Source: a virus. From it: DNA of 64,000 nt. Numbering within the stretch: position 1 is the first letter of the stretch; the number at the start of each line of letters is the position of its first letter. The stretch covers positions 1-64,000 of the IMG/VR virus record IMGVR_UViG_3300046786_000748. One strand, given 5' to 3'. Below the pieces are notes generated by a model. It had not been told where the DNA came from, did not search any database, and saw only the letters and a list, made by a program, of their open reading frames with translations. Positions 1 through 64,000 of this stretch are shown piece after piece. The translations under genes and the position numbers were made by a program.

Positions 1-536
1 CAATTTTGTCTTTCGTTGTTAGTTAAGTTAAAAACTTTCATGCTTATTTTTCTTATAGAGTTAAAAAGTTTTTGAGAAAAGGAATTTAGTAATATCTGTT
101 CTTTACCAGAAATGTTTATTTTTAGAAAATCCATTTTATCAAATAAACCTCCTTCAAAGAAATAATCCAACGTAAACCCTATAATAAGCAAATCGTTTTC
201 TAATTTGAATTTTGTAAACAGTTTGTTAAATAAAACGCAGTTAAAAACATCGTCTTCCGCTCTAACATTTAATCTTAAACAAGAAAAATTTCTGGGGTCC
301 ATTTCCATAGCAATTACTCTTGATGCACCTTGACAAGCAGCATATCTTGAGTAAATGCCAATATGAGCACCAATATCCAAAACAACATCGCCGGTTTTTA
401 TTTTCATTTCTGGAATATTATTATAAATTTGATATTCAAAAATTTCCTTAAATAAAAAACCCAACTCAGATTTATTAGACGGTTCCAACGTCACTAAATC
501 TGATGGGGATGTATAAAACTTTTCCACTTGTAACAT
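1..536 (-). CDS. FkbM-family SAM-dependent methyltransferase (runs off the window start)
   Basis: Not in the ORF track; hand translation from ATG at 536 gives MLQVEKFY...IKTGDVVLDIGAHIGIYSRYAACQGASRVIAMEMDPRN...KMDFLKINISGKE, with SAM motif I (DIGAHIG) and an FkbM-like DFLKIN motif; frame open to the window edge. Confidence 0.75.
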   Translation of the reverse strand, partial: MLQVEKFYTSPSDLVTLEPSNKSELGFLFKEIFEYQIYNNIPEMKIKTGDVVLDIGAHIGIYSRYAACQGASRVIAMEMDPRNFSCLRLNVRAEDDVFNCVLFNKLFTKFKLENDLLIIGFTLDYFFEGGLFDKMDFLKINISGKEQILLNSFSQKLFNSIRKISMKVFNLTNNERQN

Positions 537-545
537 GTTATTCTC

Positions 546-553
546 TATATATA
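546..553. promoter_or_regulatory. Palindromic TATATATA, candidate bidirectional late-promoter variant
   Basis: Lies in the 23-nt gap between divergent ATGs at 536 (-) and 560 (+); one mismatch to the recurrent TATTTATA motif on either strand. Confidence 0.4.
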
Positions 554-559
554 CGTATT

Positions 560-1216
560 ATGTTACCGAAGAAAATAGTTTTTTGTTTACCAGGAAAAGA
601 ATTTTCAGGAGATTTTTTATCGTGTTGGACGAGTATGATTCACCATTGTATTCAAAAAGGACATACAATGTATCTTTCTCAAAAATACACCAGCAACGTT
701 TATTATGTCCGAGCAATGTGTCTAGGAGCTGATGTTAGACGTGGAGAACATCAAAAACCGTTTGACGGTAACATAGATTATGATTACATAATGTGGATCG
801 ACTCAGATATTATATTTACTACAGATCAGTTTGAAAAGTTGTTATCCAACAACGTTGATATTTGTGGCGGAGTTTATTTAATGGAAGGCGGGAAACAGTT
901 CGCCGTTGTTAAAGATTGGAATGAAGAATATTTTAAGAAAAACGGCACTTTTGAATTTTTAACACCGGATGACATCAGCAAATCTCCTAGATTAATGGAA
1001 GTTTCTTATACAGGATTTGGATTTCTTTTAATAAAACTAGGTGTGTTTGAAAAGATAAAATACCCTTGGTTTGGTCCTAAGTTCTCAAAAATGGGAGAGT
1101 GTTATGATTTTGCTAGTGAAGATGTATCTTTTTGTATGAGGGCTCAAGAAGCAGGATTTAAAATTAACATTGACCCCACAGTTTGGGTTCGACATGAGAA
1201 AATAGTTAGGTTATAA
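560..1216 (+). CDS. GT-A fold (GT2-like) glycosyltransferase
   Basis: YDYIMWIDSDIIF (DxD), TGFGFLLIK, SEDVSFC and IDPTVWVRHEK motifs; start moved from 503 to ATG 560 (MLPKK) to avoid overlap with the divergent gene. Confidence 0.8.
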   Translation: MLPKKIVFCLPGKEFSGDFLSCWTSMIHHCIQKGHTMYLSQKYTSNVYYVRAMCLGADVRRGEHQKPFDGNIDYDYIMWIDSDIIFTTDQFEKLLSNNVDICGGVYLMEGGKQFAVVKDWNEEYFKKNGTFEFLTPDDISKSPRLMEVSYTGFGFLLIKLGVFEKIKYPWFGPKFSKMGECYDFASEDVSFCMRAQEAGFKINIDPTVWVRHEKIVRL

Positions 1217-1218
1217 AG

Positions 1219-4200
1219 TTATTGATAAATCTGAATGTAATACAGTCCAGTTGAACCAAATGTGGGCGAAGAGAAATAAATTCCCCACCACCCCATAAAA
1301 CTATAGTTATTAGACGAAAACGCATTGGTTATTCCTGATGCCAAACTTAAATGAGCTGTAGATGAATTGATGGAGTTAATATAAACTTGTCCAGTAGTAG
1401 ACGGAGATGCGTTTATTCCTACATAACCATCTCCTCTAATATTTAGATAAGTCGTTCCGGATTTGTTTATGTTAATAGCTGTCGTTCCTGACCCACCAGA
1501 AGATCCACAATCAAAGTAAGGACCGTTACCGTCCGGAGAAAGCGTGCTCAAAATTACAACCGGTCCAGTAGTTCCTATTCCAACATTTCCACCATAAGGG
1601 TTTAAAGCTAAATTATAATAGTTTAACGATGTTCTATTTCTTGATTGAATCCATGCGTGTAAATCACCTGCCGTTTCAATTCCCATATTCAAGGAAGCAC
1701 CAGTACCTAAACCACCAATCACAAATCCGCTTTGAACAACCGAAGCTGTAGGTGTAGAACCAACACCATTGTTAAACGGATCATAAACCGTCAAAACAGT
1801 ACCTGGATTTGTCGTTCCAATCCCAACGTAACCTCTATGATGAACAGTCATCACATGAAACGCGTTGTTTAAAGAACTTATTTCAGTGTTAACAGAACCA
1901 GTTATTCCTGCATAGAACCCTATTCCTCTTTGATAATTTATTTGAATATACGATCCACTCTCTACGCTAGATTGGTGTTTATAAACAGTACTTGCAACAG
2001 TTTTGTGAGGAACAACATTGTTGCCGAGTATAGTAGAAAACCCACTATAAGTTTCACCCCAAGAAGCATATATTCCGGAAATTAGATTTCCACCTTGAGC
2101 TGCATATGGACCATATAATTTAATACTTCCAGAAATAGTTACTCCATCAGTAGAAAGAGGATTAGTTCTAATACCAACGTTGCTGTTAGAACTCATAACA
2201 AATACATTGTTATAAGGAGAGGAACCGAGATAGTCGAAATGAAATCTATATTCTCCAACTGAGTTATTGACCATCATTCTCCACTCTCGGGTAGCAGTGC
2301 CCATGAACAGAGAAGCAGAAGTAGTTCCCGAATTACCAGCCGAAATTCTCACAGCTCTATCACCATTAAGTGTACCGCCAATATCTAATTCACAAATTGG
2401 AGCAGTCGTCCCAATGCCGATCTTGCCTCCATTGGTTATAACCATCCACGGATTGGTATAAACATTGGATCCAGAACCAAAAAATAGATAGTTAAATATT
2501 CCGGTAGATGCATTTCCATAACCACCTAACATCGCTTGAACATTCGACCCACTGACCCATCCGATGCCTCTTGACCAACCTCCACCGCTTTGAGGTTCCC
2601 AAGAACCAAATAATTCAGAGTGCGTAGTCAAGCCAGTGCTTCCGCTTGTAATACGCCACGGACCACGAATCGTTAATTCATTTGAAGCATCACTGATTAA
2701 ACTTGTTCCAGTTAATGTATTACTTGACCATTTTGGATAATAACCGTCTGTTTTTCCTGTAAAATATGGATTAGCCAAATCCGACCAACTTGAACTAACC
2801 GACCGAGACGAAAATGATGCAGATATAGCCCATACAGATTGCGAAGAAAAATATGTATTTTGTGATATATAAGTGTAACTTGAAGTCCAAGCCCAACTTG
2901 AAGTCCAAGCCAAACTTGCTGTTCTAGATATACTTGTAGTTACATTGTAAACTGAACCAGTTCCTTCTCTTAAGAACTTACCCCAACTTCCCCAAGAACC
3001 GCTATTAACTATTCCTCCGGTTCTCATCCACAAATTGCCGTTTTGAGTAAAACCAAGTTGATGTGGCGGACCACCGGTCATATCAACATTTGATCCATAT
3101 GGTCTGAACGTTATATTACCATGTAAAGTTCCACCGTCAGCCAATCCATCTGTGGCGTTTGATTTTAAATCAAAATAGATACCAGCAGAACGACTGAATG
3201 GAGAATAGTCATCTCCTCTTGTGTCTGCTGAATGAACTGCATTTCCAGATATTTGAGTATTGACAGGTCTTAATGTAAAATAACCTGAAGAAGATCCTTG
3301 TAAAGTATCAGACCAAAATGATCTAGAAGCATATGATGCAGATACAGCCCAAAAACTTTGAGAAGCAAAGATAGCAGACTGAGCTTTATGACTATAACTT
3401 GAAGTTATAGCCAAACTTGCTGTAGTGGAATATTTAGCAGTGCCATTCAAGTATCCAAGCGAGGCGGATATTCTATTTAACCTAATAATACCACCAGCAA
3501 AAACGTCAACATCACCAGCACCAGCGATACCAAGGTTACCTACTTGAGTTGTTATATCTACACTATTTTGTCCATTAATCAAAACAGTATCACTGCCGTC
3601 AACTACTACATTTGTATAATAAACAGAACTTGCGGTGTTAGACAAATTTGTACTAATACTCGATGAAGCCCAAGAAGATGAAACTGCCCAAAACGATTGA
3701 GATGCAAAGATAGCAGACTGAGCTTTATGACTATAACTTGAAGTTATACTTGATGAAGCAAACGATGCTGATGTAGTTTGTAATGAGTAAAATGATGACG
3801 AAGCATAACTTGAAGAAGTCGCCGAAAAAGATCGGATAGACCAACTTGATGTATCAGGAGTAACATTCTCACCCAATAAATACGACGAAGCCATTCCATA
3901 GTTAGATGCTGTTGTATTAAAGAAACTCCACCCTACCAATGGATTTACCGACAAAACTTGACCAAATGTGTTTTCATAATCTATAGAAATTCTTGTAAAA
4001 TAGTTAATACTAGCAGTGTTATCAATAGCAATAGCTACTGTACCGTTAATTCCGCTGGTTACACCAATTCTTTTTTGAACATTGTCACCACCATTATTAA
4101 CCATGTTCAAGTTTACAACATCGCCATACAAACCGTCTCCAGGAGCAACAGAGTTACTATAAGCATATCCAACAATCGTCGTATCAATGTTTTTCGAAAG

Positions 4201-7200
4201 TCCGTAGAAATAACCGTGGATACGAATACGAAACATATCACTCCAAGTTCTGGGAATTGGCGTGACAATTACAAGAGACCCCGAATACCGTCCGTTTCCA
4301 ACATACGAAGCAACATTTGGATAATATACGTATTTGGTGCTGCCCGACGAGTGTGCAGATCTAATGGTGATTCCAGCAGTTTCTACAGCAAATGTTCCAG
4401 ATACATAACTAGCAGATACAGTTCTCAACGATGTTGAAGCAAATGATGATGATGCAGCTTGTAATGAGTAAAATGATGACGAAGCATAACTTGAAGATAC
4501 AGCCCAAAAACTTTGAGAAGCATAGAAACTCGTTTGACTCACCGTTCCTCTATCAGAATAACTTGCTGTTCCACGTAATGATCCAGATCCAAATCCAGAT
4601 GCCGATATATGACCAAATACGTGTAATTTTGAATTAGGGTCTGTAATACCAATACCCACGCTTTCATTAAACCCTTTTAAAGTAAGAACGGTATTCCAAT
4701 CAGTTGTTGCTGCGTTAATAGATCTAAAATTAAGCAAATAGTTATGAGAAGCCGCACTTATTTGATTTGTTTCTATTAAAAATCTATTAACTTGACCTGA
4801 TCTAAAAGCTATTTGTGATGTGCTTCCATAATCAGATGCAGAATACTGAGACGCAATTATTAAAGAAGAACTTAAATATAAACTATTTCCTACATGTAAC
4901 AATCCTGCGGGTTGAGTGTTGGCTATACCAACATTAGTTCCATTGTCGTAAATACTACTTGTTGCTGTTAAAACATTACTTACCCATTTTGGCAAATAGT
5001 TATCAGTCTTTCCTATAAAAATCGGAGCAGCATTTTCAACATAAGAAGCAGTCGTTGCATAACTTGAAGATACGCTTCGTGACGCAAAACTTGCAGATAC
5101 AGCCCAAAAACTTTGAGAAGCAAAGATAGCAGACTGAGCTTTATGACTATAACTTGAAGTTATACTTGATGAAGCAAACGATGCTGAAACAGCCCATCTC
5201 GACTGTGAAGCAAATAGTGTATTCTCCGATATATTTGATTTATTAGCATAACTTGCAGTTCCATGAAAAGTTCCAGAACCAAATCCGGAAGCAGATATGT
5301 GACCGAATACATGAAGCAAGGATTGTGGAGAAGAGGTTCTAATACCAACACTTCCTGTAGTTGGTGCTAATATTGTATATCTTGATGATCCAACCGATCT
5401 TATGGCTTCATAATATTCATCATTACCAGCCCAAGTTCTAATTCTAAACAAAGACTCGGAATAACCAACAATCGTATCCGATAAACCAAATTGAAGTTCG
5501 CCAGTAGAAGAAGCTCCCTCTGTAATTCTTGAAGAACTTGCAACAGTTAGAATTGCTCTAGATGTCGGAAGTGTAGTTCCAATACCAACAATTCCGCCGT
5601 TAGGCATTAACTGTAAAACAGAAGAACCACTCGCTCTTATTGCTGTGTAAGTTGATTCTCCCGATCCAGCTTCAATTATTACGGAATGTGGTAAATCAGA
5701 CGATTGTTCCAACCTAAAAGTTCCTTCGACGTTTGTATTATTTATCAAGTAAACTCCAGGAATTCTAGCCGAAGCATCATCAACAACCAATCCCAAAATT
5801 GCAGAATTAGCTGTTTCTTTAACTGTTAACGAATACAGAGGAATGTCAGTTCCAATACCAACATTGGTTCCATCATCATAAAGATTGCTTGTTCCAGTTA
5901 ATGTATTACTTGACCATTTAGGCAAATAATTATCGGTTTTGCCTGTAAAAATTGGAATAGCACCTTCAACATAAGAAGCAGTCAATGAACTACTCGCAAA
6001 ACTAGCAGATATAGATCTTACAGATTGTGATGCAAATAACACTGAAATGTTATAAGCAGTTTTTGAAAGATTAAATGACGTTGACGCTAGACTTGCAGAA
6101 ACAGAACTTGAAGCCCAAGAAGCCGATGTAGCCCAACGAGACTGAGAAGCAAATAACACAGAAATGTCATAAGTGTTTCTAGTCAAATTACTTGAAGCAG
6201 ATGCATAAGACGCAGATGTAGCCCATCTTGATTGAGATGTAAAAAATGCGGATTGGGCTTTGTGAGTATAACTTGCGGTTATCGATGTCAAACTTGCTGA
6301 CGACAAACTGGCGGAAATAGCCCATCTGGATTGTGAAGCAAACACAGCATTCTCAGCTTTGTGAGTATAACTTGCGGTTACTGATGTTAAACTTGCTGAA
6401 GATAAACTTGATGAAACCGACCAGAAAGACTGAGACGAAAAAAATGAAATTTCTGATATATTAGATATATTGGCATAACTTGCAGTTCCATGAAAAGTTC
6501 CAGAACCAAATCCTGATGCCGAAATTTGTCCAAAAACATGAAGTTTACTTTGTGGTATAGTAGTATTTATACCTACATCACCATTATTAGTTATAACCAT
6601 CCAAGGATCACTATAGATATTTGAACCTGAACCAAAATATAAATAATTAAACACTCCTGTTGATGCGTCACCAAATCCACCTATCATTGCTTGAACATTC
6701 GACCCACTGACCCACCCGATGCCTCTTGCCCACCCTCCACCAGATTGAGGTTCCCAAGAACCAAATAATTCAGGATGAGTAGATAATCCGGTACTACCGC
6801 TGACAATTCTCCAAGGACCACGAAATGTTAAATCTAAATTTGTATCGTGGTTTATTAAACTTGTTCCTGTTAAAGTATTACCAATCCAATTTGGATAATA
6901 ATAATCTGTTTTTCCTGTAAAAACGGGAACAGCTCCCTCAACATAAGATGCTGTTAAACTAGATGAAGCCCATGAAGCAGATATAGCCCATCTTGATTGT
7001 GAGGCAAACACTGAGTTTTGAGCTATGTGAGAATAACTTGCAGTTACAGAAGTTAAACTTGATGAATTCCAACTTGATGAAACAGCCCATCTGGATTGTG
7101 AAGCAAACACAGCATTCTCAGCTTTGTGAGAATAACTTGCAGTTACAGTGGTTAAACTTGCAGATGTCCAAGAAGATGATATAGCCCACCTTGATTGTGA

Positions 7201-7434
7201 AGCAAATATAGAGTTTGTCGCAATAGATGAATAAGAAGATGAAAGTGATCTGGATGCCCACGAAGCTGAAATTGCTAAATAAGCAGTTCCGTCTAAATCG
7301 CCTTTAAACAGAGATGCAGATACTCTTGATGCCGTGATGGTGCCCGCAACGTGGAACAATTCCATTGGATTATCAGTACCGACACCGATATTTCCAACGT
7401 TATTGCTTATAAATGGAATATTTACATCTGCCAT
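1219..7434 (-). CDS. Large tail fibre / virion appendage protein (2071 aa) with GNVGIGT shaft motifs and Ser-rich SASWA/TASYA repeats
   Basis: Repeated NVGIGT..P...LHV.G motifs typical of trimeric phage fibres, interleaved with FASQSRWAVSASWASSS repeats and a duplicated globular module. Confidence 0.75.
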   Translation of the reverse strand: MADVNIPFISNNVGNIGVGTDNPMELFHVAGTITASRVSASLFKGDLDGTAYLAISASWASRSLSSSYSSIATNSIFASQSRWAISSSWTSASLTTVTASYSHKAENAVFASQSRWAVSSSWNSSSLTSVTASYSHIAQNSVFASQSRWAISASWASSSLTASYVEGAVPVFTGKTDYYYPNWIGNTLTGTSLINHDTNLDLTFRGPWRIVSGSTGLSTHPELFGSWEPQSGGGWARGIGWVSGSNVQAMIGGFGDASTGVFNYLYFGSGSNIYSDPWMVITNNGDVGINTTIPQSKLHVFGQISASGFGSGTFHGTASYANISNISEISFFSSQSFWSVSSSLSSASLTSVTASYTHKAENAVFASQSRWAISASLSSASLTSITASYTHKAQSAFFTSQSRWATSASYASASSNLTRNTYDISVLFASQSRWATSASWASSSVSASLASTSFNLSKTAYNISVLFASQSVRSISASFASSSLTASYVEGAIPIFTGKTDNYLPKWSSNTLTGTSNLYDDGTNVGIGTDIPLYSLTVKETANSAILGLVVDDASARIPGVYLINNTNVEGTFRLEQSSDLPHSVIIEAGSGESTYTAIRASGSSVLQLMPNGGIVGIGTTLPTSRAILTVASSSRITEGASSTGELQFGLSDTIVGYSESLFRIRTWAGNDEYYEAIRSVGSSRYTILAPTTGSVGIRTSSPQSLLHVFGHISASGFGSGTFHGTASYANKSNISENTLFASQSRWAVSASFASSSITSSYSHKAQSAIFASQSFWAVSASFASRSVSSSYATTASYVENAAPIFIGKTDNYLPKWVSNVLTATSSIYDNGTNVGIANTQPAGLLHVGNSLYLSSSLIIASQYSASDYGSTSQIAFRSGQVNRFLIETNQISAASHNYLLNFRSINAATTDWNTVLTLKGFNESVGIGITDPNSKLHVFGHISASGFGSGSLRGTASYSDRGTVSQTSFYASQSFWAVSSSYASSSFYSLQAASSSFASTSLRTVSASYVSGTFAVETAGITIRSAHSSGSTKYVYYPNVASYVGNGRYSGSLVIVTPIPRTWSDMFRIRIHGYFYGLSKNIDTTIVGYAYSNSVAPGDGLYGDVVNLNMVNNGGDNVQKRIGVTSGINGTVAIAIDNTASINYFTRISIDYENTFGQVLSVNPLVGWSFFNTTASNYGMASSYLLGENVTPDTSSWSIRSFSATSSSYASSSFYSLQTTSASFASSSITSSYSHKAQSAIFASQSFWAVSSSWASSSISTNLSNTASSVYYTNVVVDGSDTVLINGQNSVDITTQVGNLGIAGAGDVDVFAGGIIRLNRISASLGYLNGTAKYSTTASLAITSSYSHKAQSAIFASQSFWAVSASYASRSFWSDTLQGSSSGYFTLRPVNTQISGNAVHSADTRGDDYSPFSRSAGIYFDLKSNATDGLADGGTLHGNITFRPYGSNVDMTGGPPHQLGFTQNGNLWMRTGGIVNSGSWGSWGKFLREGTGSVYNVTTSISRTASLAWTSSWAWTSSYTYISQNTYFSSQSVWAISASFSSRSVSSSWSDLANPYFTGKTDGYYPKWSSNTLTGTSLISDASNELTIRGPWRITSGSTGLTTHSELFGSWEPQSGGGWSRGIGWVSGSNVQAMLGGYGNASTGIFNYLFFGSGSNVYTNPWMVITNGGKIGIGTTAPICELDIGGTLNGDRAVRISAGNSGTTSASLFMGTATREWRMMVNNSVGEYRFHFDYLGSSPYNNVFVMSSNSNVGIRTNPLSTDGVTISGSIKLYGPYAAQGGNLISGIYASWGETYSGFSTILGNNVVPHKTVASTVYKHQSSVESGSYIQINYQRGIGFYAGITGSVNTEISSLNNAFHVMTVHHRGYVGIGTTNPGTVLTVYDPFNNGVGSTPTASVVQSGFVIGGLGTGASLNMGIETAGDLHAWIQSRNRTSLNYYNLALNPYGGNVGIGTTGPVVILSTLSPDGNGPYFDCGSSGGSGTTAININKSGTTYLNIRGDGYVGINASPSTTGQVYINSINSSTAHLSLASGITNAFSSNNYSFMGWWGIYFSSPTFGSTGLYYIQIYQ
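2410..6925 (-). repeat. Internal duplication of a ~115-aa module in the 2071-aa fibre (approx. 2410-2765 and 6570-6925)
   Basis: RGPWRI.SGSTGL.TH.ELFGSWEPQSGGGW.RGIGWVSGSNVQAM occurs twice; DNA cattcgacccactgaccca at 2541 and 6696 (offset 4155, in frame). Confidence 0.85.
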
Positions 7435-7447
7435 AAAAACCTACGGA

Positions 7448-7455
7448 TATAAATA
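7448..7455 (-). promoter_or_regulatory. TATTTATA late-promoter-like motif
   Basis: Sense-strand TATTTATA ending 13 nt before the ATG at 7434. Confidence 0.6.
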
Positions 7456-7471
7456 TTGGAATATCTTGTAT

Positions 7472-10400
7472 TTACGTTATAGAATTAAACAAACCCCTAA
7501 CCTCGTAAATCATGTTGACAGAGGACATGTCATTATCACCTTCCAATATCATTTCTATATTTAAATTTCTAGGATGAACACCAGCAGGATCAGGTATTTT
7601 ACTTAAAATTTTATGTCCATTAAAGTTATTATTGTCTTGTCTTAAAATGGCACCAGGAGTTTTTGTTGGAGATGCCGAATCGGTTTGTAAGAAATATTCG
7701 CTGTTAAATCCAACCGATCCATGACCATCCCAATTTCCATGAAGAGTTATTTTAACCCACGCAGAATCGTGATCATCCATATTAACGGTTAATACGTTTG
7801 TATACGAAGCAGTAGTTAAAGATAAAGTTTTACTTCCAAACTTAATAAATCCACCAGCAATATCAACGTTTCTAGCATAACTTGCAGTTAATGCATAACT
7901 GGAAGATAAAGCGTAACTGGATGAAACTACATAACTCGATGTTCTAGCCAATTCAGCAAAGAAAGAATAACTTGATGTTACAGCATAAAATGCGGAAGAC
8001 GCATAACTTGCAGTTAATGCATAACTACTACTTAACGAATATGATGAGCTGGTTGAACCAGAAGCATATGAAGCAGTTAAAATATTAGTTAAAGATTGTG
8101 TTACATTATAATAAATGTAAGAAAAATAACTGCCAGAATCGGAATAAGATGCGGAAATCGAGTTTCTAGCAAACGATGCGGAAAAACTAGAAGAAGCCCA
8201 GCTGGCTGACACAGCCCAGAAACTCTGTGAAGCAAAGAATGAGTTTTGAGTTTTTGATGACCAAGAAGCAGTTCCGATTGTATTTCCTAGATGTGAACCG
8301 GTTAAACTTACAGCAGTAATTCTACCAAGTACAGGATTAACCGTCAATGAAGTGGTTGTGTAAGTATTTTGATAACTTCCAGTATTCAATACAAATGTCA
8401 AATAAGCTGTAGCATTTGAACCGGTAGATTGAATTAACCCTAAATCGGATGTTCTGGACGACGAAGCCCAACTTGCTGAAATTGCCCATAAACTCTGAGA
8501 AGAATAAAATGTGTTTTGTGATCTGTGTGTATAACTTGACGTTACAGAACCAGAAGCAAACGAAGCGGATACAGCCCAAAACGACTGTGAAGCAAATAAC
8601 ACAGAAATGTTATAAACAGTTAATCCTAGATTTGTTGCTGTTGTAGAACTTGAAGCATAACTGGATGAAACGGACCATTGTGATTGTGAAGCATATAACG
8701 ATGTATAACTTATAACACTTTCTTCAGCCCAACTAGCAGTTCCTTGCAAACTTCCAGTAAGTCTTCCAAGAATACTTCCCATGAATTGAGTATTTGTAAC
8801 TATTAATAATGGGTCTATCGTAATACTCTGTATTTGTTCGACATTTAAGAAATCTACAAAAACTTGACTAACTGGGTTTAGACCACTACCTAGTTGAGTG
8901 CCCATTAGGTTTCCTTCAAACCAAACATCGCCGCCCTCATTTTTAAGATGACTTGATGTTAAACTTGATGAAGCCCAACTTGCCGTACTTATAAATGTAA
9001 TAGATTCTGTTACATTATAATAAATGTAAGAAGAATAACTTGCGGATATACAAGTTGAAGCCCAACTTGCAGATGTTGAACTTGAAGCCCAACTTGCAGA
9101 TGTAGCCCATCTTGACTGCGAAGCAAAAAATGCGTTTTGAGCTCTGTGTGTATAACTTGAAGTAATTGACGTTAAACTAGATGAGGCCAATGAAGATGAA
9201 ATAGCCCAAAATGATTGTGAAGCAAATAATGCGTTCTGTGCTCTATGTGTATAGCTTGAAGTTACAGATATTAAACTTGCCGACGCCCAACTGGCTGACA
9301 CAGCCCAACGAGACTGCGAAGCAAAAACTGCATTCTCGGATTTATGAGTGTAACTTGAACTTAAACTAGAAGACGCCCAACTGGCTGATACAGCCCAGAA
9401 ACTTTGAGAAGCAAATAAAGATCCTACTGTTTTTTCAGACCAGGAAGAAGTACCAATAATATTGTTGATTATGACACCGCCGCTTACATAACTAGCAGTG
9501 ATTGAGTTTCTTGCCCAAGAAGATGTACCGATTAAATCAATTGGCCGTCCATCAACAGCAAAAATTGTTTTTGATCCAGTTGCAAATAATATATCGCCCG
9601 AACTAGAAATTCTATATACTTCTTTAACACCATCACTTCCAAATTCTCTGACAAAGAATAACAAAGATGTGTTTGACATCGACTCCGATATGTCGGAATC
9701 GGCGTAAGCTTTAAAGCCTGCTAATGGTTGATAAGTGTTACCATTATGACCCCAAAATCCAATTTGTCCAATATATGATCCAGACAAAAGTTGTGTAGGA
9801 TTTATTACGGTTCCACCACCAGCATAAAAATTAATAACAGGACCAGATGGATCGTTTGGCCCAAACAATCTAACTCTTAAGTTACCATCTTTTACGAAAT
9901 CTACCGATGATGAAATTACAGTATAGTAAGCATCCGTATAAATGTTGCTTATTGGAGCTAATGTATTATTCGTCCAATAAGGTACGAAATTGTTTACTCC
10001 TTCTCCAATATAAGATGCTGTAACTGAACTTGAAGCAAATGAAGATGATACAGACCACAAACTTTGAGAAGCATAAAATGTGTTTTGTGATCTGTGTGTA
10101 TAACTTGATGTTACAGAACTTGATGCCCAACTTGCTGATGTAGCCCATCTGGATTGTGAAGCAAAAAATGCGTTTTGAGCACTATGAATGTAACTTGCCG
10201 TTGCCGAACTTGAAGCAAAAACAGCATTTTCGGCTTTATGTGTATAACTTGATGTAACTGTGGTTAAACTTTGAGAAGCCCAACTTGCTGATACAGCCCA
10301 GAAACTCTGTGAAGCAAAAAATGAGTTTTGTGCTCGATGAGCGTAACTTGATGTTACAGAACTTGATGCCCAACTTGCTGACACAGACCAGAAACTCTGA

Positions 10401-13400
10401 GAAGCATAAAACGTTGATTGAGCTTTTGATGACCAAGAAGATGTTCCTTCAACATTGCCCTTCAAAGAGCCTGTGAAACTAACAGCGGTAATTCTACCAA
10501 CCGACGGGTTAATTGTCAGTGAAGTTGTTACAAATGAAGCTTGATAACTTGCGGTGTCAAAAACAAACTGTATGTAAGCTGTTTGATTTGATCCAGTAGT
10601 TTGTACTAAAATAGTATCCGAATGCGTAGAACTCGATGCGTAACTAGCAGATTCCGCAAACAGAGCATAACTTGCAGTTCTAGCTAATTCTGCAAAATAA
10701 GCGTAACTTGCGGTTTCAACCGAAGTATTAATTCCACCGGAAATATAACTTGCTGTCAGTGCATAACTGGCTGACAATGCGTAACTGGCTGACAATGCGT
10801 AACTTGAACTAAAACTTGCTGAACTCCAAGAAGCGGAAACGGCCCAGAATGATTGTGAAGCAAAAAATGAGTTTTGAGCTCTATGAGTGTAACTTGAAGT
10901 TACAGATGTTAAACTTGCTGAAGATAAACTTGCTGATACAGCCCAGAAACTCTGAGAAGCAAAAAATGAGTTTTGTGCTCGGTGAGTATAACTTGAAGTT
11001 ACAGAACTTGAAGCCCACGAAGCTGATACAGCCCAGAAACTCTGTGAAGCAAACAAAGATCCCACCGTTTTTTCGGACCAGGAAGAAGTACCAATTGTAT
11101 TGATTACAATAGTACCTGTCATATAACTAGAAGTTAAAGATATGATTGAATAAGAAGCGGTCTTATTTGTCTTAACAACCCCAAAGGAATCTATAACCAA
11201 AAGGTTATTATCAGTTGATGATTGTAATCCAGTAAATCTCACCGGATCTGACGAAGCAGAAACATGCAATAAATGTGATGGAGAAATGGTTCCAATGCCT
11301 ACATTGGATCTGAAATAAGAAGGACTTTCGTTAATTGAATAAAGAGCCCAGGATTGGCTAATTAAACCACTGCTTCCAGTTTGATCGGAATTAATGAAGA
11401 TACTATAAGCATTTTCAACCTCATTTGCGTTATTACAGAATGGAGTTACATGTAATCCATAAGCAGTACCAATTGTACCGCTGACATAAGACGTACTGGA
11501 ATTTAATCCAAACTGAGTCCTTATGCCGTAAATCTCGTTTAAATGACCTAAATGTTCAACGCCTAAAGTTGCGTTTAAATTCGCAACTATGAAGTGTCCG
11601 CTGTTGGTAATAGACATTGAAACCCAAGTTGTTCCTGGATCATTATTAAAAGCTTTCCAATAATAAGTTCCGTCACTATTTGCTATAAAAGCAGGGAATG
11701 TTTGAATAGCTACAGAATCTTGGTTGTATTCCAATCCTCTTACTTCAAACAACGAGTCAACATTAAATGCATTTATGCCAACGTTTTGACCGACGTTGCT
11801 TATAGAAGATGTTCTGGTGAGTCTATTTCCAACCCATTTTGGAATGAAATTATCAGCACCTTCACCAATATATTCAACTTCTCTTGCTAAACTTGCACTT
11901 ACAGAACTTGAAGCCCAACTTGCTGATGTAGCCCACCTTGATTGTGAAGCAAATATAGAGTTTTGAGCTCGATGTGTATAACTTGACGTTATAGAAGTTA
12001 AACTTGAAGATGCCCATGAAGCTGAAATAGCCCAACGAGATTGTGAAGCAAATAATGCGTTCTGAGCACCATGAACATAACTTGCTGTTAAACTTGCTGA
12101 AGCCCAACTTGCGGAAATAGCCCATCTTGATTGGGAAGCAAAGAATGAGTTTTGGGATCCGTGGATATAACTTGCTGTTATAGAATTAATGCTTGCTGAG
12201 GCCCAAGAGGATGATACAGCCCAACGTGACTGCGAAGCAAATATGCTATTTACAGAAGTTTCAGCATAACTTGCAGAAGTAGAGCCCGATGCGTAACTTG
12301 AAGAAATTGTATCGGTTTGATAAACTTGCGGAGGATAATACAACGTCATTTCAGCAACCGTAGCATAACTTGCTGTTTCAGAATTTAAACTTGAAGATGC
12401 CCACGAAGATGATACTGACCAGAAGCTCTGTGACGCAAACAGTGCATTTTGTGCTCCGTGAATATAACTGGATGTTACCGAGGTTAAACTTGATGAAGCC
12501 CAACTCGATGAAACGGACCATCGAGATTGTGAAACAAAAAATGCGTTTTGAGCTCTATGCGTATAACTTGATGTTATTGCTGTCAAACTTGAAGATGCCC
12601 AACTTGCTGATACAGCCCAGAAACTCTGTGAAGCAAAAAAAGCCGATTGAGCTTTTGATGCCCAAGAAGCGGTTCCAGTTGTATTTCCTAAATGAGAACC
12701 AGTAAGACTAACTGCCGTAATTCCGCCTACTGATGGATTAACAATCAAAGATGTAGTTACGTAAGTGTTTTGATAACTTCCGCTGTTTAACATAAACACA
12801 ATGTAAGATGTGTTGTTTGAAGCAGTTGTTTGAACCAAAATCGAATCGGACTTTGTTGACCCTGATGCGTAACTTGCAGATATTGCCCAATAAGATTGTG
12901 ACGCAAAGAACGTGTTTTGAGCTCTATGTGTATAGCTTGAAGTTTCAGATGTCAAACTTGCTGAAGCTAAACTTGCTGAAACTGCCCATAAACTCTGAGA
13001 AGCAAAAAATGAGTTTTGAGCTCTATGAGTGTAACTTGAAGTTACAGATGTTAAACTTGCTGAAGATAAACTTGCTGATACAGCCCAGAAACTCTGAGAA
13101 GCAAATAAAGCATTTTGTGCTCTGTGAGTATAGCTTGAAGTTATAGAAGTTAAACTCGATGAAGCCCAAGAAGCGGATGTTGCCCAACGAGATTGTGATG
13201 TAAACAATTGTTGAGTTAAACTTGGAGCCCAACTCGCTGATATAGCCCAAGACGATGTTCCAAACAAAGATCCTGTAGCAGTAATAACAGAACCGGTTTG
13301 TCTTACAAACGGTCCTGTTCCTGTTCCTATATATTCAGTTTCGGTTAAGTGATAATATTGACCGCTTTGACCGCCTTGAAGCCCTCTTAGATCGTTATGT

Positions 13401-16400
13401 CTTGTGATTAAAGGAGTTTCAATGTAGGAATAACTGGAAGTACCACTGTGATAAAGATTAATTGTTGTATTAACAACTGCGTTAGTATTACCAAAATAAA
13501 CAGCTACAATTCTATCGTTCAATGACATTGAAAATGCTGGTTGAATTGTAGTTGTTTCGTATAAAAATGGTGTTGTAGAATTAATCTCTTCCGATTGAAC
13601 TCTAAACAAAAACCGATATAAAGAAGACAAAACTAACGTTTCGTTGATATATGACGGTGTGGTAGCTTGAACGTATGACTGAGATGGGTTCAATACATTA
13701 GTAATCCAAAAACTTTGATTTGGTGTTTGAATTAACGTTGCTGAAAGAATGTTGGCTGTAGATCCTGTATCAGAAGGAACCAATGGCGATACATTAGTAA
13801 ATGAAGCTGTTCTAAATATTCCTGATCCTGTTATAGATACTGATCCTGTTATCAATTCTGTTGCACGATCAATTCTTGTATAAATGTAACTTGCGTTTAC
13901 AACTGAATCTGTCGAAGCATACGTGTGAAATTTCCAAATACCAGAATCAATATTTCCAACAATTATAGGAGACAAATATTTTTCAATGAAAGATATTTCT
14001 CCATTAACTACAGTAACCGTATCAATTTCTTGATCTAATAACGATGGGAATGGAGATAATGTTTCGTTGCCGCCAAACGTTGAAGTACCATCCAAATAAT
14101 AATTGACAGATGATCCAGCCGATGTATTACCTACTTGTTGGTTAATCCATTCAATACCATTCCACCCCAAGAAATCATTTACTACAGGACTTGTAATAGT
14201 TACATCTGTAAGTTCATCTAATGATGGAGGAGGAGCATGACTTGCTGATGTCGAAGAGTTAGCAAGAATTGAAAAATCTGAATAACTAGATGAAATGGAA
14301 CTACTGGCCCAACTGGCTGATACAGCCCAAAAACTTTGTGAAGCAAATAACCCAGAAACCGCATTAATAGTCCAACTTGAAGTTCCAATTGTATTTCCAA
14401 TTAAAGTTCCACTTACATAGCTTGCACTTATAGAAGCAAAAGAGCTTGATGCCCAACTTGATGATACAGCCCAAATCGATTGCGAAGCAAAAACTGCATT
14501 TTGAGTTTTATGCGTATAACTTGAAGTTATACTTGAAGAAGCAAATAATGACCCTTGTGCTCGATGAGTGTAACTTGAAGTTATAGAACTTGAAGCCCAA
14601 GAAGCGGATACAGCCCAGAAACTCTGTGAAGCAAAAAATGAAGATTGAGCTTTTTCAGAATAACTCGACGACAATGAACGAGAAGCCCAAGAAGCGGAAC
14701 TAATAAACGTTAAAGATTGAGTTACATTATAATAAATGTAAGAGAAGAAACTTCCTGTTTCACAATATGAAGCAGTAGATGAGTTTAAAGCATAACTTGC
14801 AGAATATGCATAACTGGAACTAAACGATTGACTTGCCCAACTAGAACTGTTTGATAGTAAAGAATAACTACTTACACTGGATGTATCGGAATAATTAGCA
14901 GTTAAACTTGAGGAAGCCCAACTTGCTGAAATAGCCCAGTGAGATTGAGAAGCAAAAACCGCATTCTCGGCCTTATGTATGTAACTTGAGGTTTCAGAAG
15001 TTATGCTTGATGATGCTAAACTTGATGAAACAGACCACAAACTTTGTGAAGCATAAAATGCGTTTTGCGCTCGATGTGCATAACTTGATGTCACCGAGGT
15101 TAAACTTGCCGATGCTAAACTTGATGAAATAGACCAAAACGATTGAGAAGCAAAAACTGCATTTTGAGCTTTATGAGTATAACTTGAACTTAAACTAGAC
15201 GACGCCCAACTGGCTGATACAGACAATAATGACTGAGAAGCAAAAAATGCGTTTTGAGATCTATGTGTGTAACTTGAAGTTATAGAACTCGATGCCCAAC
15301 TGGCCGAAGTTGACCACAAAGATTGCGAAGCAAAAAACGAATTGATGGTGTTTTTGGCCCACGAAGAGGTTCCTTCAATATTGCCTTTCAAAGAGCCTGT
15401 GAAACTAACAGCCGTAATTCTACCTAACGATGGATTGACAGTTAAAGAAGTTGTTACAAATGAAGCTTGATAACTTGCTGTATTTAACACAAATTGTATG
15501 TAAGCTTTTTGATCTGATCCAGTTGTTTGAATTAACAAATTATCGGCATTGGTTGAACTCGATGCGTAACTAGCAGATTCAGCAAAATAAGCATAACTTG
15601 ATGTTCTAGCCAATTCAGCAAAATATGAATAACTAGATGTTTCAACAGATGTGTTTATTCCTCCGGAAATATAACTTGCTGTCAAACTTGAAGATGCCCA
15701 ACTTGCTGATACAGCCCAAAATGATTGTGAAGCAAAAAATGCGTTTTGAGCTCTATGTGCATAACTTGCTGTCACAGAACTTGAAGCCCAAGAAGCGGAT
15801 ACAGCCCAGAAACTCTGTGAAGCAAAGAACGAGTTTTGAGCTCGGTGTGTATAACTTGATGTTACAGAGATTAAACTTGAAGAAGCTAATGAAGCAGAAA
15901 CAGCCCAAAACGACTGCGAAGCAAACAAAGCATTTACAGATTTTTCAGACCAGGAAGAAGTACCAATTGTATTGATTACAACCGTTCCGCTTATATAACT
16001 GGATGTTAGAGATGATAACGAATAAGAAGCAGTTTTGTTAGTTTTAACAACCCCTTCTGAATCGATTACTAATATGTTGTCATCCGTCGATGAAACAAGT
16101 CCTGTTAACCTTAAAGGATTTGACGAAGCAGAAACATGCAATAAATGAGATGGAACATTCGTTCCTATACCTACATTGGCTCTGAAATAAGAAGGACTTT
16201 CGTTAATTGAATAAAGAGCCCAGGATTGACTAATTAAACCGCTACTCCCAGTTTGATCAGAATTAATAAAGATGCTATAAGCATTTTCAATTAAATTAGC
16301 ATTATTACAAAACGGTGTTATGTGTAATCCATAAGCAGTACCAATTGTACCACTGACATAAGATGTGCTGGAATTTAAACCGAATTGTGTTCTTATTCCA

Positions 16401-19138
16401 TACACTTCATTTATATGCCCTAAATGTTCTACTCCCAATGTCGCATTTAAGTTCGCAACTATCAGATGTCCGCTGTTAGTTGTAGACATTGAAACCCAAG
16501 TTGTTCCTGGATCGCTGTTGAAAAACTTCCAATAATAAGTTCCATCAACATTTGCTATAAAAGCAGGGAATGTTTGAATAGCTACAGAATCTTGGTTGTA
16601 TTCCAATCCTCTTACTTCAAATAAAGAATCTGCGTTAAATGCATTAACACCGATGTTTTGTCCAATATTACTTAGTGACGACGTTCTGGTTAATCTATTC
16701 CCAACCCACTTTGGAATAAAGTTATCAACACCGTCGCCTAAATATTCAACTTCTCGAGCAATGCTTGCACTTACAGAACTTGAAGCCCAACTTGCTGATG
16801 TAGCCCAACGAGATTGCGAAGCAAATAATGCATTTTGTGCTCCGTGAACATAACTTGCTGTTAAACTGGATGAAGCCCAAGAAGATGAAACCGCCCATCT
16901 TGATTGGGAAGCAAAGAACGAGTTTTGTGCTCGGTGAGTATAACTTGACGTTATAGTGGTTAAACTCGCTGAAGCCCAAGAAGATGAAACAGCCCATCTT
17001 GATTGTGAAGAAAACAATGCGTTTTGTGATCCATGAACATAACTTGCTGTATCAGAAGTTAAACTGGATGAAGCCCAAGAAGATGACACAGCCCAAAACG
17101 ACTGGGAAGCAAATAGTGAATTTTCAGCTACATCTGCATAACTTGCTGATGTTGAACCAGAAGCATAACTTGAAGAAATTGTATCAGCTTGAGGAGGGTA
17201 ATAAGAAGCTGAATCAGCAATTGTTGCATAACTTGAACTTAACGAATTCCAACTATAATCAGATATTGAAGACGATAAACTACTTGATGCCCATGAAGCA
17301 GAATCTATGAGAGTAAGAGATTGCGTTACGTTATAGTAAATGAAAGACGACCAACTTGCTGATTCTGCTAATGTTGCAAAACTAGATGATACACTACTTG
17401 AAGCAAAACTGGCTGAAACAGCCCATCTTGATTGAGAAGCAAAAACTGCATTCTCGGCTTTGTGAGTATAACTTGCGGTTATCGATGTCAAACTCGCTGA
17501 CGACAAACTGGCGGAAACAGCCCATCTAGATTGTGAAGCAAAGAATGCACCTTGGGACCGGTGTGCGTAGCTAGACGTAACTGTGGTTAAACTTGTTGAA
17601 GCCCACGAAGCCGATGTGGCCCAATTTGATTGCGAAGCAAAGAAGGCGTTTTGAACTACGTGTGTATAACTTGAAGTTACTGAGTTTAAACTTGCAGACG
17701 ACCAAGAAGCAGAAATAGCCCATAAACTTTGAGAAGCAAAAAATGCGGATGTAGCTATTTCTGAAACATGAGAATAAGAGGATGTTTCAGAATAACTTGA
17801 ACTTATACTTGATGAAGCCCAAGAAGCGGTTTCGGAAGACGCAACTTGAATATCAACATAAGAAGCTGTTTTGGCAAATTCTGAATAATCTGTATAACTT
17901 GCTGATAAAGCATAACTAGATGAAATTGCATAACTTGCTGTATCGGCCAGTTCAGCAAAGTATGAATAACTAGACGTTTCAACCGAAGTATTAATTCCAC
18001 CGGAAATATAACTTGCTGTTAAAACATAACTTGCTGTATCAGAAATTAAACTGGATGAAGCCCAACTAGCGGAAACAGCCCAAAAACTTTGTGAAGAAAA
18101 AATTGCATTTTGAGCTACATGAGTAAAACTTGATGTTGTTGAATTAAAACTTGTTGAAGTCCAACTAGCGGAAACAGCCCATAAACTTTGAGAAGCAAAA
18201 AATGCGTTTTGGGCTCTATGAGTATAACTCGATGTTGTTGAGTTAAAACTTGTTGAAGTCCAACTAGCAGATTTAGCGGATAAAGCAAAAACAGAATAAC
18301 TTGATGATAAACTTGAGGATGCCCAAGAAGCTGAACCTGCTGTAAGAGAAGCTGGTGCCCAACTAGCAGATATGGCTCGGCTTGCTGTTCCATAGAAATT
18401 CGAAATAGAGGAACTTACCCAATTATGAAAACTTTGAGTTATTAAAAATCCTAAAGAGTTTATTCCATCTAAAAGATCGGAGTTTTCAGCATAACTTGCA
18501 GAAGTTGATGATGAAGCATAACTTGCAGAAAGGCTGGTATCCGAATAATACGAATAACTTGATGTTTCTGAATAGATCGAATAACTTGATGTTACTGAAC
18601 CGGAAGAGAACGATGAAGAAAAGGATAAATCAGAAAAAGGAGCCCAAGATGCGGTTTCAGCATAACTAGACGATGTTGATGTGTCTGAACTTAATGCGTA
18701 ATCTGATGTTGTTGATGATGAAGCATAACTTGATGATATTCCGTGATAAGAATAGTTAGCAACCGAAGAACTTAAAGAACTAGAAGCCCATGATGCTGAA
18801 GTTACAGAAGTAAATGATTGAGTTACATTATAATAAATGTAAGAAAAGAAACTTCCAGATTCGGCAAACGATGCTGTATCTGAGTTTTTAGCATGACTGG
18901 CTGATAAAGCATAACTAGAACTAATAGCAAAAGATGCGGTTTCTACTTGCCAATGTGCATTGGTTATACCATCAACTAACCTATAAGTCTTGTTTTCCGA
19001 TGTAACATAACAAGGTAATCCGATAAATCGAGACGTTGGCGGGATATTGTTTCGTGAAGACAGATCCGGCATCAACGATCTACTATCAATCGGAGTAGCG
19101 TTTGTAATCAGAAATCCATCTACTACACTAATGGGCAT
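7472..19138 (-). CDS. Giant Ser-rich repeat virion fibre/appendage protein (3888 aa)
   Basis: Uninterrupted 11.7-kb ORF; dozens of SSYTHRAQNAFFASQS(R/F)WAVSASWASSS units punctuated by globular domains and NVGIGT motifs; in a structural gene cluster. Confidence 0.75.
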   Translation of the reverse strand: MPISVVDGFLITNATPIDSRSLMPDLSSRNNIPPTSRFIGLPCYVTSENKTYRLVDGITNAHWQVETASFAISSSYALSASHAKNSDTASFAESGSFFSYIYYNVTQSFTSVTSASWASSSLSSSVANYSYHGISSSYASSSTTSDYALSSDTSTSSSYAETASWAPFSDLSFSSSFSSGSVTSSYSIYSETSSYSYYSDTSLSASYASSSTSASYAENSDLLDGINSLGFLITQSFHNWVSSSISNFYGTASRAISASWAPASLTAGSASWASSSLSSSYSVFALSAKSASWTSTSFNSTTSSYTHRAQNAFFASQSLWAVSASWTSTSFNSTTSSFTHVAQNAIFSSQSFWAVSASWASSSLISDTASYVLTASYISGGINTSVETSSYSYFAELADTASYAISSSYALSASYTDYSEFAKTASYVDIQVASSETASWASSSISSSYSETSSYSHVSEIATSAFFASQSLWAISASWSSASLNSVTSSYTHVVQNAFFASQSNWATSASWASTSLTTVTSSYAHRSQGAFFASQSRWAVSASLSSASLTSITASYTHKAENAVFASQSRWAVSASFASSSVSSSFATLAESASWSSFIYYNVTQSLTLIDSASWASSSLSSSISDYSWNSLSSSYATIADSASYYPPQADTISSSYASGSTSASYADVAENSLFASQSFWAVSSSWASSSLTSDTASYVHGSQNALFSSQSRWAVSSSWASASLTTITSSYTHRAQNSFFASQSRWAVSSSWASSSLTASYVHGAQNALFASQSRWATSASWASSSVSASIAREVEYLGDGVDNFIPKWVGNRLTRTSSLSNIGQNIGVNAFNADSLFEVRGLEYNQDSVAIQTFPAFIANVDGTYYWKFFNSDPGTTWVSMSTTNSGHLIVANLNATLGVEHLGHINEVYGIRTQFGLNSSTSYVSGTIGTAYGLHITPFCNNANLIENAYSIFINSDQTGSSGLISQSWALYSINESPSYFRANVGIGTNVPSHLLHVSASSNPLRLTGLVSSTDDNILVIDSEGVVKTNKTASYSLSSLTSSYISGTVVINTIGTSSWSEKSVNALFASQSFWAVSASLASSSLISVTSSYTHRAQNSFFASQSFWAVSASWASSSVTASYAHRAQNAFFASQSFWAVSASWASSSLTASYISGGINTSVETSSYSYFAELARTSSYAYFAESASYASSSTNADNLLIQTTGSDQKAYIQFVLNTASYQASFVTTSLTVNPSLGRITAVSFTGSLKGNIEGTSSWAKNTINSFFASQSLWSTSASWASSSITSSYTHRSQNAFFASQSLLSVSASWASSSLSSSYTHKAQNAVFASQSFWSISSSLASASLTSVTSSYAHRAQNAFYASQSLWSVSSSLASSSITSETSSYIHKAENAVFASQSHWAISASWASSSLTANYSDTSSVSSYSLLSNSSSWASQSFSSSYAYSASYALNSSTASYCETGSFFSYIYYNVTQSLTFISSASWASRSLSSSYSEKAQSSFFASQSFWAVSASWASSSITSSYTHRAQGSLFASSSITSSYTHKTQNAVFASQSIWAVSSSWASSSFASISASYVSGTLIGNTIGTSSWTINAVSGLFASQSFWAVSASWASSSISSSYSDFSILANSSTSASHAPPPSLDELTDVTITSPVVNDFLGWNGIEWINQQVGNTSAGSSVNYYLDGTSTFGGNETLSPFPSLLDQEIDTVTVVNGEISFIEKYLSPIIVGNIDSGIWKFHTYASTDSVVNASYIYTRIDRATELITGSVSITGSGIFRTASFTNVSPLVPSDTGSTANILSATLIQTPNQSFWITNVLNPSQSYVQATTPSYINETLVLSSLYRFLFRVQSEEINSTTPFLYETTTIQPAFSMSLNDRIVAVYFGNTNAVVNTTINLYHSGTSSYSYIETPLITRHNDLRGLQGGQSGQYYHLTETEYIGTGTGPFVRQTGSVITATGSLFGTSSWAISASWAPSLTQQLFTSQSRWATSASWASSSLTSITSSYTHRAQNALFASQSFWAVSASLSSASLTSVTSSYTHRAQNSFFASQSLWAVSASLASASLTSETSSYTHRAQNTFFASQSYWAISASYASGSTKSDSILVQTTASNNTSYIVFMLNSGSYQNTYVTTSLIVNPSVGGITAVSLTGSHLGNTTGTASWASKAQSAFFASQSFWAVSASWASSSLTAITSSYTHRAQNAFFVSQSRWSVSSSWASSSLTSVTSSYIHGAQNALFASQSFWSVSSSWASSSLNSETASYATVAEMTLYYPPQVYQTDTISSSYASGSTSASYAETSVNSIFASQSRWAVSSSWASASINSITASYIHGSQNSFFASQSRWAISASWASASLTASYVHGAQNALFASQSRWAISASWASSSLTSITSSYTHRAQNSIFASQSRWATSASWASSSVSASLAREVEYIGEGADNFIPKWVGNRLTRTSSISNVGQNVGINAFNVDSLFEVRGLEYNQDSVAIQTFPAFIANSDGTYYWKAFNNDPGTTWVSMSITNSGHFIVANLNATLGVEHLGHLNEIYGIRTQFGLNSSTSYVSGTIGTAYGLHVTPFCNNANEVENAYSIFINSDQTGSSGLISQSWALYSINESPSYFRSNVGIGTISPSHLLHVSASSDPVRFTGLQSSTDNNLLVIDSFGVVKTNKTASYSIISLTSSYMTGTIVINTIGTSSWSEKTVGSLFASQSFWAVSASWASSSVTSSYTHRAQNSFFASQSFWAVSASLSSASLTSVTSSYTHRAQNSFFASQSFWAVSASWSSASFSSSYALSASYALSASYALTASYISGGINTSVETASYAYFAELARTASYALFAESASYASSSTHSDTILVQTTGSNQTAYIQFVFDTASYQASFVTTSLTINPSVGRITAVSFTGSLKGNVEGTSSWSSKAQSTFYASQSFWSVSASWASSSVTSSYAHRAQNSFFASQSFWAVSASWASQSLTTVTSSYTHKAENAVFASSSATASYIHSAQNAFFASQSRWATSASWASSSVTSSYTHRSQNTFYASQSLWSVSSSFASSSVTASYIGEGVNNFVPYWTNNTLAPISNIYTDAYYTVISSSVDFVKDGNLRVRLFGPNDPSGPVINFYAGGGTVINPTQLLSGSYIGQIGFWGHNGNTYQPLAGFKAYADSDISESMSNTSLLFFVREFGSDGVKEVYRISSSGDILFATGSKTIFAVDGRPIDLIGTSSWARNSITASYVSGGVIINNIIGTSSWSEKTVGSLFASQSFWAVSASWASSSLSSSYTHKSENAVFASQSRWAVSASWASASLISVTSSYTHRAQNALFASQSFWAISSSLASSSLTSITSSYTHRAQNAFFASQSRWATSASWASSSTSASWASTCISASYSSYIYYNVTESITFISTASWASSSLTSSHLKNEGGDVWFEGNLMGTQLGSGLNPVSQVFVDFLNVEQIQSITIDPLLIVTNTQFMGSILGRLTGSLQGTASWAEESVISYTSLYASQSQWSVSSSYASSSTTATNLGLTVYNISVLFASQSFWAVSASFASGSVTSSYTHRSQNTFYSSQSLWAISASWASSSRTSDLGLIQSTGSNATAYLTFVLNTGSYQNTYTTTSLTVNPVLGRITAVSLTGSHLGNTIGTASWSSKTQNSFFASQSFWAVSASWASSSFSASFARNSISASYSDSGSYFSYIYYNVTQSLTNILTASYASGSTSSSYSLSSSYALTASYASSAFYAVTSSYSFFAELARTSSYVVSSSYALSSSYALTASYARNVDIAGGFIKFGSKTLSLTTASYTNVLTVNMDDHDSAWVKITLHGNWDGHGSVGFNSEYFLQTDSASPTKTPGAILRQDNNNFNGHKILSKIPDPAGVHPRNLNIEMILEGDNDMSSVNMIYEVRGLFNSIT
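10420..17200 (-). repeat. Large internal duplication in the 3888-aa gene (approx. 10420-12330 and 15340-17200)
   Basis: AREVEY.G.G.DNFIPKWVGNRLTRTSS...VKTNKTASYS domain present twice; DNA anchors 11901/16773 and 11089/15961 both give offset 4872 nt. Confidence 0.85.
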
Positions 19139-19141
19139 AGG

Positions 19142-20806
19142 TTATGAAAAGTTAAAAGAAAAGTTACCGCCTGGGTTAGCAGCCAGAGCTAATCTGTATA
19201 TTGTATAATTATTCCTCCAGTCCGAAAATAAACCAGAACTTGTTACTTGAGCTGAACTGGTTAACTGGAATGAACCTAAAATTTCAAAGTTATTTGGGTC
19301 TCTTATAGAAACCAACCTTGAACCTGATGGATAAGCAAAATATATAAACGTGGCAACACCAACGATGTTATACGTTTTATTAGTACTATATCCTGTGGAT
19401 GTAAAATCTTTTAACAAAGCTTGATATAAAGCTGAACCTGTTAAATTAACTGTAGACGACGTTCCATATAAATATGGATAATTAAAGTTTACAGTCTTTG
19501 TTGATGATGAAATGTTTCCTGGAACACCATCGTATCCTACTCTAAAATATGTTCTATAAACATAACTTGCAGATATGTTAACATCGTTAACTGAATAAGA
19601 AGATGCGGATGGTAATGTTGAAACGGTAATTCCACCGTTTTTCATCACACTTCCTGTATAGAACGAAGTTTCATCATTAGCAGTTAAGTTGCCAGTTAAA
19701 TTAATAGTTTGTTGACTACCCGTTTCGTAGTTGAGAGTAGTTGAGTTAATTGTAATTGTAGCCGGCATAAATGGAAAAAAGAAGTTTTCGATAAATTCTT
19801 CTAAATCATCGCCGCCGACATTTAACCCAATATAACCACTTCTTCTTATAGGTCTGTCTCCATTATATGGAATAAATGCATTAGCGGCAAAACTAGAACT
19901 TAAAGAATAACTTGATGATTCAGAACTTAAAGCCGAACCCGAAACAAATGATGCAGTTAAAGCATAACTAGCCGATGTAGCAGTAATAGCATCCCCAGCC
20001 AATAAAGCAAAGTCTGCTGCTACAGCCACATCCGAGATAATAGCATGACTTGCCGATGTAGCCGAAATAGCCTCGCCAGCTAATAAAGCAAAATCTGCTG
20101 CTACAGCCACATCCGAGATAACAGCGTGACTAGCCGACGTGGCAGTAATAGCATCCCCAGCCAATAAAGCAAAATCTGCTGCTACAGCCACATCTGAAAG
20201 AATAGCATGACTTGCCGATGTTGAATTCAATGCGTAAGAGGCACTCTCAACAAATCCATCTACATAACTAGCAGTTAAAGCATAACTAGCTGTAGTAGCT
20301 GTTCCTGACGCATTTTCAACGTAACTAGCAGTTAAAGCATAACTAGCTGAACCATATACGAACCCTGTTACAGTTAAAGATCCTGTAATAATGACTGTGC
20401 CTGATATATCTAACGTAGCATTGATAAACGGTTCTTCGTCCGTCTTATTAATCCCAATTCCCTGAGCAGTGTCTTTAAACCAAGTGTTGGTATAGGTTAC
20501 TCTGTATGAATACGGATTGTTTGGATCAGATTCATATTTTACTAATCTGTTTGGATAACCAACAGTTACCGTATCTACAGAATAAAGAGATTCGCCAGGA
20601 ATCAAACCTCTTGAATATGATTGAAGAGACGATTTTGTAGTTCCGCCAGATTTGAGAACATCAGATATTCTTCCGGCAGTTAATACACCATCTTTATCCA
20701 AATAAAATATCGCATTGGACCCGGATATATTAACTTGTTCATATTGGGTGTTGACCGAATCCCTTTGGAAAAAGACAACATCTAATTTATTTACCGTAAA
20801 GCTCAT
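19142..20806 (-). CDS. Virion structural protein (fibre base/adaptor-like, 554 aa)
   Basis: Contains TASYA repeats and a beta-rich C-terminal domain (YPYLYG...FIYFAYP...IRDPNNF); ends 3 nt before the 3888-aa gene starts. Confidence 0.65.
   Translation of the reverse strand: MSFTVNKLDVVFFQRDSVNTQYEQVNISGSNAIFYLDKDGVLTAGRISDVLKSGGTTKSSLQSYSRGLIPGESLYSVDTVTVGYPNRLVKYESDPNNPYSYRVTYTNTWFKDTAQGIGINKTDEEPFINATLDISGTVIITGSLTVTGFVYGSASYALTASYVENASGTATTASYALTASYVDGFVESASYALNSTSASHAILSDVAVAADFALLAGDAITATSASHAVISDVAVAADFALLAGEAISATSASHAIISDVAVAADFALLAGDAITATSASYALTASFVSGSALSSESSSYSLSSSFAANAFIPYNGDRPIRRSGYIGLNVGGDDLEEFIENFFFPFMPATITINSTTLNYETGSQQTINLTGNLTANDETSFYTGSVMKNGGITVSTLPSASSYSVNDVNISASYVYRTYFRVGYDGVPGNISSSTKTVNFNYPYLYGTSSTVNLTGSALYQALLKDFTSTGYSTNKTYNIVGVATFIYFAYPSGSRLVSIRDPNNFEILGSFQLTSSAQVTSSGLFSDWRNNYTIYRLALAANPGGNFSFNFS
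19972..20220 (-). repeat. 81-bp (27-aa) tandem repeat x3, SASHA(I/V)(L/I)SDVAVAADFALLAG(D/E)AI(T/S)AT
   Basis: cagtaatagcatccccagcc recurs at 19981 and 20143 (2 x 81 nt). Confidence 0.9.
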
Positions 20807-20841
20807 TATTCTTTCTTCATAAATAAATATGGGATGGGTAT

Positions 20842-20880
20842 AAAAATAAAAAGACCGACAGAAGATTGTCGGTCTTTATT
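20842..20880 (-). terminator. Rho-independent terminator, possibly bidirectional
   Basis: Perfect 10-bp stem aagaccgaca/tgtcggtctt (approx. 20851-20876) flanked by A- and T-rich tracts, just downstream of the minus-strand gene ending at 20899. Confidence 0.8.
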
Positions 20881-20898
20881 TATTCAAAGTGTTTTTGG

Positions 20899-21120
20899 TT
20901 ATACTGATTGAATTGAGCCAGGAGGCAACGGTTCTATAACCGGTCTCTGCGGAGGCAAGAAATTTGGCGGCGGCCCACTTTGAGGAACGGAATTTATGCG
21001 ACGATTTAACTCTTGATTAATAATCCTCAGATTATTTTGAGCAAGCTCAAGTTGAGCCATTTGGTCATAAGCCAACGCTTTTAATTCCACAACTGTCAAA
21101 TCTGTTAATGTTTTATCCAT
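20899..21120 (-). CDS. Small hypothetical protein (coiled coil plus Pro-rich tail)
   Basis: MDKTLTDLTVVELKALAYDQMAQLELAQNNLRIINQEL...; start placed at ATG 21120. Confidence 0.6.
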   Translation of the reverse strand: MDKTLTDLTVVELKALAYDQMAQLELAQNNLRIINQELNRRINSVPQSGPPPNFLPPQRPVIEPLPPGSIQSV

Positions 21121-21152
21121 ATGTATGTAACCTCTGTTATTAATATATAGTT

Positions 21153-22193
21153 TCAATCTCCATATTTTTTCAAAATCTTAGTTAATATATCCACAAAATT
21201 TTGAATATCATACTTTTTTGCTCTTTTTGCTGACTTTTTACCGAGAGATACAATTTTACTTGAATTGTTATAACACCATCTGAGTTTATCTATCATATCA
21301 TCTTCGTCAAATTTAGACCAAAATCCATTGCTGTATCCCCACGACCATTCCGAAGGAACTTCTGTGTATTTCAAAGGCAATCCCACAGTTTCATCGAAAA
21401 ACTCTTTTAAACCAGAATAACATGATGCAATAATAGGTCGTCCACAAGCCATAGCTTCATGTTGCATTAATCCCCACCCCTCCGAAGATGCACCTGAAAC
21501 AAACACATCTATATTGTGATACCAGTTTGCAAGTTCTGTCTTTGTTAATTTTTGAACAGAAACATCCACTCTGTCATCCGAAAATCTAACAAGTTTGTTT
21601 AAATCCTGATTATCGATTTTTATATTAAGTTTAACATCTTTAACAGAAGCAGGAAATGCTTTACAAAAACATCGAATTACATCATTCAATCGTTTTCTTG
21701 GATCGGCGTTTGCTGAACCAAATGTAAAAACACCACTATCTACGTGGTTTTTATATTTGAAAACAGAAGTATCAACAAAAAGCGGACATTTTTCTATAGG
21801 AATTGTGACTCCATCTACGTCAAAATTTTCTTTGTTCCATGAATTAGGTACAATTACCAGTTTCCCTCGATTTAATAAATCTACTACATTCATGGATAAC
21901 TGAGTAGATTCCCACATTGTAAAGAAAATTCTCTTACCTATTTTTGGAACTCTAAATAACAAATTGTAATCATTGATGTCGGATTGAATAGGCAATATGC
22001 AAAGTTCGGTGTTTTTTGTTATATCTTTAGAAAGAGGACGGGAAAATGTTTTTATGTTTGGATTTGTTATTTCCCCATTCATGGAAACAGGAAATACATC
22101 CAATTGTTTAGAAAGTTCTAAACAAATAGTTTCTGTTAACGTTTCATATCCAGAACGAATATAGAACGGAGCACGTATTACCAGAGATTTCAT
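21153..22193 (-). CDS. GT-B fold glycosyltransferase (GT4 / group 1)
   Basis: EGWGLMQHEAMACGRPII (Ex7E motif), FTMWEST and RKRL nucleotide-sugar-binding motif. Confidence 0.9.
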   Translation of the reverse strand: MKSLVIRAPFYIRSGYETLTETICLELSKQLDVFPVSMNGEITNPNIKTFSRPLSKDITKNTELCILPIQSDINDYNLLFRVPKIGKRIFFTMWESTQLSMNVVDLLNRGKLVIVPNSWNKENFDVDGVTIPIEKCPLFVDTSVFKYKNHVDSGVFTFGSANADPRKRLNDVIRCFCKAFPASVKDVKLNIKIDNQDLNKLVRFSDDRVDVSVQKLTKTELANWYHNIDVFVSGASSEGWGLMQHEAMACGRPIIASCYSGLKEFFDETVGLPLKYTEVPSEWSWGYSNGFWSKFDEDDMIDKLRWCYNNSSKIVSLGKKSAKRAKKYDIQNFVDILTKILKKYGD

Positions 22194-22525
22194 TTAACAG
22201 GAGGTACAAATTCACTTCCGATTATGAATTTTTTCTTTAGTAATTCAACTTTAGCTAATTCCACCTTTGGTTTTAGTTCCGAATAAGCCATTGTGCATAT
22301 TTCGTTATCAGATTTTCCATCACAAGATTGAAAATCGATTTGAGTTTCTAAATAATGTTCCCGTTGATTAATATCACAAACAAGTTTAAAACCTACTATA
22401 TAATAAGAAGGATTGGTTGAATCATTCAATTCAAATCTCTGAACAATAAATCTTATTAAGTTTATCGGAACTTCTTCAATAACATCTTTTTCTATATTTT
22501 TATTCGTAACCTTTTTCTTGTTCAT
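22190..22525 (-). CDS. Hypothetical protein
   Basis: ORF overlapping the GT4 start by 4 nt; ATG at 22525 preceded by TATTTATT. Confidence 0.6.
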   Translation of the reverse strand: MNKKKVTNKNIEKDVIEEVPINLIRFIVQRFELNDSTNPSYYIVGFKLVCDINQREHYLETQIDFQSCDGKSDNEICTMAYSELKPKVELAKVELLKKKFIIGSEFVPPVK

Positions 22526-22544
22526 GTACAATAAATATCAAATG

Positions 22545-23483
22545 TTATAAATCGTCATTATTTTTAAAGTCAACGGGAGGACTTGGTGGTTCTTCTCCTC
22601 GACGAAGATTGTGATAGTATTGACTTCTCCATTTATCTTCTACACTATTAGAATCTTTTGGAGACCAACCTGTACCCACAACTTCTGCACCGATAATAAC
22701 TTTTTTAGCAGTGAAAGTTTTTTCTGTGGTCGATTTAGGTCCATCAAACGCAGTAGTAAATAAATCAGGAAGGAGATAACCATGTAAAACCAAATCAAAT
22801 TCGGTTCTTACCATTCTATCAGCATCAGATTCTACTTCTGTTGTATGACTGAAAGAATTGACAGCAGTTCTGAATTTAAATCCTTTTTTCTGACCCCAAT
22901 AATCATTAGTATCAAAGTTTATTTTCTCAACTAAAGCATTATTTTGTTCAACCGATTCTGTCCACACTATGAATTTGTAATTAAAGTTCATGTAGTCTGG
23001 CATAACAACGTTATATATTTCGTTGACAGGATCATTCTTTCCCATTAATGCTGAAAACTTAGTATATTGGTTTTTAACCGAATAAGTTCTCATCACAGAA
23101 TATCTTAAATATTTGTTAAACATTGTCATATTCTGATTTGATTCCGAACTCTGTCTATAAAACACCAAAGCAGGAAGAATAACTCTTCCGTTGGTATCTC
23201 TCATAAAACCATCATGTCTCACGGATTTCCATTTTTCCGGAGAAGCATAAAACACAGGAACTTTAATGACATTTCCATTTTCGACAACCTGTAATTGCAT
23301 GTCCTGTAAATGTTTAAAAACAGTTTCATCTATGTCTTTAATTGTGACAGCCCAATTTTTTTGGTCATCTGCATCACGTCTAACATGTAATGCACGGTTT
23401 TCCACTTCCCTTCCAACGGAATCAGGCAATTCCGTTTTGACAGGCGTTGGTGTATTATTAGTTGGGTCTCCTCTCCAGGCCAT
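22545..23483 (-). CDS. Tail terminator / tail completion protein (T4 gp15-like)
   Basis: IKVPVFYASPEKW, ILPALVFYR and VMPDY.NFNYKFIVWT..VEQNNALVEKI resemble gp15-type motifs; follows gp13/gp14-like genes. Confidence 0.7.
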   Translation of the reverse strand: MAWRGDPTNNTPTPVKTELPDSVGREVENRALHVRRDADDQKNWAVTIKDIDETVFKHLQDMQLQVVENGNVIKVPVFYASPEKWKSVRHDGFMRDTNGRVILPALVFYRQSSESNQNMTMFNKYLRYSVMRTYSVKNQYTKFSALMGKNDPVNEIYNVVMPDYMNFNYKFIVWTESVEQNNALVEKINFDTNDYWGQKKGFKFRTAVNSFSHTTEVESDADRMVRTEFDLVLHGYLLPDLFTTAFDGPKSTTEKTFTAKKVIIGAEVVGTGWSPKDSNSVEDKWRSQYYHNLRRGEEPPSPPVDFKNNDDL

Positions 23484-23488
23484 AATGA

Positions 23489-23962
23489 TTAAAATTGACG
23501 GTTAACTATGTTTAATTTACTAAGTTTGCTGTAATGGGTATTACAAATTATACTGTGTGATTTGGTGTCTATGCCTCCCAAAAGTTGTTCCTGAACAACA
23601 TTGTCGATTTCGTGATAACGTTCATTGAACAAAATCATATCACCAACTTCTGGGAATAGACTTACAAGTTTCAACACATTCTCTCTAAATTTGAACACCA
23701 CGTCCTGTTTTCTATCAGGACCAAACTCGCTGTATTCAGTGGAAATATCTTCTCTCTGAATTAAAGCAGTAATTTCAATTCCAGGGAAAAATACTATTCC
23801 TGTAGAAGGGTCAGCTTCTCCGTAAACATTTATTTTTGTTTCGTTTGTTGCCACTTTATAAATAGTGACCTCGGTTTGAATGATGTCACCCATCAGTTCC
23901 GCATTAAAGGAATTTATGAGCCTCAAATCTCGTTCACTGAAATATCTGCCTGCTAATCCCAT
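23489..23962 (-). CDS. Neck / head-closure protein (T4 gp14-like)
   Basis: NVYGEA, FPEVGDMILFNERYHEIDNV motifs; position between gp13- and gp15-like genes. Confidence 0.7.
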   Translation of the reverse strand: MGLAGRYFSERDLRLINSFNAELMGDIIQTEVTIYKVATNETKINVYGEADPSTGIVFFPGIEITALIQREDISTEYSEFGPDRKQDVVFKFRENVLKLVSLFPEVGDMILFNERYHEIDNVVQEQLLGGIDTKSHSIICNTHYSKLSKLNIVNRQF

Positions 23963-23963
23963 A

Positions 23964-24536
23964 TTATTTAGCTCCGTGCATTTTTAATAATTTTTCTGAA
24001 ATTCTATATATTGCTTCTAAATAAGCAACGTACATTTGTGGATTAACGGTTTTCATCCAAACAGAAGAAGTGTCTTTTATTTGTTTTATAAGAACAAGTT
24101 CTTCCTGTTCATCGTAGTTATGTTCCGGAGTATCTGGATAATCTTGTCCAAACTCACCGTCACGCTTACCGTAGCTAGTTCCATCCTCATCACCTTCTTT
24201 CAGTTCTCCAGTATGACCAACTCCGCCATGTTTAATGAATCCAGCAGTAGTTTTAGCATTATGAATTGCGTCTTCCTGTGATTTCCCATATCCTAGAATT
24301 AAAGCAGTTGGTTCTGAACTGCTATAAACAAACCATCTTGGTTCTCCATCCACATCATGTTGTCTAACTATAGATTGTGGATATTCAGGAATATTGATGT
24401 TCCCTAACGACGGTTCAGTTCTATCCCGTGGAGCAGCACCAAATTGGTCTGTTTCCGCATCATACGGTTCCACGTTTTCTCTTATTACGTGTTTAACAAC
24501 TTCCTTGATAAAGTTTCTAAATTCTTGTTTATTCAT
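23964..24536 (-). CDS. Hypothetical protein, candidate internal head protein
   Basis: N-terminal MNKQEFRNFIKEVVKHVIRE amphipathic leader ending in I-x-E; acidic body with further LKE site. Confidence 0.6.
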   Translation of the reverse strand: MNKQEFRNFIKEVVKHVIRENVEPYDAETDQFGAAPRDRTEPSLGNINIPEYPQSIVRQHDVDGEPRWFVYSSSEPTALILGYGKSQEDAIHNAKTTAGFIKHGGVGHTGELKEGDEDGTSYGKRDGEFGQDYPDTPEHNYDEQEELVLIKQIKDTSSVWMKTVNPQMYVAYLEAIYRISEKLLKMHGAK

Positions 24537-25525
24537 AAAATTCCTTTTATTGTTTCTGGTATAGAATTTTCTCTAATACGAATTAATTTAAATCCACATT
24601 TTTCAGCTATTTGGTTTTTAACAATATCATTGTAATAACAATCTTTTTGATATGAATATTTACATTCTTCTAAATTTTGTTTATGCCAAAATTCTCCATC
24701 AAATTCCAATAATACGTTTTTGTCAGGAATGTAAGCATCATAAATTTTCCCATTCAATTCATATTTTTTTATAAAACATATATTTTCCATATTCATCATA
24801 GAATAAATTTTAGTTTCTAATGATGTATCTCCGGCAGGAGAAAAGATTTTTTCAAATCCTTTTTTAGAAGCGTTTAACAAATGTCTTCGCCAACCAGATT
24901 CGTCTTTTTCTTTCCACGTTTTCCAAATATTTCCAACTCTAATCTTTTCTTCCGGATGATTTAACCAATATTCTTTTTTAGATTCTGATATTTTTTTATT
25001 TCTTGATTCTGTGTAGATTTTATTTTTAAATTCTGGATTTGAATGGAGTTTGATAAGCAAATCGGAATGTAACTTTTTATTTTTATCTGACATGGGTTTT
25101 AAATTTTCTAAATGTCGTTTTTTAATTTCCGGTCTACTCATCGATTTTTTAGTTAGTTTAGATATTCTTTCTCTTTCTTTTGGATTTGATAATCTCAATC
25201 TTGCTTTTTCGGATATCTTATTACCAATTCCAGAAATTTGAGATGGATTTTCCACACCATATTTTTCTAATATAGTATTTTTTCTTTTAGATTTAGATTC
25301 ATCTCCACTCATTAATTTTCTTGAACAATTTTGACTACACGTAGTTCTATACCCAACATTAAGTTTATAAAATTTAACCTCATTCCCACAAAATTTACAT
25401 TTTCCTTCTTCGTTTTTCTTTAAGTATTTATCATAATATTCTTTAACAGGTCCGTGATTCCTTACAATGTGAGTTCCTAAACCCACATATCCATTACAAT
25501 CCTTGTTACAAATTTCACATTTCAT
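24533..25525 (-). CDS. Free-standing homing-type endonuclease (Zn fingers, basic helical repeats, C-terminal DUF559/Vsr-like nuclease)
   Basis: CEIC..H...H and CKFC...CSQNC Zn motifs, KYGVENPSQ repeat-type motif, YDAYIPDKNVLLEFDGEFWH...LIRIRE nuclease motif; ATG 25525 overlaps the gp13 stop (ATGA). Confidence 0.8.
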   Translation of the reverse strand: MKCEICNKDCNGYVGLGTHIVRNHGPVKEYYDKYLKKNEEGKCKFCGNEVKFYKLNVGYRTTCSQNCSRKLMSGDESKSKRKNTILEKYGVENPSQISGIGNKISEKARLRLSNPKERERISKLTKKSMSRPEIKKRHLENLKPMSDKNKKLHSDLLIKLHSNPEFKNKIYTESRNKKISESKKEYWLNHPEEKIRVGNIWKTWKEKDESGWRRHLLNASKKGFEKIFSPAGDTSLETKIYSMMNMENICFIKKYELNGKIYDAYIPDKNVLLEFDGEFWHKQNLEECKYSYQKDCYYNDIVKNQIAEKCGFKLIRIRENSIPETIKGIL

Positions 25526-26748
25526 ATACCAATACCAATAAGTATAAACAAAGAAACCCAAACACCAATGTAAATTTTTAACGGAATTCTTTTTAAAACA
25601 TCTTGAAGTTTTTCGGCTTCCGTAGCTTTAGCTTCTGCTTGAACCGTTTTACTTGCTTTTTCTAACATCCCATTCAAATCATCTATAAGTTTGTTTTTCT
25701 CTTCTTTTGCTTCACTTCTTAATTCTGCTCCATCAAGAGTTACTTCGCCTCCGGGAATAGGAATGGTTTGATATTTTTGACGAATCATTCCTAGAGTTTC
25801 CTTACAACAAGCTAAAAAGTATTTTCTTATCCATTGTTTTCCGGTATCATTGATGAAAGTATAAACTGGATTGTTGTAAGGTATATTTGAATAATCGGAT
25901 ATGTTTTGATATGATGACCCAGAAGCAATAGTAGAAGACATTTTTTCTTCTTTAACTACATAATCAAAATACATCTTCATGTTGTATGTAGGAATAGGAA
26001 AAATTCTAATTTTGTTATTCATTATTTCAAACGAATAAGCCGATTTACGAACCAAATCATTAAACTCAATTGCTTGACCTCTCAACAAATCTTCAAAAAT
26101 TGGAGTCATGAGGAATTGAACTGCTGGTGAATAACCACCAAACCCCATTTCAGTCAATACATTGGAATAACTCATTCCAGTCATAGAGAAAGGATCATAG
26201 ATACGAGCAAATGCTGGGGTCATTTCGTGAAAAATCTTCCTAATTTCAATTCTATTAAAACTCTCAGATACATCCCCCCAAAGTTCTTGTAAATCGTATG
26301 TCTGTTTACCAGCAACAGTGTCAATGTGTCCGTGTTTCAAACTGACTTTACCACCAACTCCTGCTTCCGAACCATAACTGTCTGCTAAATTAACCATATA
26401 AGGAATTGGAGCACCATCTACAGCAACACCGGTTAATCCAGTTTGTGGGTTAATAAAAGAAGAAGAAATCGGAGTACCTATAAAATTTGAAAGATTGTTT
26501 ACGATATTCCACTGATTGACAATGGAACCGTATTCGTTAACAGCTTCTTCAAACGCAGCATAGAAATCAATATCAATCAATTCAATTTCTTGAATTGGAT
26601 ATCCCATTCTTCTTGCTGCCCAAATCATGGATGAATAAGCATCTCTACGAAAAATTGCGTCTGAATCATAAAAGCCGTAGGGAGTGTTCCCTTCTACAAC
26701 GGAACCACTTCCTGGAAATCTTACTCTATCTTGGTCTAAAGTTGCCAT
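25522..26748 (-). CDS. Neck / head-tail adaptor protein (T4 gp13-like)
   Basis: RRMGYPIQEIEL, WIRKYFLACCKETLGMIRQKY..IPGGEVTLDGAELRSEA motifs characteristic of gp13-type proteins. Confidence 0.8.
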   Translation of the reverse strand: MATLDQDRVRFPGSGSVVEGNTPYGFYDSDAIFRRDAYSSMIWAARRMGYPIQEIELIDIDFYAAFEEAVNEYGSIVNQWNIVNNLSNFIGTPISSSFINPQTGLTGVAVDGAPIPYMVNLADSYGSEAGVGGKVSLKHGHIDTVAGKQTYDLQELWGDVSESFNRIEIRKIFHEMTPAFARIYDPFSMTGMSYSNVLTEMGFGGYSPAVQFLMTPIFEDLLRGQAIEFNDLVRKSAYSFEIMNNKIRIFPIPTYNMKMYFDYVVKEEKMSSTIASGSSYQNISDYSNIPYNNPVYTFINDTGKQWIRKYFLACCKETLGMIRQKYQTIPIPGGEVTLDGAELRSEAKEEKNKLIDDLNGMLEKASKTVQAEAKATEAEKLQDVLKRIPLKIYIGVWVSLFILIGIGI

Positions 26749-26771
26749 ATAAAATTACACGTTTCTTCTCC

Positions 26772-26813
26772 TATAAATATTGTTTGTATTCATTTAACAT
26801 GGTTATATTTATA
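26772..26813. promoter_or_regulatory. Back-to-back TATTTATA motifs serving divergent operons
   Basis: TATTTATA on - strand at 26772-26779 (23 nt before ATG 26748) and on + strand at 26806-26813 (12 nt before ATG 26826). Confidence 0.65.
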
Positions 26814-26825
26814 AATTAACTTCAT

Positions 26826-28103
26826 ATGATAAAGTTTGCGGATTTGTTATTGGAAAAATTTGAATTGCCATCTGCTTTACAAAAACAGTTGGAAAATACT
26901 GGTTATTCAGCTCTTGGTCATATCCTCCCTCCACATTTTGAAAAACTTAAGAAAAAACTATTACAAAACCGTGATTTAAATCAAAAAAGTTATTCTGGTA
27001 TAAAAAATGTAATGGGATATATAAAAAAACTTACAGAAGGTGGCGGAAACACCAAACTTACATTAACCGATCTACTCGTTCCAGAATATTATTCAACTAA
27101 TGATACCAAAGAATCTCTTAAAAAGGGAACCGTAACTATAGAAAAGGAGGGAAACCAAATATACGTGGAGTGTAAAGATAAAAAAGAAACCCTGTTTTCA
27201 TTTGTTATTAGCAAAGATTATGCCGGTTGGGATTTGGGACAATTAAACCAATTTTGGAATAAAATAGACGATTCTTACAAAGACTTTGAAAAAGAGTTTG
27301 ACGAAAAACTAGTATCAATGGAATCCATTTCTAAAAAAGTAAACGGTTGGAAATCAATGGATAAAGCCAAAAAACCCAAGTTTAAAGAACCAAACTTAGT
27401 TTTGGTTTTTGAAAAAACTGTATCCGAAACAGGTCAACCTTACGAACATTATTTTAGAGCATTTAACTTTAAAAAAGACGACGAGAGCAAACATCCAGAT
27501 TACTTTTCCTCAACAACCCCACCAAGAATAGTTCAAACAATTATTCTAGAACACTATGATATACTAAAATTCCCCAATTATTTCGATAGAGCAGTTTCTA
27601 TATTTATCGGTACTTCAAGACATGAAGGAAGACATTTGTTACAACATGTGGGTAATATTAATAACAAACTTCGTGGAGATTATTACGGAGGCCCTAAAAA
27701 ATCATTAAAACATCAATATAACCCAGACCTTAGAGGGTCTGATTTTAGTGGTACTGCTAGTCCAACAACAAAGTTTAAAGATACCGAAGACCCTTACAAA
27801 CGAGTTATACATCCATTTAGAGACGTTGAATTCAAAACTAATCTTTACAATTATAAAGAAGAAATTGAAGATTTTTTGAAAAATAACGTTCCTAAAAACA
27901 AATGGAGAGAAGGTTTTAATGATGCTGTACGACATGCGGCTGGTAGTATGGATTATAATTCATTTCGTAAAAAATATCCATTTTCATCGGTGTTTTCATA
28001 TTCTACAGTAATATCCAAACATTTCAAAGAGTTATTTAAACACGACAGACCAAAGTTTAATCAGTTTGTTAAAGAACTTTACAAACTCATTTTTGGAGGG
28101 TAA
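26826..28103 (+). CDS. HExxH (zincin-like) protein with candidate capsid-targeting leader
   Basis: SRHEGRHLLQ motif with a downstream Glu (FRDVEFK); N-terminus MIKFADLLLE. Confidence 0.6.
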   Translation: MIKFADLLLEKFELPSALQKQLENTGYSALGHILPPHFEKLKKKLLQNRDLNQKSYSGIKNVMGYIKKLTEGGGNTKLTLTDLLVPEYYSTNDTKESLKKGTVTIEKEGNQIYVECKDKKETLFSFVISKDYAGWDLGQLNQFWNKIDDSYKDFEKEFDEKLVSMESISKKVNGWKSMDKAKKPKFKEPNLVLVFEKTVSETGQPYEHYFRAFNFKKDDESKHPDYFSSTTPPRIVQTIILEHYDILKFPNYFDRAVSIFIGTSRHEGRHLLQHVGNINNKLRGDYYGGPKKSLKHQYNPDLRGSDFSGTASPTTKFKDTEDPYKRVIHPFRDVEFKTNLYNYKEEIEDFLKNNVPKNKWREGFNDAVRHAAGSMDYNSFRKKYPFSSVFSYSTVISKHFKELFKHDRPKFNQFVKELYKLIFGG

Positions 28104-28106
28104 AAT

Positions 28107-28400
28107 ATGAATTTGATTATAAGTGGAGAATTGACTATACCAAAAAGCGAAATTGGTGCATTTAGAACTTTGACGTTATATGCTACAGTTTTTAAAAAAT
28201 TAGATTGTCTTGTCGAATGTCAAGAAAACGAAATCGATCTTTATTATAAATGGTTAAAAAGAAACTGGTCATATGATTTTGTAAAACAAATGGTAAAAAC
28301 AAATGAAGAAACAGGAATACACATCAAATATAGTAAGTTAGTTAACTCTATAACATTCAACAACTTAAACCAATATATAGCAATTTTAAAAAGAGTATAA
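28107..28400 (+). CDS. Hypothetical protein
   Basis: 97-aa ORF tightly packed in the operon (3-nt and 0-nt gaps). Confidence 0.6.
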   Translation: MNLIISGELTIPKSEIGAFRTLTLYATVFKKLDCLVECQENEIDLYYKWLKRNWSYDFVKQMVKTNEETGIHIKYSKLVNSITFNNLNQYIAILKRV

Positions 28401-28907
28401 ATGAGTGAAAATGTAAAATATGAATATGGATGCGTAATGGCAATAGTTGGTGATGACGCTTCTAAAAAAATCATTGACATTGGAAAAAAACTTATTGCTG
28501 ATGACATTTTATATTTTGAAGAGGGTCAAGAGTATGGGAGAGAAGTTGAACCGCATGTGACTATAAAATTTGGTTTGACGGATAACTATAGTAAGGATAC
28601 AATAGGAAAGTTGCTTTCTAAAATAGATCCATTTAAAATAACGTTAGTCGCCATTGATATCTTTTCAAATCCAAAATTTGATGTTGTCAAGTTTAATGTT
28701 GAGGGCGACGTTTTAAGAAAGTTGAATTCGGTGTTTAACAAATTGCCGAACGAAGATGAATATCCAACGTATAACCCTCATATGACATTGGCTTATGTAA
28801 AGACAGGAGAGGGAAAACGGTTTAAGAAAAAAATAAACCCAATACAACTTTCAGTGGATAAAATGAAGTATAGCAATCCAATTGGGAAGTATTATTACAA
28901 TTTATGA
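28401..28907 (+). CDS. 2H phosphoesterase (LigT/ThpR-like or Acb1-like cyclic phosphodiesterase)
   Basis: Two HxT motifs: EPHVTIKFG and YNPHMTLAY. Confidence 0.85.
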   Translation: MSENVKYEYGCVMAIVGDDASKKIIDIGKKLIADDILYFEEGQEYGREVEPHVTIKFGLTDNYSKDTIGKLLSKIDPFKITLVAIDIFSNPKFDVVKFNVEGDVLRKLNSVFNKLPNEDEYPTYNPHMTLAYVKTGEGKRFKKKINPIQLSVDKMKYSNPIGKYYYNL

Positions 28908-30331
28908 TGTTAAAACAGATATTGACTGAAGGTGCGAAAGAACTTGCGGTTGAAGACTTTCTGAAAAATCTCATTCGGGGAACTGAATGGGAAAATAAAG
29001 TTTTTATAGCAGGTGGATATGTCCGTGATTATGTTATGGGCAAAGATCCAAAAGACCTTGATTTAATGGTTGATAAACCCAATGGAGGCATTGAATTTGC
29101 TAACTGGGTTACTCAAAGAATTGGAAATCACAAGGAAGGTTCCAATCCTGTTGTGTTTCCACGATTTGGAACCGCAAAGTTTAATCTTAATGGAATCACT
29201 CATAATGGTATGGATTTAGGTGGGATGGATATTGAAGCTGTCATGCCTAGAGCAGAAACTTATACCGCAGGTTCTCGTAAACCAGAAGTTGGGTTTTCTT
29301 CTTTACAAGGAGATGCCGAACGAAGAGATTTGACTGTTAATGCTTTATTTAAAAATCTATCTACTGGAGAAATTCTGGATTTAACTGGAAAAGGATTTGA
29401 CGACCTTAAAAAAGGCATTGTCAGAACTCCTCTGGAACCATCTAAAACTTTTACAGACGACCCTTTGAGAATGTTAAGGGTAGTTAGATTCTATGCCAAA
29501 TACAAATGGGATATTCCACTCCATATTGTAAAAGCTTTGAAAGCAAATTCACATCAGTTGAAAAATATTTCTGCTGAACGAATTCAAGACGAATTGAATA
29601 AAATGTTGATGACCGCGAATCCTGATAAAGCAGTTAAATTGTTGAAAGTCACCAACTTGATTCAATATGTTGTTCCTGAACTGAAACAAGCGGTTAAAAT
29701 GACTCAGAATCACCATCACAGTATGGATGTTTTTGGTCATACTATTGATGTATTGCGTAAAACCAAACCTGTTCTTGTTCAACGGTTAATGGGGTTGTTT
29801 CACGATATTGGCAAAATATCTACTAGATCCGTCACTCCATCAGGAGTTCATTTCTATGGACATGAACATGTTGGTGCGGAAATGGCTGAACAAATAATGA
29901 AACGTTTGAAGTATCCAAACGAAGTCATTGAAGCAGTCAAAAAGGGTATTGCTAACCATATGCGTCTTAAGCAAGGGGGTGATACCGCTGTTAATTTAAC
30001 CGACAAAGCATTGCGTAAATTTGTAATGGATGTTGGCGACCAATTAGAAAATGTGTTGGATTTAATTCATGCAGATAATATTGCTCATTCAGAAACATCA
30101 TCAATGCCTAATCAGATCGATTTTGTAAAAACAAGATTAAAAAGCATTGAAACTACAACTTCAAAACCAAAATTGCCTATTACAGGTTTTGATTTACAAA
30201 AAGAACTTGATTTAAAACCAGGTCCTATTTTCAGTGAAATCATGAAAGCAATAACTGAAGCTTGGTTGGAAAATCCAAAGTTAGATAAAAAAGAATCTTT
30301 AAATATAGCTAGAAAAATAGCTAAAGTATAA
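28904..30331 (+). CDS. cca: Class II CCA-adding tRNA nucleotidyltransferase with HD domain
   Basis: GGYVRD, DLDL, RRDLTVNAL, DDPLRMLR, SAERIQDE motifs, LFHDIGK HD motif, C-terminal LKPGP..IM. Confidence 0.9.
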   Translation: MMLKQILTEGAKELAVEDFLKNLIRGTEWENKVFIAGGYVRDYVMGKDPKDLDLMVDKPNGGIEFANWVTQRIGNHKEGSNPVVFPRFGTAKFNLNGITHNGMDLGGMDIEAVMPRAETYTAGSRKPEVGFSSLQGDAERRDLTVNALFKNLSTGEILDLTGKGFDDLKKGIVRTPLEPSKTFTDDPLRMLRVVRFYAKYKWDIPLHIVKALKANSHQLKNISAERIQDELNKMLMTANPDKAVKLLKVTNLIQYVVPELKQAVKMTQNHHHSMDVFGHTIDVLRKTKPVLVQRLMGLFHDIGKISTRSVTPSGVHFYGHEHVGAEMAEQIMKRLKYPNEVIEAVKKGIANHMRLKQGGDTAVNLTDKALRKFVMDVGDQLENVLDLIHADNIAHSETSSMPNQIDFVKTRLKSIETTTSKPKLPITGFDLQKELDLKPGPIFSEIMKAITEAWLENPKLDKKESLNIARKIAKV

Positions 30332-30360
30332 CCCCCTAAAATAACCTTTTAGGGGTTTTT
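30332..30360 (+). terminator. Rho-independent terminator after the cca operon
   Basis: cccctaaaa/ttttagggg stem followed by T-tract immediately after the stop codon. Confidence 0.8.
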
Positions 30361-30411
30361 CATGCGTTTTACTATTTATTATTTAACGGTTTAAAAAATA
30401 CTATTTATTAT

Positions 30412-30726
30412 ATGCTGATTTGTCGTAAATGGGGTTCAACTGATGTCAGATGGAAGGTTTCCAACTGGCTTTGGTCGGAATGCCAATTAGCAGAGGAACT
30501 TGGACAGATATACGAGTCAGGAATAGATGCGTCTCGGATATATGAAAATGACCTCTGGAGAAATGAACCTGAAAAACGAAAACGGTTAATTAGATTAATC
30601 TGTAAAGTTAAAGGCGAAAAATATGATGAGTCAAAAGAAAAACACGAAAATATTAAAATCAAAGTTGAAGATATTAAACTTGTGATTAAAGCCGTTTTGG
30701 ATATTGAATTGAAAGTCAAGGAATAA
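30412..30726 (+). CDS. Hypothetical protein
   Basis: 104-aa ORF preceded by TATTTATT; first gene of the + strand structural block. Confidence 0.6.
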   Translation: MLICRKWGSTDVRWKVSNWLWSECQLAEELGQIYESGIDASRIYENDLWRNEPEKRKRLIRLICKVKGEKYDESKEKHENIKIKVEDIKLVIKAVLDIELKVKE

Positions 30727-30728
30727 TT

Positions 30729-31289
30729 ATGCCATATAAACTTTATACAGATAAGCAAGAAGTTTTTGAATGTGAAGTCGCAGTAAAAAATGCTTCATTA
30801 AAAAACTCCGTCGCAAGACTTGTTGTAGAATCCGAAAACCTTGACTTGGTATTCAAAGGCAAAATTAACGATGGCAAATGTATTGTCCCAATCCGTAAAC
30901 TAAAAGGCATCCTTGATGAAAATACCAAAGGTAATATGTCTCTTGAAGTTATTGTTGAAGATACTTATTTTAAACCGTGGGAATCGGACTTTGTAGTTGA
31001 AGAACACACATCTATAAAAGTGGCCGTAAAAGAACAAAAAGAATCATCCAACAAACCAATTCTTGAAGTTAAAGTAAAAAATCCAGTTAGTTCTCATATT
31101 CAAAAAATTTCTATCCCCGTTCAAGAAATAGTATCCATTTGTAAGATTTTTGAAATTAATTCTAAAAACTTTAAAACATCCAAACGTAATGATTTTAAAC
31201 AATTAGTTAAAGAGTATTTTAAAGAAAACAAAGAGTTTCAGAAAAAGATGAATCCTATTTTAAATGAGGTTGTAAACAATCTCAAATGA
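30729..31289 (+). CDS. Hypothetical protein (beta-rich N-terminal domain)
   Basis: 186-aa ORF 2 nt downstream of the previous gene. Confidence 0.65.
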   Translation: MPYKLYTDKQEVFECEVAVKNASLKNSVARLVVESENLDLVFKGKINDGKCIVPIRKLKGILDENTKGNMSLEVIVEDTYFKPWESDFVVEEHTSIKVAVKEQKESSNKPILEVKVKNPVSSHIQKISIPVQEIVSICKIFEINSKNFKTSKRNDFKQLVKEYFKENKEFQKKMNPILNEVVNNLK

Positions 31290-31301
31290 TAGTTATGATA
31301 T

Positions 31302-32177
31302 ATGCGTTTTCCTTCAGAAAAAGTTGTCGGAATTTATAAAATCATTAACACTATTAACGATAAGTATTACGTCGGAAGTTCAAGTTTCATTTCCAAAAGA
31401 TGGGCAAGTCACCGTTCTTATTTAAACAGAAATGTTCATGCCAACGACTATCTTCAAAATTCTTGGAATAAATATAAAGAAGAAGGTTTCGTTTTTTTGG
31501 TCATAGAAAAACTTCCTATTTTTACTACAGACGAAGAATTATTGATGGTTGAACAAAAATATCTAGATATTGCTAAATCTGAACCTGATAAATGTTATAA
31601 TTTAAACTTCGTAGCAAACAATCCAAACTCTCATTTAAGCGAATATTCCAAACAAAAAAGGTCCGAATCTCTTAAAAGAGTAATAAAAACAAAAGAGTGG
31701 AAACAGAAAATTTCTCGTTCTCATGTTGGAATACGACATTCGAACGAAACTAAAGAAAAACTTAAAAAGATTATGACTGGAAGAAAACAATCTGATAGTC
31801 AAAAAAACAATGCTACTGAAAGTAGAAGAAAAAACTGGGAGTTTTTTTCTCCGGGTGGAAATGTTATAAAAATTCACGATTTAAAACGATTTTGTAAAGA
31901 AAACAAACTTCATCTCCCAAGTATGTATAGTGTTTTTTATGGAAAACGAAAAACACACAAAGGATGGATGTCGGAAAACAGTAAAAACGCACCTATTAAA
32001 AAAAGAAAATGTTCTAGATATAAACATTATTTGTTTATATCACCATCCAACGAAATAGTTAATATACAAAATTTAAAAGAGTTTTGCATTGTTAATGGAT
32101 TAAATCAAACGTGTATGTATGATATTCATTCTGAAAAAAAATATAGACATACTCATAAAAGATGGAGAAAAGCTTGA
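31302..32177 (+). CDS. GIY-YIG homing endonuclease with NUMOD3-like and repeated C-terminal DNA-binding modules
   Basis: GIYKIINTINDKYYVGSS...RW..H...HAN..LQNSW...EQKYLD; HSNETKEKL; two F.SP....I..LK.FC..N.L....MY modules. Confidence 0.9.
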   Translation: MRFPSEKVVGIYKIINTINDKYYVGSSSFISKRWASHRSYLNRNVHANDYLQNSWNKYKEEGFVFLVIEKLPIFTTDEELLMVEQKYLDIAKSEPDKCYNLNFVANNPNSHLSEYSKQKRSESLKRVIKTKEWKQKISRSHVGIRHSNETKEKLKKIMTGRKQSDSQKNNATESRRKNWEFFSPGGNVIKIHDLKRFCKENKLHLPSMYSVFYGKRKTHKGWMSENSKNAPIKKRKCSRYKHYLFISPSNEIVNIQNLKEFCIVNGLNQTCMYDIHSEKKYRHTHKRWRKA

Positions 32178-33208
32178 ACTTTCCATTACGTAATCTCACC
32201 GAGCAGTACATAAGTTCATCTTATCAAGATGTTCTTCAGCAATACTTTCCATCTGATACTTTTTATGTATTGGATGGTTATGGAAACGTAGTATTTACTT
32301 TACCATCGGCATCTGTAGGACAAATGTTGATTACGTCAAATTTGACGGCATCAATGACGGTTGCTTCATCATCCTATACTGTAACGCAATCCTACACAAA
32401 CGTTTTAATTCAATCGTCTTCGTTTGCTTCCTCATCGGTTTCATCAAGTTATGCGTTAAATTCAACGTTTGCTGAGTCAGCTCTGTATTCTGAATTTTCA
32501 GGAACTTCTTCTTTAGCAGCAGATGCTATTTCAGCATCTTACGCATTATCTGCTTCATACGCACCGTTTGTTCAGGTTTACCAAACGAACACAGTATCAT
32601 CTAGTTGGGCTAGTAGTTCTTTAAGTTCAAGTTATTCTAATTTAGCATTAACCGCAAGCTATGTTTTAAACGCAGGTCAGTCAGGAGGAACGACTTTAAT
32701 TACAAGTTCTTTTTATCCAATAACCAGTAGTTGGTCTGAATCATCATCTTGGGCTCCTGGAAGCGAAACATCTATTTCTTCTAGTTATGCTTTAACTGCA
32801 AGTTATGCTTTAAACGCAGGTCAATCTAGCGGAGGGATAACTTTAATAACAGGAAGTTTTTATCCAATTAGTTCAAGTTGGTCTATTTCATCAAGTTGGT
32901 CTCCTGGAAGCGGAACGTCTCAAACTTCGTCATATTCATTATTTGCTTTAACTGCTTCTTATGTAAACGTAATTCCAAGCGGTTCAACGGAATCTGCTAG
33001 TTATGCTTTAACTGCTTCTTACGCATCAAATATTGGAGGAATTTCTATACCGACATACGATTATTCAAATATTATTTATAGCGGTCCAAACAGTCAAATA
33101 GGAACGTGTACGTATAGATTGGGTGGAATATCAGGAAGTATTGTAGCAGAAATAACCGCAATTTATAACGGAAACCTATTTATAGGAGTGAGCAAAAGTT
33201 TAGGATAA
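32162..33208 (+). CDS. Ser-rich virion structural protein (348 aa)
   Basis: TASYA/SSSWA repeats and GGTTL.TGSFYPITSSW module shared with the 850-aa protein; start uncertain (ATG 32162 inside the endonuclease gene or TTG 32174). Confidence 0.65.
   Translation: MEKSLNFPLRNLTEQYISSSYQDVLQQYFPSDTFYVLDGYGNVVFTLPSASVGQMLITSNLTASMTVASSSYTVTQSYTNVLIQSSSFASSSVSSSYALNSTFAESALYSEFSGTSSLAADAISASYALSASYAPFVQVYQTNTVSSSWASSSLSSSYSNLALTASYVLNAGQSGGTTLITSSFYPITSSWSESSSWAPGSETSISSSYALTASYALNAGQSSGGITLITGSFYPISSSWSISSSWSPGSGTSQTSSYSLFALTASYVNVIPSGSTESASYALTASYASNIGGISIPTYDYSNIIYSGPNSQIGTCTYRLGGISGSIVAEITAIYNGNLFIGVSKSLG
33177..33184 (+). promoter_or_regulatory. TATTTATA late-promoter-like motif
   Basis: Inside the 3' end of the 348-aa gene, 28 nt before ATG 33213. 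Confidence 0.45.
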
Positions 33209-33212
33209 TTTT

Positions 33213-36200
33213 ATGGCAAGACTAAGTGTTTTAACCGATATAAATGTAGACACTTTAACGTGGAACAACTTTGATGGGCTCTGGATAAGAAACGGAGCCA
33301 CTCTCACCGTTAGCACCCCACAAGTTAAATGTTGGGCCAACGTTCTTATTGATAATGGTACATTAAATATAGTTAATACATCTAGTACAGTACCCATTAG
33401 ATTTTTGATGGGTAGAAATACAGCAACGCCGTGTATTATTTCCGGATCATCAGGATTGGGAATTATCAATATTACTGGAAGTTGGATTTATTTGAACGGC
33501 AGTGGAAGCGGACAACCATATCAAGTATTTTCACAACCATATACCGATTTTGTTCCTGCTGTTTGGGTTGAAGAAAGTGCTGGTTCAAACACATATAAAC
33601 CTTGGTTAAATTTAACCAGTCAAGTCGGAGAAACACTACAATATTTCAAAAAAGATTTGGAATTTGCTTATACAGGTAGTATGGGCAATTTCTTCTACCA
33701 AGAAACTGTAAAAGAACCGTATCCCTGGTCATTTACAGGCAGTCTTTCTTCCAGTTTATCTTCGTCAATTCGAAGCGGAGTATCATTGCTTTATTCATCC
33801 TCAATTTATTTCGGCAACAATATTAACGGCAATGTCGTTCCATCTGGGTCTAGAATTCGTCTACCAAACATAATGGTGACGGATGTAACTCCGTTAAACT
33901 TGTTATCAGCAACATCTGTTAACTCTGCTAACTTTCAAGGTACTGTCGGTTGTGTATTCAACTTCGACACCGTTTTATTTGATGAATCTTTAGGCACGTT
34001 TAACCAACCGCAATCTCTTACTATGAGAAATTGTGCTTGGTCCGAATATCCAACCATCACTGAATGTTATTCAGTAACTATTGATAATGTCGTTCTAACA
34101 TCACACCCGCCGCGACGATATTATCCTTCTACTAACGCCGGTTGGTCTACCAGAGATTTAAGATGGGGAACTCAAATGGCGTGGAACTATATTAGCAACG
34201 CTAATATAAATGGTCTTTATATCTGTAACCACAGTCCTACTGCGTTGTTCAGTAACCAAAATACAGCAACAGCAGCAACCACTGCAAATACACCCCTTTA
34301 TCTTTCATTCTGTAACAATCTTACTGTAAATAATTTACAAATTTATCGACCGTTTAAATCAAAAAACTTTCAATATGGTCTAATATTGTATTATGTAAAC
34401 AACAGTACGTTTAATAATATAGGATTGTACGGTGGAGATTATTTTAACATTTACAATTCAGGAAATAATACTTTTACTAACATTACGGCCTCTGCTAATT
34501 TTTCTCCAGATACAACGGGGTTTACAACAGCGTGGAGAATCGGTTCTGACCCTGGAACAGGCAATCCGCTTGTTTTAGGTCAAAAATATTACATCAAAAC
34601 AATAGCTTACCGTTCTTGGCAAGATCCAACAGGGTCATTTCCTTTAAATAATTATTTTTTCAATCAAACCGGATCAGAATTTGTAGAAAGTATGCAGTAT
34701 TCTTTTACTCCATACACAGCAAGCAAACAAAGCAGTTCATACAAAAATCATGTTGATTATCTAAGCGTTGTTCCTCAATATGGGTTGAATGTAAATAACT
34801 TTTCAACTCCATCTGCATCTTTTACTTGGGTTCAAAGAGCTCCATTTTTCAACTATGAAATTTATAGAGGAACTACTCCGGAATTTACTGCAAGAAACGG
34901 TTCAACTTTGGTTTATAGTTCATCTACTGCCGCAACCGTAACTTATATAGATACTGGATCTGTATCAAAACCTTTAAATGTGGGTTCGAAATATTACTAC
35001 GTTTTTAGAAAATACGACCAAGCAGGCGTTTGGAGTGATTCTGCAGAACAAGAAGTTTGGTTTCAATCGTTACCAAGTGGTTCAAATTTATTAAGACAAT
35101 CTCAATTATTTAACTTAGCAGAATGGGTTAAAACAGACGTAAGCGCAACCGCTGATCAAAAGTTGTCACCAAATGACGTTCCTATTGCAACATCGGCCAC
35201 ACTAACTGGAGATTTATTAGTCTTTACAAGTGCGGCAGGAAGTGTAGTCCAGACCGCTTCTGTTATAGTAAACAATCCATATTGTTTTTCAATTTATTTA
35301 TCATCACTGACATCCAGTGTATCAATGTCCATTTCCGCATCATCTGGCGGTGGTGGTATGAACATTTCTTCGTCTTATGTAATTGGTCAGACTTGGACGA
35401 AATGTACATTGCCGTTTACACCAACATCTACAACCGCTTCTGTAGGAATATTTGCTAGACCAACTTTTACAGCAGGAACAAAAATATATGCTTTTGGATC
35501 GCAAATAAACACCGGATCTCAAGTTACTCCGTATATAACATCAGTAACTCCGGTTCATCAAAGACCTATGTCAGTAGAACCTACTTCATTAAGATGGTGG
35601 TCTAGAGGATCGAATGGTTCTGGACTTGAAGTAACGTTTGGGGCTGCTCCAGCTGGAACATTATGGTGGGAACTTCATGTAGCAACATCATCTAATTTCA
35701 TACCAACACAAAATACTAGAGCGGCATCATCTATAGCAAGTGGTATTGGGGGGCCATTTTACTTATCTAACGCAAACACAAACACTTTTAATACATTCAA
35801 CCAAATAACTCCATCTGGCTATGGAAACTATTTTATGACTATGGCCAATTCAACATCTAATAATAGATTTTTGAATTTTAACTTAAATTATGCTTATGCT
35901 GGATATCCGTTATTAGTAATTAACACATTAGCAAATGATAATTTCTTGCATAACTGGACTGTAAAAAATTACAGAAACTACGTGTCTAGCATATACTGGA
36001 TAACTGCTGTTAACAACGCTCAAGGATTAACAATACAAAATCTTTATTCCAATAACTCTGATATTCCACTGTATAATTTAAACCTCAATGTTGCGTCAAA
36101 AAATGTATCGGCAGCAAATGGTAGACCAACTACAGCTGCGGTAACATACTTGTTATCAGGAGGAGGAACAGACCAAAATTCTATAGTTTACGGACAGGTA

Positions 36201-37301
36201 TATGATACTATTTTTAATGAATTTGTTTGGAACCCCCCTTCAGGATCAATGACGTTGAATTTTAACGCAAGTTCAAAAACACCGTTGCCTTATGTTATAA
36301 CAGGAAGCATTTTCTTTTCTAATACAGGAAGATTATATTTTAATTCCACCGGAAGTATCGAATATGAATGGCCGTGGAAAATATATGGAATTTCCGGATT
36401 TAGACCTGATCACACATTAGATGCTGGTTCCGCATCAATTGAAATTGTTGGAAATTCATGGCTACCATCAATTGTAGCAAACTCTAGAGATTTAAGTATC
36501 CCAGCAAATGCCGGATATCTAATGGCACCTTGTTTAAAGAAAGAATTTGCGTTTAAAACAGGATCATCTTATGGAGGTTGGATTGAATTGTCAGGATCAC
36601 TATCCGGTTCCAACCCAACGTGGACAGCATTATCTTTTGACCCATCTGTAGGGTTTAATATGAAAGTCAAACTGACTGCTAGACCTTCTTTAAACTTTGA
36701 TGGTCAAGGAACAACACCAACGTCTAGTTTTGTAGTTGGTGAGTATGTTACCGGATCTTTATCAGGTGCAAAAGCTAAAATAATAGATCAGTATCAAATT
36801 GTAGATATATCAACAGATGGCACTTTAGTTTTAGATGATATAACAGGAGTTTTTAGAGATAACGAAATTCTTTTGGGAGCTAATAATAGAAACAAAGGAC
36901 TTGCAAACGGAACGGGGTCAGTAAACTTTATTCCTGCAAACATATTAATGCCACAACCGACATCTTATATTGATCAACTACAATGGTTTACAATAGTAAA
37001 CACATCATCTTTATATCCAGTTTCATCACCAACATTAACCATAACAGGAATGAAATCTGGATCAACAATTGATGTAATAAGACAATCGGATTCATATATT
37101 TTAGATCAAGGCGATATTAGTGTTGATGATGAAGATTACACGTTTACATATGATTATTTCCAAGATACTCCTGTATATTTGGTTATTCAAAACTTAGGAT
37201 ATGTTTATCAAAGGTTAGAAGCCACGCTTACAGAAGACAATTTATCAATTCCAGTTGAACAAACGATAGACAGAAACTATAAAAACCTTCCTGGATCATA
37301 A
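33213..37301 (+). CDS. Large virion structural protein (probable beta-helix, Fn3-like and carbohydrate-binding-like domains; 1362 aa)
   Basis: Asn-rich beta-helix-like stretches (NNSTFNNI, NNTFTNI), Fn3-like YEIYRGT...YIDT...YYYV, NLLRQSQLF..W CBM-like segment; ends DRNYKN. Confidence 0.65.
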   Translation: MARLSVLTDINVDTLTWNNFDGLWIRNGATLTVSTPQVKCWANVLIDNGTLNIVNTSSTVPIRFLMGRNTATPCIISGSSGLGIINITGSWIYLNGSGSGQPYQVFSQPYTDFVPAVWVEESAGSNTYKPWLNLTSQVGETLQYFKKDLEFAYTGSMGNFFYQETVKEPYPWSFTGSLSSSLSSSIRSGVSLLYSSSIYFGNNINGNVVPSGSRIRLPNIMVTDVTPLNLLSATSVNSANFQGTVGCVFNFDTVLFDESLGTFNQPQSLTMRNCAWSEYPTITECYSVTIDNVVLTSHPPRRYYPSTNAGWSTRDLRWGTQMAWNYISNANINGLYICNHSPTALFSNQNTATAATTANTPLYLSFCNNLTVNNLQIYRPFKSKNFQYGLILYYVNNSTFNNIGLYGGDYFNIYNSGNNTFTNITASANFSPDTTGFTTAWRIGSDPGTGNPLVLGQKYYIKTIAYRSWQDPTGSFPLNNYFFNQTGSEFVESMQYSFTPYTASKQSSSYKNHVDYLSVVPQYGLNVNNFSTPSASFTWVQRAPFFNYEIYRGTTPEFTARNGSTLVYSSSTAATVTYIDTGSVSKPLNVGSKYYYVFRKYDQAGVWSDSAEQEVWFQSLPSGSNLLRQSQLFNLAEWVKTDVSATADQKLSPNDVPIATSATLTGDLLVFTSAAGSVVQTASVIVNNPYCFSIYLSSLTSSVSMSISASSGGGGMNISSSYVIGQTWTKCTLPFTPTSTTASVGIFARPTFTAGTKIYAFGSQINTGSQVTPYITSVTPVHQRPMSVEPTSLRWWSRGSNGSGLEVTFGAAPAGTLWWELHVATSSNFIPTQNTRAASSIASGIGGPFYLSNANTNTFNTFNQITPSGYGNYFMTMANSTSNNRFLNFNLNYAYAGYPLLVINTLANDNFLHNWTVKNYRNYVSSIYWITAVNNAQGLTIQNLYSNNSDIPLYNLNLNVASKNVSAANGRPTTAAVTYLLSGGGTDQNSIVYGQVYDTIFNEFVWNPPSGSMTLNFNASSKTPLPYVITGSIFFSNTGRLYFNSTGSIEYEWPWKIYGISGFRPDHTLDAGSASIEIVGNSWLPSIVANSRDLSIPANAGYLMAPCLKKEFAFKTGSSYGGWIELSGSLSGSNPTWTALSFDPSVGFNMKVKLTARPSLNFDGQGTTPTSSFVVGEYVTGSLSGAKAKIIDQYQIVDISTDGTLVLDDITGVFRDNEILLGANNRNKGLANGTGSVNFIPANILMPQPTSYIDQLQWFTIVNTSSLYPVSSPTLTITGMKSGSTIDVIRQSDSYILDQGDISVDDEDYTFTYDYFQDTPVYLVIQNLGYVYQRLEATLTEDNLSIPVEQTIDRNYKNLPGS

Positions 37302-37324
37302 TAAGATTGGTGATTTGGTAGGTA

Positions 37325-37332
37325 TATTTATA
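37325..37332 (+). promoter_or_regulatory. TATTTATA late-promoter-like motif
   Basis: 26 nt before ATG 37359. Confidence 0.6.
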
Positions 37333-37358
37333 TTTATTTACATTAACAGGAACATAAT

Positions 37359-38741
37359 ATGGCAAAGATTACAGACCCAGATCTATTAGTAAAAAATACG
37401 GAGATAACGTTTCTTTCAGGAAGTAAAAGAATTGCTTTGAATATCGCAGGAAATCTTTCTTATGATGGTGCAACGATGCAAGCGGTATATTCTAAATGTA
37501 AGGAACTCTGGAAAACCGATGAATCTCTTGTCAGATACCCATTTCCACTTATTTCCATTACCGAAAAGAAATTCGATTTCATTGACGGTTGGGATTTCAC
37601 CGGTTCAGTTCCATCGAGACCTAATCTGACAAGAGAACTCATTCGTGATGCTGGTTGGTCTGTTCAAAATCCGGCAAATAGTTCAACAGAAGAATGGATG
37701 GGATTTGTATCTTTAGGTACTATTGGTGATACTGATCAAGTTTATATTCAACAAAGTTCTTCGGGAGCACCTTCTAACGTAGTGTTTACGGGGTCTGTCA
37801 ATGAACCTGTTTTGATTTATGCTTCTGCTTCTTTAAATGGATTTGCTGATAGAAATTATAGAGATTATTTCAAACCATTTATTCGTATTCAAGGTAAAAC
37901 ATATGATGCTTCCAACCTTTCTGCAATCGGTGAATCTACTGTAACATATCAAGTTTATTCTTTCCCGCTTGGTAATGCTTCTGATACTAAAATTGAAGCA
38001 ACCGATGCTGAAATTACAAGTTCGTCTCCTTATACGAGCATGTCGATTTATTATTACACCGGGTCTCTTTATAAGCAAGTTGGAGCGTTGTCATATCCAT
38101 TTGATATTATAGTTGATGGGAATAATGGTAGCAAACAAGAAATCTATGAATTTTGTCAATACAAACTCAGACAAAATGCTAATATAAATTCTGGTTCTGG
38201 TGCATCATCAGGAGTGTTTTTAGGAGATGTAACAGGCAAAACCGCTGACCAACTCTGTTCATTCGTTGGAGATACTCTTTATACTGCTGAAGGCGTTTTT
38301 ATAGAAAACATTCAAAATACAGATATTAACTTCTACGTTTTTAGAGACACAGGAAGTTTTCAACATTCTTATCCATACGTCGCTGCTGGAACGATAACTT
38401 TCAACTCGTATTTGAAATCCGATCCTTCTTCTTCTTATAAAATGTTTTTTACATCTACACCATCAAGTAGTTTTGGTTCTGCTTCCGCTGTAATTGTTCA
38501 AGATAATAATGAAAATCCAATCACTGGTTCAGCATACGGTTTAGATTCGGTATCATTTACGTTTGATTACGATGGAAATGTTCAAGGTTCAAGAACTGCT
38601 CAAACAGATGCAGCAGTAACTATCGTGGCAATCGGTTTGAATACAGGACAATACGTTTCTACAGTTGGTACAATCGCTAGAACTAATGCAAATGCATTTT
38701 CATTAGTTGCTGCTCTTGAACGTAATTATAGAAACGTATAA
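37359..38741 (+). CDS. Virion structural protein (460 aa)
   Basis: Beta-rich, AGGA upstream, N-terminal domain similar to the 188-aa protein, ends ERNYRN. Confidence 0.65.
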   Translation: MAKITDPDLLVKNTEITFLSGSKRIALNIAGNLSYDGATMQAVYSKCKELWKTDESLVRYPFPLISITEKKFDFIDGWDFTGSVPSRPNLTRELIRDAGWSVQNPANSSTEEWMGFVSLGTIGDTDQVYIQQSSSGAPSNVVFTGSVNEPVLIYASASLNGFADRNYRDYFKPFIRIQGKTYDASNLSAIGESTVTYQVYSFPLGNASDTKIEATDAEITSSSPYTSMSIYYYTGSLYKQVGALSYPFDIIVDGNNGSKQEIYEFCQYKLRQNANINSGSGASSGVFLGDVTGKTADQLCSFVGDTLYTAEGVFIENIQNTDINFYVFRDTGSFQHSYPYVAAGTITFNSYLKSDPSSSYKMFFTSTPSSSFGSASAVIVQDNNENPITGSAYGLDSVSFTFDYDGNVQGSRTAQTDAAVTIVAIGLNTGQYVSTVGTIARTNANAFSLVAALERNYRNV

Positions 38742-38782
38742 GGTAATTGGTAAAATAGTTATAAACATAGGAAAAATAAATT

Positions 38783-40420
38783 ATGGCATTTAACGGATAT
38801 GTTCAAGTTCCACCGGATGGTACCGGAAAAAAAGTAGGCCATGTAATCTTAATAGAATTAGATTACACCGGAGGTACCTTAGATTTTGTATTGGGAGATA
38901 AAGTTGTAGGACAAACATCTGGTGCAGAAGGATATGTTGTTAAAATTGTTGGAACTACTGCTTCCGGAGAACTTTACCTTTCATTAGATTATGAATCTGT
39001 AATCGCATTTACTGTTGGAGAAAATCTTCAAGTAGATTCCGTAACATATGCTCAATCTGATTCAGTAGGTTCTACACTTTATACACCACAAGTGTCTATT
39101 GTTGACCACGAAAATCCGTTTAATGGTGTAAATGTAACAACCGATGGAGAACTTGTAGTTTCTACTGCTGAAGGTCCATTTGGGTTTGATTCTTTTGGAA
39201 ATCTTTCTGTATCACAAGAATCTTATCTAGGTTTGTATAACTATGAATATGGAATTAACATTTATGAACTAAACGCACAAACAAGTTCTCTTGGAATAGG
39301 TGAAACAATTCTCGCTCCTACTACTGTTAATAATCTTGCTTGGTCTGGAGTACAAATGACTAATCCAGCTACAAGCGGTTCTGTGACAAGACTGGAATCT
39401 AATTTATATCACCCGTACAATGCCGGAACAGGACAAAAATGGATAGGATCGATTAATTTTGGAGATACTGGAACAGCAGGAGTAGTAAGACGATGGGGAT
39501 ATTTTGATAACGAAGATGGTTTATTTTTTGAATTAAGTGGTTCAACAATATTGGCAGTAGTTCGTTCATCCGTTCCAAATGGCGTTGTCACCGAAACTAA
39601 AATTCCACAAACAGAATGGAATGTTGATAGATTAAATGGACAAGGTGGGGATAGAAACATAAGTAACATTGATTTAGATGTTTCTAAAGGAAGAGTATAT
39701 TTTATAGATTTTCAGTGGTTAGGCGTGGGCAGAACAAGATGGGGTATTATTGCAAATGGTAAACGAGTAGTTTGTCATCAAACCTATCATGGTGGGATGG
39801 TAGATTATCCATACATGAGATGTGGTACCCTTCCATCAAGAATTGAACAAATAAATTATCTCACCGCCGGCGGACCAACAGTCATGAGAAATTATTCTAT
39901 GGCTGTAATAGCTGCTTCTCGTTTTGATCCACATACATCTCAAGTTCAGGGTCAAACTACAGATTTAACTAAAGTAGTAGATTGGACTGGTTCGTTTAGA
40001 CCATTGATGTCGGTTAAATCAAAACCATTGTTTAATGGAAGAGAAAATAGATCAATCGCTGTTCCAACAAATCTAAACATTTATAGTTCTCATTGTCCAT
40101 TAGTAGTTCAAATTCACAAATGGCCACTTTTAACTGGAGATACTTGGAACGTACCAACATCATCTACTAGCACGTTAATGGGCGATTATACAGCAACAAC
40201 AGCAAGTCAGGGGTCGATTGAAGGAACATTTTTAGTTCCATCAAATGATGTTTGGGAACACGAATTTCCGGAAGAGTGGGATGAGGCTTGGAAAATCTAT
40301 AGAGCAGAAAGTATCGCAAATGAACGATGTGCGTTTACATTAATGGGTAAACTTTTAAATACGACAACCGCTCCATCTTCCAGTGTAACTGTAACGTTAA
40401 ATTGGAAAGAAATCTATTAA
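38783..40420 (+). CDS. Virion structural protein with lectin/ConA-like beta-sandwich (545 aa)
   Basis: RRWGYFDNEDGLFFEL...EWNVDRLNG...FIDFQWLGVGRTRWG segment; F..GD.V.G.TSGA motif shared with the 1362-aa protein. Confidence 0.6.
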   Translation: MAFNGYVQVPPDGTGKKVGHVILIELDYTGGTLDFVLGDKVVGQTSGAEGYVVKIVGTTASGELYLSLDYESVIAFTVGENLQVDSVTYAQSDSVGSTLYTPQVSIVDHENPFNGVNVTTDGELVVSTAEGPFGFDSFGNLSVSQESYLGLYNYEYGINIYELNAQTSSLGIGETILAPTTVNNLAWSGVQMTNPATSGSVTRLESNLYHPYNAGTGQKWIGSINFGDTGTAGVVRRWGYFDNEDGLFFELSGSTILAVVRSSVPNGVVTETKIPQTEWNVDRLNGQGGDRNISNIDLDVSKGRVYFIDFQWLGVGRTRWGIIANGKRVVCHQTYHGGMVDYPYMRCGTLPSRIEQINYLTAGGPTVMRNYSMAVIAASRFDPHTSQVQGQTTDLTKVVDWTGSFRPLMSVKSKPLFNGRENRSIAVPTNLNIYSSHCPLVVQIHKWPLLTGDTWNVPTSSTSTLMGDYTATTASQGSIEGTFLVPSNDVWEHEFPEEWDEAWKIYRAESIANERCAFTLMGKLLNTTTAPSSSVTVTLNWKEIY

Positions 40421-40426
40421 TGTTTC

Positions 40427-40993
40427 ATGTGGACTACATCTTTCTATAATTTTAGAGAATACTGGAATCTTCGTCACAAAGTAACATTTGATGGAGATAA
40501 CCGATTAATTATAATTAATTATGGAGAAACAGACGTTGATATAGGAATCGATGTTTATTCTGATTGGAAAGAATGGGCTTTAATCTATGATTATTCAAAG
40601 TATCCTGTAGCAATGTCAGCTATCGGTGGCGAACCTATTGGTGGAGGACAATACGTAGGTTCAACTTATTTCTTGGAAAATGGTTGGAGAATTAAACCGT
40701 GGGAAGGTAGTCACAACTTATCGGTTGTTGGTAATGTTTATACAAGAGAAGAAGGCGATTCGCCGTTTGTAAACACCGATGGGCTTTGGAAGATAAATAT
40801 CATTAATAAAGTATCTTCTATCGTAAGTACTGTTCAGGTATCTACAACAGATACAGGTTCAATCCCAACCGCTGAACAAATTGCAGCTGCTGTCTGGAAT
40901 AAGTTAATTCCAAACAATCCAGATACAGGATCTTATGGAGAACATGTTGCCGGAAGGTTACTAACTATTGCCCATTATTTAGGAATGAAATAA
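40427..40993 (+). CDS. Virion structural protein (188 aa)
   Basis: KVTFDGDNRLII...DVYSDWKEWA...YFLENGWRIKP; similar to the N-terminus of the 460-aa protein. Confidence 0.6.
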   Translation: MWTTSFYNFREYWNLRHKVTFDGDNRLIIINYGETDVDIGIDVYSDWKEWALIYDYSKYPVAMSAIGGEPIGGGQYVGSTYFLENGWRIKPWEGSHNLSVVGNVYTREEGDSPFVNTDGLWKINIINKVSSIVSTVQVSTTDTGSIPTAEQIAAAVWNKLIPNNPDTGSYGEHVAGRLLTIAHYLGMK

Positions 40994-41005
40994 GACAATT
41001 TTTCA

Positions 41006-41013
41006 TATTTATA
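41006..41013 (+). promoter_or_regulatory. TATTTATA late-promoter-like motif
   Basis: Ends 4 nt before ATG 41018. Confidence 0.6.
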
Positions 41014-41017
41014 TCAT

Positions 41018-43570
41018 ATGGCAGTCGTCTATTATCCAAAACAATCTATAGTTCTTAAAAGAGACACGGTTAGTGCATCTTTTGAACAAGTTGTTTTAAA
41101 TACCACACCAAATACAATTCTCTATTTTGGTTCCGGTTCTCTCTCTGAAATATCCGGCTCTACAATTTACATTACTTCTAGTCACGCCCTAACTGCATCT
41201 TATCTCATGGGGTTTATAGAATCCGCTTCATTTGCTTCATTCGCTTTAAGTGCCTCATGGGCTCCTTCAGTTCAAAGCGAAGGTTCTGTTTCGTCATCGT
41301 GGGCTAGTTCAAGTTTATCAGCAAGTTATGCTACACTTGCTTTGAACTCCATCAATGGAAGCGTATCCGCTTCTTATGCTTTAACTGCATCATACTCGTC
41401 GAATGCCTCTTCGGAATCTTCTAGTTACGCACTTACAGCAAGTTATGCTTTAAATGGCGGTTCTGGTGGAACAACACTAACAACGGGTTCTTTTTATCCA
41501 ATAACTTCAAGTTGGTCGGTTTCAGCAAGTTGGGCTCCTAGTTCTCAAACAGTTGCATCTGTATCATCATCTTGGGCTAGTAGTTCACTGAGTTCTAGCT
41601 ATGCTATTTTAGCTTTAAACGTAATTAATGGTAACGTTTCTGCATCTTATGCGTTATCAGCATCCTATGCACCAAGTTCTCCATCTGTTTCTGCTTCATA
41701 TGCTTTAAGTTCTTCATATGCACCATTCACACAAGTTTATCAATCCAACACAACATCGGCAAGTTGGGCTAGCAGTTCTTTAACAGCAAGTTATTTACCT
41801 CCTGGAAATTATGCAATAACTTCTTCATGGACGACAAATTTACCACCCCATACTGCTTCATGGGCAGGGAATGCAATAGTTTCAAATACAAGTTTATATG
41901 CTTCTCAATCTCAGTGGTCAATTTCTTCAAGCTATTCTTCTGGTTCTACTACAGCAGTAACAGCTACAAACCTCGGATTAACAGCTTATAATATTTCTGT
42001 AACCTTTGCTTCTCAAAGTCAATTAGCTATCACTTCATCGTGGGCAAGCAGTTCACTATCTTCATCATTTGCTATAAGTGCAAGTTATTCTGCATATCTC
42101 TATTACAATGTAACGCAATCTTTAACTCTTATAAGTTCAGCTTCGTGGGCTTCAGCAAGCTTAAGTTCAAGTTACTTAACTCCAGGAACATATCAAATAA
42201 CTTCGTCCTGGGTTACAAACCTTCCTGCTCATACAGCTTCTTGGGCTGGTAATGCGAACGTTGCTAATACAAGTTTATATGCTTCTCAATCCAACTGGGC
42301 TATATCTTCCAGTTATGCTTCAGGATCTACAACGTCAGTAACTGCAACTAATCTAGGGTTAACTGCTTATAACATAAGCGTAACTTATGCTTCGCAATCA
42401 AGATGGGCTATATCAGCAAGTTGGGCTTCAAGTTCACTTACATCAAGCCACTTGCCTCCTGGAACTTATCAAATAACTTCTTCTTGGGCTGGAAATTCAA
42501 TAGTATCAAATACTTCTTTGTTTGCTTCACAATCACAATGGTCAGTTTCATCTTCGTATGCTACGAGTTCAACCAGATCCGACGTAAGTTTAGTTCAAAA
42601 TACAGGATCTAATGATACGTCATATTTGACGTTTGTTTTAAATACAGGAAGTTATCAGAACAACTACGTCACAACATCAATAACTGTTAATGCTGGATTG
42701 GGCAGATTAACTGCCACAAGTTTTACAGGAAGTCATTTCGGAAATACAATAGGAACGTCAAGTTGGTCAGTTTCAGCTTCATGGGCTCCATCAAACGGTG
42801 TTGTAAGTTCAGCTTCGTGGTCTTCAGCAAGCTTAAGTTCAAGTTACTTAACTCCAGGAATTTATTCAATAACTTCATCGTGGGTAGTTAATTTGCCTGC
42901 TCATACAGCTTCATGGGCAGGAAACGCAATAGTTTCAAATACAAGTTTATACTCTTCACAATCTCAGTGGAGTATATCTGCTTCATATGCTTCAAGTTCA
43001 ACAATTGCTAATACAGCTACAACAGCTACTAATCTTGGATTAACATCTTATAATATTTCTGTCATTCACGCTTCGCAATCTCATTGGGCTACTTCAGCAA
43101 GTTATGCATCAAGTTCAACATCCGCTTCTTATGCTACACTTGCTCTCAATGTATTGAACGGAGGAGTTTCTTCATCATACGCATTATCTGCAAGTTATGC
43201 TCTTAATGGTGGTGGTGGACCAAGCATTTCTTCATCATACGCATCTACTTCTAGTTGGGCAAGTAATTTAGTAATAACATCTTCCGCACAAACTACCGGA
43301 AGTTACATCTTAGTTAGCGATGATAATGGTAAAGTAATTACATTCCAAAATGCTACAACTAATAGCATTGTTATTCCAGCTTCATTACCAACGAATTTTA
43401 ACTGTTTTTTGGTATCAGTATCTACCAGCAGTGTACAAGTTACTGGATCTGGTGGTATTCAACTTAATAATGCTAATAACTGTTTCAAGTTAAGTGGAAG
43501 ATATTCAGCCGCTTCCATTGTTGGATACTTGCCAGAAAAATACATTCTATTTGGTGATGTTTCTTTATGA
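41018..43570 (+). CDS. Ser-rich tail fibre shaft with C-terminal adaptor domain (850 aa)
   Basis: Same SASWA/TASYA and YASQSQW repeats as the giant proteins; C-terminal YILVSDDNGKVI...YILFGDV domain typical of fibre ends that bind a separate tip protein. Confidence 0.7.
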   Translation: MAVVYYPKQSIVLKRDTVSASFEQVVLNTTPNTILYFGSGSLSEISGSTIYITSSHALTASYLMGFIESASFASFALSASWAPSVQSEGSVSSSWASSSLSASYATLALNSINGSVSASYALTASYSSNASSESSSYALTASYALNGGSGGTTLTTGSFYPITSSWSVSASWAPSSQTVASVSSSWASSSLSSSYAILALNVINGNVSASYALSASYAPSSPSVSASYALSSSYAPFTQVYQSNTTSASWASSSLTASYLPPGNYAITSSWTTNLPPHTASWAGNAIVSNTSLYASQSQWSISSSYSSGSTTAVTATNLGLTAYNISVTFASQSQLAITSSWASSSLSSSFAISASYSAYLYYNVTQSLTLISSASWASASLSSSYLTPGTYQITSSWVTNLPAHTASWAGNANVANTSLYASQSNWAISSSYASGSTTSVTATNLGLTAYNISVTYASQSRWAISASWASSSLTSSHLPPGTYQITSSWAGNSIVSNTSLFASQSQWSVSSSYATSSTRSDVSLVQNTGSNDTSYLTFVLNTGSYQNNYVTTSITVNAGLGRLTATSFTGSHFGNTIGTSSWSVSASWAPSNGVVSSASWSSASLSSSYLTPGIYSITSSWVVNLPAHTASWAGNAIVSNTSLYSSQSQWSISASYASSSTIANTATTATNLGLTSYNISVIHASQSHWATSASYASSSTSASYATLALNVLNGGVSSSYALSASYALNGGGGPSISSSYASTSSWASNLVITSSAQTTGSYILVSDDNGKVITFQNATTNSIVIPASLPTNFNCFLVSVSTSSVQVTGSGGIQLNNANNCFKLSGRYSAASIVGYLPEKYILFGDVSL

Positions 43571-44796
43571 TCAACCACGGTTCAATTACTGCTTACTTAG
43601 ATCCAGATGCCGCTAAAATTAGAAATGATGTATTAGCGGCAAGTGGTTCTGTTTCTAATTTCGGTGAATTAAATACTGCTTGGAAAAATTTGAATAGATG
43701 TTTGAATTTGAGTTCGTCCGTTGAAAAATATGTAGCAACAACTACAAATGGATATGAATTTCTTGCCGCATTAAGCCAAAGTATATTAGCTATTACAACT
43801 TCTGATAGAATAGATACACAAATAACAAGCAGTGTTGGTAGTGGTGGTGGAAGTTCTACTTTACGTCCTATCTTGTGTCCAGATGGTACTATCTATTGTC
43901 CACCTTACGGTGCTACTAATGCTGGATATTATTATTTACCTGATACCAATCAATTCTTTACGGCTTCTGGTCAAGCAGCCGTAGCTGCTAATCAATATGT
44001 AAGTGCCGTGTTACAGCCAGATGGAAAAGTATTTTGTGTTCCTTATTCGATGACAGCAAGTCGTGTATTTGATCCAGCAACTAAATCGGTTGTGTTTAAA
44101 GGTAAGTTCGCTGGTGGTGGACAATTTGCTGGTGGTGTTCAACTACCAAACGGTAAAATATTTTGCAATCCGTATAATGGCACAAGAGCAATTATATGGG
44201 ACCCATTAACCGAAACTTCCAGTTCTTCCGATGGTTTAACTTATTCTGGCAGTGCTGCGTCACATGGTTGTGTATTGGCGGCAAATGGTAAAGTATATTC
44301 AATTCCATTTAACGCAACTAAAGTATATGTTTATGACTATAGAACAAATTTAACAACTACTGGAAGTGGAACATATGCTGGTAGTCAGGCATTTTTAAGC
44401 GGTGTATTATTACCTAATGGTAAAATATTTTTCCATCCTTGGCTTTCAACATCAGCAAGAATATATGATCCAGAAACGGATATAGTGACTACACCAGCAC
44501 CAACATTTCCGGGAACCAGCGGATATCTTGGCAGTGTGTTAATGCTTGATGGAAGAGTTATATTAATTCCATCTAATCAATTAAGGCCCGGTTTTTATAA
44601 TTACACAACAGATACTTATTCAACTGGTTCGGTAGCTTGGCACGCTGGGACATTTGGTTTTTATAGTGGTGCGTTAATGAAGAATGGAAAAATATTTGCT
44701 TGTGGTTATAATCATGTACGAAACGAAATTTTTACACCAAATTATGTTAGTGCATCAAGCACACTAGCATTATCAACATTTTTAAACAAAGCCTAA
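43567..44796 (+). CDS. Seven-bladed beta-propeller protein, candidate receptor-binding tip
   Basis: Seven ~42-aa repeats of L.P(D/N)GK(I/V)(F/Y)..P(Y/F)......(Y/F)DP.T; ATGA-coupled to the 850-aa fibre. Confidence 0.7.
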   Translation: MINHGSITAYLDPDAAKIRNDVLAASGSVSNFGELNTAWKNLNRCLNLSSSVEKYVATTTNGYEFLAALSQSILAITTSDRIDTQITSSVGSGGGSSTLRPILCPDGTIYCPPYGATNAGYYYLPDTNQFFTASGQAAVAANQYVSAVLQPDGKVFCVPYSMTASRVFDPATKSVVFKGKFAGGGQFAGGVQLPNGKIFCNPYNGTRAIIWDPLTETSSSSDGLTYSGSAASHGCVLAANGKVYSIPFNATKVYVYDYRTNLTTTGSGTYAGSQAFLSGVLLPNGKIFFHPWLSTSARIYDPETDIVTTPAPTFPGTSGYLGSVLMLDGRVILIPSNQLRPGFYNYTTDTYSTGSVAWHAGTFGFYSGALMKNGKIFACGYNHVRNEIFTPNYVSASSTLALSTFLNKA

Positions 44797-44802
44797 TCTA
44801 TT

Positions 44803-45285
44803 ATGAATGTATTTGTATTTGACAACTATTTGGAATATGTTTCACCAGCAGACGGTGTAACGGTATTGCGACATATGTTATTGGAACTGCCTAGTTTTAA
44901 AGATCATACAATTTTATATGATTTCACTTATAGTGATTTGGCACCGGAACAAAAAGCAATCCTACATGAAAGCGGTGATCCAGTTGCTGTAAGATTGCTA
45001 AATAACTTGCCAGCAAGAAGTAAAGAAGAACTAAGGAAATTAATGATAGTCACTCCTGCTCAGTTAAGGTTGGCATTACTTCAATCAGGCATTTTACCAT
45101 CCCAAATCACCGATGTAATCAGTCAATTGCCTGATGCTGCGCAACGTGAGACTGTCGGTATTCTTTGGGAATATGCCACACAGTTTGAAAGAAATCATCC
45201 GTTTGTTGCTCAAATTGGAATTATGTTTGGTAAGACGGAAGAAGAAATTGACCAGATTTTCACAGTCGCTAAGACACTGAACTAA
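44803..45285 (+). CDS. Putative tail fibre assembly/chaperone-like protein
   Basis: VTPAQLRLALLQSG...WEYATQFERNHPFV....LFGKTEEEIDQIF-type motif commonly found downstream of phage fibre genes. Confidence 0.55.
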   Translation: MNVFVFDNYLEYVSPADGVTVLRHMLLELPSFKDHTILYDFTYSDLAPEQKAILHESGDPVAVRLLNNLPARSKEELRKLMIVTPAQLRLALLQSGILPSQITDVISQLPDAAQRETVGILWEYATQFERNHPFVAQIGIMFGKTEEEIDQIFTVAKTLN

Positions 45286-45306
45286 CTATTTATATCTATA
45301 CACTTT

Positions 45307-46185
45307 TTAAACTCTTGGTGTAAAATTAACAGGGTCATAAATAGCTGTCATTTCTTTAATAAACGGTTTCATTACTTCATCTTTTAATGCTTCCTGAAAA
45401 CAGTCTTCCCAAGATTTTACTTTTGGATTTCCAATCTCGTTTAATTCAGGATTGTTATGAATTTCCCTAGCTTTTGAAGCCCATTTGGAAGCAGCCTGTG
45501 TTCTCCACTTGTCTTTATCACCACTCTTTTTGTTTCTAAAAGTCAATTCAAAAGATAATTGTTTACCATTCTCAAATATAGCAGAAATTGATTGACTTCC
45601 TTCATGTACAAACCACCCATCTCCCTGTCTAAAACTTTCATTAATTGGTGCTGTTTCCTGAGTTTCCCTAGACATCCCCTTCCAATCAGAATGGTCTACA
45701 CCCCAGTTTTTAACATAAGGTTTCATTCTTTCACTACTTAATGCTTCGACAAAACATTCTTTCCAAGATTTTCTTTTGAAATAAGGATCATTTGGATCTG
45801 TTGGACGAATTCTTGAGTTGTGTAGTCTATGAATCTTTTGAGTTTCAATCATCCACCTTCTAACCGCCTTTTTACCCCACTCTTGTATCTTTCTAAACTC
45901 CGGTCTGTAAGGACCAATAGAATTACCAACCAATTCTCCAAGTTCTTGTGGATATTGAACTTCAAACCAAATTCTTGCTTGTTCTCGGTGATATCCCTCA
46001 GGACCTATGTAAACACAAGCACCTGTAGTTCCACTTTCCCAATCATTTGCTCCTTGATAAGCAGACCAACCATTCCCCTGTTCAAACATATCAAAATTTT
46101 CAGGAACACGAAATGGTTTGGCGTCTTTAGACGACACAAACCCAGGAACATAGAGTTCTTCTAAAAGGTGTTTTAAGTGAATCAT
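45307..46185 (-). CDS. Hypothetical protein with two tandem homologous domains, candidate internal head protein
   Basis: MIHLKHLLEE leader; G.GW...G ... SW(K/E).CF.EAL....MKP(Y/F).K occurs twice; ends IYDPVNFTPRV. Confidence 0.7.
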   Translation of the reverse strand: MIHLKHLLEELYVPGFVSSKDAKPFRVPENFDMFEQGNGWSAYQGANDWESGTTGACVYIGPEGYHREQARIWFEVQYPQELGELVGNSIGPYRPEFRKIQEWGKKAVRRWMIETQKIHRLHNSRIRPTDPNDPYFKRKSWKECFVEALSSERMKPYVKNWGVDHSDWKGMSRETQETAPINESFRQGDGWFVHEGSQSISAIFENGKQLSFELTFRNKKSGDKDKWRTQAASKWASKAREIHNNPELNEIGNPKVKSWEDCFQEALKDEVMKPFIKEMTAIYDPVNFTPRV

Positions 46186-46186
46186 A

Positions 46187-46990
46187 TCAAATTATAAATA
46201 TCGGATTCTTATTACAAAACTCGTCTAATGCTTTGAATAATTCAACATTATTAGCCCACTCCTTAAGTGGTTTCTGTTCATCTTCCGGATTTTCATCCGA
46301 AACAACAGGTTCTTCTTCTGGCTCTTGTGGAGTTTGCATCGGATCATCAACAGGTTTTGTAGCTACTGTAGGTTCTAGTTCTGGCTCAGGAGTTTGAGTT
46401 GGATCAATCGGTTTTTCCAATTCTGGCTCAGGTTCTTCTGGTGGTAATTTTTCCTTGGGAGGAGTTGTTGGAACAGCCACAGGAGTTTGATTGGGTGGTT
46501 GTGTTGGGTCGGGAGAAGGAACAGGTTCGCCTTCAATATTAGTTCTTAAATACTCTTTTAAAGCAATAAGATGTTTACAAAGACCAGGACCACGGTTAAT
46601 AGAAGATGGATAGTTCAATCCTTTGTTCAAACTACCAGGACCGTTTTCACCTGCGTCTTGTTGTTTATTAGCATAACTAAATCTAAACCTATAATCAGGA
46701 CAACTGCAATCAACTGAACAAGGAACTTTCATTGCGTTATCGCCAGGATTCATTTCTTCTTTGTAAAAATAAATAAACCCTTGGTGTCTCAATCCCGTAG
46801 TATTTTCGTCTCTAGGAGTTTTATAAGAAAATTTCCAAGCCTCTCTGTCGTTTATAGATTTAGCTACAAGAGATTTTGCTGGGATTCTATTCGCTCTGTC
46901 TTTTCTAGCAGAATCAGAAGCACGCATGAGATCTTCATAAGACATTTTCTCAACAAGCATTTCTGAAATTAATGAACGAAGTTTAATCAT
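46187..46990 (-). CDS. SWIM-type zinc-finger protein with Pro/Glu-rich tail
   Basis: VDCSCPDY...GLCKHL (CxC...CxH); MIKLRSLISE leader. Confidence 0.7.
   Translation of the reverse strand: MIKLRSLISEMLVEKMSYEDLMRASDSARKDRANRIPAKSLVAKSINDREAWKFSYKTPRDENTTGLRHQGFIYFYKEEMNPGDNAMKVPCSVDCSCPDYRFRFSYANKQQDAGENGPGSLNKGLNYPSSINRGPGLCKHLIALKEYLRTNIEGEPVPSPDPTQPPNQTPVAVPTTPPKEKLPPEEPEPELEKPIDPTQTPEPELEPTVATKPVDDPMQTPQEPEEEPVVSDENPEDEQKPLKEWANNVELFKALDEFCNKNPIFII
46193..46200 (-). promoter_or_regulatory. TATTTATA late-promoter-like motif
   Basis: Embedded in the last codons of the SWIM gene, 7 nt before ATG 46185. Confidence 0.55.
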
Positions 46991-46991
46991 A

Positions 46992-47549
46992 TTAGTTGAA
47001 TCCCAATCTCATAACCATCGTTGTTAAAATTGGACATTGAAATTTGTTTTTATCATAATACATCCATTCAATAGTACCTTCACTATCAAACTTAGAACCA
47101 TCTCCTGTTTTTTTAGAAGGTTCTTTATCACCAACATCAACTGCGTATAAATAATAAATAGTATCTGTTGATTTAGTACCTCTACAAGTTCCCAATGATT
47201 TCAAATCTTTCTCTTTTACTTCATATCCACTTTCTTCTTTAATTTCTTTTACAGCAGTTTCTTCAGGAGACATGCCTTTTTCACAACCACCTGTCAAAGC
47301 AGATAAGTTCTTTTCTTTCCCCCAAGCAGGAGTAACTTCTTTTCTAACCCCATATTCCCACGCATCCCTACCTTTTCTTCTATACAATAAAACCCCTACT
47401 ATTTTACCCTGACAACGTTCTTCGTGGAGATAAAAATAACCATCTTCGTCTTTAACAAGTTTAATTTTTTTAATGGAAATCCACTCGTTTTCATAAACGG
47501 TTTCTTCTTTTTTATTTCCTTCACAGAGAAGATGTTTTAACTTAATCAT
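46992..47549 (-). CDS. Nudix hydrolase
   Basis: Slightly degenerate Nudix box GGCEKGMSPEETAVKEIKEESGY; MIKLKHLLCE leader. Confidence 0.8.
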   Translation of the reverse strand: MIKLKHLLCEGNKKEETVYENEWISIKKIKLVKDEDGYFYLHEERCQGKIVGVLLYRRKGRDAWEYGVRKEVTPAWGKEKNLSALTGGCEKGMSPEETAVKEIKEESGYEVKEKDLKSLGTCRGTKSTDTIYYLYAVDVGDKEPSKKTGDGSKFDSEGTIEWMYYDKNKFQCPILTTMVMRLGFN

Positions 47550-47557
47550 AAATCAAA

Positions 47558-47565
47558 TATAAATA
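47558..47565 (-). promoter_or_regulatory. TATTTATA late-promoter-like motif
   Basis: 8 nt before ATG 47549, abutting the stop codon of the GIY-YIG gene. Confidence 0.6.
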
Positions 47566-48333
47566 TTACGATATTAACTCGTTCTTAAGTTTTCTTTTAT
47601 GATACTTTACAGCACTTATACTGATTTTATATTTTGTTGAAAGTTGAATAATTGTATGTTGGTCGGATAAAATATCTTTAATTAAGTCCGATTTAATTTT
47701 CTTTAAAATTTGTTTATTGAGTTTTATTTTCTGTTTGTTTTCTTCTGACATTGGACCCAAAACCATTCCGGACCTTCGGTTTGGATTACTGTAGTTCATT
47801 GTTCTATTTTTTAACATAATTCGCCGATCATTAAACTTTTGTTGACCCACTTCTTTTCCATATTTGTTTGTAAACCACTCCATAGAGAACCTACCCTTCG
47901 CTTTTTCTTTTTGTAGTTGTTTGGATTCCTCTGTGTGGTTTCTGCCATACATAGGATTGTTTTCACCTAATGAAATAGTCCTCATTTTTTCAATAAACAC
48001 ATCTCTATTTGGATTATATGTTATATTATCACCACCGTTGGCTGTCGGACATATGTTATATCCGATATCTCTCATGTAAGGTTTAAACAAATCCAGATAA
48101 TGTTGTTCTCTATCCAAGAGAATAATTTTTTCCGAAAGAGTTTCTTCAACAATTTCAAACAGGAATTTATCGTTGCCATAAAAATCCCAGGCGTGTTGAA
48201 GTTTTGGGTTTATATGATATCCACCATTTAGATATTGTTTGTGTTCTTCCCACCTATAATCTATATCTTTAGCAGAACCGATATAAAATTTTCCGTTAAC
48301 AGTATTAGTTATTTTGTAAATTCCACTTTTCAT
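47566..48333 (-). CDS. GIY-YIG homing endonuclease (Seg-like) downstream of the major capsid gene
   Basis: SGIYKITNTVNGKFYIGSA...RW.EH...HINPKLQHAW...REQHYLD...GYNI; NUMOD3-like GENNPMYGRNHTEESK. Confidence 0.9.
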   Translation of the reverse strand: MKSGIYKITNTVNGKFYIGSAKDIDYRWEEHKQYLNGGYHINPKLQHAWDFYGNDKFLFEIVEETLSEKIILLDREQHYLDLFKPYMRDIGYNICPTANGGDNITYNPNRDVFIEKMRTISLGENNPMYGRNHTEESKQLQKEKAKGRFSMEWFTNKYGKEVGQQKFNDRRIMLKNRTMNYSNPNRRSGMVLGPMSEENKQKIKLNKQILKKIKSDLIKDILSDQHTIIQLSTKYKISISAVKYHKRKLKNELIS

Positions 48334-48338
48334 ATGTC

Positions 48339-48381
48339 TATAAATATCATGAATTTTACGGAATAATCAAACATTTGTCAA
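48339..48381 (-). promoter_or_regulatory. sigma70-type promoter (TTGACA-17-TAAAAT) plus TATTTATA motif upstream of the GIY-YIG gene
   Basis: -35 at 48376-48381, -10 at 48353-48358 with 17-nt spacer; TATTTATA at 48339-48346, 5 nt before ATG 48333. Confidence 0.65.
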
Positions 48382-48432
48382 CATTTTATTTTGAACATAT
48401 TATATGAAATTTATTGAGTAAATAAATGCAAG

Positions 48433-48460
48433 AAAAAGAGCCTCATTTCTGAGGCTCTTT
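48433..48460 (-). terminator. Rho-independent terminator after the major capsid gene
   Basis: aaagagcctca/tgaggctcttt stem, T-tract on the minus strand. Confidence 0.85.
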
Positions 48461-48487
48461 GCGTTTATAAGTTATTGGTTACCAAGA

Positions 48488-50215
48488 TTATACTTGATTT
48501 AAATCGCCTACCAAAATGCGCCCGTAAAATTCTGGGCGGACTATCTTCTTCGCATATCTTGTCATTACACCACGTCTTGGCGTGAAGTTCACTGGATCGT
48601 AGACTAGAGGAGTCTGAACGAGTGGGATATATGGAGCATAGACAGCACCAGTTTCGAGGAAGTTATTTCCACGGAAACCAACAAGAATTACGTTGTCGGT
48701 CATATATGGGTTCTTGTAAACCTGGAATCTTGAAGCAAAGCTTCCGACTCTGGTTACGCCCATTGCGAACTTGGCTTGGTCACCATCGGTATTTACTGCC
48801 CATCCTGGGATGGATTCAAGGATGGTTGCGACATCTGGCGAGCAAACGAGGAAGTTAGCACCACCACGGAGGGTCAACTGGTGAATCTTGTTACTAACCT
48901 TCTGAATCTTGATACCCAACGTGCGGTACCATGTATCCTTGGTGTAATATCCACCTGTTCCTGCAACGGATTGATCAACGACTGCGTATGTTCCATCACC
49001 GTTGGAGAGGATTTCACGATTGAGCTTAGCAGACCATCTTTCGGTGGTGATTGCTGGAGCATTCGTGATTAACATGTCGAGGATTTCAAGGTCGATTTCC
49101 ATTGAAACGTACTCAGACAACAGAGCAGTAAGTTCTGCTTCTGCGTCAATGCTGTGATAAGCATTCAAGTCTTGAGCAAGTTCTGGAGTCCAGACTGCTT
49201 TCAACTTACGAGTCTTGGCGACGATAGGTTCGCTCTTAAGTTCCAAATTAACTTCTGGGATACCGATATCGTTATTTAATCCAAATGTAGCATCTGGAGA
49301 ACCACGATCTTCGAAGTCACCACGGTTGGCATCTTTAGGCTGTACTGAGTAAATAACAGTCCAAGTTCCACCAGCGGCATTTGCACCACCACCACCCATA
49401 CCTGGAGCACCACCCAATGTTGCGGAAGCAGTTACGAGGAAGACAACTTCGGTTCCGAATTGTTTGGTTAATGCTGGGTAATACGATGCGGATGTATTAG
49501 TTGGAGTAAACAACGATGCGGATTGTGCTGGTCCATAAAGAACAAAGCTACGAACTCCATTTGCGTCGAATACGTTACCAGCTGCTGTGGTCTGTGAATA
49601 GAGGTTAGTTGTAGCAACCTTCCAAATCTTACCAGCGGCCAGTGAAGATGACAAACTTACATCCCAGTTGATATCTTCCATCGAAGCAGAAGAAACTAAG
49701 ACTGTAGCGGTTGTGTTTTTATCATTTACAGTATATCCGAAACGGCCGGAACCATAAAGACCACCGGTTGCTGAATCAGTCGAACCGAGTTTCGTACCCG
49801 TTCCACCGTAAAGAGATTGCGAGGTTGTTCCACCACCCTGACCGTCCTTGTAGAACTGACCTTGGTTTGTTCCATACTTGAAATCAAGATAGAATACGAG
49901 ACCAGAAGGAAGATTCATTGGCTGAACCGAGACGAATTCCTTAGCAGCGATTTCTGCGAATACACGACGAACGAGTGGAAGAGCGACGCCTGCCCATTGT
50001 TCGGAGTTTGAAGATACACCAGTCTGACTGGCTTCTTCGATAAGCTGCTTGGCTTGGTTTTCAAGCAATACAGCCATGTTGGATTTTTCCATGTCATTCT
50101 TCAAACCTTCAAGCAAGCCTGTCTTATCCCACTTGGAGACGAGACCACGGGTTTCTTGCATCAAACGAGCCTGAGGATTCATGGTGTTTGTCAATAGTGA
50201 CTTTACATCATTCAT
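48488..50215 (-). CDS. gp23: Major capsid protein (T4 gp23-like)
   Basis: LPLVRRVF, VSVQPMNLPSGLVFYLDF, AKTRKLKAVWTPELAQDLNAYHSIDAEAELT, YAPYIPL, DPVNFTPRRGVMTRY. Confidence 0.95.
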   Translation of the reverse strand: MNDVKSLLTNTMNPQARLMQETRGLVSKWDKTGLLEGLKNDMEKSNMAVLLENQAKQLIEEASQTGVSSNSEQWAGVALPLVRRVFAEIAAKEFVSVQPMNLPSGLVFYLDFKYGTNQGQFYKDGQGGGTTSQSLYGGTGTKLGSTDSATGGLYGSGRFGYTVNDKNTTATVLVSSASMEDINWDVSLSSSLAAGKIWKVATTNLYSQTTAAGNVFDANGVRSFVLYGPAQSASLFTPTNTSASYYPALTKQFGTEVVFLVTASATLGGAPGMGGGGANAAGGTWTVIYSVQPKDANRGDFEDRGSPDATFGLNNDIGIPEVNLELKSEPIVAKTRKLKAVWTPELAQDLNAYHSIDAEAELTALLSEYVSMEIDLEILDMLITNAPAITTERWSAKLNREILSNGDGTYAVVDQSVAGTGGYYTKDTWYRTLGIKIQKVSNKIHQLTLRGGANFLVCSPDVATILESIPGWAVNTDGDQAKFAMGVTRVGSFASRFQVYKNPYMTDNVILVGFRGNNFLETGAVYAPYIPLVQTPLVYDPVNFTPRRGVMTRYAKKIVRPEFYGRILVGDLNQV

Positions 50216-50255
50216 AATATATGTTTCCTTAATTTATCTAACTTTTTTTGCTCAA

Positions 50256-51545
50256 TTACTTTTTCGCAGGAATACCAGCGAGCTTCTGGAATCTCTGTGC
50301 CATCTGATTAACACCTTCGGTGATAACCTCTTTAGATGGTTTCGTTGACGCTACAGGCTTGGATGCTGCACCCTCGGTGATCGTAGTAACTTGATTGATT
50401 GGGTTCTGCGAGAGAGCCTTTCTCTTCAAGTTTCCACCAAGATTTAATGATTCACACCAATTTGCGTATGTCATCTTAACTTCACGAACGCATTTTGTAA
50501 GATCAAATGCTTCCACGACCTTTGTTTTTTGGTCACGGTTCATACCAAACTCCTTAAACAGCTTGTTCGTGTAAAGCAGTTTTGCGTTTAGTAGATTGAT
50601 CTCATTAAGTTGTTTCTGTAAATACTCTACAGTCTTGTAGGCTTCATTACGTTCAGAAGTTACTTCATTAAGTTGAGTTTGAAGAGCAACGGTTTCATCA
50701 CACTTCTCTTCCTTATCGTCTTCTTCCTTCTCTTCTTCCTTCTCTTCTTTAGCCTCTTCATTGAGACTTGCGAGTAATTCATTCAAATCAATTTCTTCCT
50801 CTTCCATAGGAGCTGGTTCCTCAGTTGGAGGAGCACCGGCGTCTGGTCCACCCATTGGAGGAACTTCGCCGCCTGGAGGAGGAGGCGTTCCACCAACAGG
50901 AGCTTCAACCTTAGAAATTACAACAGTGTCACCACTCTTGATTTCTTGAGATTCTTCGCCTGGGGTTTCTTCGCCTGGAACTTCATCGTCACCTGGAACT
51001 GGAGGTCCGCCGGCGTCACCACCTGGAACTGGAGGCATGTCATCCATAGGAGCAGCACCAGCTTCGGCTTCAAGCTCACGAATAATTTCATCCAAATCTT
51101 CGTTTGTTACAGTTTCTTCAACTGATTCCTCTTCAACAGCACCTTCTGTTGCGTTTTCTTTAACTCCTTTGGGAGTTCCGTCAAATGCGTTACCTTTGTT
51201 ATCCTTAGACCAACCTTTGGTTCCATCTCCACCGTCTTTAGCAGAAGGAATTGTGTTTGGGGTGATGTTTTTATCGGTAGGTTTTGGACCTGCGTTGTCT
51301 TTAGACCAACTCTTAGTGCCATCGTTCTTAGATGGTTTTGCATCCTTTGGTTCTACAGTTTCAGCAACAGGGGCATCGACTGATGGTTGGGATTCGGTTG
51401 CAGAATCTTCTCTCAATTTATCTGCAAATACAGCCGAAAAACGACTGTTAAAAGCTTCCTCAAGGGATGCTTTAGCATTTGCTAATGCTGTGGCTCTAAC
51501 GGCCTTTGCATCGGCAATAGCTTCTTTTAATAGATTACTATTCAT
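50256..51545 (-). CDS. Prohead scaffolding / core protein (T4 gp22-like position)
   Basis: Acidic, Pro/Gly-rich, coiled-coil LNEINLLNAKLLY, C-terminal RFQKLAGI; many (L/I/V)xE sites; directly upstream of the capsid gene. Confidence 0.8.
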   Translation of the reverse strand: MNSNLLKEAIADAKAVRATALANAKASLEEAFNSRFSAVFADKLREDSATESQPSVDAPVAETVEPKDAKPSKNDGTKSWSKDNAGPKPTDKNITPNTIPSAKDGGDGTKGWSKDNKGNAFDGTPKGVKENATEGAVEEESVEETVTNEDLDEIIRELEAEAGAAPMDDMPPVPGGDAGGPPVPGDDEVPGEETPGEESQEIKSGDTVVISKVEAPVGGTPPPPGGEVPPMGGPDAGAPPTEEPAPMEEEEIDLNELLASLNEEAKEEKEEEKEEDDKEEKCDETVALQTQLNEVTSERNEAYKTVEYLQKQLNEINLLNAKLLYTNKLFKEFGMNRDQKTKVVEAFDLTKCVREVKMTYANWCESLNLGGNLKRKALSQNPINQVTTITEGAASKPVASTKPSKEVITEGVNQMAQRFQKLAGIPAKK

Positions 51546-51644
51546 AATTACAAGTTTCCTACTTTTGTTTCTGGGGTTATTAGAAGAACCACAATTTAAG
51601 TTAATTTATTTGTGGCGGCGAAGAAGTCGCAGCATTTTTACAAA

Positions 51645-51696
51645 TATAAATATAGAAGAAAAAATCAAAATTATAAAAAACTTCAAGATATTTATT
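51645..51696. promoter_or_regulatory. Divergent late-promoter-like motifs
   Basis: TATTTATA on - strand at 51645-51652 (99 nt before scaffold ATG); TATTTATT on + strand at 51689-51696 (25 nt before ATG 51722). Confidence 0.55.
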
Positions 51697-51721
51697 GATA
51701 ACCGTATCTAAATGTAAACAT

Positions 51722-52429
51722 ATGCCCGCCAAAAGTGAAAAACAACGTAGATTTTTCTACTTGGTAAAAGCCCTTCAAAAAGGAAAGGTTTCACCAAAAA
51801 GAGTTGGTAGTAAAGTTTCCAAAGCAGCATCATCTATGTCATCTAAAGATGTTGATGATTTTACTCATGGAAAAAACCTACCTAAGAAAAAACTAGAAGA
51901 AATTATAGGAGTGTTAAAAAACTTATCGGCTAACGATGAAAATCCAGCCTTTCAAGATCCTGTAACCGATTTAAGAACAGGAGTTGCGAATCCAGATTTA
52001 ACTTTGGAAAACCAATTTGATGATCCAAATCAAACCGAACAAAACCCTATAGCTAAAACTTTTAATCAACAAGGTAACTTTGAAGAATATATTGGAAAGT
52101 TTTCTGGACTAGAACTAAAACCGAAAGAAATAGAATCCATTACTAATTATACTAATGCTAAGCCTACTAAGATGGATAAATTCTTAGTTAGATATGAATC
52201 AACAGACGAGTTTAATAACAACACTATAACCGTAGTTAAAAAATTAAGAGAAGGCACAGATTTAGTATTTACTATTTTTCAATCATCTACACAACAAGGT
52301 GGAACGGAACCTCAAGGTGAAGAACCAACAGGACAAAACGAAATTATAGTAACTAAATCTCGTTCGTTTGTTAATGAAATTGAAGGTGGTAAAATTTTAG
52401 CAGACTTATTACAGAAATTGGACGTATGA
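51722..52429 (+). CDS. Hypothetical protein with basic DUF3008-like N-terminus
   Basis: MPAKSEKQRRFF...SMSSKDVDDF....LPKK; start moved to ATG 51722. Confidence 0.6.
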   Translation: MPAKSEKQRRFFYLVKALQKGKVSPKRVGSKVSKAASSMSSKDVDDFTHGKNLPKKKLEEIIGVLKNLSANDENPAFQDPVTDLRTGVANPDLTLENQFDDPNQTEQNPIAKTFNQQGNFEEYIGKFSGLELKPKEIESITNYTNAKPTKMDKFLVRYESTDEFNNNTITVVKKLREGTDLVFTIFQSSTQQGGTEPQGEEPTGQNEIIVTKSRSFVNEIEGGKILADLLQKLDV

Positions 52430-52794
52430 TAAAATTAAAACAACTACTAAAAGAAGTTGACGAGGATAAAAACTCAAACATTGCTTCTGTTGAAGATGAA
52501 CGGGAATGGAAAATGCCCGATGTCGATCATATGCTTTCTATGAAATTTGAAAGAGAAGGAGATTCGGTTTTTATTCTAGCAAATCCAGCGATGAAGGTTT
52601 ATAAGATAAAAAACGGACCTTTTGTTTTGGAAGAACCTATAGAAAATCACGAACACAATTTTCAAAAAGGAATTGTTTCACCTATAAAACCACACGGATT
52701 AGCAGCATTTAACCAAAGTAAACAAATCAAAAAGTATGAGTTTCCAACATTTATCAAACTCATAAGATTTTTCGATAACTATAAACAAGATTAA
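52426..52794 (+). CDS. Hypothetical protein, candidate internal head protein
   Basis: MIKLKQLLKE leader; ATGA-coupled to the previous gene. Confidence 0.65.
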   Translation: MIKLKQLLKEVDEDKNSNIASVEDEREWKMPDVDHMLSMKFEREGDSVFILANPAMKVYKIKNGPFVLEEPIENHEHNFQKGIVSPIKPHGLAAFNQSKQIKKYEFPTFIKLIRFFDNYKQD

Positions 52795-52807
52795 GGATTT
52801 TGAACAA

Positions 52808-52815
52808 TATTTATA
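52808..52815 (+). promoter_or_regulatory. TATTTATA late-promoter-like motif
   Basis: 5 nt before ATG 52821. Confidence 0.6.
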
Positions 52816-52820
52816 AACGT

Positions 52821-53807
52821 ATGAAACTCAAAAAGATTGTAGAAAACATGGACAAAATGCCTTCGACATTGAAGGGATTTAATGAGTCGCCAAAACTTTC
52901 TCCTGAACAAAAGAGAAAATTAATGGAAATGGTAGGTCAATATAACACCCTCGGACAGAAATTAAGAATGGAAGGTGCTTTGATTGAAACTGCCACAGCT
53001 TTAGCTGAAATAGCCGAACTAGCAGAAACCTATGCTTGTAATGAAGCATCCGATTGGTTCGCAACTGAAGTGGTTAAAACCGATTTTAAACGAGCTAAGG
53101 GAATTACAGAAACATTTCAAAAACTCGCCCGTGAATGTCATGGTAAAGTTCAACAGTTGAATGCTCTTTATGAAGACATGGGACACATTCTTGGGCGTTA
53201 TTATGAAATCGCCGACCCAATGGCCGAAGTCTGTCCAAATCCAACAAATGTTAAGAGTCAACGTGGTTTGCCAAATGCACAACCTCAGACAATCATGCAG
53301 GAAGTTAAACCTAATGATAAAAATATCAAATCTCAAAGACAACTCCCATCCGGCGGTTCTGCTCCAACGCAAGTAAAAGAAGTTGCTGTTGACGATAAAC
53401 ACGCAAACATCAAAGGACAACGTGAACTTCCTCACACCAACGGCCCAGCAACGCCTCAAGTAAAAGAAGTTGCTGTTGATGACAAACACGCTAATGTTAA
53501 AGGTCAACGAGATTTGCCTTCTGGCGGACCTACTCCTTATCATCCACCAAAAGATCCACAAGATACCGGTTCAGTTAAAGAAGTAACTGTAAATGATTCC
53601 AATCTTCAATCTCAACGTGAACTTCCACAAGGCGGTCCAGAAGGATATACACCACCCAAGTTAGAAAATCCAAGCCCAGAAGTAAATCCTGCTGGTGCTG
53701 GTGAAATGAATGTTAAAGGTGAAAGAGATGTTCCACAAGGAGGACCATCTAAAGATGTCGCTTATGAGTCTTTTAGATTCAAAGACATTCTAAAATCAAT
53801 TAAGTAA
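52821..53807 (+). CDS. Hypothetical protein with helical N-domain and six degenerate C-terminal repeats, candidate internal head protein
   Basis: MKLKKIVE leader (start moved from TTG 52800 to ATG 52821); repeats EV...N(I/V)K(S/G)QR.LP.GG. Confidence 0.7.
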   Translation: MKLKKIVENMDKMPSTLKGFNESPKLSPEQKRKLMEMVGQYNTLGQKLRMEGALIETATALAEIAELAETYACNEASDWFATEVVKTDFKRAKGITETFQKLARECHGKVQQLNALYEDMGHILGRYYEIADPMAEVCPNPTNVKSQRGLPNAQPQTIMQEVKPNDKNIKSQRQLPSGGSAPTQVKEVAVDDKHANIKGQRELPHTNGPATPQVKEVAVDDKHANVKGQRDLPSGGPTPYHPPKDPQDTGSVKEVTVNDSNLQSQRELPQGGPEGYTPPKLENPSPEVNPAGAGEMNVKGERDVPQGGPSKDVAYESFRFKDILKSIK

Positions 53808-53831
53808 TCTGTTGAGTCATATTCATACTAG

Positions 53832-53860
53832 AAGACCGTCAGAAATGACGGTCTTTTTAT
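53832..53860 (+). terminator. Rho-independent terminator between convergent genes
   Basis: aagaccgtca-GAAA-tgacggtctt hairpin followed by T-tract. Confidence 0.85.
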
Positions 53861-54258
53861 TTTGGCCAAATATAAGGCAAATCAGGAGGTTCATTCCACC
53901 CAAACTGACCATACCAAATTGGATTTTTCCTAATCAAATTTGATCGATGTGATGCGTGGAACTTGTCATCACCAAACCAATTTGGTAATCCTGTATCAGT
54001 AAATTTAGACATTTCCATTTTAATTCTTTCAATCACTGCTGGATAAGGTTTGCCTCTTTCTTCTAAAATTTGACATCCAGCGAGGAGATATAGACCAAGT
54101 TGATATTCATAACCACGCCACATTTTTGAAGCAGGGTGATTCTTCCAACCGCCTCGTATCAATGTATATCCTTCACGCCATATCTGATTCCCCAAACGAG
54201 TTCTATCAAGAACTCGCATGGATTCTAAGAAATTTGGTAATGGAAGAAATGTTTGCAT
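53857..54258 (-). CDS. Pyrimidine dimer DNA glycosylase / endonuclease V-like protein (MSMEG_6728-type)
   Basis: MQTFLP...LDRTRLGNQ..E...GWKNHPASKMWRG...FHASHRSNLIRK...LPYIWP. Confidence 0.8.
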   Translation of the reverse strand: MQTFLPLPNFLESMRVLDRTRLGNQIWREGYTLIRGGWKNHPASKMWRGYEYQLGLYLLAGCQILEERGKPYPAVIERIKMEMSKFTDTGLPNWFGDDKFHASHRSNLIRKNPIWYGQFGWNEPPDLPYIWPK

Positions 54259-54259
54259 A

Positions 54260-54475
54260 TCAAAACGGAACATCTCCAGTTGGTACAGACCCTAATGAAA
54301 TAGGAAAGTCTCCACGACCATACCACTTTTCTCTAACATTAACAGTGGTGTCATAAGCATCAAGACATCCAACTAAATAATCGGCTAGAATAAAATCTGG
54401 AGTATTCGATCCGTTTTCCATTGAATATTTGTTTATTAGACGTTCAAGTTCTTTTTTAAATTCTTCTTTATTCAT
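54260..54475 (-). CDS. Small hypothetical phage protein
   Basis: LINKYSMENGSNTPDFILADYLVGCL; coupled in operon. Confidence 0.65.
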   Translation of the reverse strand: MNKEEFKKELERLINKYSMENGSNTPDFILADYLVGCLDAYDTTVNVREKWYGRGDFPISLGSVPTGDVPF

Positions 54476-54999
54476 ACGTCAAATTCTTTTCCATCTAGAT
54501 AACCTTTCTTACCTAAGAAAGCATCTAAATATCTAATAGTAATACCGGCTTCGTTAAACATTTGTTTTGATCTGTGATAATGTTCTGCCCAAGGCCTACC
54601 TACAGTAGTAATTTGTGTTGAAATATCTTCCCACTGTTTGTGAAGAACAATTTCAACAATTCCGCAATTTACAACTCCTCTAGCACAATCCACACAAGGC
54701 ATTCCTTGTGTATAAAGCATTCCACATTCTGTAGGAATACCAAATTTTGCTGCCATGTTAATAACATTTCTTTCAGCATGTTCCATCCAGTGATACTTTT
54801 CAGGACGAACCATTCTTTCGGAGAGATCCTCAACTCCTCTACAAATGCCGTTAAATCCTTCAAGCGGAGCATATCCGTTTTTTACAAGAACCGCTCCAAC
54901 TTTGGTTCGTGGATCTTTTGATTTACGAGCAATTTCATAAACCTTGCCCATAAATAATTCATCCCAAGTAGGCGGTATATAATTTTCAAATTCTTTCAT
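54472..54999 (-). CDS. dCMP deaminase family protein
   Basis: SKDPRTKVGAVLV, GFNG, HAERN and PCVDC Zn-binding motifs. Confidence 0.9.
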   Translation of the reverse strand: MKEFENYIPPTWDELFMGKVYEIARKSKDPRTKVGAVLVKNGYAPLEGFNGICRGVEDLSERMVRPEKYHWMEHAERNVINMAAKFGIPTECGMLYTQGMPCVDCARGVVNCGIVEIVLHKQWEDISTQITTVGRPWAEHYHRSKQMFNEAGITIRYLDAFLGKKGYLDGKEFDV

Positions 55000-55696
55000 T
55001 AACAAAGATTACATCACAATCATCACATCCGTCAACATAATCTATCTGTTTTGCCTTTTCTACAAAACCAAATTGATTAAGATAATCACAAACGTCTTTA
55101 TAAGATGGTTGGTTTTTATATTTAGGTTTCCAACTACATTCTGCTTGAATGACAGATACATTTTTAATCATATCTTCAAACCCTTTAAAAACTTCTATTT
55201 CAAATCCTTGAACATCTATATAAACCAAATCTACTTTTTTTATGTTATTATTTAAACAATAAGTTTTCGCTTTAGCAATAGGAACGGCTTCTGCAAGAAG
55301 TTTTTTGTCAAATAACTCTAAATCAGAACATTCTTCTAAAAAAGAATTTAACCCAGGATTTCTAAACAAATTTAAAATCGCCGATCCATCTGAATTTCCC
55401 AATCCACATAAAACTGATGTTATATTAGGAATACCGGAAACATTATCAAGAATCAATTTGAATGGTACCAGTGATGCTTCAAATAAAAAAACATGAGATT
55501 TCGGAAGGTAGTTGCTCAACAAAATAGCTTCTACGCCATTTAAAGCGCCAATATTAAAAACAACATCCATTTTAATCGGATCAACAAATGTCATCAAAAA
55601 ATCTATCTGTTTTTTGATATTGTCAATTATAAGACCAAATTCACCGTTAAGATTATCATTATAATAAAGTAAATGATTAACTAAATGGTCTTTCAT
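54986..55696 (-). CDS. FkbM-family methyltransferase
   Basis: VFNIGALNG, FEAS, VDLVYIDVQGFEIEVFKG motifs; start placed at ATG 55696. Confidence 0.85.
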   Translation of the reverse strand: MKDHLVNHLLYYNDNLNGEFGLIIDNIKKQIDFLMTFVDPIKMDVVFNIGALNGVEAILLSNYLPKSHVFLFEASLVPFKLILDNVSGIPNITSVLCGLGNSDGSAILNLFRNPGLNSFLEECSDLELFDKKLLAEAVPIAKAKTYCLNNNIKKVDLVYIDVQGFEIEVFKGFEDMIKNVSVIQAECSWKPKYKNQPSYKDVCDYLNQFGFVEKAKQIDYVDGCDDCDVIFVNERI

Positions 55697-55697
55697 T

Positions 55698-56213
55698 TTA
55701 TTTTTTCCAAAATTTTCTGACAACCATTAAAATTTCTCCGAGTTTATTCTGTCCTTTTCCTTCATAAACTCCCCAACAAACATCTTTCCAATGATTCGTT
55801 TCTTCAAGATAAGCATTATCTGTCGATAAAAGTTTTTCTCTTAACCCCTTGTGAACAGCAAATTTTTGAGTAACCAGTTGAAGCATAACATCATATTTAA
55901 CATTATCCCACTCCTTTTTATCCAATAACACACTGCCACCAAGTCTTTTAACTTCTTTAGCATTACACGTTGTAAAAGGTAAACGATCATGCGAATCAAC
56001 CTTCGCAGCTTGATAAGCATGTTCCGTGGAGGGATACTTCAATCCTTCATACCAAATTCCCAATGGACATGGATAAAAGTTGCTCAAATAACGATAATCT
56101 CCAAAAAACCCTTTGATTTCTTTTTCGGAATGAACCGCGTATTCCGGAACTTTTACTTCCGAAACATATTGTTTCTTATCAAGAGCTTTTTTGAGCAATT
56201 CAATTTCTGTCAT
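55698..56213 (-). CDS. NADAR family protein (YbiA-like)
   Basis: YLSNFYP, YPSTEHAYQAAK, KFAVH..LREKLLST....LEE....D.CWG....GQNKLGEILM.VR; start placed at ATG 56213. Confidence 0.9.
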   Translation of the reverse strand: MTEIELLKKALDKKQYVSEVKVPEYAVHSEKEIKGFFGDYRYLSNFYPCPLGIWYEGLKYPSTEHAYQAAKVDSHDRLPFTTCNAKEVKRLGGSVLLDKKEWDNVKYDVMLQLVTQKFAVHKGLREKLLSTDNAYLEETNHWKDVCWGVYEGKGQNKLGEILMVVRKFWKK

Positions 56214-56442
56214 TTTTTGACCTTTCTTCTTTACATTCTTCATCTGCTTTTTTGATTGCATCAACCAATTCCTGCCCATCTCCCTTTTTGATTATTTGAA
56301 GCGGCGTTAATCCTTTATAATCTTTCAAAGGAGTATTCAACCATTCTCGGACAACCGCATCTAAAAAGACAGATTTAACCTTTTTTATCATAAGGTTAAT
56401 CTGCTCGGATTGAGAGAGTTCGTCTTTTTGTTTTTTATCCAT
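56200..56442 (-). CDS. MbcA/ParS/Xre antitoxin C-terminal domain (DUF2384-like) protein
   Basis: VF....VREWLNTPL..YKGLTPLQII..G..QELVD.I matches the W-L-x-x-P...G-x-x-P-L pattern of this domain. Confidence 0.65.
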   Translation of the reverse strand: MDKKQKDELSQSEQINLMIKKVKSVFLDAVVREWLNTPLKDYKGLTPLQIIKKGDGQELVDAIKKADEECKEERSKNDRN

Positions 56443-56443
56443 A

Positions 56444-56665
56444 TCAATCGCTCATATCAGCGTGATGAACATATTTACACTCATCACAAATTGTTACTAC
56501 ATCCGTACATCTATTCATATACTGCGAATTATCAAATTCCCGAGTTTTGTGTTTTGCTTCCATACACTCTTTGACTTTTGGATGATTCCATAATTGCCAT
56601 CCCAAATCAGTGTAATCAACGGGTTTAACAAAACGACCTGCGTTTGGATTTCTTATTAAGACCAT
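56444..56665 (-). CDS. Small Cys/His-containing hypothetical protein (possible Zn ribbon)
   Basis: C...H and CDEC; directly behind a sigma70-type promoter. Confidence 0.6.
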   Translation of the reverse strand: MVLIRNPNAGRFVKPVDYTDLGWQLWNHPKVKECMEAKHKTREFDNSQYMNRCTDVVTICDECKYVHHADMSD

Positions 56666-56671
56666 GATAAG

Positions 56672-56700
56672 ATAATAAACGAAAAAAGAGAGAATGTCAA
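56672..56700 (-). promoter_or_regulatory. sigma70-type early promoter TTGACA-17-TATTAT, probably leaderless
   Basis: -35 at 56695-56700, -10 at 56672-56677; ATG 56665 begins 6 nt after the -10 box. Confidence 0.7.
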
Positions 56701-56713
56701 TTCTCTCTTTTTT
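56682..56713 (-). terminator. Hairpin terminator overlapping the -35 box
   Basis: aaaaaagagagaa(t)-gtca-(a)ttctctctttttt perfect inverted repeat immediately after the nucleotidyltransferase stop. Confidence 0.7.
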
Positions 56714-56715
56714 GT

Positions 56716-57834
56716 TTAACGAAGACGTTTGATGTCGTGATATAAACCGTTGATTTTTTTAAAGTCAACTGTTTTTGGAAGTTTGGTGACTTTGTATGCT
56801 TCGTCCAATTTAACTTGCATTTCTTCGGCATACTCCATCACCTTATCATAACTCCAAGCACCCTTCTTGATTGATAAGATTTCGTCTCGATCTGGCCTTT
56901 TAACGATTACTTTGCCTTCCGTTAAGATTTCATAACCCATTCTCATCAACCTAACAAGGTGTGAAGCGTGTTTCGTGTCATATCCTGATTTCTCTTCAAG
57001 AACAGCACGTTCTTTGTTACGATTCTTCTTCCAGTTAACCCAAGACTGATATTTCTCAACCGATCTTTTATAAGCGTATTCAGCTTGAATCAACTTAGCA
57101 ACCTGTTCTGACAAACCAAGGTCATGAACAAGTTTTTGTTGAGCAGATAACCAATAGGCTTCCGGCCAATTATCCCAAGAAACAGATGCTCCAGAAACTT
57201 CTATGATTAACTCCCAGATAGTTTCTTTCAAATCATTTCTCGTCATTTCATCCAAAGGAAACTTGCTAAGGTTCCATTCTTCAAGCTTCTGCTTGACATA
57301 CTTGTTAACCTCGTCAAATCCCCTCGGTGAAGTATCAGGAAGACCAAAATCGGCCCGAGAAGGCTCTTTTAATTCTCCTTCGACAATCCATTTTCGGTGT
57401 CTTTCGATTTTAGCTGCCTGAGCAAAGGCATATCCACTAAACGTGAACTTTGCTTTTGAACTCAAGAATAAATCTCTGTGTTCAAATAAAGAAGATATGC
57501 TCTTATGATACATCAACCTATCGCTTTCATGAGTCCACAATAACTCGATGATGTTTGGGTTAATGTTTGCTGCCAAGATAAAAAACTTTCTCAAAGAATA
57601 AACCGTAGACTCCAGTTTTGGGTTCTTGGGGTTCTTGAGATAAGCACATTGAACTTCAACATCAGGATGATTTTCCGCCTGTTCAAAGTGTTGAAACAAG
57701 TCGTTTTCCACTTCGTCCGGAGGAATACAAATCCCTTTAACGTCAACGTCAGAGGATTCCGTAGCAAGACCATACGCTCGACTTCCGTGGACCGTTAAAT
57801 ATACGAGATTGTCTTTTAACCAGTTAAGATTCAT
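56716..57834 (-). CDS. Pol-beta superfamily nucleotidyltransferase (PF10127 / RlaP-like)
   Basis: HGSRAYGLATESSDVDVKGI (GS-x10-DxD), NPNIIELLW, YDTKHASHLVRL motifs; start moved to ATG 57834. Confidence 0.85.
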   Translation of the reverse strand: MNLNWLKDNLVYLTVHGSRAYGLATESSDVDVKGICIPPDEVENDLFQHFEQAENHPDVEVQCAYLKNPKNPKLESTVYSLRKFFILAANINPNIIELLWTHESDRLMYHKSISSLFEHRDLFLSSKAKFTFSGYAFAQAAKIERHRKWIVEGELKEPSRADFGLPDTSPRGFDEVNKYVKQKLEEWNLSKFPLDEMTRNDLKETIWELIIEVSGASVSWDNWPEAYWLSAQQKLVHDLGLSEQVAKLIQAEYAYKRSVEKYQSWVNWKKNRNKERAVLEEKSGYDTKHASHLVRLMRMGYEILTEGKVIVKRPDRDEILSIKKGAWSYDKVMEYAEEMQVKLDEAYKVTKLPKTVDFKKINGLYHDIKRLR

Positions 57835-57841
57835 AATAACT

Positions 57842-57870
57842 ACTTTACAGTATAAAAACAGAAGAGTCAA
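57842..57870 (-). promoter_or_regulatory. sigma70-type promoter TTGACT-17-TAAAGT, near-leaderless
   Basis: -35 at 57865-57870, -10 at 57842-57847, 7 nt before ATG 57834. Confidence 0.55.
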
Positions 57871-57872
57871 AC

Positions 57873-57902
57873 AAAAAGCCCCTTCCGGTTAAGAAAGGGG
57901 CT
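57873..57902 (-). terminator. Rho-independent terminator after the prohead protease gene
   Basis: agcccctt/aaggggct stem with T-tract on the minus strand. Confidence 0.75.
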
Positions 57903-57924
57903 CAACAACAACATGAATTACAAT

Positions 57925-58542
57925 TTAAACGATTTCACTGAAAATGTCTTGAATGATACTTTCTGCTGTAACCCATTTTCCGTTAATTGGGTTTTGTACA
58001 ACTTGTTTTACACCTTCTGTTAAAGCACCAGATGGAAACATAAATGCTCCTCTTGTTGAAGGATTGGAAACAAAATCAAAAGCAATCAATTCAAAATCGT
58101 CTTGAACCTGATCAACACCTTCGGAAATTTTCTTAATAGTTCCAAGACCACGACTGGAAATTCCAAGACGAATGTTGGAACGGAAAAGTTCTTTCAAGAT
58201 GTTACCGCTTGGAGTTCCAAGAACTTCAACGGTTCCCATAAGATCTTTACCTTCCCAATGCATTTCAATTATGTTATGGGAAACGTTTTTGAGGTTAACT
58301 ACTTGAGATTCTGGATGATCAAGTTCACCAAGAGCACGTCTTTCTTTTATAAAACCCTCTGTATATTTTTGGGCCTCACGCATTAGAGTTTCATATGGAT
58401 AACTACGTCCATTTTGGTTTGTGGCTTCTGCACGCTGGAGAATGCCCTTTACAACGAATGGACCTTTACCGGATAAGGCTTCGGTAAGAGTTTGTCTCAA
58501 AGGTTCAAACGTTATTACGTCAATTAAGAGTTTCTTTTCCAT
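57925..58542 (-). CDS. gp21: Prohead core protein protease (T4 gp21-like)
   Basis: NQNGRSYP, RALGELDHP, VSHNI, TPSGNI, LGISSRGLG, DFVSNPS motifs. Confidence 0.95.
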   Translation of the reverse strand: MEKKLLIDVITFEPLRQTLTEALSGKGPFVVKGILQRAEATNQNGRSYPYETLMREAQKYTEGFIKERRALGELDHPESQVVNLKNVSHNIIEMHWEGKDLMGTVEVLGTPSGNILKELFRSNIRLGISSRGLGTIKKISEGVDQVQDDFELIAFDFVSNPSTRGAFMFPSGALTEGVKQVVQNPINGKWVTAESIIQDIFSEIV

Positions 58543-58543
58543 A

Positions 58544-59014
58544 TTATCTTCCTAAAGCTGGTTGTTTACCTGCTCCAGTAGGTTGTTGACCTTGAGGGTT
58601 TACAGGCGGTTGTGAAGGTTGTTGAACCGTTGGTTCCGGTTGTTGTGGAGTTTCTGCTGCTCCTGGTTCTGGAGCAATACCACCACCAACAACTTTAATT
58701 TTGTAACCGGCTGTTAAAAAATGTTCTTTGTTATTTTCGTTTTTCAATACAACAACCCAATCATCATAAAAGTCGTTTATATTGACGCCGGTAACTCTAC
58801 TAATTGTATAATCTTTGACAGGTTGTTTGTATCCTCTTGAGGCATTGACAACCACAGATTTGTTTAAAATTTTAGAAGCAAGAGCTTTTTCAAACTTTGA
58901 CTTAGCTTGTTCAGTTGTAGAGTTTATCGTGGATTTAAACGCATCAAAATCTCTGGTCCAGTCATAAAACTGTCCCTGATCAACCTGTTCAAGAATGTGG
59001 GATAAAAGCATCAT
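58544..59014 (-). CDS. Hypothetical protein, candidate internal head protein
   Basis: MMLLSHILE leader; Pro/Gln-rich tail; in the portal-protease operon. Confidence 0.65.
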   Translation of the reverse strand: MMLLSHILEQVDQGQFYDWTRDFDAFKSTINSTTEQAKSKFEKALASKILNKSVVVNASRGYKQPVKDYTISRVTGVNINDFYDDWVVVLKNENNKEHFLTAGYKIKVVGGGIAPEPGAAETPQQPEPTVQQPSQPPVNPQGQQPTGAGKQPALGR

Positions 59015-59721
59015 TAGGTTACCTTTCCACCAACACTTTTGGCAGCAATAGATTTCATTTTTTTCCTATCAGGATCAGGATCTACCCAATTTTTACCGTA
59101 AAATCCTTGAGCAGCAGATGTTCCTGTCATCTCGTCTATATCACCCTTCCACTTCTTATCACGGTTTCTATCATACTTTGGTTTAGGACCTTCTTTTCCC
59201 TGACCGTGTATTCTCGAAACGGGATTTACATCACCCCAAGATTTTCTAACTTTTGGTGTAGAAGGAGCTTTTATTGTAATACTTCCTTCTTTGATATTAT
59301 GCATTTTTTTAAAAGTTTCGTAAGAATAAGTTACATCACCAGCAGTTGAATAAACAGCAACATCAATCTTTCCATTTGGATACCTGGCATTCACAAATTC
59401 ATATTTAGTCCCACCCATTATAAAAGGCTCTTCGCCTGTACGTCTACTATGGTATTCAACATATTGCGGATCTTCTTCGACTTCATCCAATCCTCCTAAT
59501 CCCATTTTATTAAGTTGATCGGTTCCAGCTTTTAAATCATCCATCTGTTTGTTATAATCAACTTTTGGTGGTTTTCCTGGTTTTGAACTTGGAGTAGGTG
59601 TTGTAAACCCATCGGGTTTATCACCCCAATTGCCATGTTTATCTAACTGTTGGACACCATTTTCAATTAGGACTTCTTTAATACATTCCCTAATGAGTTT
59701 TTTAAATTCTTTCTTATCCAT
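59014..59721 (-). CDS. Hypothetical protein, candidate prohead core / internal protein
   Basis: MDKKEFKKLIRECIKEVLIE leader and internal LDE, IKE, IDE sites. Confidence 0.65.
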   Translation of the reverse strand: MDKKEFKKLIRECIKEVLIENGVQQLDKHGNWGDKPDGFTTPTPSSKPGKPPKVDYNKQMDDLKAGTDQLNKMGLGGLDEVEEDPQYVEYHSRRTGEEPFIMGGTKYEFVNARYPNGKIDVAVYSTAGDVTYSYETFKKMHNIKEGSITIKAPSTPKVRKSWGDVNPVSRIHGQGKEGPKPKYDRNRDKKWKGDIDEMTGTSAAQGFYGKNWVDPDPDRKKMKSIAAKSVGGKVT

Positions 59722-60613
59722 TTGGAGCCTCTTCCTTCTTCAATTGTTTCGTAACTTCTTTTAAAAGTTCATAGGAAAGCAAAAGTGACATAATTTGGTT
59801 ATCTTTAACTATACTGTTTGTAGGTCTAACTTTATCAAGTTGTTTGGTCACTTCGTTAATTTTGATCTTTATTACTTCTGAATCCAAAATTTTACCTGAA
59901 ACCTCAACAAGCTTTTGTTTTACTTCATCTATCTTGCCACAAACATATTCACCAAGAGAATTGGTATTACTTACATTATTGATGTATTCACGTAATATAG
60001 ATTTTTGATTATCATCCAAATTGGAATATTTCTTGTTAAGACCTTCGACCAAAAGTTTATAAGAAAGCAATCTGATATCTTCTGACTGTTGTTGATAAAA
60101 TTTTATCAACTCTTCGGATTCAGTGATGGATCTTTTATTTGAATCGGCTATGTTTTCAATAATACAAGTTTTTGCTTGAAATACTTCTTTTACGTCAAAC
60201 TTAGCATCTTTAGAGGAAGCATCTTCAAAAATTTTGTAAGTTGAAGCTAAAACTTTATAATTCTTAATACTGGCTTTTAGAAACTGATCTATAGGATATA
60301 ACTCTTTCATTTCCTTGATTAAGTTATACTTTTCTTCCGCCAACTTGTTATTGTGAAGTTTCTTTCTCTGTTCTACAATTACAGATAAAAACCGTTCTGC
60401 GTGAACTTCATCTTTAACTTTTTCGTTAAGCAAAAAATTATAAAGACGCCACTCCTTACCCAGTTCAGTATTTTCCTTGAAATACTTGAAGAGCAAGGTT
60501 TTAGCTTCGGAGTTTTCTTTCCCAGCTAGGATGTCGGCAGTAATTTGTTTAGTCAAGAGCTCAAACAAAATGCCTGTGTTTCTAAATTTACTATGACGCA
60601 ATTTTTTTTGCAT
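59714..60613 (-). CDS. Conserved helical prohead-core-like protein
   Basis: HSKFRNTGILFELL, EKYNLIKE, NYKVLAS.YKIFE motifs; immediately downstream of portal; start placed at ATG 60613 behind TATTTATA at 60636-60643. Confidence 0.65.
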   Translation of the reverse strand: MQKKLRHSKFRNTGILFELLTKQITADILAGKENSEAKTLLFKYFKENTELGKEWRLYNFLLNEKVKDEVHAERFLSVIVEQRKKLHNNKLAEEKYNLIKEMKELYPIDQFLKASIKNYKVLASTYKIFEDASSKDAKFDVKEVFQAKTCIIENIADSNKRSITESEELIKFYQQQSEDIRLLSYKLLVEGLNKKYSNLDDNQKSILREYINNVSNTNSLGEYVCGKIDEVKQKLVEVSGKILDSEVIKIKINEVTKQLDKVRPTNSIVKDNQIMSLLLSYELLKEVTKQLKKEEAPNG

Positions 60614-60678
60614 ATACTTACTCTTCAACTTAATTTATAAATATTTATAGACTTTCCCATAATATAGAAATATTTACC

Positions 60679-63600
60679 TTATTCTAATATGTTGGCTTCG
60701 TCCAAAATTGATTTATCTTTGGATTCTGTCATTAATTCTTTCTTGACATCTTTACCGGATGACATGAAATTATCTAAACTATTAAAAACACTCTTCATTT
60801 CCAACGCCAGTGGACTTTCCTTACTTACTTTTGGAGTGAGAGTTCGATCTGTCTTGGATGAATCACGGGTTCTTTCCAAATCTCCTAAAGGATCTTCGCC
60901 GAACGGATAGTCAGACGCTTTCTTTTCGCCTGCTTGTGAAGGCCTTACATAATCATGAGCCGACTCTCCTTGTTTTTCAGAAACTACTACAGATTCTTTA
61001 ACTGGACCCTCTTCTCCAGGACCACCTTCCGGTCCACCGCCAGGTTCACCCTCCGGACCACCTTCTTCGTCTCCTAAATCAGGTCCTGATCCGCCTCCGC
61101 CACCTGGACCGGACAATCCACCACCATCACCATCACCATCACCACCATCTGATTGTGGATTAATCTTCTTGAATGGTTTAGCTGGGTCGTTACCATCTTC
61201 GGTAATCTGTTTCAATCTCCAAAGTTGCTTACAATCTTCCACAACATCTTGTTCATTTTTTTGAATGTCATCATCCGACATACGAAAAATCTTCTTGAAA
61301 ACAAACTTTCTTGAAAAGAATGGGCCGGAACTATCACTCATCTCCGACATTGTTTTAGCATTTTCCATCTTAGCAGCCCAAATTTCCATCTTTTCTTTCT
61401 CAAACACAGTGGATGGATTAGTTAAACCAATAGTAAAATCTACGATAGAAGCGTCTCTATAACCTTGAGCATATAAATGAACTTGAGCAATCTTATTAAG
61501 TTCAGAAATAACCATCTTTTGAATACGAGAAATTGTTCTAGCAAATCTGACATCTTCTGCTGCTAAAGTAGCTTTTCCAGAGGTATTTTCATCAAAACCA
61601 ATGAAAGGTTTTGGAACCTTGAAAGCTGCCATCATTTTGTTTTTCACATACTCCAAGTCATCAATTCCAGTAAATTCCATGCCAGGAAGAGTATCAATTG
61701 ACGTTCCTGAATCGGCTCCACGGGTAGGAAGGAAAATATCTTCCACCATGTTCATGAGGTTAAACCGAAGATTGTAGTCACCAGTTCTCTCGTCAATATA
61801 AGGAACTTTCTTCATCTTAGAGATGATTTGTTCCATAAAATTATCAACTTCGTTTGGTGGAATGTTGCCGATATCAATCTTGAAAATTCTCTTTTCAGGG
61901 GCTCTCATAATACGATGAATTAACATTGCATCTTCAAGTAATGAAAGCTGCTTCCAAACACGACGGCCGGGCTCAATCATTGACCGACCATAAGGTAGAA
62001 AGTTTGAATCCGCAAGCAATCGAAAGTGAGCTACTTGAAAAGATTCAAGAATTTCCGCTTGTGATGTATCGACGGGTCTAATTTGAAATTTAACGTAGTT
62101 TTTGTTAAGAGGGTCTGAATTTTCAATACGTTCTACGTTATAAGCAGAAATAGGTTCTACAAGGTAAACTCCGTATTCAGGACTTATGTTAAGTTTGAGA
62201 TAGAAATCTCCATACTTACACATGTTTCTAATCCAAGACCAAAGGTTGAATTCGACATTTAAAATATCGTAGAATAGGTTATGAAGAATATCTTTGATGT
62301 TGTTATTTTTGGAATCAATAGTCAACATTTCACCCATTTCATTCTCAGTAAGACATTCATCAGCATAAATGTCCAATACAGAAGATATGATCGGATCCAT
62401 ATCCATTGTATTGTGGACGAAACAACTATCAGTTGCAAAGTTTTGATATTTTTCTACAGTAACATCATAAACTTCTATTTCTCCAACATATTCGATGGAC
62501 ACTATTTTATGATTTAATGTAGAAACAATTTCTTGTTTAAAAGTATCCCAATCATACTCACCGTCTATCAGCCTGTTACGAACTGTAGAATAATCGCATC
62601 CAACATATTTACTTAATCCAAATATATCTAATTTTCCGTAAGTTTTGTAATATTCAAACGCATAATCACTTATAATATCAAAACTAATATCGTTTCTTGC
62701 ATTTGGATTTCTAAATCTAGATTGATTTCTCTTTTTTAACGATGTTTTTAACGATTCTGAACGAAGTTGATTTGATTTTTTAGAATGTGATTTTCCATAA
62801 AACGGATTGTTTTTTCCAGCACGTTTGCCATTCCACTTATTAAACTTTCTGTTTTTATAACCATCAGATGATTGAACTTTTTCAATAGTTTTTTGTTTAT
62901 TTGCAGGAGACCATATAACATCATTATTTAAATGCATATGAAATGCTCTATGGTCCGAATCCGTCATAATTTGAAGATTTGACGGTAGATTGTTAGTTTT
63001 ATCAAAGTTTCTATGATGAACTACTTCATTATCATTCAATGGTCGTTCAAACTGTTCTGCAACAATAACATGTTCAGATTGCCATCCTTTTGAAAAGTTA
63101 TAAATAGATCTATATCCATTATTATAGAAATCTTTTTGATAGAACGGCATTACAGATTCACCGACAGATAAATTCTCAAGTTTTTTATATTCTCCATTTC
63201 GCATTAAAAACGGATGTCCGGCACTGCCTATAACATATTGTCCATTATCAAAAATAACTTTCCACGATTTTCTAGCACCACCTTCTTTTTTACGAGGATG
63301 ATAGGCCTTTCCAAGTTTTATAGAATCGGTTTCGTGGTCATATGAAAATACTAAAAATCGTTCTTGTGGATTGTCTTTATATTTCTCCGCAAGTTCTGCT
63401 ATTGTTGGAGTAGTCCCATCAGGCAGTGGTATTATTGTATCTGGTCCTACGCAATCGTAGTCACGGAAAAGGTCTAATCTGGCTGCTTGATAAGATAAAG
63501 CGAAATCACGGGTATATGCGTTTACGTTTGATGAACGAACTCGGTTCCATCTATCTCTAAACGAATTTCGGTCAGTCGCATACTGAATTTCATCGCTATC

Positions 63601-63741
63601 TTTTATCTTGAGTTTCTTCCCACCAACGTTTCTTACTATTACATCAGTTGAAAACAATCTCTTTAAACGAGCATATAGTGATTGTTGTTTTACATCAATC
63701 ACGTCGTCTACAGATATCCTTGTTAAATTGTTAGTGGCCAT
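60679..63741 (-). CDS. gp20: Portal vertex protein (T4 gp20-like) containing an intein
   Basis: DPIISSVLDIYADE, WIRNMCKYGDF, LLEDAMLIHRIMRAPEKRIFKIDIGNIPP, IDTLPG, EDVRFARTI motifs; acidic Gly-rich C-terminal tail. Confidence 0.92.
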   Translation of the reverse strand: MATNNLTRISVDDVIDVKQQSLYARLKRLFSTDVIVRNVGGKKLKIKDSDEIQYATDRNSFRDRWNRVRSSNVNAYTRDFALSYQAARLDLFRDYDCVGPDTIIPLPDGTTPTIAELAEKYKDNPQERFLVFSYDHETDSIKLGKAYHPRKKEGGARKSWKVIFDNGQYVIGSAGHPFLMRNGEYKKLENLSVGESVMPFYQKDFYNNGYRSIYNFSKGWQSEHVIVAEQFERPLNDNEVVHHRNFDKTNNLPSNLQIMTDSDHRAFHMHLNNDVIWSPANKQKTIEKVQSSDGYKNRKFNKWNGKRAGKNNPFYGKSHSKKSNQLRSESLKTSLKKRNQSRFRNPNARNDISFDIISDYAFEYYKTYGKLDIFGLSKYVGCDYSTVRNRLIDGEYDWDTFKQEIVSTLNHKIVSIEYVGEIEVYDVTVEKYQNFATDSCFVHNTMDMDPIISSVLDIYADECLTENEMGEMLTIDSKNNNIKDILHNLFYDILNVEFNLWSWIRNMCKYGDFYLKLNISPEYGVYLVEPISAYNVERIENSDPLNKNYVKFQIRPVDTSQAEILESFQVAHFRLLADSNFLPYGRSMIEPGRRVWKQLSLLEDAMLIHRIMRAPEKRIFKIDIGNIPPNEVDNFMEQIISKMKKVPYIDERTGDYNLRFNLMNMVEDIFLPTRGADSGTSIDTLPGMEFTGIDDLEYVKNKMMAAFKVPKPFIGFDENTSGKATLAAEDVRFARTISRIQKMVISELNKIAQVHLYAQGYRDASIVDFTIGLTNPSTVFEKEKMEIWAAKMENAKTMSEMSDSSGPFFSRKFVFKKIFRMSDDDIQKNEQDVVEDCKQLWRLKQITEDGNDPAKPFKKINPQSDGGDGDGDGGGLSGPGGGGGSGPDLGDEEGGPEGEPGGGPEGGPGEEGPVKESVVVSEKQGESAHDYVRPSQAGEKKASDYPFGEDPLGDLERTRDSSKTDRTLTPKVSKESPLALEMKSVFNSLDNFMSSGKDVKKELMTESKDKSILDEANILE
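62410..63453 (-). mobile_element. Intein (348 aa) with HNH homing endonuclease
   Basis: Starts C97 (YD|CVGPDT), block B SAGHPF, ends EVYDVTVEKYQNF...FVHN|T; internal EHVIVAE...VVHHRNFDKTNN..SNL HNH motif and NUMOD3-like GKNNPFYGKSHS. Confidence 0.92.
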
Positions 63742-63760
63742 AAATCTTTAAACTACCATG

Positions 63761-63768
63761 TATAAATA
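63761..63768 (-). promoter_or_regulatory. TATTTATA late-promoter-like motif
   Basis: 19 nt before the portal ATG at 63741. Confidence 0.6.
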
Positions 63769-63783
63769 TATGTCAAATCACGG

Positions 63784-64000
63784 TTATAATAACCATTTAA
63801 GACTTTCTACTTGTCCTTGTCTCCCAAGTTTCATATTCCAAGCCTCCTGACCAGTATTTGCGGTTCTGTTGGTGAAAACCGGAGCAGAACCGGTGTATTG
63901 AACTCTTTCTATTTTATCCATCATAATTCGGTTATAAGCCATAGATTCGTGTTTCAACCTTAATGCGGTATCTCTAACCCATAAACCTATGCCTAATGCC
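63784..64000 (-). CDS. Terminase large subunit, C-terminal fragment (gene starts beyond the window)
   Basis: Hand translation: ALGIGLWVRDTALRLKHES...QVESLKWLL*; resembles the tail that follows the terminal D-D-x-V-M nuclease motif of T4-like terminases; directly upstream of portal. Confidence 0.65.
   Translation of the reverse strand, partial: ALGIGLWVRDTALRLKHESMAYNRIMMDKIERVQYTGSAPVFTNRTANTGQEAWNMKLGRQGQVESLKWLL

Follow-up and report, generated by a model that had tools for sequence, protein, structure and literature searches.

The window analysed here comprises 64,000 nt of a partial 105-kb contig from an uncultured T4-like water phage (IMGVR_UViG_3300046786_000748). Its virion genes encode several proteins rich in the tripeptide [ST]-[GAS]-S, for which counts are given as observed versus expected from composition shuffles. 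On the negative strand, a 2071-aa repeat fibre (1219..7434) and a 3888-aa repeat fibre (7472..19138) are saturated with the motif (88 versus 39 and 274 versus 133, respectively), and these counts are inflated and not independent because of the 33-aa (99-nt) repeat unit. The former carries about three motifs per unit, and the tandem units of the latter are 72-88% identical. Also encoded on this strand are a motif-rich, fibre-associated protein of 554 aa (19142..20806; 25 versus 6.2), a mildly motif-rich head-completion or adaptor-like protein of 408 aa (25522..26748; 3 versus 0.8; phrog_211 adaptor, E = 8.5e-10) and a T4 gp23-type major capsid protein, MCP (48488..50215; 5 versus 1.7).

The carriers on the positive strand begin with a Ser-rich, fibre-like protein of 348 aa (32162..33208; 28 versus 12.5). 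It is followed by a non-repetitive outer virion protein of 1362 aa (33213..37301), the richest of the globular carriers, with 38 motifs versus 9.2 expected (z = 10). Downstream are a 460-aa structural protein with 40% identity to Syn5 gp53 (37359..38741; 14 versus 3.0), a 545-aa virion structural protein (38783..40420; 8 versus 2.0; phrog_1645, E = 9e-49) and a 188-aa structural protein (40427..40993; 2 versus 0.4, both DTGS). The series ends with an 850-aa repeat fibre (41018..43570; 71 versus 37) and a motif-rich outer protein of 409 aa (43567..44796; 12 versus 2.7). PHROGs gave no name for most of the motif-rich proteins in the window, and searches of the phage collection and IMG/VR gave no close relative of the 1362-aa protein. 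Every structural protein named in the first-pass annotation shows the excess when counted against composition shuffles; for the 1362-aa protein it had estimated about 30 motifs.

The window also encodes candidate glycan-modifying enzymes. An FkbM-family methyltransferase gene, truncated at the edge of the window (3..536, negative strand), matches TIGR01444 with 42.2 bits (cut-off 37.7) and PF05050 with 23.6 bits (cut-off 22.7). A gene on the positive strand (503..1216) encodes a 237-aa candidate GT-A-fold glycosyltransferase with a DxD-like WIDSDI. Neither product contains the motif. The GT-A assignment is a weak call: there is no Pfam or NCBIfam match, and the viral clusters that a language model picks out as look-alikes (scores 0.97-0.98) carry GT2 (14%) or Anp1 (32-40%) domains. 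A 346-aa GT4 glycosyltransferase of GT-B fold is encoded at 21153..22193 on the negative strand (PF13692, 42.7 bits, cut-off 27; PF00534, 40.0 bits, cut-off 26.4), and a second FkbM methyltransferase at 54986..55723, negative strand (PF05050, 40.8 bits, cut-off 22.7). Thus, of the enzymes named in the first-pass annotation, the GT4 and both FkbM calls stand, passing their cut-offs, whereas the GT-A call lacks such a match.

The tripeptide was defined from a non-repeat set of 14 outer proteins (9,338 aa), in which it occurs 210 times versus 52.7 expected, about fourfold. A position-by-position scan of the non-repeat proteins returned exactly [ST]-[GAS]-S. Position 1 accepts S (3.4x) and T (4.8x) and nothing else, position 2 prefers G (5.5x), A (4.5x) and S (2.75x), and position 3 takes S alone (4.0x; T is at 1.03x). 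The most enriched of all tripeptides in this set is TGS (26 versus 3.7), and the permuted orders GTS, STG, TSG, SGT and TGT stay at expectation. Order matters likewise for T[GAS]S, found 52 times versus 17 for S[GAS]T. The motif is preceded preferentially by L, I and P, not D, and its flanks are mildly hydrophobic. Shuffling within blocks of 8-20 aa gave 31-37 motifs, and never more than 55 in 1000 trials, versus 104 observed. The Ser codons of the motif are a mixture of TCN and AGY, so the signal lies at the protein level and a DNA-level motif is ruled out.

The excess is therefore neither composition, nor local patches, nor a DNA motif. That Ser/Thr-rich composition, low-complexity patches or duplicated repeats produced the excess as an artefact is extremely improbable. 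The fibres are 25% Ser and their 33-aa repeats do inflate the raw counts, but the excess holds when repeat proteins are left aside, exceeds what block shuffles give and is missing from permuted orders, and these controls refute such an origin. The excess claimed at first is thus borne out, and is sharper than first described. We conclude that [ST][GAS]S is a genuine surface motif under selection. Our literature search found no paper describing it.

Within the virion the motif follows the topology of the proteins. All five MCP motifs (VSSAS, LSSSL, QSASL, TSASY and VTASA) lie at residues 176-264, between the two parts that align to T4 gp23 and in the variable block of the lineage alignment, confirming the clustering in the central variable segment that had been noticed earlier. 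Summed over orthologues, the MCP has 23 motifs versus 10.1 expected (2.3x), the sheath is at 2.6x, and the head-completion proteins of six genomes have 21 versus 5.1. No excess was found in the orthologues of inner and other proteins, namely portal (0 versus 4.6), protease (1 versus 2.3), tube (0 versus 0.8) and terminase (5 versus 4.3). In the window the motif is nearly absent from enzymes, as first reported, with one in the CCA enzyme and none in Nudix, NADAR, protease, GT4 and FkbM. Judged by these counts, the motif is restricted to outer virion proteins. Such a restriction to exposed proteins would also suit non-covalent docking of a decoration protein, a chaperone or a host surface component. 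We consider docking very unlikely, as a tripeptide is very short for binding a protein, the motif occurs in dozens of copies per protein on unrelated folds, and no candidate binder was found.

The motif excess is a genome-level trait that is on or off between genomes. The MCP type of the window is common to more than 590 IMG/VR contigs, and its cultured relatives are Flavobacterium phage immuto, Microcystis phage Mel-JY01 and Rhodothermus phage RM378. The ratios of observed to expected counts (first [ST][GAS]S, then [ST]GS) are 2.34 and 2.85 in G000, 2.03 and 2.35 in G001, 2.15 and 3.06 in G002, 1.86 and 2.70 in immuto, 1.77 and 2.84 in Mel-JY01, and 1.61 and 2.87 in RM378. The corresponding values are 1.09 and 1.04 in G007, 1.12 and 1.23 in G009, 1.27 and 1.72 in LR756511, and 1.25 and 1.49 in LR756508.

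The same bimodality is seen within a single protein family. Among 193 gp53-like homologues, motif counts are either 0-5 or 8-17. At the 14 sites of the 460-aa protein, the motif is kept in 33-98% of the rich homologues, with its variants interchangeable. In poor homologues it is present at no more than 13% for 13 of these sites and at 34% for the fourteenth, the positions being occupied by TGA, TGP, DAT, AGA, KDA or gaps. Syn5 shows no motif excess in any virion protein. Because homologues of the same fold can be poor in the motif, and because the sites are positionally conserved only in rich clades, the motif is not required by the fold. Together with the shuffles, this conservation agrees with the earlier proposal of a recognition motif under selection on the exposed proteins of the virion. 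It should be noted that the gp53 tree holds only two informative independent contrasts (sign test, p = 0.5).

An AF2 model of the 460-aa protein (pLDDT 89.8) places most sites just before or after a beta-strand. At the level of secondary structure, 10 of the 14 sites are in coil, which is not significant (p = 0.09), and a Foldseek search with the model found no convincingly similar fold (TM scores of 0.17 or less). The position next to strands, the mildly hydrophobic flanks and the use of S-A-S-aromatic-A as a building block of the fibre repeats would fit an unmodified tripeptide kept by a lineage-specific structural or physicochemical preference, for example a hydroxyl-rich strand-exit turn aiding solubility, hydration or fibre packing. 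We regard this as unlikely. Homologues of the same fold manage without the motif, Thr is favoured at position 1 and excluded at position 3, a pattern not expected of a simple preference for turns, and the trait switches between genomes together with glycosyltransferase content.

The gene content that accompanies the motif is a tandem pair of GT4-like glycosyltransferases, here named GT-A' (about 480 aa) and GT-B' (about 440 aa). An EX7E-type motif is kept in most members of both, and in relatives the pair adjoins a changeable sugar-synthesis cassette. The closest relative of solved structure for both is B736L of chlorovirus NY-2A (E = 2e-15 and 1e-6). We found the pair in nine motif-rich genomes (immuto, Mel-JY01, RM378, G001, G002, G004 and G035-G037); every sufficiently complete motif-rich genome has it, and none of the motif-poor records examined does. 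GT-A' is one of just seven proteins common to immuto through RM378, and was not found in cultured phages outside this MCP lineage.

LR756508, whose MCP is of this lineage (53% identity), has retained GT-A' but not GT-B'. It lacks 5 of the 23 lineage-core genes, and three of the missing five encode glycosyltransferases. Its MCP, sheath and head-completion orthologues have 3 motifs versus 3.0 expected, and those of pair-bearing genomes 80 versus 29.2. In the pair-bearing genomes it is the orthologues of capsid and sheath that carry the excess, and those of portal and protease show none. LR756511, without both glycosyltransferases, still shows [ST]GS at 1.72x, and G009 has a GT4 gene yet no motif excess. 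Since motif and pair are both lineage-wide, their co-occurrence is largely one phylogenetic event, with two or three independent contrasts in all (the two on the gp53 tree and LR756508). On the partial window contig, which holds 8 of the 23 lineage-core genes, the HMMs for the pair match just the 346-aa GT4 (E of about 1e-8) and tblastn found nothing else; metagenome scans for the rest of the genome returned only short contigs of the window's clade.

The first-pass annotation had proposed as writers of the motif the FkbM and GT-A-like genes at 1-1216, the GT4 at 21153-22193 and the FkbM at 54986. Motif-rich relatives have no orthologues of these genes, and we therefore reject the window's GT4, GT-A-like and FkbM enzymes as the conserved writers. 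Its expectation that the motif would co-occur with glycosyltransferase genes among relatives holds in that the motif tracks glycosyltransferase content, but the correlate is a different tandem pair. The best match of the window GT4 in relatives is the GT domain of an FkbM-GT fusion in Mel-JY01 (E = 2e-15), and the enzyme is probably an accessory one, not a member of the conserved pair. The FkbM at 3-536 is a candidate accessory glycan-modifying enzyme. Whether the FkbM at 54986-55723 has anything to do with the motif is doubtful; with a dCMP deaminase and a NADAR gene as its neighbours, it may belong to a different pathway.

Since relatives show the excess only with the glycosyltransferase pair, the tripeptide is probably a tag for sugar attachment. 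With modest confidence we suggest that [ST]-[GAS]-S is a glycosylation sequon whose Ser/Thr would be the acceptor of phage-encoded glycosyltransferases. Selection would keep the motif on solvent-facing parts, that is, the capsid insertion domain, sheath, neck, outer baseplate proteins and fibres. There it would serve as acceptor for cytoplasmic O-glycosylation of Ser/Thr by soluble GT-B glycosyltransferases of the phage, with the tandem GT-A'/GT-B' as the conserved candidate writers. The window's GT4, GT-A-like and FkbM enzymes would be lineage-specific accessories that extend or methylate the glycan on neighbouring fibres. The methylation of the glycan and its use in shielding or adhesion, as put forward in the first-pass annotation, are conjectural. 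We infer here the attachment of sugar, the carrier residue, the priming enzyme and the purpose of the coat.

A related system is known from Gram-positive bacteria, where the adjacent GT-B-fold proteins GtfA and GtfB prime serine-rich-repeat adhesins by O-glycosylating Ser within S-[A/V/T]-S-type repeats in the cytoplasm. The likeness lies in two adjacent GT-B proteins and in fibres built of SAS/SSS/TAS units. However, the window GT4 reaches 19.9 bits against TIGR02918 (cut-off 574.6), the lineage pair has no GtfA/GtfB match, there is no accessory Sec system here, and globular proteins carry the motif as isolated copies too. The general O-glycosylation of Bacteroidota uses a three-residue sequon as well, D-[ST]-[AILVMT], in a periplasmic, host-encoded system, and some of the relatives infect Bacteroidota (Flavobacterium, Rhodothermus). 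Here, in contrast, there is no Asp preference before the motif, position 2 is G/A/S, position 3 is strictly Ser, and the motif is also found in a phage of a cyanobacterium (Mel-JY01).

Among viruses, chloroviruses glycosylate their own capsid (PMC4691112). They share with the proposed system virus-encoded, cytoplasmic capsid glycosylation at non-canonical sites, and B736L (PBCV NY-2A, PDB 3oy2) is their link to GT-A' and GT-B'. They differ in being viruses of eukaryotic algae with N-linked glycans on Asn, and the similarity to B736L covers the C-terminal GT-B half only. In mycobacteriophages, mass spectrometry located glycans at the C-termini of capsid and tail-tube subunits (Freeman et al. 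2023, as cited in, for example, PMC12619734). Both cases involve a tailed phage's own soluble glycosyltransferases, with exposed virion subunits (capsid, tail) as the proposed targets. They differ in that the candidate sites here are a defined tripeptide, found in loops of at least 12 outer proteins and, in the MCP, within the central insertion, tube orthologues have no motif, and the glycosyltransferases are unrelated, lineage-specific and GT4-like.

The glycosyltransferases could instead act on DNA or host surface glycans; phage enzymes that glycosylate DNA are described in PMC12619734. The motif might then be a sequon for another Ser/Thr modification, such as phosphorylation, O-acylation or ADP-ribosylation, made by some other lineage-specific writer. 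Its sharp three-position definition and on/off distribution would suit any enzyme-read motif, and the window also has NADAR, Nudix and nucleotide-modifying genes. We find this quite unlikely, as no kinase or acyltransferase was found among the genes common to motif-rich genomes, and the unbiased profile of genes missing from the weak-motif relative yielded glycosyltransferases for three of five.

Returning to the glycosylation sequon, we speculate, more tentatively and with slightly more doubt than belief, that a global aquatic T4-type lineage has its whole outer surface, baseplate periphery and giant fibres included, coated with glycan at [ST]-[GAS]-S by a glycosyltransferase pair whose conservation equals that of the terminase and capsid genes, while variable accessory glycosyltransferase and methyltransferase genes like those of the window diversify the glycan. 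As immuto, Mel-JY01 and RM378 are in culture, this reading is directly testable. A sharp, genome-wide on/off motif calls for an explanation even without sugar. Should the tripeptide prove to be a sequon, phage-encoded virion glycosylation would have its first defined acceptor motif, and glycosylation sites on virions would become predictable from sequence alone. Sugar-coated virions would then be common in aquatic phages and no peculiarity of mycobacteriophages. This would bear on how phages recognise their hosts, on the stability of virions and their stickiness to organic matter, and on the recognition of phages by the immune system.

The contig, of which the window is the opening 64 kb, is 104,993 bp long and has a G+C content of approximately 35%. 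The gene at 48488-50215 codes for a major capsid protein (MCP) of the T4 gp23 type. Its sequence identity is 54% with the MCP of Flavobacterium phage immuto, 53% with that of LR756508, an uncultured phage of 484 kb, 52% with that of Microcystis phage Mel-JY01 and 39% with that of Rhodothermus phage RM378. Prohead protease and terminase genes were also found, as was the portal gene (60679-63741, minus strand, 1020 aa). The latter carries an HNH-endonuclease-like segment at approximately residues 159-441, ahead of the portal domain (443-839), that may represent either an intein or a homing endonuclease fusion. A 33-aa (99-nt) repeat is the building unit of two giant fibres, 3888 and 2071 aa long, and unnamed outer proteins form one block at 32162-44796. 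Two GIY-YIG homing-endonuclease-like genes, one with a NUMOD3 motif, lie amid the structural genes (31302-32177, plus strand; 47566-48333, minus strand). Enzyme genes include a CCA-adding enzyme, Nudix, NADAR, dCMP deaminase and RNA-repair genes. The RNA-repair-like set (28401-30331, plus strand; 56716-57870, minus strand) comprises a 2',5' RNA ligase/LigT-like protein with a weak Acb1 match, the CCA-adding enzyme with an HD domain and an RlaP nucleotidyltransferase. A 1070-aa ORF at 68358-71570 of the contig (minus strand) matches SbcD-like nuclease subunits N-terminally and SbcC-like subunits C-terminally, and looks like a fusion. The contig is a fragment, since just 8 of the 23 lineage-core genes (those common to immuto, Mel-JY01 and two IMG/VR relatives) are present and sheath, tube and replication genes were not found on it.

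The first-pass annotation had described the tripeptide [ST][GAS]S as pervasive on structural proteins and nearly absent from enzymes. Both hold: against composition shuffles the motif is 3-5x over expected in the non-repetitive 1362-, 460-, 409-, 554- and 545-aa proteins and approximately 2x in the Ser-rich fibres, and each enzyme has 0-1 copies. The fibre counts are real but non-independent, because every 33-aa unit repeats approximately 3 motif copies. Beyond the window the contig encodes seven more motif-enriched proteins, and a gp6-like baseplate wedge with zero motifs. No tripeptide is more enriched than TGS (26 against 3.7 expected), whereas the reordered GTS, STG, TSG, SGT, GST and TGT are at expectation, so the excess depends on residue order; T[GAS]S likewise occurs 52 times and S[GAS]T 17 times. 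Shuffling in blocks of 8-20 residues yields 31-37 motifs, against 104 observed. A composition artefact was rejected, as the excess survives composition and block shuffles and is order-specific. The motif serines use codons from both families, and the signal is therefore at the protein level.

A position-by-position scan of the outer proteins without repeats (9,338 aa in all), with 210 motifs against 52.7 expected, showed that the proposed definition is exact: position 1 is restricted to S (3.4x) or T (4.8x), position 2 takes G (5.5x), A (4.5x), S (2.75x) and weakly Q, and position 3 takes S alone (4.0x; T 1.03x). The flanks are mildly hydrophobic or Pro. This three-position sharpness, the Ser-only third position and the genome-wide on/off behaviour would fit a sequon read by an enzyme. 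A modification of Ser/Thr other than glycosylation is improbable, and a docking site very improbable.

Over proteins of at least 300 aa, the observed/expected ratios for [ST][GAS]S and [ST]GS, and the numbers of individually significant proteins, were 2.34, 2.85 and 14 for this contig. They were 2.03, 2.35 and 5 for G001 (210 kb), 2.15, 3.06 and 4 for G002, 1.12, 1.23 and 0 for G009, and 1.09, 1.04 and 0 for G007. The cultured relatives gave 1.86, 2.70 and 3 (immuto), 1.77, 2.84 and 7 (Mel-JY01) and 1.61, 2.87 and 1 (RM378), while LR756508 gave 1.25, 1.49 and 3 and LR756511 gave 1.27, 1.72 and 0.

Co-occurrence of the motif with glycosyltransferase genes in relatives had been predicted. It is absent for the window's own candidates: the GT4 gene (21153-22193), although above Pfam cut-offs, the GT-A-like gene (503-1216) and both FkbM genes (3-536 and 54986-55723) have no orthologue in the relatives. 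It was found instead for a tandem GT4-like pair, GT-A' (~480 aa) and GT-B' (~440 aa), common to the motif-rich relatives. The pair is 40-50% identical among immuto, Mel-JY01, G001 and G002, and is also found in G004 and in each of the three IMG/VR genomes of the MCP lineage that are complete; RM378 has a diverged pair in adjacent genes (HMM E = 3e-50 and 8e-8). Just seven proteins span immuto to RM378, and GT-A' is among them, as are capsid, terminase and protease. The pair was not found in G007, G009, Syn5, LR756511 and roughly a dozen further records poor in the motif, nor on our 104,993-bp fragment. In immuto it heads a cluster of approximately ten sugar genes (aminotransferases, epimerase, GT2 enzymes, methyltransferase). 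The best solved relative of both proteins is B736L of chlorovirus NY-2A, a GT-B enzyme with no assigned acceptor. Viruses of the group it comes from glycosylate their own capsid (PMC4691112).

GT-A' occurs as two ORFs in three relatives and, in a fourth, lies within a frame of 880 aa that contains an insertion (G001, 64785-66339; Mel-JY01, 83441-84932; G036, 165459-167933; G035, 216010-218475), and GT-B' of G035 also has an insertion (886-aa frame). These splits and insertions may reflect invasion by mobile elements or inteins. The closest relative of the window GT4 is the GT4 domain of a 1227-aa FkbM-annotated protein of Mel-JY01 (L141, 4747-8430; E = 2e-15); the gene directly upstream (3065-4591) is strongly motif-rich (24 against 7.5).

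In six pair-bearing genomes the motif is enriched 2.3x in the MCP, 2.6x in the sheath and 4.1x in a head-completion-like protein, together 80 motifs against 29.2 expected, and there is no enrichment in the portal (0 against 4.6), the protease (1 against 2.3), the tube (0 against 0.8) or the terminase (5 against 4.3). LR756508, of the same capsid lineage, retains of the pair only GT-A'. Five of the 23 core genes are missing from it: GT-B', a GT2, a WcaA-like GT, a recognisable sheath and PhoH. In this phage the orthologues of the MCP, sheath and head-completion protein total 3 motifs against 3.0 expected. The clustering reported for the window MCP was borne out, with all five motifs within residues 176-264, a variable block with a T4 gp23-alignable segment on either side. 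By position this block would match the T4 insertion domain, which we take to lie on the capsid exterior.

The 460-aa protein (37359-38741, plus strand) is homologous to the Syn5 structural protein gp53 and has approximately 1,900 relatives. Motif counts in 193 of these are bimodal, 0-5 or 8-17 with a gap between. At its 14 sites SGS, TGS, SAS, SSS, TAS and TSS are interchangeable in 33-98% of the rich homologues, and motif-poor homologues have TGA, TGP, DAT, AGA, KDA or gaps. No Syn5 virion protein has a motif excess. Judged from these homologues, the motif is not needed for the fold, and a pure structural preference is unlikely. In the AlphaFold model (pLDDT 89.8) 10 of the 14 sites are predicted in coil, mostly at strand ends (p = 0.09), a placement that is only suggestive; Foldseek found no convincing solved relative of the model. 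In a FastTree tree the motif-rich state switches at least 6 times, and two rich clades have support of 100 and 99.

The protein is shared, at approximately 40% identity, by the T7-like cyanopodovirus Syn5, Maribacter phage Panino and T4-type myoviruses. The T4-type capsid lineage forms two clades in the tree with sequences of other phages in between, indicating module exchange between phage types.

Because motif and pair are both lineage-wide, the independent evidence for their association consists of two contrasts on the gp53 tree, both concordant (p = 0.5), and LR756508. LR756511, with a mild [ST]GS excess and no pair, speaks against it. The glycosyltransferases could instead act on DNA or host glycans, and phage glycosyltransferases are read as DNA or host-surface modifiers in the papers retrieved by our literature search. 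In that search phage virion glycosylation was found only for mycobacteriophages, and none of the retrieved papers describes the [ST][GAS]S motif. The mycobacteriophage glycans are on C-terminal tails, whereas the candidate MCP sites here are in a central variable block. We conclude that the motif is genuine and under selection, and that it marks the exposed virion proteins of this lineage. O-glycosylation is the best candidate for its role, and a somewhat probable one, because the motif associates with glycosyltransferases.

Follow-up and report, generated by a model that had tools for sequence, protein, structure and literature searches.

A short N-terminal leader on unrelated proteins of a Far-T4-type phage: a probable counterpart of the T4 capsid targeting sequence

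Nine proteins of a 105-kb Far-T4-type phage contig, otherwise unrelated to one another, begin with a common leader of 8-10 residues, whose consensus is M-I-K-L-K-x-L-L-x-E. Eight of these are encoded in the window (the whole stretch of 64,000 nucleotides that was analysed), and the ninth, of 598 aa, lies outside it at 100590. The features of the window that concern the leader are given below, with a slash at predicted cleavage points.

23964-24536, minus strand: 190-aa protein with a "long variant" N-terminus in a neck/head-completion gene run, of doubtful membership
26806-26813, plus strand: sense-strand motif TATTTATA ahead of the 26826 gene, an example of the motif preceding virion and tagged genes
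46193-46200, 47558-47565, 52808-52815, 60636-60643 and 63761-63768: further copies of TATTTATA
26826-28103, plus strand: 425-aa putative zincin with an H-E-G-R-H motif; leader at residues 1-10 (26826-26855)
28401-28907, plus strand: 2H (LigT/Acb1-like) phosphoesterase, leaderless (Pfam 2_5_RNA_ligase2, 37.5 bits)
28904-30331, plus strand: CCA-adding-type tRNA nucleotidyltransferase with an HD domain; 9-residue leader variant (28904-28930) ending L-T-E
45307-46185, minus strand: 292-aa protein with an internal duplication; leader at residues 1-10 (46156-46185)
46187-46990, minus strand: 267-aa SWIM-like (C-x-C...C-x-H) protein; leader at residues 1-10 (46961-46990)
46992-47549, minus strand: 185-aa Nudix hydrolase (Pfam NUDIX, 34.8 bits); canonical leader at residues 1-10 (47520-47549)
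48488-50215, minus strand: major capsid protein (MCP), gp23 family (Pfam Gp23, 4e-77)
50256-51545, minus strand: acidic, Pro-rich, coiled-coil scaffold candidate (gp22 position); N-terminus ends L-L-K-E/A
52426-52794, plus strand: 122-aa protein; canonical leader (52426-52455)
52821-53807, plus strand: 328-aa candidate core protein; 8-residue leader ending I-V-E
57925-58542, minus strand: prohead maturation protease S77, T4 gp21 homologue (Pfam 5.4e-26, PHROG 1e-50)
58544-59014, minus strand: 156-aa protein directly upstream of the protease gene (T4 gp68 position); 9-residue leader ending I-L-E (58988-59014)
59014-59721, minus strand: 235-aa basic protein, encoded between the portal and protease genes; N-terminus of the 20-residue "long variant" type, ending L-I-E
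60679-63741, minus strand: portal protein (gp20 family) with an intein and HNH endonuclease, marking the head module (Pfam Portal_T4 5.5e-69, Intein_splicing, HNH_3)

All ten N-termini quoted in the initial annotation were found where it had placed them, and its observation of a shared leader was confirmed. The contig (104,993 bp) was scanned in six-frame translation with a regular expression made from the short leaders. Seven matches were obtained, all of them at the first codons of long open reading frames (ORFs), one being 100590; the motif was found nowhere else in the six frames of the contig. A [L/I]-x-E ending at residue 8-10 was present in 12 of 85 proteins where 2.5 were expected (binomial p ~9e-6), and the stricter [hydrophobic][L/I]-x-E in 8 where 0.8 were expected (p ~1e-6). 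Membership by the looser motif did not stand throughout, as such matches can be native N-termini, among them that of the HPr homologue at 100243-100518. BLASTP comparison of the tagged proteins past their first 22 residues gave no match below E = 0.19. Leader leucines are encoded by TTA, TTG, CTT, CTA, and CTC, and the Ile and Lys codons also differ between genes. Glu10 is invariant, while residues 6 and 9 are free to vary. Since the copies use different synonymous codons, selection acts on the leader at the protein level; in contrast, the leaders of T4 ipII and ipIII are identical in DNA.

A motif scan extended to relatives, as proposed with the initial annotation, favoured ORF starts in the contig, in 80 related MCP loci and in IMG/VR alike. 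In the 80 loci the leader was present at 61 of 1205 ORF starts vs. 6 of 6836 internal methionines. Clustering placed these 61 in approximately 26 groups unrelated to each other, and most lay no more than 9 kb downstream of the gene for the capsid protein. In each of five relatives (250-369 kb) the exact pattern matched 5-15 times (0-1 with the reversed pattern), many of the matches being in tandem, translationally coupled arrays. The IMG/VR scan gave at least 140 matches in at least 120 contigs; among the 140 matches listed, 132 stood at the start of an ORF no shorter than 60 aa, and 123 were the first ATG. The leader is N-terminus-specific, selected at the protein level, portable and clade-wide. 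Even close relatives differ widely in which genes are tagged. Tagged products in relatives include ART-PolyVal-like proteins (5 members, E down to 1e-5, below the Pfam cut-off), 2H/Acb1 proteins (47 and 34.5 bits, above the cut-off), a lysozyme (41.9 bits), a GNAT protein, and a 5'-deoxyribonucleotidase. These cargo types fit known virion-delivered effectors.

The labels that the initial annotation had given to the HExxH, CCA-type nucleotidyltransferase, Nudix, and SWIM proteins were borne out: HEGRH, together with Glu10, is invariant in 23 homologues of the 26826 protein, the CCA-type and Nudix proteins passed Pfam cut-offs, and the C-x-C...C-x-H pattern is seen. The SWIM-like protein belongs to a tagged cluster of nine members in relatives, and the homologue of the 292-aa protein (L029:13710-14705) also has a leader. 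Alignments agreed with the earlier suggestion that the leader is an added extension. The Nudix protein was offset by +9 residues against cellular ADP-ribose pyrophosphatases. In the CCA enzyme, Pfam PolyA_pol (above the Pfam cut-off) begins at residue 33 and PDB alignments at residue 27-30; the PHROG match of the 598-aa protein begins at residue 33. The leaderless 2H gene shares a unit with the HExxH (26826) and CCA (28904) genes and is a natural comparator; its family has both tagged and leaderless members, and the leader aligns as an N-terminal extension of 7-10 residues. The AlphaFold model of the HExxH protein had a mean pLDDT of 84.5, with residues 1-11 below 50. Because the 2H family is mixed and these HExxH residues are predicted to be unstructured, the leader of at least one enzyme family is, judged by comparison of homologues, an added N-terminal extension.

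Not all bearers are equally secure. The CCA enzyme has the 9-residue variant, and its homologues retain [L]-x-E followed by Gly, but its membership is weaker because in L008, where the homologue is 67% identical, the leader has degenerated to M-E-T-K-L-N-E. Homologues of the 52426 protein retain M-I-K-L-x-E-I-L-H with a Glu at residue 13-15; Glu at position 10 is absent from most. In the 52821-53807 product the leader is followed by a helical domain with abundant [L/I]-x-E and then by about six repeats, each after M/V-x-E or P-E. This is a candidate core protein that would be cut into peptides; proteins sharing its N-domain (L-Y-E-D-M-G-H motif) are widespread, and carry the leader in loci L136 and L167. 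Homologues of the 58544-59014 protein in 18 loci keep its position, with leaders ending [L/I]-x-E. No homology was detected between the core-position proteins and T4 gp67/gp68 (E = 0.26-0.73). The 20-residue "long variants", which the initial annotation had counted as the same signal, were not convincing, and we regard their membership as doubtful: two of three sit in neck and baseplate modules. The neighbours of the 23964-24536 gene resemble the Mel-JY01 head-completion region by N-terminal likeness. The 59014-59721 product had no family match in profile searches and is possibly a core protein.

The 8-mer TATTTATA occurs 22 times vs. 6.7 expected, and lies 13 nt upstream of the 26826 start and 7 nt upstream of the 46185 start. 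The pattern TATTTAT[A/T] precedes many virion genes (portal, fibre, baseplate) and was found 7-36 nt upstream of the starts at 26826, 46185, 47549, 52821, and 100590. The start at 52821 is an internal ATG of an ORF opening at 52800, with TATTTATA between the two. The remaining tagged genes come later in same-strand runs. The claim that tagged genes lie in motif-headed operons stood for the five starts above and did not for 52426, for which no motif-bearing unit head was found. In the related MCP loci, 26 of 61 tagged genes had TATTTAT[A/T] no more than 60 nt upstream, vs. 234 of 1144 other genes. Tagged genes are co-located with virion genes and share their upstream motif. The NADAR, dCMP-deaminase, and nucleotidyltransferase block (53857-57870) has the sigma-70-like promoters previously ascribed to it and is set apart by terminator-like hairpins.

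The gp21 homologue reported at 57925-58542 was verified. The protease is 32% identical to T4 gp21 and retains the catalytic His (E-L-D-H-P) and Ser (G-I-S-S-R-G) motifs. Its predicted self-cleavage site is T-L-T-E/A (residues 18-21), and 17 relatives retain a [L/I]-x-E at about residue 21. The predicted MCP maturation site, Q-L-I-E-E/A (residues 57-61, 50033-50047), corresponds in place to T4 L-T-E/A and reads Q-L-[I/L]-x-E in 78 of 78 relatives, with Glu invariant and P2 variable. The leader end, L-[L/I]-x-E, agrees with this site. N-terminal [L/I]-x-E sites also occur in the scaffold candidate (M-S-[D/N]-L-L-K-E-A in relatives), the protease, and the gp68-position protein, and are conserved in relatives.

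The nearest known system is the capsid targeting sequence (CTS) of T4, carried by IPI, IPII, IPIII, and Alt and removed by gp21. Encapsidation needs no more than the first 10 residues of IPIII; the enzyme Alt is packaged, loses its leader by clipping and is ejected; and CTS fusions are delivered to cells (PMC9026906 sections 2.3, 2.6, 2.7; PMC3012670; PMC5694885). Both systems place a short N-terminal propeptide ending (L/I)-x-E on unrelated proteins, have homologous S77 proteases in the head module and carry cargo that is hypervariable between relatives; at least one enzyme class, ADP-ribosyltransferase-like, is tagged in relatives as well. Both phages have N-terminal [L/I]-x-E sites in the scaffold, in the protease, and in the product of the gene preceding the protease gene; in T4, N-terminal cleavage sites are found in gp22, gp67, gp68, and gp21. 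The ten-residue propeptide of the T4 vertex protein gp24, M-A-K-I-N-E-L-L-R-E, has M1, K3, L7, L8, and E10 in common with our consensus; no gp24 paralogue was found in the 105-kb contig. The systems differ in the peptide itself (M-K-T-Y-Q-E-F-I-A-E in T4), in the number of tagged genes per genome, which is far higher here (5-15 strict matches, tandem arrays), and in the cargo, here mostly mid-sized enzymes rather than small basic proteins. Unlike T4, the Far-T4 lineage is mostly uncultured, and the role of its leader is proposed from sequence; in the literature searched we found no virion proteome for the cultured relatives immuto (Flavobacterium) and Mel-JY01 (Microcystis).

The giant phages phiKZ, 201phi2-1, and SPN3US likewise hold many head-internal ejection proteins, including a virion RNA polymerase, which are packaged, cut after Glu by a gp21-related protease and ejected (PMC5694885). 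Their rule, however, is S/A/G-x-E and their propeptides often exceed 100 residues. We know of no short shared leader described in these proteins. Polyvalent proteins (Iyer et al. 2017, PMC5512222) and phage P1 Dar resemble the tagged set in that ART-PolyVal-like and other domains are proposed to enter with the DNA, but the domains here are separate small genes with leaders of their own, not one giant polypeptide.

We consider the leader to be, with fair probability, the Far-T4 counterpart of the T4 CTS, removed by the head protease and loading enzymes for delivery with the DNA. The initial annotation had proposed a T4-style propeptide cut by the gp21 homologue; this gained independent support from clade-wide occurrence, portability, the MCP-site match, the gp24 likeness, the add-on alignments, and the virion-gene motif, and we keep it at the level of a probable reading. 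Targeting and clipping might also serve assembly, internal structural or DNA-condensing proteins instead of injected effectors. Two tagged genes occupy prohead-core positions, 58544-59014 by the protease and 52821-53807 with its many internal [L/I]-x-E, no enzymatic domain can be recognised in many of the tagged proteins, and T4 gp24, gp67, and gp68 have similar propeptides without being effectors (PMC9026906). We nevertheless judge this unlikely, given that Nudix, CCA, 2H/Acb1-like, GNAT, ART-like, lysozyme, and nucleotidase cargo has no plausible capsid-building role and that a hypervariable set suits host-interaction genes, not assembly parts.

It is less likely still that the leader is a lineage-specific tag for a machine other than the capsid, such as a modifying enzyme (e.g. 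of the radical-SAM type), a chaperonin, or a system for degradation or localisation. In line with the capsid-targeting reading, S77 was encoded by 26 of 47 leader-bearing IMG/VR contigs (mostly 5-40% complete) vs. 0 of 14 control genomes, and by all five large relatives, but to our knowledge every T4-like phage has this protease, so that the co-occurrence is confounded by phylogeny and does not distinguish common descent from a functional link. A point against the capsid-targeting reading is the 207-kb record G031, in which three leaders were present but S77, Gp23, and T4 portal were undetected; it is probably incomplete, being linear and sharing the promoter motif and fibre genes. Against such a machine, radical-SAM genes are missing from two of the five large array-bearing relatives and lie far from the arrays elsewhere, and no further gene was found travelling with the arrays. 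The leader, moreover, ends in the tetrapeptide rule of the predicted MCP site, resembles the gp24 propeptide, and marks genes that cluster by the capsid gene. A nucleic-acid role with a functionless peptide (either a cassette for translation initiation or close to the promoter, or a recombination joint by which genes are shuffled) would suit the AT-rich starts 7-36 nt from a promoter-like motif and arrays that resemble cassette-shuffling products. We regard it as highly improbable, as the amino acids are fixed where codons vary, Glu10 is invariant beside free residues 6 and 9, and operon-internal tagged genes without a promoter motif retain the leader.

As the tag resembles the T4 load-then-clip signal, it is probable that the virion contains the tagged proteins and delivers them together with its DNA. 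On the capsid-targeting reading they would be made late, alongside the head proteins, and the amphipathic leader would dock them on the scaffolding core of the assembling prohead. The S77 protease would then cut after the Glu of L-[L/I]-x-E, by the same rule predicted to remove the N-terminal domain of the MCP and dismantle the scaffold, and the freed proteins would be retained in the head with the DNA. A point against this reading is that large folded enzymes (475-598 aa) would need to unfold to traverse the tail, although T4 manages this with Alt and with fusion proteins. Expelled into the next host cell, the cargo (the Nudix hydrolase, CCA-adding enzyme, HExxH protein, SWIM protein, and others in this genome; ADP-ribosyltransferase-, acetyltransferase-, 2H-phosphoesterase/Acb1-, lysozyme-, and nucleotidase-like proteins in relatives) would include enzymes that could act before any phage gene is expressed.

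All N-termini quoted in the initial annotation, which had seen nearly the same leader of 8-10 residues on otherwise unrelated proteins, were confirmed in the sequence. A regular expression for the short leader, run over the six-frame translation of the whole 105 kb contig as had been proposed, gave seven matches, and each of them formed the first codons of a long ORF, including an additional case outside the window at 100590 (a 598-aa protein). The consensus is M-I-K-L-K-x-L-L-x-E, where positions 6 and 9 are freely variable and Glu10 is fixed. Among the 85 contig proteins, [L/I]-x-E ending at residue 8-10 was present in 12 against 2.5 expected (p ~9e-6), and a stricter form of this ending in eight against 0.8 expected. 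Nine contig proteins carry an N-terminal leader with the form of a T4 propeptide, about ten residues long and with [L/I]-x-E at residue 8-10. Beyond residue 22 the tagged (leader-bearing) proteins are mutually unrelated. The window genes most often referred to are the following.

26826-28103 (+), tagged HExxH protein
28904-30331 (+), CCA enzyme
45307-46185 (-), tagged protein
46187-46990, tagged SWIM-like protein
46992-47549, tagged Nudix hydrolase
48488-50215, major capsid protein (MCP)
50256-51545, scaffold candidate
52426-52794, gene with the leader quoted at 52426
52821-53807 (+), protein with repeated C-terminal units
57925-58542, S77 protease
58544-59014, gene just upstream of the protease

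The contig is linear (104,993 bp, estimated completeness ~30%), and the window is its first 64 kb. Head genes in the window encode a T4-type portal (Portal_T4) with an intein, an S77 (gp21) prohead protease, and a Gp23-family MCP. The MCP is 54% identical to that of Flavobacterium phage vB_FspM_immuto, 52% to that of Microcystis phage Mel-JY01, and 39% to that of Rhodothermus phage RM378, which places the phage in the "Far-T4" group of T4-like phages (PMC4360716). The combination that marks this group, a Gp23-family MCP of RM378-type affinity with a T4-type portal and an S77 protease, is present here, and close MCP relatives are encoded in at least 600 IMG/VR contigs. Far-T4 phages are an abundant aquatic lineage and mostly uncultured.

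Several other features of the genome were recorded. In the portal (gp20) gene, 60679-63741 (-), the intein contains an HNH endonuclease together with a NUMOD3 motif, and the portal domain starts only at residue 444. Two GIY-YIG homing-endonuclease genes were found, 47566-48333 (-) and 31302-32177 (+); one lies directly downstream of the MCP gene, the position that segD occupies in T4 (between genes 23 and 24). The stretch 1219-19138 (-) holds two giant ORFs (2071 and 3888 aa) that presumably encode fibre or surface proteins, and a GT4 glycosyltransferase gene lies near them at 21153-22193.

The leader is shared across the whole clade. When relatives were scanned for the motif, as the initial annotation had suggested, a relaxed regular expression found it in 80 related head loci at 61 of 1205 ORF starts versus 6 of 6836 internal methionines. 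These 61 tagged proteins fall into ~26 unrelated clusters, mostly encoded downstream of the capsid gene at a distance of up to 9 kb. In each of five relatives (250-369 kb) a degenerate DNA pattern gave 5-15 exact matches (reversed control: 0-1), and many of their leader matches form tandem, translationally coupled arrays. A strict-consensus scan of IMG/VR returned at least 140 matches in at least 120 contigs; among the 140 matches listed, 132 begin an ORF of 60 aa or longer and 123 coincide with the first ATG. On the counts in relatives, together with the N-terminal excess and the seven six-frame matches that were all ORF starts, a chance origin was rejected. The complete immuto genome has related leaders, one of them on an NT5C nucleotidase, and Mel-JY01 too has leader-like N-termini. 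In immuto (L002-L005) a second shared N-terminus, M-E-N-F-D-L-K-K-F-L-V-E-N-K-L, was seen on four ORFs (e.g. 1803, 103762, 117587, and 118588) and a third, M-K-K-Q-I-L-S-E-Q-F..., on two.

The leader is an add-on and not part of the protein folds. Within the 2H-phosphoesterase family, members without it (window 28401-28907 and the related locus L091) align with members that have it (loci L092, L093, and L095) such that the leader is an extension of 7-10 residues preceding the shared core. Alignment of the Nudix protein to cellular ADP-ribose pyrophosphatases, a check already envisaged in the initial annotation, likewise revealed an offset of +9, and the PHROG match of the 598-aa protein starts at residue 33. 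In the HExxH family (23 sequences) Glu10 and the H-E-G-R-H motif are invariant, and the AlphaFold2 model has a mean pLDDT of 84.5 with residues 1-11 below 50. A Foldseek search of this model against the PDB returned nothing at E <= 0.001, and in the protein atlas the HExxH protein matched unnamed viral clusters only, plus a weak lead to LPD23 (0.86). For the CCA enzyme the add-on test is uninformative, because its cellular homologues likewise have ~30 residues preceding the conserved head domain.

The tagged set in this genome comprises the HExxH protein, the CCA-type nucleotidyltransferase (in a 9-residue variant of the leader), the Nudix hydrolase, the SWIM-like protein, and five others. By sequence, the 28904 product is a member of the class II CCA-adding enzyme/poly(A) polymerase family: its PolyA_pol head, RNA-binding, and HD domains score 73.9, 61.7, and 40.9 bits in Pfam, above the cut-offs, and its best PDB relatives are tRNA nucleotidyltransferases (E = 4.5e-35). 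The Nudix protein scores 34.8 bits for Pfam NUDIX (cut-off 21.1), with ADP-ribose pyrophosphatases as nearest solved relatives (E ~1e-3). Among the tagged proteins of relatives are a lysozyme, GNAT acetyltransferases, a 2H/Acb1-like phosphoesterase that scores above cut-off, five ART-PolyVal-like members (lowest E 1e-5, under the Pfam cut-off), a 5'-deoxyribonucleotidase and other HAD-like proteins (motif by eye plus PHROG match), and a protein in which a D-G-H-H-R motif like that of ParB nucleases was seen by eye only. The unit 26826-30331 (+) resembles a set for RNA/tRNA 3'-end repair: besides the HExxH protein and a 97-aa ORF, it encodes the CCA enzyme and a 2H (LigT-like) phosphoesterase. 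In the relative G001 a leader array begins directly after the CCA gene. At its C-terminal end (45307-45354), the tagged protein 45307-46185 (-) has 11 final residues that are a near-copy of the C-terminal MCP peptide Y-D-P-V-N-F-T-P-R. This tail is absent from the two homologues of the protein in relatives, hence specific to this genome, and it was set aside as evidence of capsid binding.

Membership is less secure at the edges of the motif. The CCA enzyme had been counted as tagged, and its 9-residue variant is indeed present, but the leader decays in one homologue; most homologues of the 52426 protein are without Glu10. The initial annotation had also linked longer N-termini at 24536 and 59721 to the short leader. 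Of the three such long variants compared, each of 20 residues, none could be tied to the head; they have only an amphipathic pattern in common, and the link is doubtful. 59721 alone is plausibly head-related.

24536, long variant, neck region
59721, long variant, head-core region
89939, long variant, baseplate, adjoins the gp25 gene

A PTS HPr homologue (Pfam 99.9 bits) outside the window, contig 100243-100518 (-), adjoins the tagged 598-aa gene and is, to our knowledge, unusual for a phage. Its leader-like start indicates that loose matches to the motif can be native N-termini.

The gp21 homologue claimed at 57925-58542 holds up. It matches Pfam PF03420 at 91.7 bits (cut-off 27), is located in the head module, and retains the His and Ser motifs; in alignment these correspond to the residues that were changed in the construct crystallised for T4 gp21 (PDB 5jbl). 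In the T4 sequences, propeptides are present in gp24 (M-A-K-I-N-E-L-L-R-E | S, with five consensus positions in common with the leader here) and also in gp22, gp21, gp67, and gp68, and gp23 is cut at L-T-E | A. At the position homologous to the gp23 cut, the MCP has the predicted maturation site Q-L-I-E-E | A, and in 78 of 78 relatives the site reads Q-L-[I/L]-x-E, where x is E, D, N, or S and Glu is invariant. This pattern is the signature of a site with hydrophobic P3 and Glu at P1, as predicted by homology, and the leader closes with four residues that equal this predicted capsid site. Conserved sites of the [L/I]-x-E type are also present at the N-termini of the scaffold candidate, of the protease, and of the product of the next gene upstream, whose homology to T4 gp68 was not significant. 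In the 52821 protein a run of [L/I]-x-E sites comes before repeated units, which each follow M/V-x-E or P-E. Its C-terminal half (53229-53768, +) holds about six related units, each directly after Glu (M-A-E, M-Q-E, V-K-E three times, and S-P-E), and by analogy with T4 core proteins this array may be cut into small peptides. A complex prediction for the protease (17-row alignment) with Nudix residues 1-40 scored 0.00 in a run without controls and carries no weight either way.

S77 is encoded in all five large relatives and in 26 of 47 leader-bearing IMG/VR contigs, which are mostly fragments (5-40% complete). Two contigs seemed to be exceptions. In G022 a T4 portal lies right at the contig end. 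In G031 (207 kb), which has three leaders, T4 head genes were not detectable; this contig is probably incomplete, since it is linear and has the promoter motif and fibre genes in common.

This promoter motif, TATTTAT[A/T], stands 12-36 nt in front of genes for portal, fibre, and baseplate proteins, and likewise in front of tagged genes or the units that contain them. In relatives it heads arrays and precedes 26 of 61 tagged genes versus 234 of 1144 others. The motif may drive late expression together with head genes. On the sense strand it reads TATTTATA (e.g. at 26806, 46193, 47558, 52808, 60636, and 63761), which is the T4 late promoter TATAAATA in reverse complement. The start codon is often just 7-20 nt away, implying that the mRNAs have very short leaders. 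The initial annotation had noted sigma70-driven enzymes that lack the leader, and this was borne out. The island 53857-57870 (-) between the protease and the scaffold candidate has hairpin terminators at both ends and sigma-70-like promoters; it encodes a DenV-like pyrimidine-dimer glycosylase, a dCMP deaminase, an FkbM methyltransferase, NADAR, and an RlaP-type nucleotidyltransferase, and none of its genes has the leader.

In T4, Asp in place of the leader Glu stops processing while targeting persists. The ten N-terminal residues of T4 IPIII are enough for encapsidation; within this capsid targeting sequence (CTS), targeting depends on residues 4 and 7 and processing on residues 8 and 10 (PMC9026906 sections 2.3, 2.6, 2.7, 3.1; PMC3012670; PMC5694885). 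The enzyme Alt is packaged, clipped, and ejected, CTS fusions have delivered foreign proteins into cells, and T-even relatives have diverse proteins with the CTS as sole common part (PMC9026906; PMC3012670; PMC5694885). The T4-type features found here are a portable leader, an S77 protease in the head module, and a common cleavage rule at the predicted MCP site. Since this pattern reproduces the logic established for T4, the leader is probably the capsid-targeting, protease-removed propeptide of the lineage. Delivery of the tagged proteins into the host is a further inference.

Other explanations of the shared start were weighed against this reading. A DNA-level cassette is rejected: codons for the Leu, Ile, and Lys residues of the leader vary from copy to copy although the residues are fixed, so conservation acts on the peptide, whereas the T4 ipII and ipIII leaders are identical in DNA. 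A purely structural or assembly role of the tagged proteins fits in part, as it matches two proteins in core positions, but it does not fit the tagged enzymes. That the leader addresses another machine, for example a radical-SAM-linked one, found no support when the radical-SAM link was tested here.

If the leader is a capsid-targeting propeptide, its mechanism is already known as textbook T4 biology, and the advance is one of breadth, scale, and cargo type, not of kind. A full-text literature search found no paper on this leader or on any CTS-like signal in Far-T4 phages. Cultured phages with two widespread tagged families were sought with the aim of using published virion proteomes; one family had no match, and the other matched Mel-JY01 and an uncultured record only. 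What is new is a distinct, highly conserved consensus that is spread through a large uncultured lineage, with arrays of ~15 tagged genes at most and an enzyme-rich cargo.

We tentatively propose that in Far-T4 phages one conserved ten-residue tag might load a large, rapidly exchangeable arsenal of ready-made enzymes into the capsid, to be injected with the DNA and to disarm the earliest host defences before any phage transcription. The arsenal would comprise the CCA enzyme and 2H phosphoesterase (tRNA-end repair), Nudix, Acb1-like cyclic-nucleotide phosphodiesterases, ADP-ribosyl- and acetyl-transferases, nucleotidases, and nucleases; the defences, acting within the first seconds, would be tRNA cleavage, cyclic-nucleotide signalling, and NAD- or nucleotide-based immunity. 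If true, the tag would be a bioinformatic handle that lists injected anti-defence proteins in thousands of metagenomic phages. Virion-borne proteins are normally identified by mass spectrometry of purified particles; should the tag work as proposed, those of a large, uncultured lineage would be readable from sequence. As the tagged set is rich in enzymes able to pre-empt very early defences (tRNA repair, degradation of signalling nucleotides, ADP-ribosylation), it could open a catalogue of pre-packaged counter-defence proteins, and the tag itself, natural and compact at ten residues, would serve as an address by which foreign proteins could be loaded into the heads of phages that infect Bacteroidota and cyanobacteria.

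Follow-up and report, generated by a model that had tools for sequence, protein, structure and literature searches.

A C-terminal tag that copies a segment of the major capsid protein on a probable head-internal protein of a virus with a gp23-type capsid

The window analyzed in this study is the first 64 kb (64,000 nucleotides) of a virus record that is 104,993 bp long and has a G+C content of 35%. It contains a gene for a gp23-type major capsid protein (MCP), which also matches phrog_138 and, in the PDB, T4 gp23 chains at 1e-28. The MCP gene is immediately followed by one for a GIY-YIG endonuclease, the place that segD occupies in T4. A further gene on the strand of the MCP gene, located 2.3 kb downstream, encodes a 292-aa protein that we call the carrier. 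The positions of these genes, of a gp21-type prohead protease gene and of the features within the carrier are collected in Table 1. A candidate scaffold gene is located at 50256..51545.

Table 1. Genes and sequence features of the window discussed in the text
Feature	Position	Strand	Basis
C-terminal tag of the carrier, MTAIYDPVNFTPRV plus stop (aa 279-292)	45307..45351	-	pLDDT, family
Tag core YDPVNFTPR (aa 283-291), copy of the MCP loop	45313..45339	-	family conservation
Carrier, 292 aa: leader, X domain 1, I-N-E, X domain 2, I-K-E, tag	45307..46185	-	ORF
I-K-E (aa 276-278), putative gp21-type cleavage site ahead of the tag	45352..45360	-	sequence
X domain 2 (aa 184-278), G.GW..W..CF.EAL..KPFIKE	45352..45636	-	AF2, profile
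I-N-E (aa 181-183) between the two X domains	45637..45645	-	comparison with L002
X domain 1 (aa ~30-165), ends WGVDHSDWKGM, without tag	45691..46098	-	AF2, homologs
Leader MIHLKHLLEE, like the T4 capsid-targeting sequence	46156..46185	-	shared start pattern
SWIM-like protein (CxC..CxH) with a leader, 267 aa, directly upstream of the carrier	46187..46990	-	ORF, leader
TATTTATA box, late-promoter-like, just upstream of the carrier start codon	46193..46200	-	enrichment
Nudix hydrolase with a leader, 185 aa, opens the run of genes	46992..47549	-	Pfam NUDIX 1.9e-08
TATTTATA box before the Nudix gene	47558..47565		
TATTTATA box before the homing endonuclease gene	48339..48346		
gp23-type major capsid protein, 575 aa	48488..50215	-	Pfam Gp23 (PF07068) 4e-77
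MCP Y539-R547, YDPVNFTPR, putative P loop or adjoining	48575..48601	-	alignment to T4 gp23
gp21-type prohead protease	57925..58542	-	phrog_207 head maturation protease, 9.6e-51

The C-terminal end of the carrier reads ...FIKEMTAIYDPVNFTPRV*. Its last residues are YDPVNFTPR followed by a single Val, and the same nonapeptide occupies residues 539-547 of the MCP, in the context ...TPLVYDPVNFTPRRG..., with 3.2 kb separating the two motifs. The carrier encodes it as TAT GAC CCT GTT AAT TTT ACA CCA AGA and the MCP as TAC GAT CCA GTG AAC TTC ACG CCA AGA. All nine residues are identical, 20 of the 27 nucleotides agree, and the third base differs in seven of the nine codons, which confirms the claim of an earlier note on this DNA that a motif of the MCP is repeated in the carrier by synonymous codons. 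That note had also suggested computing the chance of a 9-mer match within one proteome. Using a crude proteome of the 105-kb genome (83 genes, 33,586 aa), we obtained an expectation of about 0.008 exact 9-mers shared between proteins. The match between tail and MCP is the sole non-repeat pair in this proteome, and the remaining shared 8-mers all lie within Ser/Thr-rich repeat fibre proteins; together, the low expectation and the uniqueness of the pair make a chance match unlikely. A six-frame search for D-P-[VIL]-[NDT]-F-[TS] found no occurrence elsewhere in the genome. BLASTP of the carrier against the MCP gave 12 identities in 23 positions (VMKPFI..YDPVNFTPR versus VYAPYI..YDPVNFTPR). The MKP[FY][IV]K part of this alignment belongs to the carrier domain, since it also closes the first repeat of the 292-aa protein, and neither BLASTP nor tblastn found further homology to the MCP beyond the tail.

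An AF2 model of the carrier (20-row alignment, mean pLDDT 70) has two similar alpha/beta domains at residues ~30-165 and 184-278. Residues 1-29 are predicted to be disordered, as are residues 280-292, where pLDDT is below 50. We named the repeat unit, which is recognizable by G.GW ... W..CF.EAL ... KP[FY][IV]K, the X domain, and the second copy is modeled with strands at 185-214 and helices at 221-244 and 259-267. No Pfam or PHROG family matched the 292-aa protein, no informative fold for the X domain was found with Foldseek against the PDB, VIA-align wide (best Z 6.0) or the ESM Atlas, and tblastn detected no relative of the carrier among 50,697 deposited phage records. We also considered a cis-docked autoinhibitory tail and rejected it, as the model leaves the tail of the carrier undocked.

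Several features point to the compartment in which the carrier may act. Four proteins of the genome, the carrier included, begin with MI[KH]L[KR]xL[LI]xE, and two of the other three, the Nudix hydrolase and the SWIM-like protein, are encoded directly upstream of the carrier. Its leader is thus an N-terminal peptide of ~10 aa that ends in [LI]-x-E, in the manner of the T4 capsid-targeting sequence (CTS). The homologs P0017 and P0039 carry the leaders ..TYQQFINE and ..TYRNFINE, which are close to the CTS of T4 internal proteins. The T4 gp21 protease cleaves at [LI]xE, and the I-N-E between the two X domains fits this rule. In the single-domain relative L002, a leader site, ...LIQE, stands immediately before SFRKGDGW, the same start as that of X domain 2, so that the I-N-E ahead of X domain 2 is equivalent to the leader site of L002. 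In a relative with a complete genome, G001, SWIM-like, Nudix and X domains are fused in one 819-aa polyprotein. The TATTTATA box, one copy of which precedes the carrier gene, occurs 33 times in the window, compared with 16.6 expected copies. From the leader, the [LI]xE sites, the gp21-type protease, the late-like box and the head-gene neighbourhood we infer that the carrier is a probable late head-internal protein that would be encapsidated. Cleavage at I-K-E and at the other [LI]xE sites is predicted from the motif.

We analyzed the presence of the tag among relatives of the carrier. A word-based search gave 19 close homologs and a profile of X domain 2 plus tail gave 98 clusters at 50% identity; further loci were added from scans of metagenomes and viral contigs. 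In total, 77 distinct proteins had the motif [DN]P[VI]NFT after an X domain. Position 0 of the tag is Asp in 73 of these and Asn in four; the Pro is kept in 70, Val is found in 68 and Ile in eight, the Asn is invariant (77/77), Phe is present in 76 and Thr in 71 of 73, and Pro-Arg follows the core in 57-59. The motif is C-terminal in 61 relatives, with a distance from Asp to stop of exactly 9 residues, that is, one residue past PR, in 54 of them. It is internal in the other 16, where [LIVT]xE stands directly after it in 14, in protease-type sites reading PRLGES, PRIGET or PRLEEQ; the fully read internal forms run on into a domain of ~130 aa with weak 2H-phosphoesterase signatures. Identity between the X domains of tag-bearing relatives falls to ~30%, and the linker between domain and motif varies from 4 to >21 aa. 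The earlier note had proposed that cleavage at I-K-E could release a 14-aa peptide: the site is present in the carrier, but it is not conserved, as [LIV]xE stands between domain and motif in only 43 of the 77.

The tail is also found on a different domain. A 273-aa protein of G001 (genome size 369 kb), whose gene lies ~5 kb downstream of that for the MCP, is made up of a leader, a domain that we call 'GEWW', and a tail ending in ...SAPIIDPINFTRMG*, again with 9 residues from Asp to stop and without an X domain. The tail is thus a portable tag. A tblastn search with this protein returned no match among the 50,697 phage records, and the fusion protein L003 matched hypothetical proteins of crAss-like phages weakly and via its C-terminal domain only. 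Conversely, many X domains in other contexts have no tag. Homologs without the tail, which the earlier note had regarded as grounds for refutation, do exist within the family but are few: P0007, P0016, P0037 and L047 have no tag or a diverged one, and the last three stop just ahead of the motif (...PIF*), whereas the tail is kept in 77 others. With its predicted disorder, variable linker, varied carriers and core that is near-invariant in 77 proteins, the tag has the properties of a short linear motif.

We compared the tag with the MCP loop that it copies. The loop, QTPLVYDPVNFTPRRGVM, is identical in the window and in every related contig that holds both a tag-bearing protein and an MCP, at an overall MCP identity of 66-90%. 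An alignment of 11 MCPs shows no variation in the motif, and the loop is likewise constant in 80 further contigs of the same MCP clade (55-78% identity), a sample of fragments obtained with a loop pattern that matches Ser as well as Thr and returned MCPs with DPVNFTPRRG. Members of this clade come from soil, freshwater and wetland metagenomes. An X domain lies near the MCP in two of these 80 fragmentary contigs and a second copy of the motif near the MCP was found in none, suggesting that only some members of the MCP clade carry the tag, as an accessory. Opposite this fixed loop, tags vary to DPINFTPR, NPVNF*, DAVNFTPRV and DPVNFTRMG, and to DPVNFSPRI in P0072 and P0074, for which a locus search found no related loci; a further variant reads DSVNFT... 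The earlier note had suggested testing whether the C-termini of homologs co-vary with the cognate capsid motif; in the contigs that hold both proteins, the capsid loop is constant and the slight variation is confined to the tags. The corresponding loops of other MCPs read SDPKNFQPVMG in T4, YDPATFTPRKG in Flavobacterium phage immuto, YDPQNFTPRKG in Microcystis phage Mel-JY01, YDPNNFTPRRG in LR756508, VDPVNFSYRRG in RM378 and LDPESFCPRKG in LR756511. At V, T and PR, the residues specific to the clade, the tag agrees with its own MCP and departs from the general gp23 pattern. A search of T4, RM378, immuto, Mel-JY01 and two metagenomic giant phages gave no second loop copy; in the T4 genome, the only other match to D-P-x-x-F-x-[PSTQHY] reads DPNKFKP, at 49.1 kb. 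An HK97-type Lys-Asn cross-link was rejected, as no catalytic Glu is present at the expected spacing and related MCPs have Thr or Ser in place of the Asn.

Third codon positions of tag and MCP agree at only 0-4 of 6 positions per genome in eight genomes, which excludes gene conversion and shows that selection acts on the peptide; the earlier note had held the peptide and not the DNA to be conserved on the basis of the single pair. The comparison indicates that the tag, with the core consensus P-[IV]-x-D-P-V-N-F-T-P-R-x-COOH, is under strong purifying selection at the peptide level. These data bear on the possibility that the tail is a neutral leftover from a duplication of the 3' end of the MCP gene, arisen for example by homing-endonuclease recombination, or a chance match. 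A GIY-YIG endonuclease gene does lie directly after the MCP gene, and a weak tblastn match continues past the stop codon, with R-Y at an equal offset in both. However, the tag is kept in 77 distinct proteins with diverged domains, at loci with and without an endonuclease, its codons are scrambled while its position relative to the stop is fixed, and the expectation of 0.008 disfavors chance. We consider a remnant or a coincidence highly improbable; the earlier note had named a neutral remnant as a finding that would overturn its proposal, and a motif near-invariant in 77 relatives whose domains are ~30% identical leads us to reject it.

The pattern of conservation could alternatively reflect a modification site shared by carrier and MCP, with N-F-T as the sequon-like target of one enzyme, such as a glycosyltransferase, and no mimicry involved. 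The invariant Asn, the Thr or Ser at position +2 in nearly all tags and the variants NFS and NLT, which retain N-x-S/T, would agree with this. Yet four distinct tags end in NPVNF* and have no Thr, the MCPs of T4 (NFQ), immuto (TFT) and LR756511 (SFC) do not have the pattern, and the identity between tag and loop covers D, P, V and PR, well past a sequon. A Pro that follows the sequon is, moreover, unfavourable for known N-glycosylation. A shared modification site is therefore, in our estimation, very unlikely.

To locate the copied segment on the capsid protein we used T4 gp23. HMMER aligned MCP residues 518-555 with gp23 residues 442-478 and placed YDPVNFTPR on S462-V470 (SDPKNFQPV), so that the motif without its Tyr falls on gp23 residues 463-470. 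Landmarks in T4 are A455 in the P-domain sheet, the AP linker at aa 486-502, and the head-length mutations T457A, R460C and G461S, which map to the junction of the P loops (PMC9546572). The aligned segment thus sits between the P-domain strand with A455 and the AP linker, beside positions 457, 460 and 461. Three P loops pack hydrophobically where three T4 capsomers meet, an arrangement unchanged by expansion, and the head-length mutations are thought to act through the conformation of the P loop (PMC9546572). We infer that the copied MCP segment is the P loop, its descending limb, or a stretch adjoining it. The earlier note had proposed locating the motif on a gp23-type structure; the sequence alignment and the published landmarks give it a probable place in the vicinity of the P loop. 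An AF2 model of the window's MCP (11-row alignment) reached a mean pLDDT of 37, too low to locate the loop.

The proximity of the head-length mutations T457A, R460C and G461S to the aligned segment raises the possibility that the tag is a regulator of assembly, which would compete with the P loops of the MCP, cap capsomer edges or tune the geometry that sets head size and shape. The tag retains the hydrophobic V and F, and within one and the same MCP clade tag-carrying genomes span sizes from 105 kb (a contig) to 369 kb, both of which would be compatible with such a function. On the other hand, the carrier shows the features of cargo, namely the leader and the polyprotein arrangement, and many relatives in the MCP clade have no tag near the MCP. 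We regard a regulatory function as rather unlikely.

Another T4 mutation in this region, the gp31-bypass mutation A455V, is found 8 residues before the aligned segment, suggesting that the P-loop region matters for chaperonin-dependent folding. The tag could accordingly be a decoy that mimics the MCP segment for a chaperone, a protease or a defence sensor that reads unassembled capsid protein. Capsid peptides do trigger defences, as in the Gol-Lit and CapRel systems, and the Gol stretch that activates Lit is usually placed at gp23 residues 93-122; we know of no sensor for the P-loop segment of gp23. The motif, at T4 positions 463-470, is thus far from Gol. In addition, the carrier resembles a packaged late protein, and the fixed distance to the C-terminus together with the protease site right after internal copies suggests a role linked to assembly. 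A decoy appears unlikely to us. The earlier note had preferred a decoy for capsid-sensing defences such as CapRel and Lit; we found no link between these defences and the P loop, and the motif lies outside the Gol region. Its other suggestion, a docking or competition motif in head assembly, fares better, since it fits the CTS-like leader, the [LI]xE sites, the late-like box, the gp21-type protease and the mapping to the P loop. A docking or assembly role is thus more likely than a decoy.

Considering the identity of the tag, its conservation and modularity, its predicted disorder and its genomic context, we favor a function as a shell-docking tag on head-internal proteins, to which we assign a probability of about 0.4; the binding itself is putative. 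The carrier would be made late in infection, with a T4-CTS-like N-terminal leader and two X domains separated by [LI]xE sites. Its disordered C-terminal copy of the MCP loop would then dock the carrier, and any cargo fused to it, onto the capsid lattice during prohead assembly, at or beside the P-loop junctions, through the same hydrophobic Val and Phe that the MCP loops may use for contacts among themselves. The gp21-type protease would subsequently trim the leader and, where sites exist, release the cargo. More tentatively, and with a lower probability, loading itself could work by self-mimicry. The tag would then stand in for a P loop within the MCP lattice, next to clusters of three loops or at sites that lack a partner loop, for example around the portal, and would thereby physically couple core and cargo to the growing shell.

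Several points count against docking. The loop in the MCP is held by flanking strands, and a free peptide need not take that shape; a junction already filled by three loops may lack space for a fourth. The N-terminal leader alone may suffice for loading, by analogy with T4. Cleavage at [LIV]xE, which 43 of the 77 relatives have ahead of the motif, would detach the tag, so that anchoring would be transient in these proteins. Finally, the tag is accessory within the MCP clade, with no second copy near the MCP in the 80 contigs sampled, which are fragments.

The mechanisms that localise proteins in the T4 core 'remain mysterious' according to a review of the T4 head (PMC9958956). A conserved tag that copies an inter-capsomer loop of the MCP provides a concrete hypothesis for the coupling of core or cargo to the shell, and one that can be tested with peptides. 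Should the tag bind, it would offer, in addition to the N-terminal CTS, a compact means of bringing foreign proteins into such capsids. If it is a surrogate P loop, it would represent a new portable route for addressing proteins to the inside of T4-type capsids.

We compared the tag with known systems in which proteins are placed inside capsids or in which a capsid peptide has a function of its own. The CTS of T4 is carried by the internal proteins IPII and IPIII and removed by the gp21 protease (Mullaney & Black 1996, cited in PMC9958956). It resembles the arrangement described here in being a short terminal peptide on unrelated head-internal proteins, with [LI]xE sites and a gp21-type protease, and the carrier itself bears such a leader at its N-terminus. 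The tag differs in being C-terminal, a second signal on the same protein and a copy of an MCP loop, whereas the CTS does not resemble gp23 and is believed to work via the scaffolding core. The leader, the protease and the general frame of internal proteins are thus already known; the second, C-terminal tag that mimics the MCP is new.

The P loop of T4 gp23 itself (7VS5, 7VRT, 5VF3; PMC9546572) has the D-P-x-N-F-x-P core in common with the tag, but the T4 genome contains no second copy of the loop. The Gol peptide, which acts in Lit/EF-Tu exclusion, is likewise a linear stretch of a gp23-type MCP that has its own function. It derives from the N-terminal third of the MCP and not from the P loop, however, and a link of the tag to defence was not found.

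The cargo-loading peptides of encapsulins are, like the tag, short, disordered and C-terminal, attached through a flexible linker, portable, and directed to the interior of a shell with the HK97 fold. They bind a groove on the luminal side of the encapsulin shell, are unrelated in sequence and do not copy a loop of the shell, whereas binding of the tag is putative. The Gly/Ser/Leu-rich consensus of these peptides is absent from the tag (P[IV]xDPVNFTPRx) and the shell here is a phage MCP, so that the likeness is functional only. In phage P1, the internal head proteins DarA and Hdf are fixed at defined sites of the inner shell (PMC12810830). These are protease-processed anti-restriction proteins that sit at capsomer junctions on the inner surface and travel with the DNA, which is the likeness to the arrangement proposed here (PMC12810830). 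They differ in binding via folded domains or helices at penton-hexon junctions, mimicry of an MCP peptide is not reported for them, and they have no sequence relation to the carrier (PMC12810830). Overall, the T4 CTS, the encapsulin peptides and P1 DarA/Hdf all differ from the tag of the carrier in that they do not employ a copied loop of the shell protein itself.

The MCP loop that the tag copies, DPVNFTPRRG, is identical in the MCPs of at least 120 viral contigs (a sampled set including L084-L163) whose overall identity to the window MCP is only 55-78%, and few other parts of the MCP vary so little. In one subgroup, proteins with X domains close on a truncated tag, ...APIVNPVNF. Because these tags coexist with MCPs that retain DPVNFTPRRG, P-V-N-F is suggested as the minimal tag core.

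The Nudix, SWIM-like and X-X-tag genes are adjacent in the window and all carry the leader, whereas in the relative G001 (complete, 369 kb) the same three genes match domains within one 819-aa polyprotein (loci L204 with L210). Sites of the ..IFE type connect the domains of this polyprotein, and we take its GIDGSGKTT region for a thymidylate kinase. The difference between separate genes and polyprotein is a gene fission or fusion of putative head cargo. A second undescribed domain of ∼240 aa (GEWWI..G...A.IDIG.SGHEG..I.H) recurs N-terminal to X domains or immediately N-terminal to the tag and is accompanied by a separate leader class, ..LK.LIRHIV.E. X domains without the tag are also present in very large proteins of 1,200-2,230 aa (carrier homologs P0031, P0038, P0087, P0101, P0107, and P0113), and many polyproteins share a conserved C-terminal module, KP[IV]NIFE..KQFA..NP.F.V.YED. 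A domain of ∼130 aa with HxT..HxT-like motifs and weak Pfam matches to 2H phosphoesterases (tRNA_lig_CPD) comes after the tag in distant relatives; the domain in L021 also matched 2_5_RNA_ligase2 and Acb1 weakly. These domains may be enzymes that are carried in the capsid and then injected.

Features of the window and of related loci
Feature	Location	Remarks
Nudix, SWIM-like, X-X-tag run	window 45307-47549	
GIY-YIG/NUMOD3 homing endonuclease gene	window 47566-48333	directly downstream of MCP gene
G+C-rich hairpin, then T run	window 48430-48455	directly past MCP stop codon
429-aa ORF	window 50256-51545	directly upstream of MCP gene
819-aa polyprotein	G001:95023-97479	leader, Nudix, P-loop-kinase-like GIDGSGKTT region, X, SWIM-like
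GEWW-type domain	L210:709-1527	also P0018, P0044, P0046, P0058, P0008
X protein with truncated tag	L006:184-723	also L020, L027, L032
Tag, then ∼130-aa domain	L003:10409-10813; L004:10433-10828; L021:8855-10606	

The 429-aa ORF had no match in Pfam or PHROG and is, by its position, a candidate for the scaffold (gp22). On the other side of the MCP gene, the hairpin and T run look like an intrinsic terminator and precede the TATTTATA box of the homing endonuclease gene, which occupies the same position as segD after gene 23 in T4. Across the whole window, TATTTATW occurs 33 times (16.6 expected), and it frequently lies 5-15 nt upstream of the start codon of a structural or leader-bearing gene. 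This box is a candidate late promoter of the window phage, comparable to the late promoter of T4, TATAAATA.
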